Source: Hemiscyllium ocellatum
Lineage: Eukaryota
Direction of reading: 5' to 3'
DNA: 64,000 bases
Assembly (NCBI RefSeq): GCF_020745735.1
Contig: NC_083435.1
Coordinates: forward strand, 25,047,231-25,111,230
A program made the position numbers and the translations under genes. The notes below the pieces were generated by a model. The model saw only the letters and a list, made by a program, of their open reading frames with translations, was not told the DNA's origin and made no database searches. Position 1 is the stretch's first letter, and each line of letters begins with the position of its first letter. This document shows positions 1 to 64,000 of this stretch, one piece after another.

Positions 1-469
1 TGAAATTTAACTAAAGCAAGTGGGAGGCTAAGAGGACCTTGCGTGCTGGGGCAGGGGAAGTTAATCTTGTTGTGCTACAGTGAGTTCCTGGCCATCCAAC
101 TCCCAATGCCCATTAGATAGTCATGGAGAACTATACAGGGTGAATAATTCAGGTTGGATTTTTACACAATACAGATAATAAGAGATTGTATGTTTGCGAA
201 AGAGATCGGAAGTCCTCTGTGGAGGAGCACTGGAACCCATCATGGCAATGCATAAGCTGATGATGTTCGGTTGGTCAATAGGGAATTTGGTTTTTTATTT
301 CTTTTGTTGTGTGTGTGTGCGGGTGTGAGACACAGTGAAAGACACAAGGTGCACAAATCTTTGTTCCATTTCCAGCACCAGGAAGATCGGAAAACACCCG
401 AGTGGCCAGTGACGAGCAGTGCCCTTCACATTAAAGGGCAATGCTGTGTGATCAAACAGTGAAGGGGAG

Positions 470-650
470 GGCAGGGGTTACATCAAAATAGAATTGGAGG
501 GGGAGATGATGCACTCTACTCCCTGTGGCGCCCACCTCTCCTTGAACAACTCCAGGGTGTTGGTGGACACCTCGTGCTCCTTCTCCAAGGACACCCGGGC
601 CCTAACGTAACCGCGGAAGAGGGGCAGGCAATTGGAGTAGGGAACCTGTC
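470..650 (-). mobile_element. 3' remnant of a different Tx1-like ORF2
   Basis: Minus frame FRGYVRARVSLEKEHEVSTNTLELFKERWAPQGVECII, recognised as the C-terminus typical of fish Tx1-type ORF2. Confidence 0.55.
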
Positions 651-1339
651 ATTGCAGTGTCTTGCACGCGATTGGTTAGAACAACACACACATGGAAGCC
701 ACTCAATGTTCCATTTGCCTGTTTTGGTCGGAGGCGGTCAGGGAGTCTGGCTGGTGCATTATTTCTCTGGTTAAGGATGTCCCTTTGTTTCAGCGAAATC
801 AGCTCCCAAAGCAAATCGCACTCCACCCTCGCCAGCATCCATTCAGTCCTCTCCCCCCGCCCCGTTCCACCCTCCCCAATCTCCCTTACCCCCTTCCAAT
901 CTTAGGTCCAGATACTGCAACGTGGGCGAGTGTGAGGACTACAGATGCTGGAGATTAGAGTCGAGAGTGTGGCGCCGGAAAAGCACAGCGTCCGGGGAGC
1001 AAGCGAATCGACGTTCGGATGCTGCCTGACCCGGTGTGTTTACCCAGCTCCGCACTCTCTACCGTAACGTGGCACCGACCGAGAGTTTTGGTCTCGCCTC
1101 TTACGTGAATTGTGAATCTCTCTGTTTACGTGGTCTTTTTTTTTTCAAAACTCAACATTCCCAACGGAGGCGGCGGGTTGATCAAACCGCCTGCCTGGTG
1201 AAAGCTGTCTGATGCCGGTTTGGTCAACACATCTGCCAGACAGGAAGGACAGTGACCAATGCTGCAGGAAGATGAGCAGCAGCCCTGCCATACCTTGGTT
1301 CCTCCTTTTGGGGGTGATCTGAATGGGTTGAATGTGAGA

Positions 1340-2345
1340 CGAAAAAAAATGTGGTGCTGGAAAAACACAGCAGGCCAGGCAGCATCTAGGAGCAAGAGAA
1401 TCGACGCTGGTCCTCACCTTCCACCCCACCAACCTCCGGATACATCGTCATTTCCGCCACCTCTAAACAGACCCCACCACCAGGGATATATTTCCCTCCC
1501 CACCCCTATCAGAGTTCTGGAGAGACTACTCCCTCTGTGACCCCCCTTGTCAGGTCCACACCCCCCCACCAACCCAACCTCCATCCCCAGCACCTTCCCC
1601 TGCAAGCGCAGGCAATGCAAAACTTGCGCCCACACCTCCTCCCTTACTTCCCTCCAAGGCCCCAAGGGATCCTTCCATATCCACCACAAATTCACCTGCA
1701 CCTCCACACACATCATTTAATGCATCCGCTGCACCCGATGTGGCCTCCTCTATATTGGGGAGACAGGCCGCCTACATGCGGAATGTTTCAGAGAACACCT
1801 CTGGGACACCCGCACCAACCAACCCAACCACCCTGTGGCTGTACACTTCAACTGCCCCTCCCACTCCGCCAAGGACATGCAGGTCTTTGGCCTCCTCCAT
1901 CGCCAGACCCTGGCCACACGACGCCTGGGGGAAGAGCGCCTCATCTTCCGCCTAGGAACCCTCCAACCACAAGGGATGAATGTAGATTTCTCCAGCTTCC
2001 TCATTTCCCCTCCCCCCCCCACCTTATCTCAGTCCCAACCCCCGAATTCAGCACTACCCTCTTGACCTGCAATCTTCTTCCTGACCTCTCCGCCCCCACC
2101 CCCCTCCGGTCTATCACCCCCACCCTCACCTCCTTCCACCTATGGTATTCCCAGTGCCCCTCCCCCAAATTCCCTCCCCCCTACCTTTTATCTCAGCCCG
2201 CTTGGCACATCAGCCTCATTCCTGAAGAAGGGCTTATGCCCAGAAAGTCGATTCTCCTGCTCCTTGGATGCTGCCTGGCCTGCTGCGTTTTTCCAGCACC
2301 ACATGTTTCAACTCTGGTCTCCAGCATCTGCAGTCCTCTCTTTCT
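1340..2345 (+). mobile_element. Penelope-like P1 3' fragment with an inverted terminal piece
   Basis: CIRCTRCGLLYIGETGR; same end as 45300-45665. Confidence 0.88.
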
Positions 2346-2539
2346 GCTTAATGTGAGAAAGTCCTACTGCATCATGGTGAAAACACTGCACAGAACAAAA
2401 ACTCACATAAAGTTGCACTTCCAACCAAGTGAACTGACCTATGTTAAAACAGCACTTACTGTGCTTAGGGTTCATGAAAAAAAAATGAATGACAGTGATA
2501 AGGCAAGGCATTGATTGACAACGATTGCCCTCTTGATGG

Positions 2540-2960
2540 AGCGCAGAAGTGGAGAGGTTTTTCAGCAGTGTCTCCATCTCGGTTTGCACACATTGGACGG
2601 AAAGTAGTGGGCAGGAAAACGAGGTGTTTCTGCTAAAGTTGCTAATGCCCGAGCCCACACCACCACACACCGCCTACTCACTGCAGTGCCCTCTGCATTA
2701 CAGATGCGAGCCCAACTCACTCGCCTCCGCAACCTTCTTCGGGTAAATCAGAGCTGGTTCGCGATGAGAAGCAACTGTGCAGTCACCCGACCTATCACTG
2801 ACACCGCTAGGGGCTATGAGTTTAGTAAGCTCGCTCTGCCTTAAACGTTTGGAATTATATTTGCATCCTCGATAACTTAGGGAACGGTTGCAAACTACCA
2901 TCGTGTTTTAGGTCGGGAGTTCGCCCATATCCCTATCCCGGTTGCTAAATAAGGCATTGG
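2540..2960. promoter_or_regulatory. Second CpG-enriched, non-repeat promoter-like segment with an octamer motif
   Basis: High CpG density, ATTTGCAT at 2859-2866, two minus-strand gtgagt donor-like sites near 2680-2722. Confidence 0.35.
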
Positions 2961-3740
2961 GAGAATTCCATTTGGGATGGAAAATCAATTCTTATTCATC
3001 TTCCCCTGCCCTTCCCATCTGCGTATTTCCCTCGTAACTACACAACTCACTGGTGTAAGCTCAGCATCGTCTTAAGTGTTTCAAATATTTGTTGAGAAGT
3101 TCTTCCAGACATTATCCATCATAAGGAATCTTCCAGGAGTTGAACATCACTCTTAAAGCCTCAAGACTCTTGAATTAGCTTCAGAATGCCTTTGTCCTGC
3201 TATTATCGCAATTGGCAATTCCTTTCATGTCGAGCTTTACATTGATCTGGTCGCAGCCTTAAGTTTCCTTAATTCTTAAGGTACAGCGTTAGATTCGACA
3301 CAAAAGTGACCCACTCATGGTTTTTGGATTAAATGAAGTTAATTTCCAACTATATTTTTTATATTTAGTCAACAGACCTGCAGAAACTTGCAACTCCCTA
3401 ACACAAACTCATTAGTGAGGAGATGTGCAGGTAACTAAATACAAGTTGGCTCTTTAGGGTTCTCTTCAGCTCCTCGGATGCTGCCTGAGCTGCTGTGCTT
3501 TTCCAGCGTCACTCTGATCTAAGCTCTGACATCTGCAGTCCTCACTTTTGCCTGCTTAGGGATCTCTGACAGTACGTGCACAACTTCAACCTATTGCATC
3601 TATCTCTGGCACACATGACTGATTGACCAATATAGGGCTTACTGGCGCCATTCCTGTGTCCTATGCATAAAGATTCAGCATCAACTTCACACAGGGTTGG
3701 AGGTCCAACTTCTGGCTTGGCAGCGCATGTTTGTAGACAT

Positions 3741-5237
3741 GATTGGGAGGTGCCGGTGTTGGACCGAGGTGTACAAGGATAAAAATCACACAAAAATCAC
3801 CAGGTTATAGTCCAACAGGTTTATTTGGGAGCACTAGCTTTCAGAGCGCTGCTCCTTCATCAGGTGGTTGTGGAGTATAAGATGTAAGACACAGAATTTA
3901 TAGCAAAAGTTTACAGTGTGATGTAACTGAGATGATATGTTGAAAAAGACCTGGATTGTTTGTTAAGTCTCTCATCTTTTAGAATGAGCATGTTGGTTTC
4001 AGTTCTTTCTTATGTAAATCCCATAACTTTTTTAAAAAGTTACATTCTCAAGTGAACATTAACAATAGGTGCATTGTCAGCTCAGATAAAGCATTGAAGG
4101 TGTAAGGTTAAAGCCTGTTCTTCTGTTCCCAATGTTCAGACTGATTCTATGTCTAAAAAAAAGGATTTCGAGAATCTTACGAGGATTCATGCAATTTTTG
4201 AGCAAACTAAAACATAATTCTGCAGGTACAAATTCACCTCATAAACTTATATGTGTGTGTGCGGGAAGGTGCGAGTGCCTGTGAGACAGAGTATGTATGT
4301 CTATGTCCATGAGTGTAAAGTCTGTGAGAGGGTGTGTGTGTGTGGATGTAAGTGTTGGGGTGGGGGTGGGGGGGGGGTGTATGCGTGAGCATATGAGAGA
4401 GGGTCTGTGTGAGTGTATGGGTCTGTAGGAGTGTGTGCGTGCATGTGTGTGTACAAGCACGTGTGTATGTGTGAGTGTCTGTGCATGTGTGTGTCTGTCT
4501 GTATGTGTGTGTGTAGTGCAGTAGGGTCACCTGTCGTGTGATATGAACCCAAGGACCTTGTTGAGGCCATCCCCATGGGTAGCCAATTTCTCTCTCTCAC
4601 ACACACACACACTCCTACAGACCCATACACTAAGCAGACCCTCTCCCATATACAAAGTCTCTCTCATACGCTCACACATACACACTCCCATACTCAACTA
4701 CATATGCACCCTCTCACACACTTGTATCCGTTTACACTCACACACACTACACACATACACACACTCTCACCCACCCACCTACCCACCCACCCACGCACCC
4801 ATATGCGTTTGCAGAATTACATTTTGTTTTGCTTAAAAACTGCATGAATCCATGTAAGATTCTGTAAATCCTTTACTTTTAGAAATAGAATCTGTCTGAA
4901 CATTGACACAAACACACAGACTTTATCGTTATACCTTCAATGCATTGGCTGAGCTGACATGGTGCCTGTTGTTAATGTTCACTTGAGAATGTAACTTTTT
5001 TTTAAGAAAGAACCGAAACCAACATGGTCATTCTAAAAGATGAGAGACTGAACAAACAATCCAGGTCTTTTTCGATATATAATTTCAGGGACATCACACT
5101 GTAAACTTTTGTTAAAAATTCTGTGTCTTACATCTTATTCTCCACAACCACCTGATGAAGGAGCAGCGCTCCGAAAGCTAGTGCTTCCAAATAAACCTGT
5201 TGGACTATAATCTGGTGTTGTGTGGTTTTTTTTAACT
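3741..5237. mobile_element. Penelope-like family P2: inverted pair of 3' ends with (GT)/(CA)-rich region
   Basis: Arms are reverse complements; hammerhead-bearing termini; degenerate LNRDLGF-type GIY-YIG C-terminus at the junction. Confidence 0.85.
5149..5183 (+). ncRNA. Minimal type I hammerhead ribozyme (P2 family)
   Basis: Stem I CAC/GUG, CUGAUGA(A), GGAGC-AGC-GCUCC, GAAA, palindromic AGCU, CUA site. Confidence 0.7.
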
Positions 5238-5964
5238 ATGTTTGCAGAATTAACCATGTCTGGAAACTACTGAAATGATATTATGATTTGCGTTTTAAAG
5301 GGGTGTGTTTCTGCACGCACGAAATTAATTTTAATATTTATTTAATAAATTTGGTTATTTATTATCAGTTGCTAACAAATAATCATTACCGTGAGGTGCT
5401 TTTGGCGGTAACTACTTGAACTACGGGAGGTTTCCCGTATAAATTCCTCCCGAAAGTTGTCAACCAGCAGCCAATCATCGATGGGATACAATGTTTCTGA
5501 AAGATCCTGTTTCAAAATCTTTTGATGGTTTCAAGTAAATAATGAAAATTGGCTGATTAAGGGATTAAAAATGTTCTTTTATTTACTTCTGTTTTAGGTA
5601 ACCGACACTTGCATTATGTAGATTAATATTAATGTGGCACATTGAACAAGCAAGATATTGCAAGTGGATGGAAATAGATACAGCCATGGCTTGCTAGGGT
5701 TCTATGCAACGTTGCTGCGACCCCTGCTGGACAACTGTGTAAAATGTTGGTCCCCGAACTGAGAAAGGATGCAAATGTGTTGGCTGTATTGAACAGATGG
5801 TGAACTTTAGTGATACCTTGAATGAGAGATTATTTTATAAGGAAACATTTGAAAGCTTGTGTCTATGTCTTTAGGAGTTTTGAAGACCAACAGATAAACC
5901 TAATGAATCATATGAAGCCCTGACAGAACGTGCAGGGCTATGCTGTACATTTCTATGACTGATT

Positions 5965-7357
5965 TGGAGATGCCGGTGGTGGACTGGGATGTACAAAGTT
6001 AAAAATCACACAACACCAGGTTATAGTCCAACGGGTTTAATTGGAAGCACTAGCTTTCGGAATGCTGCTCCTTCATCAGGCGATTGTGGAGGGCTCAATT
6101 GTAAGGCACAGAATTTATAGCAAAAATTTACAGTGTGATGCAACTGAAATTATACATTGAAAAATATCTTGATTGTCTGTTGAGCCTTTCATCTGTTCGA
6201 ATACCATGACAGTTTCACTTCTTTCATGTGTAAATCACAAAACCTTTTTTGAAAAATTGCATTCTCAGGTTGACTGTAACAATTGGTATTAGCTAGACAA
6301 TATGTTGAAGGTGTTAGTCCCCTGTGTTCTCTGTCCATGCCATGATGTTTAGATTGTTTCTAATCTAAAAAGTGAGACAACAGAGTTTTACATAAATTCA
6401 TGTAGTTTTTGATCAAAGTAAAATGTAACTCTGCAATTACAAATTCACCCCACAAAATATATGTGTGCATGTGGGTCTTTGTGTCTGTGTGTGTGTGTGT
6501 CTATCTGGTTTGGGGTTTGTGAGTGTGAGAGAGAGTGTATATGTGTGTGTATTGAGTGTAGAGTGTCTTAAGTCTGTGAGGGGGTGCATGTGTGAGTGTG
6601 GGAGTGTGTGTTTCTATAAGGGTGTGTGTGAGTGTCTGTGTATATGTGTGTCCGTGTGTATATGTGTGTTTTGGAGTGCCTGTGTGTGCATGTGTAGGAG
6701 TGCCTGTGTGTGTGTATAGTGCAATGGTGGTCACCTGTAGTGTGACATGAACCCAAGGTCCCGGTTGAGACCCTCCCTATGGGACCTTGGGGTCATGTCA
6801 CACTATAGGTGACCACCATTGCACTATACACACACACAAACACTCCTATACACACACATATACAGACATGCACACAAACACTCATGCACACAAATATACG
6901 CACTCTCTCACAGACACTCACAACACCCGACCCCAAACACACACACACACACACTCCCACACTCACACATGCAACTCCTCACAGACTTAAAACATTCTAC
7001 ACTCAATACACACACCTATACACTCTCTCTCTCACACTCACAACCCCCAACCCAGACAGACACAAAGATCCACATGCACACGTATATTTTGTGGGGTGAA
7101 TTTGTACTTGCAGAGTTACATTGTACTTTGATCAAAAACTACATGAATTTATGTAAAACTCTGTTATCTCACTTTTTAGATTAGAATCAATCTAAACATC
7201 ATGGCATAGACAGAGAACACAGGGGGCTAACACCTTCAACATATTGTCTAACTAAGACCAATTGTTACAGTCAACCTGAGAATGCAACTTTTTAAAAAAT
7301 GCTTTTGTGATTTACACATGAAAGAAGTGAAACTATCATGGTATTCGAACAGATGAA
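5965..7357. mobile_element. Penelope-like P2: second inverted pair
   Basis: Minus frame EGLNRDLGFMSHYR* at about 6730-6775; fold-back junction at about 6780. Confidence 0.85.
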
Positions 7358-10300
7358 AGATTGGTGTATGGGAGAAGGATTCACATTTTTGGATCATTGG
7401 AATCTCTTTTGGGGTAAAAGTGACCTGTACAAGGAGGACAGATTGCACCAAAATTGGAAGGGAGATTTGCTAGAACTGCTTGGGAGGATTTAAACTAATA
7501 AAGTGGGGGGTGGGTGGGACCCAGGAACATAGTGAGGAAAGAGATCGATTTGTGACTGGTACAGTTGAAAACAGAAGTGAGTCAAACAGTCAGGGCAAGC
7601 AGGGACAAGGTAGAACTAATAAATTAAACTGCATTTATTTCAATGCAAGGGGCCTAACAGGGAAGGCAGTTGAACTCAGGGCATGGTTCGGAACATGGGA
7701 CTGGAATATCAAAGTAATTAGCTCAAGGATGGACAGGACTGGCAGTTTAATGTTCCAGGATACAAATGTTAGAGGAAGGGTAGAAAGGGAGTCAAGAGAG
7801 GAGAGGGAGTGGCATTTTTGATCAGGGATAGCATTAAAGCTGTGCTGAGAAAGGATATTCCTGGAAATACACCCAGGGAAGTTATTTGGGTGGAACTGAG
7901 AAATAAGGAAGGGATGATCACCTTAATGGGATTGCATTATAGACCCCCTAATAGTCAGAGGGAAATTGAGAAACAAACTTGCAAGGAGACCTCAGCTATC
8001 TGTGAGAATAATAGAGTAGTTATGGTAGGGGATTTTAACTTGGGGATTGCCATAGTGTTAAGGGTTTAGATGGAGAGGAATTTCTTAAGTGCGTACAAGA
8101 CAATTTTCTGATTCAGTATGTGGATGTACCTACTAGAGAAGGTGCAAAACTTGACCTACTCTTGGGAAATATGGCAGGGCAGGTGACTGAAGTGTTAGTG
8201 GGGGAGCACTTTGGGGCCAGCGACCATAATTCTATTTGTTTTAAAATACTGATGGAAAAGGATAGACCAAATCTAAAAGTTGAAGTTCTAAATTGGAGAA
8301 AGGCCAATTTTGACAGTATTAGGCAAGAACTTTTGCAAGCTGATTGGAGGCAGATGTTCGCAGGTAAAGGGACGGCTGGAAAATGGGAAGCCTTCAGAAA
8401 TGAGATAACAAGAAAATCCAGAGAAAGTATATTCCTGTCAGGGTGAAAGGGAAGGCTGGTAGGTATAGGGAATGCTGGATGACTAAAGAAATTGAGGGTT
8501 TGGTTAAGAAAATGAAGGAAGCATGTGCCAAGTATAGACAGGATGGATAGAGTGAATCCTTAGAAAAGTATAAAGGAAATAGGAATAGACTTAAGAGGGA
8601 AATCAGGAGGGTAAAAAGGGGACATAAGATAGCTTTGGCAAATAGAATTAAAGAGAATACAAAGGGTTTTTACAAATATATTAAGGATAAAAGGATAACT
8701 AGGGAGAGAATAGGGCCCCTCAAAGATCAGCAAGGCGGCCCTTGTGTGGAGCCACAGAAAATGGGGGAGATACTAAATGAATATTTTGCGCCAGTATTTA
8801 CTGTGGAAAAGGATATGGAAGATACATAATGTAGTGAAATAGATGGTGACATCTTGCAAACTGTACAGGTTACAGAGGAGGAAGTGCTGGATGTCTTGAA
8901 ACGGGTAAAGGTAGATAAATCCCCAGGACCTGATCAGGTGTACCCGAGAACTCTGTGGGAAGTTAGAGAAGTGATTGCTGGACCTCTTGCTGAGATATTT
9001 GTAACATCGATAGACACAGTGAGGTGCCAGAAGACTGGAGGTTGGCAAACATAGTGCCACTGTTTAAGAAGGGCGGTAAAGACAAGCCAGAGAACTATAG
9101 ACCGATGAGCCTGACCTCAGTGGTGGGCAAGTTGTTGGAGGGAATCCTGAGGGACAGGATGTACATGTATTTGGAAAGGCAAGGACTGATTAGGGATAGT
9201 CAACATGGCTTTGTGAATGGGAAATCATGTCTCACAAACTTGATTGAGTTTTTTGAAGAAGTAACAAAGAAGATTGATGAGGGCAGAGCAGTAGATGTGA
9301 TCTATATGGACTTCAGTAAGACATTTGATAAGGTTCCCCATGGGAGACTGATTAGCAAGGTTAGATCTCATGGAGTACAGGGAGAACTAGCCATTTAGAT
9401 ACAGAACTGGCTCAAAGGTAGAAGACAGAGGGTGGTGGTGGAGTGTTGTTTTTCAGACTGGAGGCCTGTGACCAGTGGAGTGCCACAAGGATCGGTGCTG
9501 GGTCCTCCACCTTTTGTAATTTACATAAATGATTTGGATGTGAGCATAAGAGGTACAGTTAGTAAGTTTGCAGATGACACCAAAATTGGAGGTGTCATGG
9601 ACAGAGAAGAGGGTTACCTCAGATTATAACAGGACCAGATGGGCCAATGGACTGAGAATTGGCAGATAGAGTTTAATTCAGATAAATGCGAGATACTGCA
9701 TTTTGAGAAAGTAAATCTTAGCAGGACTTATACACTTACTGGTAAGGTCCTAGGGAGTGTTGCTGAACAAAGAGACCTTGGAGTGCAGGTTCATAGCTTC
9801 TTGAAAGTGGAGTCGCAGGTAGATAGGATAGTGAAGAAGGCATTTGGTATGCTTTCTTTTCCTGGTCAGAGAATTGAGTACAGGAGTTGGGAGGTCATGT
9901 TGCGGCTGTACAAGACATTGATTAAGGTACTGTTGGAATATTGCGCACAATTCTGGTCTCCTTTCTATCGGAAAGATGTTGTGAAATTTGAAAGGGTTCA
10001 GAAACAACTTACAAGGTATGTTGCCAGGGTTGGAGGATTTGAGCTATAGGGAGAGGTTGAACATGCTGGGTCTGCTTTCCCTGGAGCGTCAAAGGCTGAG
10101 GGGTGACCTTATAGAGGTTTATAAAATTATGAGGGGCATGGATAAGATAAATAGACAAAGTCTTTTCTCTGGGGTCGGGGAGTCCAGAACTAGAGGGCAT
10201 AGGTTTAGAGTGAGAGGGGAAAGATACAAAAGAGACCTAAGGGGCAACCTCTTCATGCAGAGGATGGTACGTGTATGGATTGAGCTGCCAGAGGATGTGG

Positions 10301-10490
10301 TGGAGGCTGGTACAATTGCAACATTTAAGAGGCATTTGGATGGGTATTTGAATAGGAAGGGTTTGGAGGGATATGGGCCGAGTGCTGGCAGGTGGGACTA
10401 GATTGTGTTGGGATATCTGGTCGGCATGGACAGGTTGAACCGAAGAATCTGTTTCCATGCTGTACATCTCTGTGACTCTATGACTCAACA
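7358..10490 (+). mobile_element. CR1-clade (HER1-like) LINE: ORF1 esterase remnant plus frameshifted ORF2
   Basis: WCMGEGFTFLDHWN (ORF1 SGNH region); CIYFNARGL, VMVGDFN, KSPGPD, NYRPMSL, YMDFSKTFDKVPH, SGVPQGSVLGP, FADDTK; CTATGACT-type tail. Confidence 0.92.
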
Positions 10491-10714
10491 GACAATCAAG
10501 GTATTTTTCAATGTATAATTTCAGTTACATCACACTGTAAATTTCTGCTCTAAGTTCTGGGCCTTTCTATAGTGTCTTCCACTATCTCCTGTTGAAGGAG
10601 CGATGCTCTGAAAGCTAGTGTCCTTCCAATTAAATCTGTTGGACTATAACCTGGTGTGAGTTTTAACTTTGTACACCCCAGTCCAACACTGGCATCTCAC
10701 AAATCATTAAAAAA

Positions 10715-11440
10715 ACTCAGCATGTCGAATCACCGAATCATACATGGATAGGGGCATGGATAGGGTGAATAGCCAAAGTCTTTGACTCAATGTAGGGGAG
10801 TCCAGAACTGGAGGGCATAAGTTTAAGGTGAAAGAGGAAAAATTTAAAAAGTACCTAAGTGGCAACTTTTTCATGCAGAGGGTGGTGCATGTATAGAATA
10901 AGCTGCCAGAAGAATTGATGGAGGCTGATACAATGACAATATTTAAAAGGCATCTGGATGGATACATGAATAAGAAGGGTTTAGAGGGAGATGGACCAAA
11001 TGCTCACAAAGGGTCTCGATTAATTTCGGCTATCCAGTCAGCATGGACGAGTTGGAGTGAAGGGTCTGTTTCTGTTTTGAATATCTGTATAACTCTATGA
11101 TTCATACAGTATGGAATGTGAAGAGAAACACAGAGTTAACATGAAGGGTGAATGGACTTGAAATGTTAACTCTATTTTTTTCTCTACAGATGTTGTGAAA
11201 ATTGAAAGGGTTCTGAAAAGATTTACAACGATGTTGCTGATGTTGGAAGATTTGAGCTATAGCAAGAGGCTGAATAGGCTGGGGCTGTTTTCCCTGGAAT
11301 GTCGGAGGCTGAGGAGTGACCTTATTGAGGTCTATGGATAGAGTATAAAGACAAGGTATTTTCCCTGAATTCAGAATATCTAGTCAGCATCAACAAGTTG
11401 GACGGAAAGGTCTGTTTCCGTACTCTACATCTCTATGACT
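10715..11440 (+). mobile_element. Cluster of CR1 3' fragments
   Basis: Match by eye to the CR1 3' end at 10100-10480. Confidence 0.75.
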
Positions 11441-13950
11441 CAGTGACCTGCTGACTTTTGTTTACACTTTCTGAACTTATTTCAGATTTCCAGCATCTGC
11501 AGTTCTTTGTTTGCAATTTGTTTGTAAGTTGGGGGCACATTTTAAACATAAGGAGTCACCCAGTGAAGACGGAGTGGGATAGAACTTCTCCCAGAGTGTA
11601 GAACTGTCTTCCACCAAACAGCAGGAGATGTGGGGCTGTTAAATACATTCAAGGCAGTGTTAAATGGCGAAAGGTAAGAATGTGGAGCTGAGACCACAAG
11701 CAGATCAGTCATGACTTTATTGAATGTTGGAGTAGATTTAAGGCACCAGAGGGTTTATATCTGCTCCTGATTTGTATATCTATACAAGAATTTGCATTGG
11801 TTTTTCAGTTAGAGTTTGCTATGTAGACCATCCCTATCCTTTAAATGTCAACATTCCATTCTGGTCAAGCTTTAAAATGCTTTGCTGTCAGTTTCTATGT
11901 CATGTGCATCTGGTTGTTTTGGGGAGGTGGCAGGACAGGGAGTGGTGTATGTATTGTCCTCCAGATATTTCATTTTCTTGATTTTCACCCTGATTTTAGG
12001 ATGTCTGGGAAGAATGTTCAACTTCCATGTCAGACTCACACTGATCTCCTTCAGTGTCAAACTGCAGCGAAAACTTTATCACAGGTTACAAAGTCAAAAA
12101 TGACTCACTCAGTGACACCATAGATACGACATGAATGCGCCCGACATGTGAATCCCAGAGCATCTTGGTGTGAGGTGGACAGAAGCAGCCACAGTTGCTA
12201 TCACTGTTCACTATTCAGTAATGCCTGTTAGATGTGGATAGAACAGTGGCTGAGATGGATATCTGAAGAGTTATCCCATAAAGTGACATTGATTGAATCC
12301 TGGTCAGAGACGATGGGCGATCTCTGGTGTATCACATGCTGCTTGAGCTCAGCAGTTTCAGAGACAATAGCAGGGGACTGAGGAATGGAGTAACATTGCT
12401 GAGCAACCAGCTCAAACCAACTTTTCCATGATAAGAAATTGTATTCCATTTTCTTTTCCATCAGAATTTCACCTTTCAGTATTTAACTCCCGATTAAATT
12501 TGACTTCTATGTATTCACATTAAAATGATTCCAAAGTTCCGACATAGAAATACATATAAAATTCATGGGTTCTGTATTCCTCCTCGGATGTTCTTATTTT
12601 TCCCAGCTGTTCTTAAGCTCCCAGAGGCAGTCACAGATTTGAAACAACTTGGTGGGACAAATTATTTGACTCAGTTCCTGGATTCACTGTTCAGACCATG
12701 ACCTGGACAACTTAATTAATTTCCTCCACCTTCAAGACGCTCCAGCAGGACAATCTCACATGATCTTCAGTCGTCCAGCCTGATCTTCAAATTCATATTA
12801 ATTATCGAGTGATTGCTGTTGTGTAGGGAGAAATATGAAAGAGGAGTCTTGACTTCTATGTCCAGCAATATGAGTAACGTTTATTCAAAGCTTTTCTAGC
12901 ACATATTAGGAGAGGCCGGAGACAACTCTGTATCTGGCTTACACGTGGGTCCCAGTCACCCTCTTAATTACAGCTCAGATCAGAGGAGAGATCAATGACA
13001 TTAAGTTCCCTAGCTGAATACAACATTTTTATACTTTTACATCGCACAATTACATGCAACATTGATGTCATTGTTAGCCACACACCCCTAATCTATACAT
13101 CCGATTCTATAAACTCACAATCAATGAAGGAAAACTCTACGGACAGCTCTAGGTCCTCCCATAATCACATGGTGTTTACTGGACCCCTCCATTATCTGTC
13201 TTTGGGACTTTACAGTGCTTCTGACAGTTTTATTCCTTCCCAGACATTATTCCCGGCTGTATCATGTTAATTGCCAATAAATAAGACACTTACTTATTGC
13301 TAAGAACTCTTCCAAATTCTGTACTAACTTTTGTACGTCAGACTAGGATGGATATTAATTTCTACCAATGGTTATAAGATCAACTCTAATAAAACGTTGC
13401 TACAATTCTGTGACACAGCTGATAAATGGAGAAAAACCCTTCTCTGACTTCAACCGAGAGATCACATTACAGTCCCTCTGATTTGTGGCTGCAGTTTATA
13501 TCCTCTGCTATTTGTATGCTGTGAGAGAATCTGAAACTAAATTTTCATTTGTAAATAGATCTTTACTGTTCCTACTCTAAACACTTGCCATTACTAATCT
13601 TTTTCCCTCAACAGGAAGCATCTATTCGAATTCCACTTCTAAGGGTGGAATTTAATCACTTTACAACTTTACCAAGTCTTCAAACAAAACTGAAATAACT
13701 GGGGGGACATAAGCACATCTTCACTCTGCATTTTGTAATCTGTCTTTGTCACTCATCCTTTGAGTGTAAGAATTTGTTCAAATTATCTGCACCAGCATTT
13801 AAGCTTCAATTGTTGATCTCTCCCCAATCGTAACCTTTCTTTTTACAACCTTATTCTGCCCTCCTTCTGTGCAAATAGTTTTTTAGGGATCATTTTTACA
13901 CCAGTTATTATTTTATCTTCCAGAATGATGCAATGGACCTTCTTACTGCC

Positions 13951-14971
13951 TGCAAACATGTGCTCAGGGAATGCAACTAAACCTTTTCATACTAATTTGT
14001 TGTTCTGATTCTACAATTACCTGAAAAATTAGGAATACTGTAACATCATTTGACTTTTTACTAAATAACAAACTTGGGACTGTGGCTAAACTAGGTCTTT
14101 CAAAAATGCCCCTTATTAATATGCTTGTATGTTTAGAACTGCCTGTTTATAGAAACTTGATTAACTTCCTTAATGGATCTTCCTACGAAGAATCTTATCT
14201 TATTCAGTATCTCTATATGGAGATCACAAGTCTGGCTGCGAATATCTGCTAAATGTAGTTGCCAACCTCTTTCGGCCATCTTGTCAATTTTAGTTATGGG
14301 TTGGGATTCATGTTGATGTTTGATTATGTTGTTAGTCAATGATATATGTGAGTTGCATTTATTTTGTAGCAAGTGCAACAAGGCTTTGGGCATTTATAGA
14401 GGACATTCAATGTTAGAGCATGATGGACACTTTACTTAAACTTCTCTCCCAAGCTCACAAACAAGTTTTAACCTGACTGTGTTATTAGACTCCATTTCTT
14501 CTTTCAGAAAATTTTGCTTTCTCTCATGAAACTTAAATTGTAAGGAGTTGCCATTTTCCTATTAGCCATTTGCTAAGGACTAAACTTCAGATTAATATGG
14601 TGGATCATGCAGCAGCTCATTGAGACATTGTGGAGAGTGGGTATATGGCTTGCTACACTGACCACCAAAGTCATTGAAGAGTAATATTGGCTGACATATT
14701 ACACCAACTTTACACACAGTGTGTGGGCTCCCTGCTGGTCAGGTAGGTTGAGAAGGGTGGTTGACTCCAGGTTTAACCATGTTTCACCAGTTTCAGGGGA
14801 AACAAAAATGGCATTTTTGAAAGACCTAGTTTAGCCACAGTTTGCTATTTAGTAAAAAGTCGAATGACAAGTCTGATGTTACAGTATTCCTAATTTTTCA
14901 GGTAATTGTAGAATTAGAACAACAAATTAGTATGAAAAGGTTTAGTTGCATTCCCTGAGCACATGTTTGCA
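13951..14971. mobile_element. Non-autonomous element with terminal inverted repeats of about 160 bp
   Basis: 13951-14110 is the reverse complement of 14810-14971 (TGCAAACATGTGCTCAGGGAATGCAACTAAA...). Confidence 0.75.
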
Positions 14972-14972
14972 A

Positions 14973-15300
14973 TCATAGAGCTGTCCAGCACAGAAACAGA
15001 CCCTTTGGTCTAACTTGTCCATGCCGACCAGATATCCTGACCAAATCTAGTCCCACCTGCCACCACCCGGTCCACATCCCTCTAAACCTATTCCCATTCA
15101 TATACCCTTTTAAATGTTGTAATTGTCCCAGCCTCCACTGCTTCCGCTGGCAGCTCATTCCATACACGTACCACCCTCTATGTGGAAAAGTTACACTTTT
15201 GGTCCCTTCTAACACTTTCTCCTCTCACCCTAAACCTATGCCCTCTAGTTCTGGACTCCCCCACCCCAGTAAAAAGACATTGTCTATTTATTGTATCCAT
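14973..15300 (-). mobile_element. CR1 3' fragment
   Basis: Reverse complement of the GESRTRGHRFRVRG region and tail. Confidence 0.8.
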
Positions 15301-15620
15301 GACTCTCATGATATTGAGCAACATATTGTGTAGGACAGTCAACATCAAATACATGCCATGCAATTATTTATTTCTGTCCAGCATTTGGTGCACTAATTAG
15401 AATCTATTTGTCGAAATCTGTCAAATGGTCCAAAACTGGTCCAACAGCTGGGTTCTCAAGCCTGTCACACAACAGTTGCTGGTTTCAGGATTAGATGCTC
15501 GACTGTAACCTGGGACCTTTAAATTATGAGAGATGCCCTGCTGTTTGGATATTCAGCGTTATGAGACTATAGTGCAATTACAAAGCTGTGCAGTAAAATA
15601 AATCTTTTTCTAAAAAAAAG

Positions 15621-15930
15621 GGGCGGCACAGTGGCACAGTGGTTAGCACTGCTGCCTCACAGCGCCTGAGACCCGGGTTCAATTCCCGACTCAGGCGACA
15701 GACTGTGTGGAGTTTGCACGTTCTCCCCGTGTCTGCGTGGGTTTCCTCCAGGTGCTCCGGTTTCCTCCCACAGTCCAAAGATGTGCAGGTCAGGTGAATT
15801 GGTCATGCTAAATTGCCCGTAGTGTTAGGTAAGGGGTAAATGTAGGGGTATGGGTGGGTTGTGCTTCGGCGGGTCGGTGTGGACTTGTTGGGCCGAAGGG
15901 CCTGTTTCCACACTGTAAGTAATCTAATCT
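15621..15930 (+). mobile_element. HE1 V-SINE, full length
   Basis: tRNA-derived head (A box GTGGCACAGTGG, B box GGTTCAATTCC), V-domain GGAGTTTGCACGTTCTCCCCGTG..., CR1-shared tail, (AATCT)n end. Confidence 0.92.
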
Positions 15931-17137
15931 AAAAAAAAATCCTTCATTTATTTAAACACCTCGGGACAGATCCAAGAATTCCAATTTCCAAGGGAACAAC
16001 AATTTGTACACAGGAGAAGCAAGGGGCTTATTATTTGGCTAATGAATTCTAATCAGTCCAGGCACCTGTCCTATTTCTTGACCCTGGGCCAGGCATTAAA
16101 CAATGACACCAAAAAAACTCTGATTTCGGCAACCAAATGGCACCCCAACACAACACTACAGTACACGGAACATATACAACACATCAAAACATTTATTTGT
16201 CATGAATCTTATTTACAGTGCTTATGATAATAGGATAGCACAAACAAATGTTTAAAATACAGAGATGCTCATTTGCTATAGGGTATCTTCCGTGGCTGGA
16301 AAGGACTTTGAAATGTCCTGGAGGTGGAACAGGCACTGAAAAAAGTAACTTGCTCCTTTGTTACTCAAGAACGGGAAATGAAAACAACAATGAAAGTTGA
16401 GGAATGGCTGAGTGCAAGTCTTTAAAATTATGAACAGTTTCAACAAAGTAAATCAAGAGGGAATGTTTCCTTTTGTGACAGAGCCCTCAGTACAAGACAA
16501 ACAGAATCCAATTGCTTTAAGGACTTCTCTATCCTAAACTCAGTCTGTTGAACATCTTACTACATGGAGTGGTTAAAGCACAAAGTATTGATGCATTAAA
16601 TGGGAGACAAGATAAGCAAATAAGGGAAAGGGCAATAAAGGGTTTGAATGATCGATTTAAATAAGAAAAGTGGGACCAGGCTTGAGTGATGTCTAACCAC
16701 AGATATGAAATGCTTGTGTTGGATAGACCGGTTTCCTGTTGTATGTCTAATCCGATGTACTGAAGAAAAATTAAACAGGGCTGGTAGCACACCAGATATG
16801 TCCATGAGCCACTGCATTGAAAAACAGAACATTAGGTTCAATGTTTCCATTATCCTATTGATTCACCACTTCAGCGCATTGGTGAGAATTTTCTCCATTT
16901 TCCTGCACAAATTATGAATGGGAAAGATGGTTAAGGAGTACAGTCGAACACTGGTTAAAGAGATCCTCAGAAATCCCCCATCCTATTGCTTTTCGTGTTA
17001 ATCCAGGGTACATAAAGGTTGCCTTAATTACAAAATGCAAACAGCAAGTTCAATACAATTTGCTCTTTAGCATCAAACTGGTGAGAATCACAATTTGCAT
17101 ATCTGCCTATTTTTCCCAGGTGTGCTTCTCCAATAGT

Positions 17138-17317
17138 TCAGCATATTCCCAGTTTTCTGTGTTGATCCATGTCCAATTTGATGAGATAATATTGAATATG
17201 AATAATTTTGTTGAGTGCACTAATCAAAACACGTTTTGAAGGAACCATATAAATGCTGCATGACCAACATATAATGGATGAGTAACTCCAGTTGGCTGGA
17301 TCCATCATTTCAGTTTC
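17138..17317 (-). CDS. Candidate terminal exon J (59 aa ETEMMDPANWSYSSII...HIQYYLIKLD...GIC*)
   Basis: gctttgttctgtttaag|GAA, phase 0, 170-nt intron from exon I; contains IQYYLI. Competes with 16855-16902. Confidence 0.35.
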   Translation of the reverse strand, partial: ETEMMDPANWSYSSIICWSCSIYMVPSKRVLISALNKIIHIQYYLIKLDMDQHRKLGIC

Positions 17318-20300
17318 CTTAAACAGAACAAAGCTTTTCCTGAAATGAATGCCAGCTTGCACCTACTTTCCAACTGCCAGTTACCACCTTCTGCAGATGC
17401 CAATTAGACAGCAATCTTTAATTGGAACCAGGTCATATTTGTTAAAGTAAATGCTACACAAGAAGGGCACTGTCTCTGTTCTCTTACCTCATCCTTTGAT
17501 GCACTTTCAGGTATAGGGTAACGTTTCACTGAGAATTGAATGTGACAAAAGTACAAGTAATTAGCTTTATGTCTCAATCCCATGAGGAAACAGTCTCAAA
17601 CATTTGTGTAAAATCATTTATCCATTAAATTTGCACTGATACCGTACCAATTTTAAAGAACACGTCAGGAGTTTGGTTCAGAATATTTGCAGTTTAACTG
17701 CCCAAGGTCTTGTTCAAGCGGTGACTCAGTGGTTAGCACTGCTGCCTCACAGCACCAGGGACCCAGGTTCGATTCCTACCTCAGGCAAATGTCTGTATGG
17801 AGTTTGCACATTCTCCCCGTGTCTGCTTGGGTTTCTTCCCACAATCCAAAGATGTGCAGGTTAGGTGAATTGGCCAGGCTAAATTGCCCGTAATGATAGG
17901 TGCATTGGTCAGAGGGAAACGGGTCTGGGTGGGTAACTCTTCGGAAGGTGAGTGTGGACTTGTTGGGGCGAAGGACCTATTTTCATTCTGTAGGGAATCT
18001 AATCTAAAGTTTTCCTGCAGAGTTGCAGATAAGTGGGATTAATTGGGCAGTTCTTTGAAAGTGCTAGCACTGGTATAATGACCTGAATGGCCTCATTCTG
18101 TGTGATATCATTCTATGACAGGTGCAAGATCCTGACAGCATAAATGCCAAGGGACAGGTTATCTTCTTGGGTATATATGCATGTTCTTAATAGGCGTGGT
18201 ATCAAAATCCTGACTAATGAATTGAGCAATGTGATGGGAGTATTATTGTCACAAGAAAGGCAGTATGGTGGCTCAGTGGTCAGCACTGCTGCCTCATGGC
18301 CCCAGGTTCAATTCTAGCCTCGGACGACTGTCTGTTTGGAGTTTGCACATTCTCCCCCTGTCTGTGTGGGTTTCCTCTGGGTGCTCCAGTTTCCTCCCAC
18401 AGTCCAAAGATGAAAATGACACAACACTAAGTTATAGTCCAACAGGTTTAATTGGAAGCACTAGCTCTCGGAGCTACTCTGAAAGCTAGTGTGCTTCCTG
18501 TTGGACTATAACCTGGTGTTGTGTGATTTTTAACTTTGTCCACCCCAGTCCAACACCGGCATCTCCAAATCAGTCCAAAGATGTGCAGTTTATGTGAATG
18601 GGCCATGCTAAATTGCTCGTAGTCTTTGGTGCATTAGTCAGGGATAAATGTAGGGGAATGGGTCTGGGTGGGTTGCTCTTCGGAGGGTCGGTGTGGACTT
18701 GTTGGGCCGAAGGGCCTATTTCTGTACTGCAGGGAATCTAATCTTTTAAAAAAAAACGGATGCCACAATTAGCTCCGGGTGATGGTTAATAAAAAGGCGG
18801 TCCTGTTGACATTGAATGCATTATGAAATGAATTTAATTCCACAAGGAGGTATCAGTTAAACTTGGCCAGTTTTGAAGTGGTAATGACAGTGGCGCTGTT
18901 AGCGTGCACTATCGTCATCATGACTGCACTGCCACTGACATTATCGTCAGCAGATGGTACATGAGTTACCAGGATGTCGCTGGGTATAGTGGGTTTGGGT
19001 TATAAAGGAAGGCTGGATAGGCTGGGACCTTTCTCACAAGGATGTAGGAAGTTGAGAGGTGACCTGATAGAAATTTATAAAATAATGTGAGGCATAGGTA
19101 GAGTTGATGGTAGTTGGCTTTTCCCTAAGATGGGGCATATGTTTAAGGTTAGAGCAGAGGGATTTTAAACAAAGGCATGAGGCGATTTTGGTTTCTCACA
19201 GTGGGTGGTTCATGTGTGGAATGCACATCATGAGGAAGTGGTGGATGTGTAAACAATTCCAATGTTTAAAAGACATTTGGATAGATACATGAATAGAAAT
19301 GGTTTGGAGGGATGTGGGCCAGGTGGCACTAGTGTTTAGTTTGGGATTACCATCGGCATGGACTGGTTGGCTGTATGACTCTATGTGCTGAATAATGTGG
19401 AGACCCAGAAGTTGCTGCTGTAGGGATTCAGTTTCACTCCAGGGACGTGGGGCTTAAAATACACCTTCTTTGAAGAGAAATGACCCAGCTTTCACTTGGA
19501 AATAACTTAATTGCTGACGCTGAAGAGACTTTATTTTTTGGGGTAATCTCAAATTACTCCAGAATGAGAAAAGAAAATCACCGAATCCTTGCAGTGTGGA
19601 AAAAAGCCCAATAGGTCCACACCAACCCTCTGAAGAGTATCCCATCCTTTGAGGGATGATAGATATAGGACAGATGTCAGAGATAAATTCTTTACTCAGA
19701 GAGCAGTAAGGACATGGAATGTCCTGCCTGGAACTGCAGTAGGCTCACCAACTTTAAGAGTACTTAAGTGGTTATTGGACAATCATGGAATATTGCAGGT
19801 TAGCTGGGCTTCAGATTGGTGCAATATCAAAGGCCAAAGGGCCTGGACTGCACTGTAAGGTCCTATCTTCACCAAGACCCATCCCCCCAATATATGACTT
19901 TATACTTCCACCATCTAATGCACCTAACCTACACATGCCTGAACACTATGGGTCAATTTAGCATTCTACCTGAACCTGCACATCTTTGAATTGTAGGAGA
20001 AAACTGCAGCACCCAGAGGGGGGCTAGGGCAGACACGGGGAGAACAGACAGTTCTCCACACAGACAGTTGCCTGAGGCTGGAAACGAACCCAGGTCCCTG
20101 GTGCCATGAGGCAGCAGTGTAAACCACTGAGCCACCATGCTGCCCTGCACATGCTCAAATGATTTTTTTTAAAAAGTGTATCCTTATTTTATCAATTTTT
20201 AAAATCGTAGATGAAGAGATTCTTAACTTAAATGTCAACATTGCCGGCTGAGAGAATACTTCAAATGGAATAGTTGATTAAGTTGCTTGCTGACATCACC

Positions 20301-23300
20301 ACTGCAGCAAGGTTACAGATCACTTTAACTTAGCTCTATATTCAAATGCAAATGGGAAAATATGCAAATTGCACCACAGAGATTGATACATCTGGGCAAA
20401 TATTTCAAAGGGAGCTAAACAGGAGTTAGTGATTTGTATGATAACAGTAACCAGCATCAGTAATGGGATCTTTAGACAAGACCGTAGCAGATCTCCATTA
20501 CCAGCACTGTCACTTCAGTCTCCTGTTGCTTTACATCTCTCTCTGAGTGGTACCAGCAAGGAAGGTCAAATTGTATCCGGTTTCTGCTCTGGCAAATAGG
20601 GATTGAAGCTTGTCTTCTTGGGAAGATATCAGCAATATCTAATCATTCAGCATTTCACTCCACTGACTCTGGGATACTGCCTGTTTCACCCACAACAAAA
20701 TCCTGCACCAATAAATAGGTAGTTATTGCCATCAGAGACAGCAAAACCATATTGAACTAGTCACTGTTTGCCTCAGTCTCTTGAGGTTACAAGATATAAA
20801 AAAACCATGCAGCTGCCCCAAAATATATATTTTCTTGTTAGGTACCTGTTACGTTAAGCTCGTCATATCCATAATCATGCCTGCAAAAGGAGGGGAAGAT
20901 TTTATAACCATCAGAATAAAATACACATCAAGGAATGAAAAGTTCTAAGATGATTGTCAGCATCTAGAATGTTGTACTTAAACAAAAAAGCCTCAGAAAC
21001 TCAGGCCATGTGTTCCAAAGAAAAAAATAACACCTTCAGCCTTTCCAACCAGTCACTGTGCTCCATTTTATTTCAATAAAGCCGCATTTTATCAGTCTTG
21101 TTATGGACCAGACCAAACCCCCTCAAAATATATTAAGAAGATGGCCTAGACGCTAACCTTTTCTTAATTTAAAGGTAAATTTAAGGTGTTGTGTTCCAGA
21201 TGCAATTCAACTGGTCAAACTATCAGATTTGAAGTAAAACACACTTTATTCATATAGGATAATTAAAATACAACCAAAGAAAAAAATAAAGAAAAGAATC
21301 AGCTTACCTGTAACTCTATCAAAATGCTTAACCAAATAATAGATACGGTATATATTACTAATTAACTGTTCCAATATATTAACATCCCATAAAGACCCCC
21401 TTTACAAAGGCAAATTTAAAAAGTAAGTTTGATTAGTATGTAACTCTAACAGCAGGAACATAACGCTAGCTTTTCACTGTAACAGGGAGAGGGAAAAAAA
21501 AAAGCAGCATCCACATCTTCATGAGCCCAGCAGCAACTTCTACTGAAATGATAAGCCCTGGTTCTAGAGGAGTTTAACCCCCCAATCATTGAACATCCAT
21601 CTTTACTGAAAGGACCAATCAAAAGTTTTGCTCTGTCTTGTCACTCTGTCCTAGTAACTTGAAAGCAAGAAAAGACAAACAAAATCTATTTGATCCATCC
21701 AACTGATCACCCCTTTTGATGACATCACAGCCCCACTGGTCCAACATCTCAGATTATTGCTGCTTCTATTGTTCCAACTTTAAAACAAAACCCAAGGCCT
21801 CACAAACTGCTTAATCTGGTGGTTCTGCGTAGACTGCTTGATGTATGTGCCTTGAAACCTCTCAGAAAGAAACAGGACAAACTACACCTCATAAAGCCAT
21901 AGCATCGACACAACCTTCATATTTTGTTTGCAGAACAGACCATAGTCATATAGTGTAGCATAGTCATTGCTGTTACTTGTAATTATGAAAATGCTGATGA
22001 ATCTGAAGATGTGCAAATTAATACCCTAGGATGGCTTTACAAGAGTTACTTGCACTTCATTGAGATATCTTGGCACATTGATAGTTCAACAGGCTGTCAA
22101 CAATGTGAAAACAAATACTCCCTGCTTTGCTGTCACACAGTGCAACACTGTAGAAACTATGAGGTAGATTTTGACTGAGACAGCTCATGATATTCCAGGA
22201 TCTTTCAGGATAGGTTCAGGGGTGCAAAATTGGCTCCCTGAATCTCCTGACCTAACAACAACACATGCACTGTAAGGCTTGCTTGCTGAAAGGTAAGTAG
22301 GAATAGGCATTAAATGCTGGTCTTGCCAAAGATCCTTATATCCCCTTGAATTAAAAAAGAAATGCTAACACAACTTGTTTCACATTCACGTTTACAAAGG
22401 AGATTAAACCATCTGGATTTGTGGAATTAAGAATCAAGGAATAGTGTTGAAATTGCATTTAAAAATTGGAAATGAAGCAATAATCTGAGATGTTGGACCA
22501 GTGGGGCTGTGTTGTCATCAAAAGGGGTGATCAGTTGGATGGATCAAATAGATTTTGTTTGTCTCTTCTGGCTTTCAAGTTACTAGGAGAAAGTGAGGTC
22601 TGCAGATGCTGGAGATCAGAGCTGAAAATGTGTTGCTGAAAAAGCGCAGCAGGTCAGGTAGCATCCAAGGAACAGGAAATTCGACGATTCGGGCAGATTC
22701 CTGATGAAGGGCTTATGCCCGAAACGTCGAATTTCCTGTTCCTTGGATGCTGCCTGACCTGCTGCGCTTTTCCAGCAACACATTTTCAGTTCAAGTTACT
22801 AGGACAGAGTGACAATACAGAGCAAAACTTTTGATTGATACTTTCAGTAAAGATGGATGTTCAATTATCTACAATGAGTCAGGTGTGTCAGAGAAGACCT
22901 CTCAACTTATATGCAAACAACATATGCTTGGGTCCATGGCTAGAAAGTGAGAGAAATTGCCGTCCCTCAGGATGAGAATGCCTCTTACCCTGGGCACAAA
23001 TCTTTGTGTGGAATTTTCTTTTAACCACAGGCAGAATGGGGACTACAGATCTGACTGATGAGGAAATTTTCTCCCTCTCTTTCTTAATCTCCTACCATGA
23101 GCTTGTCGGAAAAGTTTTGTCAACAGATAATCAATCCGTTTGGTGAAATTATGACAGGTCTCGCATTGCCGCCAGATCTTGAAGTGGCACTTGAGCTTGG
23201 AGTTTCTGATCCAGATATACGGACTTTTATCATTGCAACAGCTCCCACCTCTTCTAATTCTGAGTTGCAAATTTTCGACTCCGGTCCAGTACAAGCATTG

Positions 23301-26300
23301 TAATGTGTTAATTCATTACAACTCCTGAGAATTCTTTCAAAGCAGCTTGAGAACCACTTGTTTACTTTGGTTCCACATGAACATGGAACTTGTTTCTGGG
23401 AGCATTTCAAAAATATACTTTATTCATAAAATAATTTGATGGTCTGTACAGTTGGATATGCCATACATATGGAAACATTCCATTTCTTTGCATACCGAAA
23501 CAGAGTAATCGTTCCTATTTACAGGTCTGTACAATTACATTTTTTAGCTGAGGCGTCAGCAGAGCCCAAGTGACTGCATGGGCCCTCTGATCTTCTTTAG
23601 GCAGACAGATGTTACACGGTGGTCTTTCCCCACCGCGCCTTGGCGGCAGTTGCCCCAAGCTTCAGCGCGTCCCTCAACACGTAGTCCTGGACCTTGGAAT
23701 GTGCCAGTCTGCAACACTCAGTCGGGGTCAACTCCTTCAGCTGGAAGATCAACAGGTTTCGGACCGCCCAGAGAGCGTCCTTCACCGAGTTGATGATCCT
23801 CCAGGCACAGTTGATGTACGTCTCGGTGTGCGTCCCAGGGAACAGGCCGTAGAGCACGGAGTCCCGCGTCACGGCGCTGCTCGGGACGAACCTCGACAAA
23901 TACCACTGCATTCCTCTCCAGACTTCCTCTGTGTAGGCACATTCCCGAAGGAGGTGTGTGACGGTCTCGTCCCCCCCGCAGCCGCTTCGAGGGCAGCGTG
24001 CGGTGCGGCTGAGAGTCCGGGCGTGCATAAAGGATCTCACAGGTAGAGCCCTTCTCACCACCAGTCTGCTCAGGGAACCGCCTGATAGCATCCGCCTTCT
24101 CCTTTTACCAAAGGGTCTCAAGGACACTACGTGCTGACCACTTCCTGATGGACTTGTGGTCAAAAGGTGTTTTTCTTCATAAACTTCTCCACGAAGGACA
24201 GGTGGTACGGAACGGCCCAACTACTCGGAGTGTTCCACGGCAGCGAGGCTAGGCCCATCCTTCGCAACACCGGGGACAGGTAGAATCTCAGTACGTAGTG
24301 ACACTTGGTGTTTGCGTACCGGGTATCCACGCACAGCTTGATGCAGCCACACACAAAGGTGGCCATCAGGGCGAGGGTGGCATTGGGTGTATTTTTTCCC
24401 CCGTTGCCCAGATCTTTGTACAGTGAGTCCCTTCAGACCCGGTCCATCTTTGAACTCCATATAAACTGGAAGATGGCCCGGGTGACTGCAGTGGCGCAGG
24501 TTCTGGGAATAGGCCAGAACTGTGCCACGTACAACAGCAATGACAGTGCCTCACACCTGATGACCAGGTTTTTTCCCGCGATGGAGAGTGACCGTAGCTT
24601 CCATCTGCCCAGTTTCTACCTCACTCTGCTGATACGCTCCTCCCAAGACTTGGCGCACGCCCCAGCCTCCCCGAACCAAATACCCAGCACCTTCAGGTGG
24701 TCGGTCCTGACGGTGAAGGGGATCGAGGATTGGTCGGCCCAGTTCCCGAAGAGCATGGCCTCGCTCTTGCCTCGGTTTACCTTGGCCCCCGAGGCCCGTT
24801 CGAACTGGTCACAAATGCACATGAGTCTGCGCACGGACAGCGGATCCGAGCAGAAAACGGCGATGTCATCCATGTACAGGGAGGCCTTAACCTGCAGGCC
24901 CCCGCTGCCCGGAATAGTCACCCCTCTCAGGCTCGCATCCTTCCTGATGGACTCGGCAAATGGCTCTATGCAGCACACAAACAAGGCAGGAGAGAGAGGG
25001 CAGCCCTGCCTGACTCCAGATCTTACAGGGAAGCTATCTGATTCCCACCCATTGATTAAGACTGCACTGACGATGTTGGTGTAGAGCAGTCTGATCCAAT
25101 TGCAGATTCCCTCCCCAAAGCCCATTTTGAAGAGAACATCTCTCATATACCTGTGTGATATCCTGTCAAAGGCTTTCTCCTGGTCCAGGCTGATCAGGCA
25201 GGCGTCCAACCCTATGTCCTGCACGTAGGCGATCATATCCCTGAGGAGTGCGAGACTCTCAGCGATCTTCCTGCCCGGCACAGCACAGGTTTGGTCGGGG
25301 TGAATCACCGACCCCAGAGCAGACCTGACCCGGTTGGCAATTACCTTTGACAGAATTTTGTAATCCGCATTCAACAGTGTGATTGGTCTCCAATTTTTGA
25401 ATTCCTCCCTCTCCCCCTTCCACTTGTAGATGAGGGTGATGATGCCTTTCCTCATGGATTCGCTCATGGTACCCGCCTGATGCATACTGACATACACCTC
25501 CAGCAGGTCCTGGCCAATCAAGTCCCACAGACCGGAATGGAGCTCGACCGGTAAGCCGTCGCTTCCGGGAGTTTTATTCTTTTCGAAGGACTCGAGGGCC
25601 TTGGTCAGTTCATCCAGAGATAGCAACTGGTACAGCCTCTCGCGTGTTCTGTCGTCTAAGACCTCCGTGATAGACGACAGGAACGACTGGGAGGCCGCGC
25701 TGTCGGTCGGCTTCGCGTCATACAGACTGGCATAGAAGGATTTACTGATCCTCATGACGTCAGCCTGAGATGACGTTATCGAGCCGTCTTCTTCCTTCAG
25801 GCTGCTGAGCACAGAGCTCTCTTTGTGCACCTTCTGGAAGAAGAAACATGAGCACGTCTCGTCCTGCTCCACCGAGCGGACCCTGGACCGGAAGATTATC
25901 TTGGAAGCCTCCGAGGCAAAGAGCGAGGCTTGCTGTCCCTTCACCTCCTTGAGGTCCTCCGTGACATCGACCCCCATCGTCTGCAGCAGGAGCAGGTTCT
26001 GCATACTTTCCTGGAGCTGGGACAGTTTTCCCCGCCTCTCTCTCGCCTCCTGAACACCTTTGAGGATGAAAAACCTATTGGTGTTCCCTTTAACTGTTTC
26101 CCACCAGTCTGCTGGGGACTCAAAGAGGGGCTTCACGGTTCTCCAACCTGCGTAGTCCCCTTGAGCTCCTCAATGTTTCTTGGGGTCAACATCTTTTTGT
26201 GTTCAGCTTCCACGTTCTCTTACCCGCCCGCTGCTCGTCCTGTAGGTGACAGTCGGCCAGCAGGAGGCAAAGGTCAGAGAAGAACACCGGCTTGTCATCG

Positions 26301-29300
26301 GTGGATCTGACCGAGACTGTTCGGATAGTTATACCTATACTTTTTTTTATTTCAAAAATATACTTTATTCATAAAATATGCATAGAATAATTTGATACAC
26401 TGTGCATTAGGTAATGCCATTCATATTTCCACATTTACATACACAGCTCCGAATTATCATTATTACATACAGATCAGTGCATTTCTCACTCATATATTCA
26501 GCTGAGGTGTCAGCAGAGCCCAAATGACTGCATGGGCCCCCTGCTTTTCTTTAGACAGGCAGATGTTAAACGGTGGTCTTTCCCCACCGCGCCTTGGCGG
26601 CAGCTGCCCCAAGCTTCAGCGCGTCCCTCAACACGTAGTCCTGGACCTTGGAATGTGCCAGTCTGCAACACTCAGTCGGGGTCAACTCCTTCAGCTGGAA
26701 GATCAACAGGTTTCGGACCGCCCAGAGAGCGTCCTTCACCGAGTTGATGATCCTCCAAGCGCAGTTGATGTTCGTCTCGGTGTACGTCCCGGGGAACAGG
26801 CCGTAGAGCACGGAGTCCCGCGTCACGGCGCTGCTCGGGACGATCCTCGACAAATACCACTGCATTCCTCTCCAGACTTCCTCTGCATAGGCACATTCCA
26901 GAAGGAGGTGTGTGACAGTCTCTTCCCCCCCGCAGCCGCTTCGAGGGCAGCGTGCGGTGCGGCTGAGAGTCTGGGCGTGCATAAACGATCTCACAGGTAG
27001 AGCCCTTCTCACCACCAGCCAAGCCATGTCTTGGTGCTTGTTGGAAAGTTCTGGCGATGAGGCATTCTGCCAAATTGCTTTGACAGTCTGCTCAGGGAAC
27101 CACTCAACAGGATCCGCCCTCTCCTTTTCCCGAAGGGTCTCGAGGACGCTACGTGCTGACCACTTCCTGATGGACTTGTGGTCAAAGGTGTTTTTCTTCA
27201 GAAATTTCTCCACGAAGGACAGGTGGTACGGAACGGTCCAACTACTTGGAGCGTTCCGCGGCAGCGAGGCCAGGCCCATCCTTCGCAACACCGGGGACAG
27301 GTAGAACCTCAGTACGTAGTGACACTTGGTGTTTGCGAACCGGGGATCCACACACAGCTTGATGCAGCCACACACAAAGGTGGCCATCAGGGTGAGGGTG
27401 GCATTGGGTGTATTTTTTCCCCCGTTGCCCAGATCTTTGTATAGTGAGTCCCTTCGGACCCGGTCCATCTTTGAACTCCATATGAACTGGAAGATGGCCC
27501 GGGCGACTGCAGCGGCGCAGGTTGGCAGGCGGAGGAAATGGAAGAGGAGGAATCAAAGGAGGCAGATGACTGGATCACAGTCAGAAATAGGAAGAGGAAG
27601 CCTGTCTCGGGCCCCAAAGCCACCCAGAGAAGGGGGAAACGACACCTCCAAGTCGAGGACACAGGCAGCTCTTCTGATGGTGAGGACGGGCGCAAGAAGG
27701 GTCGCCACCAGAGGAAGAGACAGAGCGCCCTGGGGAGAAAGGAGGGCAGCACCACCCAAGAAGGGAAAGACGATCCCTCTGTGGGGATGGGTAAAGGCCT
27801 CCCCCTACCCGGTGAGAACCAAGAGGTGTCCACCGGCCCACAGCTCCAGGTAACTGGGAGCAGCGGTCCTGTGACAGCCCCGCTGTCAGATGGAGAACTG
27901 GACGGTGCAGACCCTGGGCTTGACACAAAGACACCAGAGCGGGGAAATGGCTCCAGCGTGGAGCCGGACAGCTACCTCAGCCCTGGGATGGTCCAGCAGT
28001 TTGCCGTCACCACGGGGATGCACGCAGCTACCCCAGAGGAGCAAGACCAGCAGCAAATGGACACTATTAACCTTGTAAATTGTTAAAATGGGGTTTAAAG
28101 TTGCCAGCATCAATGTGCGTAGCATCAAATCGGCTACGCGATGTGTTTCAACGATGACCTTCCTGGCCAGCGTTAAAGCCGACCTCCTGTTTCTGCAGGA
28201 GTGTGGGATACCGCACCTCAGCAGCTACAGGAGATGGTCGAGCTTGTGGGCCCATGGGCAGTCAGTTTGGTCGGGAGGCAACGATAGCCGCGCCTCCGGC
28301 CTGGGTATTCTGTTGCGAGGAAGCAACTTCACCATCTCCGAGGTTAAAGAGGTGGTGGGCGGGCGCCTCCTCGTCGCCGACGTTATGTACAGGAATGCTC
28401 CCCTGAGACTGATCAATGTGTACGCCCCATTGGGTAAGAGTGAACGGTTGGCCGTCCTGCAGCAGCTTCCACTGTTGCTGGCTACGTCCAGGCCGGTCAT
28501 TCTGGCCGGAGACTTCAACTGTATCATTGATGCAGATGGACGATCCGGCGGGGGGGACAGTAAACTGGACGCCACGTCCAGAGCCCTGATGGACGCGGTA
28601 AAAGATGCCAAGCTGCACGACGTCTTCAGCACCCCTGCAGACGGAGCGCAGCGTAGATACACCTGGTCACGGGCAGACAGGTCTATCCGCTCAAGGATAG
28701 ATTACCTGTTTGTGTCCCGAACGCTCTCGGTCAGATCCACCGACGTCAAGCCGGTGTTCTTCTCTGACCACTGCCTCCTGCTGGCCGACTGTCACCTACA
28801 GGACGAGCAGCGGGCGGGTAAGGGAACGTGGAAGCTGAACACAAAGCTGTTGACCCCGGGAAACATCGAGGAGCTCAAGAGGGACTATGCAGGTTGGAGA
28901 ACCGTGAAGCCCCTCTTTGAGTCTCCAGCAGACTGGTGGGAAACAGTTAAAGGGAACATCAAGAGGTTCTTCATCCTCAAAGGTGTTCAGGAGGCGAGAG
29001 AGATGCGGGGAAAACTGTCCCAGCTCCAGGAAAGTATGCAGACCCTGCTCCTGCTGCAGATGATGGGGGTTGATGTCACAGAGGACCTCAAGGAGGTGAA
29101 GGGCCAGCAAGCCTCGCTCTTTGCCTCAGAGGCCTCCAAGATAATCTTCCGGTCCAGGGTCCGCTCGGTGGAGCAGGACGAGACGTGCTCACGTTTCTTC
29201 TTCCAGAAGGTGCACAAAGAGAGCTCTGTGCTCAGCAGCCTGAAGGAAGAAGACGGCTCGATAACGTCATCTCAGGCTGACGTCATGAGGATCAGTAAAT

Positions 29301-32300
29301 CCTTCTATGCCAGTCTGTATGACGCGAAGCCGACCGACAGCGCGGCCTCCCAGTCATTCCTGTCGTCTATCACGGAGGTCTTAGACGACAGAACACGCGA
29401 GAGGCTGGACCAGCCGCTATCTCTGGACGAGCTGACCAAGGCCCTCGAGTCCTTCAAAAAGAATAAAACTCCCGGAAGCGATGGCTTACCGGTCGAGCTC
29501 TATTCCGGTCTGTGGGACTTGATTAGCCACGACCTGCTGGAGGTGTATGTCAGTATGCTTCGGGCAGGTACCATGAGCGAATCCATGAGGAAAGGCATCA
29601 TCACCCTCATCTATAAGCGGAAGGGGGAGAGGGAGGAACTCAAAAATTGGAGACCGATCACACTGTTGAATGCAGATTACAAAATCCTGTCAAAGGTAAT
29701 TGCCAACCGGGTCAGGTCTGCTCTGGGGTCGGTGATTCACCCTGACCAAACCTGTGCTGTGCCAGGCAGGAAGATCGCTGAGAGTCTCGCACTCCTCAGG
29801 GATACGATCGCCTACGTGCAGGACAGAGGGTTGGACGCCTGCCTGATCAGCCTGGACCAGGAGAAAGCCTTTGACAGGATATCACACATGTATATGAGAG
29901 ATGTTCTCTCCAAAATGGGCTTTGGGGAGGGAATCTGCAATTGGATCAGACTGCTCTACACCAACATCGTCAGTGCAGTCTCAATCAATGGGTGGGAATC
30001 AGATAGCTTCCCAGTCAGATCTGGAGTCAGACAGGGCTGCCCTCTCTCTCCTGCCTTGTTTGTGTGCTGCATAGAGCCATTTGCCGAGTCCATCAGGAAG
30101 GATGCGAGCCTGAGAGGGGTGACTATTCCGGGCAGCGGGGGCCTGCAGGTTAAGGCCTCCCTGTACATGGATGACGTCGCCGTTTTCTGCTCGGATCCGC
30201 TGTCCGTGCGCAGACTCATGTGCATTTGTGACCAGTTCGAACGGGCCTCGGGGGCCAAGGTAAACCGAGGCAAGAGCGAGGCCATGCTCTTCGGGAACTG
30301 GGCCGACCAATCCTCGATCCCCTTCACCGTCAGGACCGACCACCTGAAGGTGCTGGGTATTTGGTTCAGGGGGGGCTGGGGCGTGCGCCAAGTCTTGGGA
30401 GGAGCGTATCAGTAAAGTGAGGCAGAAACTGGGCAGATGGAGGCTACGGTCGCTCTCCATCACGGGAAAAAACCTGGTCATCAGGTGTGAGGCACTGTCA
30501 TTGCTGTTGTACGTGGCACAGGTCTGGCCTATTCCTGGATAGTTATACCTATACTGTCCAGCAGTGGTCAGTATGTAGGTCTTTGGGAATGCCAACACAC
30601 CTTGGGTTTTTCAGTTCATCAGACCACACCACAGTTCGGATGTGGTTGTTTCCCTCTCCTCAGTGGGATCCAGGAAACCCATGCGGCAGCGTCCAAGCAT
30701 TGGTCAGCAATTCTGGTTAATTCCCAGAATTTGGGAAGGATTGGACTCATTGTCAACCCACCGCAATCACATGGTTGATAGAAGTCACCAAGCAATGAAT
30801 GCATTCCAGCATGTCACCTGGTGGCCACTATCTGTCACAGAAATCAATATTGACTTTCAGGCTGATGTTAATTACAGAAAGGACAGTTTTCAACAGGAAG
30901 TGTGTGTCTCGAACAACCTTTTTATCAATGCTGTAATGAGTGAAAATGGTTGACTCCTTAACGGAGATAGTTCCAACACTGTAGAAGTGATGAATAACTT
31001 TTTTAAAGGGACGACACCCCCAACCCCCAGTAATTACAGCGTCAATGAATAAGGTGCATATTACATTTGAGTCATTTCAGTAAGAGAAAATTTTGACTCA
31101 CTCTAAATCATTGCCTTCCACAATCGATTCCAGTAAAGATGATCCATTAGGAGCCTGGTCTAACTTTAACGTTGCGTATTGTATATTGGCTGATGAAGTT
31201 GTCTAATTAAACAGAAATGTTACGTTAGACTAAATTGACCATATTCTACGCTCTTTGGTTAAATAAAGTTCGTGTAAGTGACCAGCTTTTTCACCTTGAG
31301 ATTGAGAAAGGAAGCTTGTTAAAATGCAAGTGATTTTGAGACACTAATGGTCAAGAAATGCAACTAAACTTTAAAGGTGTAGATGAGCTCAATTAAGGGT
31401 TGGCACTGTGGCTCAGTGATTAGCACTGCTGCTTCACAACACCAGGACCCACATTTGATGCGACCCTCTGATGACTGCGTGGAGTTTGCACGTTCTCCCT
31501 GCGTGGGTTTTCTCTTGGTGCTCTGAGTTCTTCCCACAGTCCAAAGATGTGCAGGTTAGGGTGGATTGGCCATGCTAAATTGCCCCATAGTGTTCAGGGA
31601 TGTGCAGGTTAGGGTGGATTGGTCATGCTAAATTGCCCCATAGTGTTCAGGGATGTGCAGGGCAGGAGGATTAGCTATAGGGAATGCAGGGATAGGGTAG
31701 AGGGGATGGGTCTAGGTGAGATGCTCTTTGGAGAGTCAGTGTAGAGTTGATGGGCTGAATGGCCTGTTTCTGCACTGTAGGGATTATCTTCTAAGATCTG
31801 GGTGCATTTTTGCTGAAGCAGAAAGTTGGTGGAGGGATACAATAAAGAGATTTGACATTTAATTTTAAAAGGATATTGATTCTTGGCCCTGTGTCCCTTT
31901 CCTATTTTTGCCATGTCTCATCATCTTTAAGCAGAGTGTGCTGAGCATTTTATTTTCATGTCATGTCAATCTGGTTTGGGAGCTGTTCAGTTTGCTAACT
32001 TATCAAAGCCAGCCAATTTACACATGTCCTACGGTCTGCTATTGGCCCTGCAGAAAATCTCAATCTGAAATTTGCTGAAAAGTGTTTGGGTTCTTAAAAG
32101 GTTATGAATTTGAAAGGCAGCTTGATCCGGAACAACATGGATTAAGTCAAATCTATCAATGGTGAGAGATGTGCTTGTGAAATCATTGCAACTAAAAATC
32201 GCACATGTCTGGTTTGTTGATGAAGTATGCATTTTAGATGATTGCTTACCTGTCGGTTGGGTGCAGAACTTTGACAATCTGCAGGAACAAAATACAGTAG

Positions 32301-35300
32301 GTAAGAAAAGGTCAGTGGAGTTCAACACAGTAAGGCACAGCACGGTATTAGGAATAATAGATTGATGCTTTATTTGTGAGAGTGAAGATGATTGTTTGAA
32401 AAATAGCAGATTTGTTTTCGATCCAGTTGGGCCATTTTCTAATTGTCTGATAGAATAGCCCAGAAGGGTTGAATGGCCTGTCCTTACATTTCTATAATGT
32501 CAAATAATTCCTGGATTGCCATAGCCTTTCTCATCCAAATAATTGCTGTATCTATGCCCAGCCAACTTGCACTGTGCTGCTGGTCACTTTTCAATGAGGG
32601 ATTCTCTTAACAATTTTTATAGAAAGCATTCTATCTGGATGCATCACAGTTTGATAATTGCTTTTCCCAAGTCCGCGAGAAACTACAGAGAATCACAAAC
32701 ACAGCCCAATTGATCACACAAACCAGCCTTCCAACCATTGATTCCCTACAGTGTGGAAACAGGCCCTTCGGCCCAACTAGTCCACACTGACTGTCCGAAG
32801 ACTAACCCACCCAGACCCATTTCTCCGAACTAATGCAGCTCACTCTACAGGAAATTTAGCATGACTAATTCACCTAACTTGCACATCTTTGGACTGTGGG
32901 AGGAAACCGGAGCACCTGGAGGAAACCACGCAGACCCAGGGAGAATGTGTGAACTCCACTCAGTCGCCCAAGGCTGGAATCGAACACAGGTCCCTGGCGC
33001 TGTGAGGCAGCAGTGCTAACCACTGAGCCACCGTGCCAACCCTTATTGATTCCATCTATACTTCCCGCTGTCTGCAGAAAGCAGCCAACATCATCAAAGA
33101 CCCTTCCCAGTTATACTCTCTTTCACCCATTTCTGCTGGGCAGAGGCTATAAAATGTTGTACACGTGTATGAATTCATTCAAGAAAAGCTTCTTCCCCAC
33201 CATTATCAGAGTTTTGAACTGACCTCTCAAATGTTAATTCTGATCCCTCTCGCTGCACCTTCTCTGCGGCTGTGACACCATATTCTGAACTCTGTTCAGC
33301 TATCCTGACGCATGTTGTATGGTCTGTTCTACCTGTAGAGCACTTTTCACTATAACTTGGTACATGTGCTGACAATAAAAATAAATCAAATCAAACGATT
33401 ATGATGTCAAGCTCCACCCCACTCTCAAATCCAGACTGGAACTCTAGTGCAATGTTTCCAGAGTGCTAAACTGTCTTTTGATCTCTATCCCAAATACCCA
33501 CCACCTCACCACATTAGCACATTAGGTAAGCATATCAGTGAGCTCGCAGTCAAAGATTGATTTTCATTCTGTAGGGTATGAGTTCAAGCCCCATCAGTGA
33601 TGGTTCAAACATTGAATCTGAAATTGAAAGTGAGTTTAAGGAATCATGCCATGAAGCAATCTCTTTGTTTTGTAAGATTCCCTCTTGCTGTATTTCCCTT
33701 GAGGGAATGAAATCCACCATCGTCATCTGGTCTGACCTACATGTTGTTCCAGACACACAGCGAAGTGGCTAATTCTCAACTACCCTCAGTCCAGGGGCAA
33801 TTAGAAATGGAGCAAAAAATTCCAGTTTCAATTCACATCTCATGACAGAATAAATAATAATGGTGATTACATCGAGTGAAATCACTGTTGTTTCGAATGT
33901 TTTCTTTAAAAAATAATAGTCCCAAAGATATAAGTGGCCAGTTCATCTCATTGATGTGTGTTTGGATGCCACAGTTTGTTTCATGTCAGCAATATGCTGG
34001 ACTAACGCAGTTTGTCAAAATGCCTGCAACATTCACCTGGAAGAGTGGACAGAGGTGGAATATCTTGCATCGCAGCACACCCTCACTCCCACACAATTGC
34101 AGGAAACCATAAATATCCAAGGAACGTTTGAAGTCACACTTAATTCTGCAATATCCTGCTTCAGAAGCAGAATTGAGCCAAATTCATGCAAAAGAGATGA
34201 GTACCGATGGAGACACTTGTATTCATATAAAGTCTAACTGACCAACATTTTTAAAAAGAGCAATAGGTGGCTTACATCATTAACATCACTGATTTAAAAT
34301 AACAAATAGAAAACCGTGAAACAAAAAGAATTAGTGTTCACTATGTCATATATTGAGGGGAAGAGTTGGCCAAGTGGTATTATCAGTTCATCCAGAGACC
34401 CAGGTGATGATCTGTGGCCATGGCAGATGGTAGAATTTGAATTCCCTAAAAAGAAATCTGAAATTAAGAATCTTACAATGACCACGAACCCATTGACAAT
34501 TGTCGGGAAACACCCATCTGGTTTAACTGACGTCCTTCAGAGAACGAAACTGTCATCCTTACATGGTCCGGCCTCCATGTGACTCTAAACCCACAACAAT
34601 GTGGTTGACTCTTAACAGCCCTCCAGACAATTATGAATGGACAAAGATGCTGGCCTAGTCAGCAACAGTGGCATTTCGTGAATGAATAAAAAAAAATTAT
34701 GTCGACCACTTTGTTGCAATTTGCTGATGGCACCTTCCATTTGAGGTCACTTACGAAGGCAGATAGTTACTCTGCAAGTTCATTCCTTTGTCACTGTTAA
34801 AATCAAAAGCGCCACTTATTTTTACATTCACTATCTGAAGTAGCATGGGGCTAATTTAAATCTCAAGGAAGCCACTTCAACGTAATGCTTCTATTTCCCA
34901 GAGCAGCTCTGTACCTGAGAAGGTGTTGAACGGTTCTGTGGTGGTTTATCTGTAATTTTCTGTTGTGATCACATTAAGGCACTTCATATTAATTCCACAT
35001 GCTACCTTTAGGTCAAGCACCTGGAGAATTTAGCCTTCTCTCTATCTGTGACTGAATAAATGAAGATAGCCGATATAAGTTACCTTCTGCATTCACCCAG
35101 TAGGAATACTGCTGCTCAATGAGACATACTCCGTCATCCGTGAGTCAAAAGATTATAGATCACCATGGGCGGCACGGTGGCACAGTGGTTAGCACTGCTG
35201 CCTCACAGAGCCGGAGACCCGGGTTCAATTCCCGACTCAGGCAACTGACTGTGTGGAGTTTGCACGTTCTCCCCGTGTCTGCGTGGGTTTCCTCCGGGTG

Positions 35301-38300
35301 CTCCGGTTTCCTCCCACAGTCACAAAGATGGTGCGGGTCAGGTGAATTGGCCAGGATAAATTGCCCGTAGTGTTAGGTAAAGGGGTAAATGTAGGGATAT
35401 GGGTGGGTTGCGCTTCGGCGGGTCGGTGTGGACTTGTTGGGCTGAAGGGGCTGTTTCCACACTGTAAGTAATCACTCTAATCTCAAATCTAGACGAGCAG
35501 AGTGCTCCCAAATTTTACACATTACAGTGGATGTAAAAGCACAACAACAACTCTACTTCCTCAGAAGTCTAAGAAAATTTGACATATTGATAAAGATCCG
35601 CATAGATGTTTACAGATATGCCTATCTGGATACAACCCAACCTCAGCTATCTGAACATCAATTAATCGAATTTTGGATTGTCCGAACAAGATCTCAAGGC
35701 AAAAACGTAGCCTATTGTCCGAACACTCAGTTATCCGAGCAAAATAGTTGTTTTGTGCATCATAATGTAGTTCGACAACAACTCTGCCTAAGACCACAAG
35801 AAATTAGTGTCCTGAACATAGCCCAGTCCATCATGCAAACTCTAATCCATTCACTTCAACTGTGCTTCCTACTGTCTTGCAAAAGTAGTCAGCATACTCA
35901 ACACCCCCTCCCATCCCAGTTACTCAACACCCCCTCCCATCCCAGTTACTCAACACCCCCTCAACACCCCAGTTACTCAACACCCCCTCAACACCCCAGT
36001 TACTCAACACCCCCTCAACACCCCAGTTACTCAACATCCCCTCAACACCCCAGTTAGTCAACACCCCCTCCCATTCCAGTTACTCAACACCCCCTCCCAT
36101 CCCAGTTACTCAACACCCCCTCATCACCCCATTACTCAAAACTCCCTCAACACCCCAGTTACTCAATACCCCCTCCCACCCCTGTTACTCAACATCCCCT
36201 CCCACCCCCGTTACTCAACATCCCCTCAACATCCAAGTTACTCAACACCCCCTCCCACCCCCGTTACTCAACATCCCCTCAACACCCCAGTTACTAAATA
36301 ACCCCTCAACATCCCAGTTACTCAACATCCCCTCAACACCCCAGTTACTCAATACTCCCTCCCACCCCAGTTACTCAATACTCCCTCCCACCCCAGCTAT
36401 ACTCTCTTCCCCATTCTTCCAACAGGCAGAATGTATATAAAAGATCGTATACATAGATGAACAGATTCTAGAACAGTTTCTTGAGTGCTGTTATTAGACT
36501 TTGAATGGACTTCTTAAATGTTAATGTTGATCTCTCTCTGCACCTTCTCTGTGGCTGTAACACTTTGTTGTGTTACCCTGATGCACTTGTACAGTACGAT
36601 CTCCCTGTAAAGCATGTAAAGTGACACTTTTCACTATATCTCGATACATGTGATGGTAATAAATCAAACCAGCAAAAAACAAAACTCTCAAGGCATTATT
36701 TTGAATAAGAGCAGAAGAGTTATGTCTGGTGGCCTAACTAGTACTTTCCTGAACAAGCAACATTAAACTTTATCATTGTCAATTACTGCTGATGGGGCAC
36801 TGCCACATACAAATTTCTGTTTCGTACATTGTATCAATGGCTACACTTCAAGAGTTCCTCATTGGCTAGAAATCACTTCTGTAATTCGCACTGTAAATAA
36901 CATGAACGCATTGTTAGACACTGGAGCAAAGCTTTTCCATGTCACTATCACCTGAGAAGCTATGAAGGTTGTCTATCTCCAGTAGGTGTGCCGACAAATG
37001 GTAACAAAGATTGTCAACCTACAAAGGCATATGTCCTTCTAATTCATACGATTACTCATTAGCTATTCCAAACGTTTAATTAATCTTTAATGAGTTACTT
37101 GCCCATCACATTAGTTGTCGAGTTGCTGAAGGTCTTTAGGCTGTCAGAAGCAAAAATAAAAATGCTGTTGATTATAAACAGAGAATGCAAACAACTGCAC
37201 TTATTTCAACTTTACTTTTATAGATATGTTTAATCAACCCTCTGAGACATGGTAGGCCACTCCTCTGGAGCAAGTGGGACTTGGACATTCGTACAACTGG
37301 CTTCATATTAAAGTGGACAAACTGGGTAAAAGGTCAAATCAATCTGGACCTCATGACTGAGGCCTCCTCCCCCTCTGGAATTACTCCCATCCCCACTATG
37401 ATTACAAAGTTAGACCTTGTCCGAGGAATTCGAGAAGAAACCCGTCCATTCCATGGATAGTGGCCAATCTAGAGAACCTATCCAGGCAAATAAAATAGCT
37501 TATTTATTCCTGATCAACCACACCATCCTGCAGGGAAACACTGACAAAAAAAATTCCAATCCTAAAAAACACCATCCATTCATACGAATGACTGGGGCAA
37601 CTTTGTTTTACACAGAGTGGTTCATGTGTGGAATAAACTGTCAGGAGAAGTGATGGATACAGCTACAGTTACAACATTTCAAAGACATTTGGATAAGTAC
37701 ATGTATAAGGAAGGTTTGGAAGGATATGGGACAAATGCGTTGGGATATCTGGTCGGCATGGACCGAAGGGTCTGTTTCCATGCTGTACATCTCTATGACT
37801 CTAAGTGATAGAGTTTGGGAATGTGGTCGGCATAGGCTAGTTGGACCAAAGGGTCTGTTTCCATGCTGTGTGACTCTATGACTGCGAGATGGCAATGGAT
37901 GCACCAGGAGAAACCTTCACCTCCCCCACCAACAGAAGACAAGAGGTTCAGAGGGAAAACTAGTTTTGCATCCACCTCAATATTACTCCCCAGCAAATGG
38001 AATGTGGAGTAAACTTTGCTGTTCTTTAAGTCTCTGTCAAACTGCACCGATCCCCTCAGCATCCCGACCGGTAGGTCACTTGCACCTCACATGATTAAAC
38101 TCCCTAGTGTAGGGTAACTCAGCATACAATGTAAAACTAGGTGGAGGTGGGTACTGTGGATGCTGGAGATTAGAGTCAAGATTAGAGTGGTGCTGGAAAA
38201 GCATATCGGGTCAGGCAGCATCCGAGGAGCAGGGAAATCAACGTTTCGGGCAAAAGCCCTTCATCAAGAATGCTCGTGCTTCCTGACTCGGGTTAAAATC

Positions 38301-50300: not shown

Positions 50301-53300
50301 AGACCCTTTGATCCAACGCTAAACATAATCCCAAACGGAACTATTCCCACCTGCCTGCTCCTGGCCCATATCCCCCCCAAACCATTCCTATTCATCTAGT
50401 TAACTAAGTGTCTTTTAAATGTTATAACTGTGCCTATATCTACCACTTGCTCAGGAAGCTCACTCCACCCAGTGAATCACACTCTGCACAGAACATTTGT
50501 CCCTCGTGTCTTTTTTAAATCTCTCTCCTCTCACCTTAAAAATATTCCCCCAGTCTTGAAATCCCCCATCCAAGGGAAAAGACACCTACCATTAACTCTA
50601 TATATACCCCTCATGAGTATATATAAACCTCTAGAAGGCCACCTCTCAACCTCCTACGCTCCAGTGAAAGAAATCCCAGCCTATCCAGCCATTCTTTATC
50701 ACCTAAACCTTCCATATTCGGCAACTTCCTCGTAAATCTCTTCAGAACTCTCTCCAGCTTAATAATACCCTTCCTACAATTGGGAGTTAAAGATGTGAGG
50801 AATTTGTTTAGTTAGGTTCTGAGTCAGTTCCCTGTCATTTGTCTGCCACATGTGGGAAGAATATCTGAGTAAGCAGTTTGAGCTGTCCTTTTGAGGAACA
50901 GGTGTTGGCACCCCCTGCTGGCCATCGATAAGAAGTGAATTGAAGTTGTGCAGAAGTTAGATCACCAGGCTCGGTAGATTGATCAGCAACTGGAAGTAAA
51001 TCGGGCGTTTGCTGAGTGTAACAAACAAACTACAGAATTTGTGAAGTGAATCTGGTCCTTCCTCGTATCCCTTAGAGGATGCTTAGAGAATCAAGAGTCA
51101 TAGAGGTGTATAGTAGGGAAACAGACCCTTCGGTCCAATTCGTCCATGCTGACCAAATATCCCAACCCAATCTAGTCGCATTTGCCAGCACCTGGCCCAT
51201 ATCCCTCCAAACCCTTCCTATTCACATATCCATCCAGATGCCTTTTAAATGTTGCAATTGTACCAGCCTCCACCATTTTCTTTGGCAGCTCATTCCGCAC
51301 AGCCGTCACCCTCTGTGTGAAAAAATTGCCCCTTAAGTCCTTCTTATATCTTTCCCCTCTCACCCTAAACCTATGCCCTCTGGACTCCTCCAATCCAGGG
51401 AAAAGACTTTATCTATTTATCCTATCCATGCCCCTCATGATTTTATAGACCTCTGTCAGGTCACTTTCCCACATTAAACTCTATTTGCCACCTCTCAGCC
51501 CAGCTCTGTAGGTTATCTGTGTCCCTCTGTAACTTGCAACACCATTCAGCACTGCCCACACTTCCACTGAACTTAGGTTCATCGTCGAATTGTTAAGAGT
51601 GAAGAATGGCAGATCTCCAAGTATGGTCGGAGATACTAAAGAAGTATCTAAATAATAAAAGGTGACCTGAGTGGTCACCTAGTAGTTAGTAACGGATGTG
51701 GGATCCACAGTTCAGAAATAGTGTCAGAGGCCTACAGCACAGAGAAAGGCCCAAACTGTCCATCCACACTAACCCCATTTCCCTGCACTTGGCCCATATT
51801 CTTCTAATCCTTCCCTATCCATGTATTTGTCCAAATGCCTTTCAAATGTTGCTAATGTACCTGCCTCAACCACTTCCACTGGCAGCTCATTCCATACGTG
51901 TACCACCCTCTGTGTAAAAAAACTGGCCACTCAGGTTCACTTTTATTCTTTCCCCTCTAACGTAAAACTGAGGCCCTCGATTCCCCAAAACCTGTGAAAA
52001 AGACTGAGTGCATTCACCCAATCCATGCCTCTCATGATCTTATACACTTCTGTAAGATTCCCCCCTCCGTCTCCCACGCTCGAAAGAAAACAACTCCTAG
52101 CTTATCCAACCTGTCCCTATAACTCAGACCGTTGAGTCCTGGAAAACATTGTGAAGAAACACAGAGAGCAAAGGAAAGGAAAGGAAAGGTTTATGATGCA
52201 ACAGCAATAGTCAGTTTGCTTGCAGAGTTACCAAGTAAAGTATTACATGAAGATAATGAGAGACGATGTGAGGAAAATTATCTGAACAAATGGAAAGGTT
52301 AGGTGGAAAAGTAGTAGAACAGGAGCAAAGGAATCAGGTGAATGTGTTGTATGTGGACCAGTTTCTGATCCAATTTGAGAAGTATGCAGTGCATATAGTG
52401 ATCATGATGCGGCCAAACAGAATTTAAACGAAGTGAATGGAGAATGCATCAATTTGCAGCCCGATATGAAAGTTCTGTAACAAGTGGACAGAGGAAATTA
52501 AATCTCTGTGACTGACCATTTAATGTTATAGAGAAAAAAAATTATTATAGAATCCTTACAGTGTGGAAACAGGCCCTTCAGCCCAACTAGTCCACACTGA
52601 CCCTCTGAAGAGTAACCCACCCAGACCCATCCCCTATCCTATTACTCTACATTTACTGCCAACTAATGCACTAAGCCTACACACATCCCTGAACACTACA
52701 GGCATTTAGCACAGCCAATTCACCCTGACACGCTCACCTTTGGATTGTGGGAAGAAACCAGACCACCCGGAGAATGCCCACACAAACACAGGGAGAATGT
52801 GCAAACTCCACACAGACAGTCACCCAAGGCTGGAATAGAACCCAGTTCCCAGGCATTGTGAGGCAGCAGTACTAACCGCTGAGCCACCATGAAATCTCAG
52901 CTATCAATAGAGAAAGGAATAGTGCCTGAACTTGGGACTGTTCAGTCTGAGGGCAATGGTGATTATAGAGTAGGTTGGGAAAGTTAGAAAAGAATGCTCA
53001 GTGAGTACTGATGACTGGGGACCCCCAACTCCTTTTCCTGAGACATTGAAGCCCTCAGCACCTGTAAAACCTGCTCTTGCACCAATGATTCTGCGACTGC
53101 CAATCGCACAGAAATCATCTACACAACCCCACTTGCAGTAACACAGATAAGGGAAATTGCTAATAAGATTTTGTGTGGCTTTAAGAGGTTAGTTTGTTCC
53201 TTTTTTTTGAAAGAGAGGGTTTAAGGCAGAGGTATCGAGCTGTCTAGTTGGAAAGCCAGTAGAGTAAACAGCATGTGAGGCCTTGGGTATTTTTAAGGTT

Positions 53301-56300
53301 GGAACAATAGAAGCAGCCTGAATGGGTGTGTTCAAGCTCCCACAGAACCAGGAGTTTCAGTTTTAGCTTTCAGCAGTTGCTATTGGGGTGCTAAAGAAGA
53401 GAAAGCTATTTTTCCCTTCTCTTGGTTACAGCCATAAGCGGTGGGGGGGGGGGGGGGGGCGCGGGAGGTCTCTGCCTGTCACTGGAGTTACATGTGAGAC
53501 CATCTGTGTATGAATTTGCCTTTTACCAAAGGTGTGTTTATGCGATGTTGCTATATTGGAACAGTTAATTAATAATAGTTACTGTACGTATTGCTCTGTT
53601 AAGTTTTCCCAATAGAGTGATGTTATTCCAATTCCTTTTCTGTTTTGTTGCATTTTAACTGTGGTGGATGAATAAAGTGTGCTTTACTTTAAATCTGACA
53701 GTTTGACCAAATGAACTGCATCTGGAACGGAATACCTTACATTTACTTTTAAAATAAGAAAAAAGTTAGGGTCTGGACTACCTTCTGAGGATGTTGGGGC
53801 AGTTTGGTTTGATCCATCACAATTTCCACTTTTCAACCCACTGCAAATCCTTTTGAATTTTTTCTAAAAGCACTCATCAGCAAAGACTTTTATATGGCCT
53901 CGCTGATCGAGAAGTAAGGTTAATGCTAGTGTGTGTGACCCCTGTGATTCAGTCTGCTTTACCCACTGCTCACCGTGAAGAATTGGAAGATATGAAGGAG
54001 GCTACATTTACCGTGATACGTGAGAACAGAGGGGATCCAATAGATGGTTTAATAGGTGTAATCAAACAAAAGGGAGAGCCTCCGCTAAATATGCAGGTCG
54101 GTTATGGATTCATTTTGCTCATGTTTTTGGAGAAATGGATCATGCTAGGTTAACTGTACGCGATTATTCTAAATAGTTAAGATCTTTAGTAGTGCGCATC
54201 TTGGAATGGGGAAAGAAGATGGGTGAAAATGTTGACCCAGAGATGGTGCACATGATGAGATATGGACAGTATGGCGAATGGTTCGAGCTTGGGAGAAGGA
54301 CATTAAAGGGATGAGCAAAGGGAGTAAGAGTGCCAATCAGATACATCGACCTTAAGAATACAAATACAAATGCTCACACCACAATATCTCACAACCTTAA
54401 CATCTGCCAAACAGCAAAAAAGATACATGTCCTTACCTTTCTTTCTGCGTAACTTCACACAGTAGAGCACAAAAACGAACAAGAAAGCCACTTGCACCAG
54501 AGCACTGATCAACAGGAATGACCATAGGGTCATGGCACCTTTTGCTTTCGCTAAGAAGAAAGAGGCCAAAGTCAGAAAGCTACGCAGGAGGCCATTCAGC
54601 CCCTTTCATCCAGTCAACCATTTGGTTAGATCATGGCTGATCTAAACCTGAACTCAATCTGCTCAGCTATTTATGTACCCTGTTATAACACTGCCTTGTG
54701 ATATCCATCAACCCTGCCTTTGCAAGTTTCAGTGCTTTCAGTCTTTCCAAGGAGGGTTCCAGATTCCCACCCAGTTTCGCAACCAAATCTGCTATCTGTC
54801 GTCACTGTTTAATCTGATTTTGAGATCACGTTCCATCGTTCTTGATGCTCCCACGAAAAGAAACATTTTTCTCCCTTTTTATGAACTCAAAAACTGTGCG
54901 ACAGCTTAAACCCCAAGCTCCTGAACCACACTGGTGACTCAGGATTGTGATCTACCAAGGCTAACATATCCTTCCCGATTTACAACTGCATGCCTTACTC
55001 CAAATGTGGTTGGTGTCATTTCAGGCATTGGAGGGATATTCTCTCCCCTTTTGCATTCCGTAACCATGACGATTGCTTCCAATCACATATTTAAATTAAT
55101 TGTTATTCCTGCAACTTCAGAATACTTTTCTCAGTTAACTTTCAAAACGACAATCCGGTTTCTCTTCGGGAATACTGTGTGCAGTTCTGGTCACCCTGTC
55201 ACAGGAAGGATATTATTAAACTGGAGATGGTTCAAAAGGGATTTACAGGAATGTTCCCAGGTGTGGAAGGTTTGAGTTATAAAGAAAGGTGGGGTGGTCT
55301 GGGACTTTTTTTTTCCCCTGGCGTTTAGGACATTGAGAGGTGGCTTTACAGAGGTTTATATAATCATGAGGGGTCGAGATGGTAGGTGTCTATTCCCTAG
55401 GATAGGGGATTTCAGATTAGGGGGCATAGTTCAAAGGTGAGAGGAGACAGAGTTAAAAAAAAAGACATGAGGGGCAAAATTTTTATACAGTGTGTGGAAT
55501 GAACTTCCAGTGGAAGTGGATGTGGGTAGTGTTACAATGTTTGACGGACATTTACATAAGTACATGAATAAGAAATGCCTGGAAGGAAGTGGGCCTAGCG
55601 CAGGCAGGTGGGACTAATTTAGTTGAGGATTATGGTCATCATGGATTGGTTGGACCGAACGGTCAGCTTTCATGCTGTATGACTTTATGACTTGATGACT
55701 TTATTGCTTCCATTCACATATTTAATTAGCTGTTATTCTGCAATTTAAGGATTTTTCAGAATAATCTTGCAAGTTAATTTTCAAAATGGTAATCAGGCTG
55801 CTACGTAAAGTATAGAATTCTTGCTTGACAGTTATAATCTGGGACAGTGGATGATCCGGATCCTCGTGGCAGGATGAGATGAAAAGTTGCAAAAGGCTGA
55901 TCATATCTTCACAGCTAATTTAGAATAGAATCCCTACAGTGTGGAAGAAGGCCATTCAGCCCATTGAGTCCATGCTGAACTGCCAAAGAGCAGACCAATC
56001 CCTTACCCTGTCTGTCTAAACCTGCATTTCCCAAGATTAATCCACCTAATCTGCACATCCCTAGATACTACGGACAATTTCCCATGGCCAATACACCTAA
56101 CCTGCACATCTTTGGACTGTGGGAGGAAACCAGAGCACCCGGAGGAAACCCACTCAGACACAGGGAGAATGTGCAAACTCCACACAGAAGTTAATACTAA
56201 TCGTTGCAATCTGCTGGACTATAACCTGCTGTTGTGTGATTTTTAACTTTGCAAAAGTGAGGATTGCAGATGCTAGAAATCAGAGTCGAGATTAGAGTGG

Positions 56301-58164
56301 TGCTGGAAAAGCACAGCTGGTCAGGCAGCACCCGAGGAGCAGGAGCAGTCCTGATGAAGGGCTTTTGCCCGAAATGTCAATTTTCCTGCTCCTCGGATGC
56401 TGCCTGACCTGCTGTGAATTTTAACTTTGTCCAACACCGACACTTCAACATAATTACTTGTACAAGGTTGTATTTATGTATAACTGAGGTATTATGAAGG
56501 TCCGATAACTGAACAGACCCCCACTTAACTTCAGCAGGAAGAGCTAGAAAAAGTTGGCTGTGGCACTGTGGAGCTGATGCTCATACCATGCATGTTATTG
56601 GCAAGCAAGTGGATCGGTTACCTCTCACGGTGAGCTGTGTTCCTGCTCCATATTCCTCACCCAGTTCCATGATTTTCACACTGCAATAATACATCCCGGA
56701 ATCAGTCACTTTCAGCTCCTTCAGCAACAGCGAGGCATCCTGGCTGTTAAAAAAATCCTCTTGGGATCTATGTATCCGCCCTCTGTACTCTGCCGTCTCA
56801 CTGGAAACTTCCGTGCCATTCCTTCCATTCTTCAGCCATCTGTAAGAGCCTATTGGCCGGGAGACATTGCCTGTCCATTTGCAGGGGATGAGGACTGATT
56901 GTGTCTCCTCCACCAGAATCCTGGGAAGTTTCTGAACAACGTGGAACGTCTCAGCGCCAATTCCTGAAAGGTAGAGGGAAGGGAGTGATTGGAAGTTGGA
57001 ACTATGAGAGGCAGTCTTGCATGGAGGCTTACATTGATCACAACTTTATAATAAATAAGAAAATTACCAGCTCAATGAGAGAAACGTGCAGTAGCATTTA
57101 CTTAACCATTTTATCACTTAGTGAGACGTACTCTGTCTGAAAGGGCAGATTCGATCACAACTCTAAGCAAGGAAGCTGACTGCATCCTTCAAAAGGAAGT
57201 CCATGAGAAAGGATTGTGGTCCAATTAGAAATCTTGTATGGATCCCAGGAATGAAAGGCTTATCATATGAGGAGCGTTTGAAGAATTTAGGACTATATTC
57301 AATGGAGTTTAGAAGGATGAGGGGGAGGCGATCTGATTGAACCTTGCCAAGGACTGAACAGCCTGACAGAATGGACGTTGGGAAGATGTTTCCCTTGGCG
57401 GGAGAGACTAGGACCTGAGGGCACAGTCTTATAGTAAAGGGAAGACCTTTTAAGAATGGAGATAAGGAGAAACTTCTTCAGCAAATCTATGGAATTCATT
57501 GCATTGAGGGTTATGGAGGGCAGGTCACTGAGTATATTTAAAACAGACAGCGATAAGGGGATATTGTCTGCCAAGGGGACCAAAGGTTATAGGGAGAAAA
57601 CAGAAAAATGGGCTTGAAAATCCAATCAGGGCTGAAAATGTGTTGCTGGAAAAGTGCAGCAGGTCAGGCAGCATCCAAGGAACAGGAGATTAGATGTTTC
57701 GGGCATAAGCCCTTCTTCAGGAATGGCTTCAGGAATCTTGAAAACCCAATCAGCCATGATAGAATAGGGTAGCAGATTCAATGGGCCAAATGGCCTAATT
57801 TCAACTCCTATCGTCTTATGAGTCAAATTTGGCAACCCGGATCTATGTCAGATTGGGATATCTGGTTAGCGTGGACGACTTGGACTGAAGGGTCTTTTTC
57901 TGTGCCGTATAATTCTACAAATGCTGAACAAAAAGGTTTTGCAACAGCCGAGGGAGGTGGTGGTGAGGTTGTGGCAGATTACTGAGTAAGCGAGACTGTG
58001 GAGCAGTGTCTTTGCACCGAGTCTGATTTGCTTGTCCATTGCATCGTTCACTATGGCCTTTACCTGCACGGTCGCCAGACACCAACCCGTAAAATTTTGG
58101 AAACAACGGAATGCTACTTACCCCAGAAGACAGCCAATATCCAGAGGACGGGGCTTGTGTTCAT
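17138..58164 (-). CDS. NCR3: NKp30/NCR3-like type I Ig-superfamily receptor, whole predicted coding span (leader, VJ domain, TM, long multi-exon tail). 295 codons through exon I; 310 or 354 aa depending on terminal exon
   Basis: Manual splice model, all junctions in frame: 58164-58122, 56963-56622, 54550-54437, 48850-48832, 48229-48192, 41963-41923, 39300-39257, 37140-37103, 32278-32250, 31202-31102, 20880-20846, 17528-17488, then 17317-17138 or 16902-16855. Ectodomain resembles NKp30; orthology versus paralogy not resolved. Confidence 0.7.
17488..17528 (-). CDS. Cytoplasmic exon I (41 nt, VKRYPIPESASKDE)
   Basis: cattcaattctcag|TG...GAG|gtaaga; only the phase-1 entry is open; phase 1 to 0. 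Confidence 0.68.
17712..18006 (+). mobile_element. HE1 V-SINE
   Basis: Diverged head, V-domain and tail. Confidence 0.85.
18262..18742 (+). mobile_element. HE1 V-SINE interrupted by a Penelope-end insertion (18413-18570)
   Basis: 13-bp TSD CAGTCCAAAGATG at 18400-18412 and 18571-18583. Confidence 0.88.
18950..19390 (+). mobile_element. Degenerate CR1 3' fragment
   Basis: gaggtgacctgatagaa...gctgtatgactctatg. Confidence 0.7.
19900..20147 (-). mobile_element. HE1 V-SINE
   Basis: Reverse-complement head and V-domain. Confidence 0.82.
20846..20880 (-). CDS. Cytoplasmic exon H (35 nt, HDYGYDELNVT)
   Basis: cttcccctccttttgcag|G...ACA G|gtacct; only the phase-2 entry is open; phase 2 to 1. Confidence 0.68.
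21099..21912 (-). mobile_element. Solo LTR of the same family
   Basis: TG...CA ends; shares CCAGATGCA..TGGTCAAACT.TCAGATTT.AAGTAAA.CACACTTTATTC block with 53172-53821; TSD not clear. Confidence 0.68.
22589..22789. mobile_element. P1 fold-back mini-insertion
   Basis: 15-bp TSD TTCAAGTTACTAGGA (22574-22588, 22790-22804); 74-bp inverted arms. Confidence 0.9.
22696..22732 (+). ncRNA. Minimal type I hammerhead ribozyme (P1 family)
   Basis: Stem I GAUUC/GAAUU, CUGAUGA(A), stem II GGGC-UUAU-GCCC, GAAA, palindromic ACGU stem III, GUC site. Confidence 0.75.
23404..26324 (-). mobile_element. Second copy of the same Tx1-like family, 5'-truncated, with internal deletion
   Basis: ORFs 24616-26136 (RT) and 23612-24220 (C-terminal knuckle) nearly identical to the neighbouring copy; same 3' UTR ending; deletion of about 70 bp near 24065. 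Confidence 0.92.
27538..28086 (+). CDS. Tx1-like ORF1 C-terminal remnant
   Basis: Low-complexity acidic/basic frame ending TAA 1 nt before the ORF2 ATG; 5' end cut by the inversion junction. Confidence 0.6.
   Translation: MEEEESKEADDWITVRNRKRKPVSGPKATQRRGKRHLQVEDTGSSSDGEDGRKKGRHQRKRQSALGRKEGSTTQEGKDDPSVGMGKGLPLPGENQEVSTGPQLQVTGSSGPVTAPLSDGELDGADPGLDTKTPERGNGSSVEPDSYLSPGMVQQFAVTTGMHAATPEEQDQQQMDTINLVNC
28088..30415 (+). CDS. Tx1-like ORF2, APE endonuclease plus reverse transcriptase (775 aa, frameshift near 30370; C-terminus lies in the inverted part 26566-27468)
   Basis: SINVRS, LFLQECG, INVYAP, LAGDFN, SRIDY, FSDH; KTPGSDG, WRPITLLNADYK, DQEKAFD, GVRQGCPLSP, YMDD; CPRSGC...HLLLEC knuckle in 26566-27468. 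Confidence 0.93.
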   Translation: MGFKVASINVRSIKSATRCVSTMTFLASVKADLLFLQECGIPHLSSYRRWSSLWAHGQSVWSGGNDSRASGLGILLRGSNFTISEVKEVVGGRLLVADVMYRNAPLRLINVYAPLGKSERLAVLQQLPLLLATSRPVILAGDFNCIIDADGRSGGGDSKLDATSRALMDAVKDAKLHDVFSTPADGAQRRYTWSRADRSIRSRIDYLFVSRTLSVRSTDVKPVFFSDHCLLLADCHLQDEQRAGKGTWKLNTKLLTPGNIEELKRDYAGWRTVKPLFESPADWWETVKGNIKRFFILKGVQEAREMRGKLSQLQESMQTLLLLQMMGVDVTEDLKEVKGQQASLFASEASKIIFRSRVRSVEQDETCSRFFFQKVHKESSVLSSLKEEDGSITSSQADVMRISKSFYASLYDAKPTDSAASQSFLSSITEVLDDRTRERLDQPLSLDELTKALESFKKNKTPGSDGLPVELYSGLWDLISHDLLEVYVSMLRAGTMSESMRKGIITLIYKRKGEREELKNWRPITLLNADYKILSKVIANRVRSALGSVIHPDQTCAVPGRKIAESLALLRDTIAYVQDRGLDACLISLDQEKAFDRISHMYMRDVLSKMGFGEGICNWIRLLYTNIVSAVSINGWESDSFPVRSGVRQGCPLSPALFVCCIEPFAESIRKDASLRGVTIPGSGGLQVKASLYMDDVAVFCSDPLSVRRLMCICDQFERASGAKVNRGKSEAMLFGNWADQSSIPFTVRTDHLKVLGIWFRGGWGVRQVLGGAYQ
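31102..31202 (-). CDS. Cytoplasmic exon G (101 nt, TTSSANIQYATLKLDQAPNGSSLLESIVEGNDL-E), ITIM
   Basis: catttctgtttaattag|ACA...TTA GA|gtgagt; phase 0 to 2; IQYATL (31167-31184) fits [I/V/L/S]xYxx[L/V]. Confidence 0.75.
31400..31790 (+). mobile_element. HE1 V-SINE with an internal 53-bp tandem duplication
   Basis: Unit GATGTGCAGGTTAGGGTGGATTGG...TTCAGG repeated at 31546 and 31599. Confidence 0.85.
32250..32278 (-). CDS. Cytoplasmic exon F (29 nt, DCQSSAPNRQ)
   Basis: tattttgttcctgcag|AT...CAG|gtaagc; strong sites; phase 1 to 0. Confidence 0.7.
32741..33040 (-). mobile_element. HE1 V-SINE
   Basis: Reverse complement of a full element. Confidence 0.88.
35167..35490 (+). mobile_element. HE1 V-SINE, full length
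   Basis: Near-identical to 15621-15930. Confidence 0.92.
35520..36665 (+). mobile_element. Rex1/Babar- or L2-type LINE 3' fragments, interrupted by other repeats; a similar tail lies at 33050-33400
   Basis: KAQQQLYFLRSLRKF frame; shared 3' UTR between 33050-33400 and 36410-36665. Confidence 0.6.
35899..36400. repeat. Minisatellite, 26-27-bp unit CAACACCCCCTC(AACACC/CCATC)CCAGTTACT, about 19 copies
   Basis: Direct inspection; translates as SYSTPPQHP repeats. Confidence 0.92.
37103..37140 (-). CDS. Cytoplasmic exon E (38 nt, LKTFSNSTTNVM), GC donor
   Basis: tttttatttttgcttctgacag|C...ATG G|gcaagt; only the phase-2 entry is open; phase 2 to 1. Confidence 0.6.
39257..39300 (-). CDS. Cytoplasmic exon D (44 nt, VGSEEETSIYIPME-S), YxxM motif
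   Basis: ttgtgttccaaag|GTT...GAA AG|gtgaat; phase 0 to 2; acceptor weaker than the others. Confidence 0.6.
39765..40955. mobile_element. Penelope-like family P3: two GIY-YIG 3' fragments in inverted orientation
   Basis: SGIYKIPCKDSHKHYIGQTG (39828-40256, minus) mirrored at 40362-40922 (plus); spacer of about 40 bp. Confidence 0.92.
39808..39847 (-). ncRNA. Minimal type I hammerhead ribozyme (P3 family), sense to the NCR3-like gene
   Basis: Stem I CCA/UGG, CUGAUGA(U), GUUACC-UAGCCA-GGUAAU, GAAA, palindromic ACGU, GUC site. Confidence 0.72.
41235..41309 (-). CDS. Candidate alternative terminal exon T2 (DNKVARTPYSAVLLSTGLNIKGSD*), ITSM
   Basis: ttgactatggtttgtattctag|GAT, phase 0 after exon C; TPYSAV = TxYxxV; gives a 223-aa isoform. 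Confidence 0.55.
   Translation of the reverse strand, partial: DNKVARTPYSAVLLSTGLNIKGSD
41923..41963 (-). CDS. Cytoplasmic exon C (41 nt, DVVTLCAQDGAQDL)
   Basis: cttttgtcttttag|AT...CTG|gtaagt; phase 1 to 0. Confidence 0.78.
42640..43115 (+). mobile_element. CR1/HER1 3' fragment
   Basis: RFTKMLPGLEGLSYRERL...GYGPSAGRWD plus tail. Confidence 0.88.
43140..43720 (+). mobile_element. Older CR1 3' fragment
   Basis: Degenerate version of the same 3' sequence and tail. Confidence 0.75.
44117..45665 (+). mobile_element. Penelope-like element family P1: RT C-terminus, GIY-YIG endonuclease, hammerhead-bearing end
   Basis: GVAMGTRMGPSYA, LRYIDD, LPFLD (RT); NIIYCIHC...LYIGET (GIY-YIG); CTGATGA...GAAAC at 45555-45579. 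Confidence 0.9.
45934..46082 (-). CDS. Candidate alternative terminal exon T1 (GKDQISYKKVYPFSC...RQLL*), ITIM-like
   Basis: ccatatgtttttcag|GC, phase 1 after exon B; ISYKKV = IxYxxV; gives a 234-aa isoform. Confidence 0.35.
46965..47380 (-). mobile_element. Penelope-like P3 3' fragment
   Basis: Near-identical to 39780-40180. Confidence 0.88.
48192..48229 (-). CDS. Cytoplasmic exon B (38 nt, PDRVNSEIISVN)
   Basis: ttttcttgttttgcag|...GTG AAT G|gtaagt; the phase-2 entry is the only open frame and matches the exit of A. Confidence 0.78.
48832..48850 (-). CDS. Cytoplasmic exon A (19 nt, GSQWAQR)
   Basis: tccctttgtag|GTTCTCAGTGGGCTCAGCG|gtgagt; phase 1 to 2. Confidence 0.75.
50280..52145 (-). 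mobile_element. Three minus-strand CR1 3' fragments (about 50280-50790, 51090-51465, 51700-52145)
   Basis: Each matches the CR1 3' end or tail in reverse. Confidence 0.78.
52548..52890 (-). mobile_element. HE1 V-SINE
   Basis: Reverse complement of a full element. Confidence 0.85.
53172..53821 (+). mobile_element. Solo LTR (Gypsy-like, 4-bp TSD)
   Basis: TG...CA ends, TSD ATTT on both sides, AATAAA near 53670; homologous to 21099-21912. Confidence 0.75.
54437..54550 (-). CDS. NCR3: Transmembrane exon AKAKGAMTLWSFLLISALVQVAFLFVFVLYCVKLRRKK
   Basis: tttcttcttag|CG...AAA G|gtaagg, 114 nt, phase 1-1; hydrophobic stretch followed by KLRRKK stop-transfer. Confidence 0.88.
55180..55700 (+). mobile_element. 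CR1 3' fragment (V-TM intron)
   Basis: cagttctggtcacc...ctgtatgactttatgact. Confidence 0.75.
55925..56190 (-). mobile_element. HE1 V-SINE, headless
   Basis: Reverse-complement V-domain and tail. Confidence 0.8.
56622..56963 (-). CDS. NCR3: V-set Ig exon, germline-joined VJ type (NKp30-like)
   Basis: tttcag|GA...AGA G|gtaacc, 342 nt, phase 1-1. IGAETFHVVQKLPRILVEETQSVLIPCKWTGNVSRPIGSYRWLKNGRNGTEVSSETAEYRGRIHRSQEDFFNSQDASLLLKELKVTDSGMYYCSVKIMELGEEYGAGTQLTVR: B-strand Cys, C-strand Trp, DxGxYYC, J-like GAGTQLTV; IGSYRW, EYRGRI and ELGEEYG parallel NKp30 IGSVTW, EFRGRL and GLGVGTG. Confidence 0.92.
57230..57600 (+). mobile_element. CR1 3' fragment of another subfamily (leader-V intron)
   Basis: LSYEERL...EFRRMRG-like remnant. 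Confidence 0.65.
58122..58164 (-). CDS. NCR3: Leader exon MNTSPVLWILAVFW(G)
   Basis: cag|G ATG...TTC TGG G|gtaagt; 43 coding nt, phase-1 exit, hydrophobic signal core continuing IGA-ETF in the next exon. Confidence 0.85.
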
Positions 58165-59279
58165 CCTGCTTCAGTGATGAACAAATAAATTGCACAGAAA
58201 GTGAAATTAACACTCATAGCAGAGGCAACTAAAAACTCCTCATTGTAATTGATTTTCAGTTCATTCACAAAATGGCAGCATCGCTGCCTAGAGCAGCATT
58301 TATTGCAAAGAGGGGCAGTTGAGAACCACAAATAGGCCAGACCAGTGTAGCATGGCAGTTTCTTTCCCTCAGATGCATTGGATGGGCTTTTCCCAGGTCA
58401 TCATTTGACTTTTAATTCCAGATTTTGTTTTGAAGAAAAGGATCCAATGTGCCACTCAAGCCCATGTCCTCCGTGATTAGCTGGGGATCTCTGGATTAGC
58501 AGTCCAATGATAACAGCACTCGGCCCTCACCGTCCCACTCGAGATGGTCGAAGCCATTATGGATGTTGATTGGGGGCTCGGGTTCCCTCTGTCAGTGCTA
58601 CACAGCACCTACCCATCAGATTTCACCCAATCAGATTCTGTCCAATTGCAGCACGGAGACCTTTCAGTTCAGCCAGTCCATGCTGAACATAGTCGCACAC
58701 TAAACCATACCCACCTGCCTGCTCCTGGTCCATATCCCTCCAAACATTTCTTATTTATTCTGCCTTTGTAAAATTGCCCCCAAGTGTACACTCAATCCCA
58801 TGAGGACGCACCCGAATTTAAGATGGTTATACATCAATGAAAGACTTTGAGGTCTAGGGCATCCTGAACTGAGAGCAAATAAATTCAGCTTTGAGTCCGA
58901 ACACAAAATTTCAACTTGCTGAGTCACTTGCTGGAATATTCTCAACCACAAAACAATGCGATGAAACAAATACAAACAACAAAACCTCGCAGCCAATTTT
59001 GGTCTTTCAGATTGAAGAAAAGTCTAAACTGCAATAGGAAATGGTTACGCCAGTTAATGGTTTCCTGACAGAAACTGCTGGAGAAGCTCAGCAGGTCTGG
59101 CAGCATCTGAGGAGAGAAATCTGAGATAATGCCTTGGATCCAGTGACTGCTCTTCAGAACTGATCATAGCTCGGAAAGTGCAGGGTTTTTTTTGTAGAAG
59201 ATAGGGTGATGGGAGGGGGGAAGGAGTCGGCGATAGGTGGGGATAGAGACCAAAGAGAGAGGAGAAAGATTTTCAAACA

Positions 59280-60105
59280 GGCATTTGAGACAACTTTATT
59301 ACACAGAGAATGATTTATGCGTGAAATGATCTTCCAGACGAAGTGGTGGGTGCAGGTACAATTGTAATGATTAAAAGACATTCGCATAAGTAAATGAATA
59401 AGAAATGTTTGGGGGGGATATGGGCCAGGAGCAGGCAGGTGGGACTAGTTTAGTTTAAGATTATGGTCGGAATGGACTGGTTGGACCGAAGGGTCTGTTC
59501 CCATGCTGTATGACTCGATGACTGTGTAATAAGTGGACAGCATCTGGTTACCAGGTTAACTGAAGCCCCCTCACTCACATTTAATAGGAGGAGGGGCTCG
59601 GTGCTCCTGTGGCACAGTGGTAGTGTCCTAATATTGGAACCAGGAGACTTGGCTCAAATCCCAGATATGCTTGCAAATAGGTTGATATTGAAAATATTCA
59701 TGCAGGATCTAGCCATTGTGGATGGACGTTGGCACAGAAAATTTGCTGGAATCTAAATTACAATGTGGAATAACATAACTATAGAAATAAAGTAACTACA
59801 GAGCATCTGGGCGTCATAGAGTTGTACAGCACAGTAACAGACCCTTTGGTCCAACTCATCCATGCCATCCAAATATCCTCAATTAATATAATCCCACTTA
59901 TGTGCACTTGGCCCATATCCCTCCAAACCCTTCCTATTCATGTCCCCATCCAGATGCCTTTTAAATGCTGTAATTGTACCAGCCTCCACCACATCCTCTG
60001 GCAGCTGATTCCATACACGCACCACCCTCTGCATGAAAACGATGCCCCTTAGGTCACTTTTAAATCTTTCCCCTCTCCCTGTAAGCCTATGCCTTCGCGT
60101 TCTAG
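59280..60105. mobile_element. Two CR1 tail fragments (plus 59280-59525, minus 59810-60105)
   Basis: Match to the CR1 3' UTR. Confidence 0.72.
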
Positions 60106-60409
60106 TTGGGAGAGGGGTCTTCTTTCCATCTAGGAAAGAAAGTCAAACCGTCCAAAAGAGATGGTCGGAAGCAGTTCTGCACCCATAAGGGGTGTAGATT
60201 AGAGGGATGAAGGGCTTTTGCCCGAAACATCAATTTTCCTGCCCCTCGGATGCTGCCTGACCTGCTGTGCTTTTCCAGCACCACTCTAATCTAGACTCTG
60301 GTTTCCAGCATCTGCAGTCCTCGCTTTTACCCATACAGGGTGGCAGATGCTTGGACAGCTCTTCCACATGTTGACCAGTTGATAATTTTAGACAGGAGGC
60401 AGATTGTGG

Positions 60410-60680
60410 GTAGGTGACTGCCTTGCAGTGTTATCCCTGGATTGTTAACCCAGGGGGACCTGGGTTCGAATCCCAGCTTGGCGCAGAGGGTGGAATTTGA
60501 TTTCAATTTTTTTTTAAAAATCTGCAATTAAAAATGCAATGATGACCATGAATCCGTTGTCGGGGGGGTGGGGGAAGACAATCTAGCTCACGAATGTCCT
60601 TTTGGGAAGGAAAGTGCCATCCTTACCTGGTCTGGCTTACACATAACTCCAGCAGTGAGCTTGACTCTTAGCTATCCTTT
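60410..60680 (+). mobile_element. Old tRNA-headed SINE-like repeat (other copies about 34360-34690, 33560-33850, 58260-58480 minus)
   Basis: B-box-like GGTTCGAATCCC; shared core GGAAGGAAA.TGCCATCCTTAC.TGGTCTGGC. Confidence 0.55.
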
Positions 60681-60949
60681 CCCATTCACCGGGCAAATCT
60701 CCGTCGTTAAAAGCAGAATACTGCCCATGCTGGATATCTGACATTTTTTTTTAAAAGCCCAGAGAGCGCCGGAGAAACTCAGCAGGTATATGTGTGGGGA
60801 GAGAGAGAGAGACAGAGCAGAATGAACTTTTGGAGTCTTCTGAGGAAATTGCCACATACAAATCCATCTGTAACTCACTGAGCTTTTGGGGAACCTGGTC
60901 AATAATCCGGTTCATTTTGTCAAGAAATCAGAATCTTGATTTGAAAAAT

Positions 60950-61900
60950 CAAACATCAGGGTGTGGAAGGGGAAAAAAATATAAATAAAAACTTGCATTT
61001 TCTTTCCCGTCCAATTACATAAGAAAAATCGCCGGTGAAATCATCGCAACTTTGCGCCGTTTTCGCTGAAGAAACGCTGAATCTCTGGGAGCGAAAATTC
61101 ACATTTCTGACTGGCTTCGGGGAATGAGAGTTGACCGGTGTTACCTTCAGAGTGCACCTTTCTGTACTGACAACGAGCGAAAACTTGGACATTGCACACA
61201 GTTCCCTGCTCGATGTAGAGAAAGGCAAATTCTGGATTGCAACTGTTGCTCTCTCTCTCTCTCCCCCACACACAGACCTGCTGAATTTCCCTAGCATCCT
61301 CAGACCTGCACCGTCCCCAACATTATTTTGACTTTATTTAGAAAGAGAAAATCCGCCCAGAGTTATATTTTTTTTAAAAAAGACCCTGTCTTAATCCCAA
61401 GTGTTATTTCCAATGCGGCTCACCTTAATCCCAAATCCGCGTCTACATTTTCCTTCCTCGCCGAGAGGTTTGTAACTTTTCTTATTTTCGACTCACACAC
61501 ACTCACGTTTTGGAAATCGCAGTCTCCCCAGGAAAGGGAGAGATCACCTGTTTCTGCTGCTGACTGTCTAACCCGAGCTCATCTGCAGTCAGTTACTCAG
61601 GCAACAAACCCACCCTCTTGATTTGCTGAGCCGCCACTGTGTGTGTGTGTGTCTCTCATCGGCGCTCACTCGCCACCCGTTCCCCCAAAATAAACACGCC
61701 AAGGGCCCGCCGTCTCTATTTTAACCCGGCCGGTCTCAAAAATAAACCTCTCCCCGCTCTGTTTCAACTAGAGGTAAAAAAATAATCATCTCCGGCGGTT
61801 GTGTGGCTGAACTGATCGGGGGCTGGGAGATGTTATCAATTGCACAGAGGCGCTGAGGCAGACTCTCTCACACAGAAATAAAGATGTGACACACACACAC
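60950..61900 (-). promoter_or_regulatory. CpG-enriched region upstream of the NCR3-like gene: probable promoter and non-coding first exon(s)
   Basis: CpG-dense relative to the window; minus-strand donor-like sites GGCGA|gtgagc (about 61668) and CTGAAG|gtaaca (61145/61144); the leader exon has an acceptor 1 nt before its ATG, so an upstream UTR exon is required. Confidence 0.45.
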
Positions 61901-62220
61901 ACACACGGATGTTTGCACAGAAAGGTTCCCATTAATCTGTACAATCTATTAAATACAACACGTGCAAAAACTCAGGCACACTGACAGACACCCTCAGGTG
62001 ACACAATATTAACACGCACACTTATTCAGACACACACTAACAGGCGTGCAACACTGACACACTCACAGACACACCATCACAAACGCAACGGATACAGCAC
62101 ACACGCTCGGACACTTACACATGCACAGCACACATACACATACTCACAGACACACGCAGATACAGTGCATACACTCAGTGGGACAGTCTCACGGGACACC
62201 GTCTCCACAGGCTGATATCG
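61880..62220. repeat. (CA)n-rich low-complexity tract
   Basis: Direct inspection. Confidence 0.7.
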
Positions 62221-62221
62221 A

Positions 62222-63495
62222 GTCAAAGAGATGTACAGCATGGAAACAGACCCTGAGGTCCAACTGGTCCATGCCGACCAGATATCCCAACCCAATCTAG
62301 TCCCATTTGCCAGCACATGGCCCATATCCCTCTTACCTTCCTATTCATGTACCCAACCAGATGCCTTTTGAATGCTGTAATTGTACCAACCTCCACCACA
62401 TCCTCTGGCAGCTCCTTCCATACACGTACCACCCTCTGTGTGAAAAAGTTGACCCTTAGGTCTCTTTTATATCTTTCCCTTCTCACCCTAAACTTATGCC
62501 CTTTAGTTCCAGACTCCCCCACCCCAGGGAAAAGACCTTGTCTATTTATCCTGTCCATGCCCCTCATAATTTTGTAAACCTCTATAAGGTCACCCCTCAG
62601 CCTCCGACGCTCCAGGGAAAACAGCCCCAGCCTGTTCAGTCTCTCCCTGTAGCTCAAACCCTCCAACCCTGGCAACATCCTTGTAAATCTTTTCTCAATC
62701 CTTTCAAGTTTCACGACATCTTTCCGATAGGAAGGAGACCAGAACTGCACAGAATATTCCAAAAGTGGCCTAACCAATGTCCTGTACAGCCGCAACATGA
62801 CCTCCCAACTCCTGTACTCAATGCTTTGACCAATAAAGGAATGCATATCAAATGCCTTCTTCACTATCCTATCTACCTGTGACTCTACTTTCAAGGAACT
62901 ATGAACCAGCATTCCACGGTCTCTTTGTTCAGCAACACTCTCTAGGACCTTACCATTAAGTGTATAAGTCCTGCTATGACTTGCTTTTCCAAAATGCAGC
63001 ACCTCACACTTATCTAAATTAAACTCCATCTGCCACTTCTCAGCCCATTGGCCTAAGTGATCAAGATCCTGTTGTAATCTGAGATAACCCTCTTCACTGT
63101 CCATCAAACCTCCAATTTTGGTGTCATCTGCAAACTTACTAACTATACCTTTTATGCTCACATCCAAATCATTTATATAAATGATGAAATGCAGTGGACC
63201 CAGCACTGATTCTTGTGACACTCCACTGGTCACAGGCCTCCAGTCTGAAAAACAACCCTCCACCACCGTCCTGTCTTCTACCTTTAAGCCAGTTCTGTAT
63301 CCAAATGGCTAGTTCTCCCTGTATTCCATGAGATCTAACCTTGCTAAACAGTATCCCATGAGGAATCTTGATGAACGCCTTACTGAATTCCATGTTGATC
63401 ATGTCCACCGCTCTACCCTAATAAATCCTCTTTGTTACTTCTTCAAAAAACTCAACCAAGTTTGTGAGACATGATTTCCCACGCACAAAGCCATA
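62222..63495 (-). mobile_element. CR1/HER1 LINE 3' fragment with an open RT frame (62223-63266)
   Basis: SGVSQESVLGP, FADDTK, YSVQFWSP, LERRRLRGDLIEVYK. Confidence 0.92.
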
Positions 63496-63529
63496 ATTGT
63501 AGTTCCTCTGTACTATGAAGACATGGACA

Positions 63530-64000
63530 GGTCAGAGGCTAAGCATCCTGTAGTAGCTCAGTGAAAGTGAGGACTGCAGATGCTGAAGATTAGAGTCAAG
63601 AATGTGGATCTGAAAAAGCACATCTGGTCAAGCAGCATCCGGGGAGCAGGAAAATCCCTCCATCAGGAAAGAGGCTGTGAGCCAAGGGGGTGGTGACATA
63701 AATCAGAAGGTGGTGGGGTTGGTGGAGAAAGTAGCTGAGAGTGCGATAGGTGGTTGGAGGTGGGGGTAAAGGTGATAGGTCAGAGGGGAGGATGGAGCAG
63801 ATAGGTGGGAAGGAAGATAGACAGATGGGACAGTTCATGAGGGCAGTGCTGAGCTGGAAGGTTAGAACTGGGAGAAGGTGGGGGGGAGGGGAAATGAGGA
63901 AACTGGTGAAATCCACATTAATGCCCTGGGGTTAGAGGGGTCTGAGGCGGGAGATGAGGCGTTCTTCCACCAGGTATTGGGTAGTTAGGGTTTGGTGATG
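63530..64000 (-). mobile_element. Penelope-like P1 3' end (runs off the window)
   Basis: Reverse complement of the P1 terminus and LQPQG...NVDF region. Confidence 0.85.

Follow-up and report, generated by a model that had tools for sequence, protein, structure and literature searches.

A micro-exon cytoplasmic tail with its own tyrosine motifs in an elasmobranch NKp30 (NCR3)-like receptor gene of Hemiscyllium ocellatum

To our knowledge, NKp30 is the one NK-cell receptor that can be traced from sharks to humans; in mammals it relies on ITAM adaptors. The locus studied here, a window of 64,000 nucleotides from Hemiscyllium ocellatum, raises the question of whether a shark relative of this receptor carries a signalling tail of its own: a first-pass annotation had claimed that nine minus-strand exons splice in frame after the transmembrane (TM) exon of an NKp30 relative and add a hidden tail of 135 aa or more with its own tyrosine motifs. 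Apart from repeats, the window contains a single gene, which is intact and comprises 13 exons on the minus strand, from 58164 down to 16855 (Table 1). Its 310-aa reading frame runs from ATG to TAG. A signal peptide is followed by one V-J-type Ig domain, which a 9-aa stalk connects to an uncharged TM helix; the cytoplasmic tail is 150 aa long. We hold with good confidence that the best joint explanation is an intact member of the NKp30 (NCR3)-like family of elasmobranchs, a type I membrane receptor with a micro-exon tail that would signal by itself.

Table 1. Exons of the NKp30-like gene and the cassette-exon remnant (positions in the window)
Feature	Position	Strand	Description
Exon 1	58122-58164	-	Start codon and signal peptide, 14 codons + 1 nt; donor gtaagt; exit phase 1; kept in C. 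punctatum (L001, 20087-20129)
Exon 2 (V)	56622-56963	-	Single V-J-type Ig domain; 342 nt, phase 1-1
Exon 3 (TM)	54437-54550	-	9-aa stalk, 24-aa uncharged TM helix, KLRRKK stop-transfer; 114 nt
Tail exon A	48832-48850	-	19 nt
Tail exon B	48192-48229	-	38 nt
Tail exon C	41923-41963	-	41 nt
Cassette remnant	39301-39402	-	Leftover of 42-nt cassette exon (..LLESD.LC..); acceptor intact
Tail exon D	39257-39300	-	44 nt; SIYIPM (YxxM) motif, Tyr209
Tail exon E	37103-37140	-	38 nt; conserved LKTFSNS; GC donor gcaagt (GC-AG intron)
Tail exon F	32250-32278	-	29 nt
Tail exon G	31102-31202	-	101 nt; ITIM IQYATL, Tyr245
Tail exon H	20846-20880	-	35 nt; HDYGYDELNVT, Tyr273 and Tyr275
Tail exon I	17488-17528	-	41 nt
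Terminal coding exon J	16855-16902	-	48 nt; 15 residues and TAG stop

The tail is assembled from ten micro-exons of 19-101 nt, namely the nine proposed earlier and the terminal exon J, which had been missed and which, by adding 15 residues and the stop, brings the tail to 150 aa. All ten peptide pieces of the earlier proposal were located on the minus strand at the places given for them. With corrected boundaries, each exon from TM to I starts after an AG acceptor with a pyrimidine tract and ends at a GT donor (GC at exon E), and exit and entry phases link without a break through the whole chain. Exons B, E, H and I were said to have a single open frame each; they do, as does exon G, and in all five this is the frame demanded by the incoming phase. 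Upstream of the tail exons, leader, V and TM are each represented by a single exon, and no second leader or V exon was found on the minus strand within the window.

The V domain is NKp30-like. Its exon ends in YGAGTQLTVR, so that a J-like G-x-G-T-x-L-x-V motif lies within the same exon, without a rearrangement signal. A sequence search of the PDB placed four human NKp30 entries on top (E about 1e-10; next best 3e-8), and Foldseek returned human NKp30 (3noi and 3pv6) at ranks 1-3 (TM-score 0.75-0.79, rmsd 2.2-2.6 Å), so the claimed kinship with NKp30 is borne out both by sequence and by fold. The named homologues with which the domain aligns, from chimaera to turtle, are the NCR3 proteins of Callorhinchus (chimaera), Ginglymostoma (nurse shark), Protopterus (lungfish), a frog and turtles. 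A different reading, possible although we do not favour it, is that the gene is not an NCR3 orthologue and belongs to a separate, elasmobranch-specific expansion of V-J receptors sharing an ancestor with NKp30 and SIRP-type V domains. Tetrapod NCR3 shows just 34-40% identity, SIRP-alpha D1 ranks close behind in the fold comparison, the relatives carry 1-5 tandem V domains, some bearing the NCBI names turtle-like or SIRP-beta-2-like, and the TM arginine and short tail of NKp30 are missing. However, the SIRP structures superpose with an rmsd of 4.4-5.3 Å, well above that of the top-ranking NKp30, and among ten sampled single-V matches the named non-shark proteins, as well as those of chimaera and nurse shark, are all NCR3 or NCR3-like.

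The tail is acidic and rich in Ser/Thr, and three of its five tyrosines lie in conserved motifs which coincide with its conservation peaks: IYxPM (YxxM), (I/V)QYAx(L/I) (ITIM) and GY(D/E)EL. The tail thus has tyrosine motifs of its own, as the first-pass annotation had it, behind a TM helix (residues 137-160) devoid of Arg, Lys, Asp and Glu. As in ITIM-bearing inhibitory IgSF receptors, an uncharged helix is combined with a tail motif, here at Tyr245, that agrees with the ITIM consensus [S/I/V/L]-x-Y-x-x-[I/V/L], and the form (I/V)QY(A/T/S)x(L/I) is found in every homologue having exon G. The conserved Tyr275 (GYDEL) follows 30 residues later, within the 20-30 residues at which a second ITIM or ITSM would lie; with Tyr, Phe or Asp two residues before the tyrosine (position -2) in place of Ile, Val, Leu, Ser or Thr, however, the third motif departs from the canonical ITIM and from the ITSM. 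The two motifs do not form an ITAM either, since 26 residues separate YATL from YDEL instead of the 6-12 between the YxxL/I elements of an ITAM. HemITAMs are found in the N-terminal tails of type II C-type lectin receptors; here a sequence resembling DEDGYxxL (HDYGYDEL, and QDDGYDEL in the ray) lies in the C-terminal tail of a type I Ig receptor.

Judging from these motifs, the receptor would signal by itself and not via CD3-zeta or FcR-gamma. Ligand binding may lead Src-family kinases to phosphorylate the three conserved tyrosines; Tyr209 would then offer a docking site of the PI3K p85 type, and the spacing of Tyr245 and Tyr275 would suit SHP-1 or SHP-2 with their tandem SH2 domains. On balance, an inhibitory or dual effect is the most likely, in a design like that of BTLA or PD-1. 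The YxxM motif also occurs in DAP10, CD28 and ICOS, and together with the hemITAM-like DxGYxxL it could equally signal activation. A tail that is activating overall, in which the ITIM only modulates while YxxM and the acidic GY(D/E)EL recruit PI3K as well as Syk or Src-family kinases, is nonetheless rather unlikely. Both motifs are as strongly conserved as the ITIM, and the short tail of the nurse shark NCR3 QTT61898.1 likewise has a YxxM (NPLYADM); against this, the ITIM is never missing where exon G is present, the second YxxL downstream of it gives the classic SHP-binding layout, and the place of known hemITAMs is a different one. Whatever the output, in-frame skipping of exon blocks may yield isoforms with differing motif sets, because the blocks D+E+F, E+F+G and G+H+I are each a multiple of three nucleotides. 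One predicted model of Heterodontus joins exon D straight to exon H, with in-frame loss of E+F+G.

The same chain of exons recurs in other elasmobranchs, where conserved exon sizes and tyrosines had been expected if the tail were genuine. From exon 3 onwards, the lengths 114/19/38/41/44/38/29/98-101/35/41/48 are found again in the orthologous loci of Stegostoma tigrinum and Chiloscyllium punctatum; a related Mobula hypostoma (ray) gene has them all except one (50 in place of 29). The C. punctatum locus aligns collinearly with an identity of about 91-93%, retains every splice site and shows 0 differences in the 35 nt of exon H; the GC donor of exon E is kept both there and in Stegostoma. Four shark genomes have exactly the same exon D acceptor, tgtgttccaaag. 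The ray locus gave no alignment at the nucleotide level, conservation there being that of exon lengths and peptides only. Tail homologues were found in Carcharodon, Scyliorhinus, Heterodontus, Rhincodon and Mobula, and a tail profile run against the 150 best V-domain relatives picked out only proteins already identified; a Pfam scan of the tail found no family, and exact-protein look-ups for transcript contigs matched genome assemblies only. The dN/dS of the tail is 0.51 in comparison with C. punctatum and 0.49 (binomial p = 0.006) in comparison with Stegostoma, that of the V domain 0.25; the tail is under moderate constraint only.

The identical order, lengths and phases of the tail exons, together with the collinear flanks, place the gene in an elasmobranch orthogroup of long-tailed NCR3-like receptors. 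Predicted RefSeq models carry the same tail exon for exon in C. punctatum (XP_072406317.1) and S. tigrinum (LOC132206215), the positional orthologues of the H. ocellatum gene, as well as in C. carcharias (LOC121291130), S. canicula (LOC119975535), H. francisci (XP_067865377/8) and M. hypostoma (LOC134346462). The models of the orthologues link V, TM and tail exons, as expected of the single gene postulated at the outset. Elasmobranch models differ in the number of V domains (1 to 3), and some include a cassette exon of 42 nt (30 nt in the ray). None is functionally named, the tail-bearing proteins being labelled "uncharacterized" or misnamed. The tail is thus hidden in the sense that it escapes ORF finders, but it is already inside public predictions such as those of C. 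punctatum and S. tigrinum; it is not new to databases, where it is present, unnamed, in RefSeq models of at least six elasmobranchs, and its novelty had been estimated too high.

In H. ocellatum, the cassette exon survives only as a remnant whose acceptor, with a strong pyrimidine tract, lies 103 nt upstream of exon D and whose donor was lost through a 27-nt deletion common to hemiscylliids. Read-through from this acceptor to exon D runs into a TAA in the 61-nt remnant. These features could suggest a gene on its way to becoming a pseudogene, or one producing mainly a protein truncated before the tyrosine motifs of the tail proper, which we consider improbable: the TAA is shared with C. plagiosum and with the Stegostoma intron (only C. 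punctatum has GAA) and is thus ordinary intron sequence, the Stegostoma model splices to the conserved acceptor of exon D across an intron of 87 nt, the remaining frame is intact, and the dN/dS of the tail is about 0.5 and not 1. Two artefacts among the predicted models are also exposed. The long exon D of the C. punctatum RefSeq model was rejected as a read-through of the cassette remnant. A truncated C. plagiosum model, in which exon C is joined to exon F with a frameshift, was also read as an artefact because exon E is unmatched in that assembly and a run of N, an assembly gap, lies between exons D and F. A candidate alternative last exon with an ITSM (41309-41235) found no support, its acceptor AG being lost in C. 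punctatum, its tyrosine missing in Stegostoma and its identity at the level of introns.

Short open AG...GT segments are plentiful in 37 kb, and splice signals alone could be due to chance. That the nine exons belong to a transcript other than the V-TM gene, or are a chance assembly of such segments, can nevertheless be dismissed for practical purposes, because independent models in three other genomes (C. punctatum, Stegostoma and Mobula) link V and TM to these exons in identical order, with identical lengths, phases and splice sites, the minus strand of the window offers no further leader or V exon, and each of the five exons with a single open frame has the required one.

Automatic labels ("uncharacterized", "turtle-like", "SIRP beta-2-like") conceal one coherent family. 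This conserved branch of elasmobranch receptors, whose TM is uncharged and whose tail has its own ITIM and YxxM, is a concrete, testable candidate for the signalling mode of the receptor family prior to adaptor coupling, and the long-tailed gene may form an inhibitory/activating pairing with the short-tailed shark NCR3 genes. More speculatively, and we think it doubtful, the ancestral NKp30-type receptor may itself have been self-signalling and checkpoint-like, with a modular tail (YxxM, ITIM, GY(D/E)EL) re-assorted by block skipping, tetrapods having lost the tail and gained a TM arginine for ITAM adaptors. If true, the way in which the oldest conserved NK receptor first signalled would survive in elasmobranchs.

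Mammalian NKp30 pairs with CD3-zeta or FcR-gamma by means of its TM arginine and has a short tail derived from one alternatively spliced exon. The shark gene resembles it in having just one V-J Ig domain, which does not rearrange and is encoded by one exon, in its very short stalk and in its type I topology, and NKp30 is its best match in sequence and fold (32% identity); in place of the positively charged TM residue and the short tail without signalling tyrosines of the mammalian form, it has an uncharged TM and a 150-aa tail of ten micro-exons with three tyrosine motifs. The layout of Tyr209, Tyr245 and Tyr275 is reminiscent of BTLA and PD-1, which share one Ig domain, an uncharged TM and an ITIM followed by a second tyrosine motif about 25-30 residues on; BTLA has an additional upstream tyrosine binding Grb2/PI3K. 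However, their tails show no sequence similarity to it and derive from one or two exons, and the third motif of the shark tail departs from the ITSM. The tail of PECAM-1 reportedly consists of a series of short exons, with alternative splicing altering its ITIM content; a cytoplasmic tail built from a run of short exons is thus shared, although PECAM-1 has six C2-type Ig domains, unrelated sequence and other exon sizes. In the papers covered by the full-text searches, no account of a long-tailed NCR3 from sharks turned up. The published NCR3 family of the nurse shark (Kinlein et al. 2021; GenBank MT914154-MT914161) belongs to the same V-J domain family, and its member QTT61898.1 matches the V domain at 43% identity, but differs in its long stalk and in a 28-aa tail with the single NPLYADM motif in place of the micro-exon tail.

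On the evidence of splice signals, reading phase and related sequences, the predicted 13-exon gene model of the minus-strand NKp30 (NCR3)-like receptor is correct and well supported. The window DNA is vertebrate-like (G+C 44.5%, CpG observed/expected 0.38, no N). All ten peptide pieces of the first-pass annotation are located on the minus strand, and the nine tail exons that it had joined in frame after the transmembrane (TM) exon hold as a chain, with some boundaries shifted by 1-2 bases. The TM exon and tail exons A-I (19, 38, 41, 44, 38, 29, 101, 35 and 41 nt) each have an AG acceptor after a pyrimidine tract and a GT donor, the donor of exon E being GC, and the phases are continuous from TM to I. 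Exons B, E, H and I do have the single open frame ascribed to them, each matching the incoming phase; exon G, which had not been listed, behaves likewise. The proposed tail of at least 135 aa is recovered from these nine exons and is extended to 150 aa by a terminal exon J. Spliced in silico, the 13 exons make up a full 310-aa reading frame, predicted to comprise a signal peptide, a V-J Ig domain, a 9-aa stalk, a 24-aa TM helix with no charged residues, a KLRRKK stop-transfer sequence and the 150-aa tail (24 acidic and 13 basic residues). No further V, leader or TM exons of the NCR3-like family were found in the window. Upstream of the gene lies a LINE remnant at 62223-63266 (-), a 347-aa ORF that retains part of a reverse-transcriptase domain.

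Exons of the receptor gene placed by coordinate in the window
Feature	Position	Strand	Basis and remarks
Leader exon	58164-58122	-	tblastn with relatives
V exon	56963-56622	-	phase 1-1
TM exon	54550-54437	-	splice signals and phase
Terminal exon J	16902-16855	-	tblastn with relatives; supplies 15 further residues and the TAG stop

The V domain is an NCR3-family member, an assignment at family level that is distinct from strict mammalian NCR3 orthology and that follows from sequence, fold, named relatives and hallmarks. In line with the NKp30 relationship that the first-pass annotation had proposed, its closest structural counterpart is human NKp30: four NKp30 entries are the best matches in a PDB sequence search (E ~1e-10, whole domain), followed by TCR mu (E 3e-8), and the AlphaFold2 model of the V exon (mean pLDDT 91.6) retrieves NKp30 structures first (TM 0.75-0.79, rmsd 2.2-2.6 A, 32% identity), with SIRP-alpha D1 after them (rmsd 4.4-5.3 A). 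Among ten single-V matches sampled for their names are NCR3 proteins of Callorhinchus, Ginglymostoma (QTT61898.1, a sequence published for the nurse shark), Protopterus, a frog and turtles. The window domain is 34-40% identical to the named NCR3 proteins and has in common with them the hallmarks GSYxW, E(Y/F)RGR, DAS, DSGxYYC and GxGTxLxV. In sharks, this NCR3-like family is expanded, with one to several V domains. The Stegostoma model LOC132206215 starts within a V exon (locus L002, 1-1073) where an adjacent 165-aa 'NCR3-like' model stops; the two are probably one two-V-domain gene divided by annotation.

Across 37 kb many splice-like signals are to be expected, and it is therefore the comparison across genomes that decides between chance and a real exon chain. 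Searching the V exon, without a profile, against 1.84 billion representative proteins returned shark and ray proteins with the same tail. The closest full model, XP_072406317.1 of C. punctatum, has exons A-I in the order first proposed, plus exon J; its locus is collinear with the window, introns included (~91-93% identity, which makes the source of the window a different hemiscylliid species), and retains every splice site, exon E's GC donor included. In exact exon maps, the Stegostoma orthologue and a relative in the ray Mobula have the same lengths as the window gene (114, 19, 38, 41, optional cassette, 44, 38, 29, 98-101, 35, 41 and 48 nt), the Mobula counterpart of the 29-nt exon being 50 nt; the micro-exon tail is therefore older than the separation of sharks and rays. 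Exon sizes and tyrosine motifs are conserved in other shark genomes, the comparison by which the first-pass annotation had proposed to judge the tail. Exon H is unchanged in C. punctatum, and the strongest conservation among seven full-tail sequences falls on IY.PMES.KTF.NS, QYA and DLEHD.GYDELN.T.KR. In the comparison with C. punctatum, which offers few changes, leader plus V has a dN/dS of 0.48 and the tail one of 0.51. The Stegostoma comparison gives 0.25 (V), 0.92 (stalk plus TM) and 0.49 (tail; 108 substitutions, binomial p = 0.006 against neutrality).

XP_072406317.1 itself begins in an exon 17 kb upstream (C. punctatum locus L001, 3001-3134), so that 46 extra residues precede the conserved start Met; the added exon resembles 5' UTR containing an upstream ATG more than genuine coding sequence. 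The G-H intron measures 10 kb in the window (C. punctatum 5.7 kb, Stegostoma 0.7 kb) and is packed with LINE fragments on both strands (23600-30600), including a 775-aa ORF at 28088-30415 (+) that combines endonuclease and reverse-transcriptase domains, and minus-strand ORFs with RT and zf-RVT. In the E-F intron, a C-rich 26/53-nt tandem repeat array of ~19 copies (35895-36396) has an expanded counterpart in C. punctatum (L001 43.9-45.1 kb).

Exon D, as first proposed, is the conserved form: its acceptor, at 39300, is identical in all four genomes compared, its position is the exon D start in Heterodontus models, and Carcharodon and Scyliorhinus, compared at the protein level, align at this start. 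A 42-nt cassette exon (..LLESD.LC.) precedes exon D in Stegostoma, where the intervening intron is 87 nt, and in Heterodontus. A 27-nt deletion common to the three hemiscylliid genomes took out the cassette donor. In the window and in C. plagiosum the remaining 61 nt contain a TAA, which the Stegostoma intron has too; C. punctatum alone has GAA instead, and its RefSeq 146-nt read-through exon results from this replacement. Use of the surviving cassette acceptor, at 39402, could lead to a premature stop. A truncated, frameshifted C. plagiosum model joining exon C to F (XP_043533719.1) is explained by the assembly, in which exon E is unmatched and a run of N interrupts the D-F interval (locus L004, 30559-31058).

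As predicted at the outset, the tail has tyrosine motifs of its own, with three conserved tyrosines: Tyr209 in SIYIPM (YxxM, a PI3K p85-type site), Tyr245 in IQYATL (a canonical ITIM) and Tyr275 in GYDEL, 30 residues past Tyr245 and non-canonical at position -2. Signalling through CD3-zeta or FcR-gamma, the mammalian mode, would be unlikely, because the TM helix lacks arginine. The spacing of the Tyr245-Tyr275 pair would be typical for engaging the tandem SH2 domains of SHP-1 or SHP-2. An inhibitory or dual function is rated most likely. The main rival is an activating tail, in which the same YxxM would act together with Tyr275 read as a hemITAM-like DxGYxxL. An ITAM is ruled out by spacing, with 26 residues between the two YxxL motifs. 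A candidate alternative last exon with an ITSM (TPYSAV) at 41235-41309 (-) has its acceptor AG in C. plagiosum, lost in C. punctatum, and its tyrosine is absent in Stegostoma; it is probably chance, since its identity is at intron level. The exon blocks D+E+F (111 nt), E+F+G (168 nt) and G+H+I (177 nt) each have a length divisible by three; skipping them in frame could therefore yield isoforms without particular motifs, and one Heterodontus model joins exon D straight to exon H. The tail is conserved at the level of sequence, its signalling function predicted.

The receptor is an additional member of a known receptor type. Its tail, put forward as possibly new, already exists in RefSeq predictions from at least six species, under the names uncharacterized, turtle-like or SIRP-beta-2-like; within a set of 150 V-domain relatives, elasmobranch proteins already identified with it are its sole carriers, and no Pfam family for it was found. 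A full-text literature search, with incomplete coverage of the primary shark NCR3 literature, returned no description of a long NCR3-like tail. QTT61898.1, the single published NCR3 sequence of the nurse shark compared here, differs in having a short tail with NPLYADM, unlike the 150-aa tail of the window gene. Human NKp30 has tail isoforms, which the possible block skipping recalls, and PECAM-1 has a multi-exon tail, as does the window gene; the layout of the window tail, with a PI3K/Grb2-type site upstream, an ITIM and a second tyrosine, is like that of BTLA.
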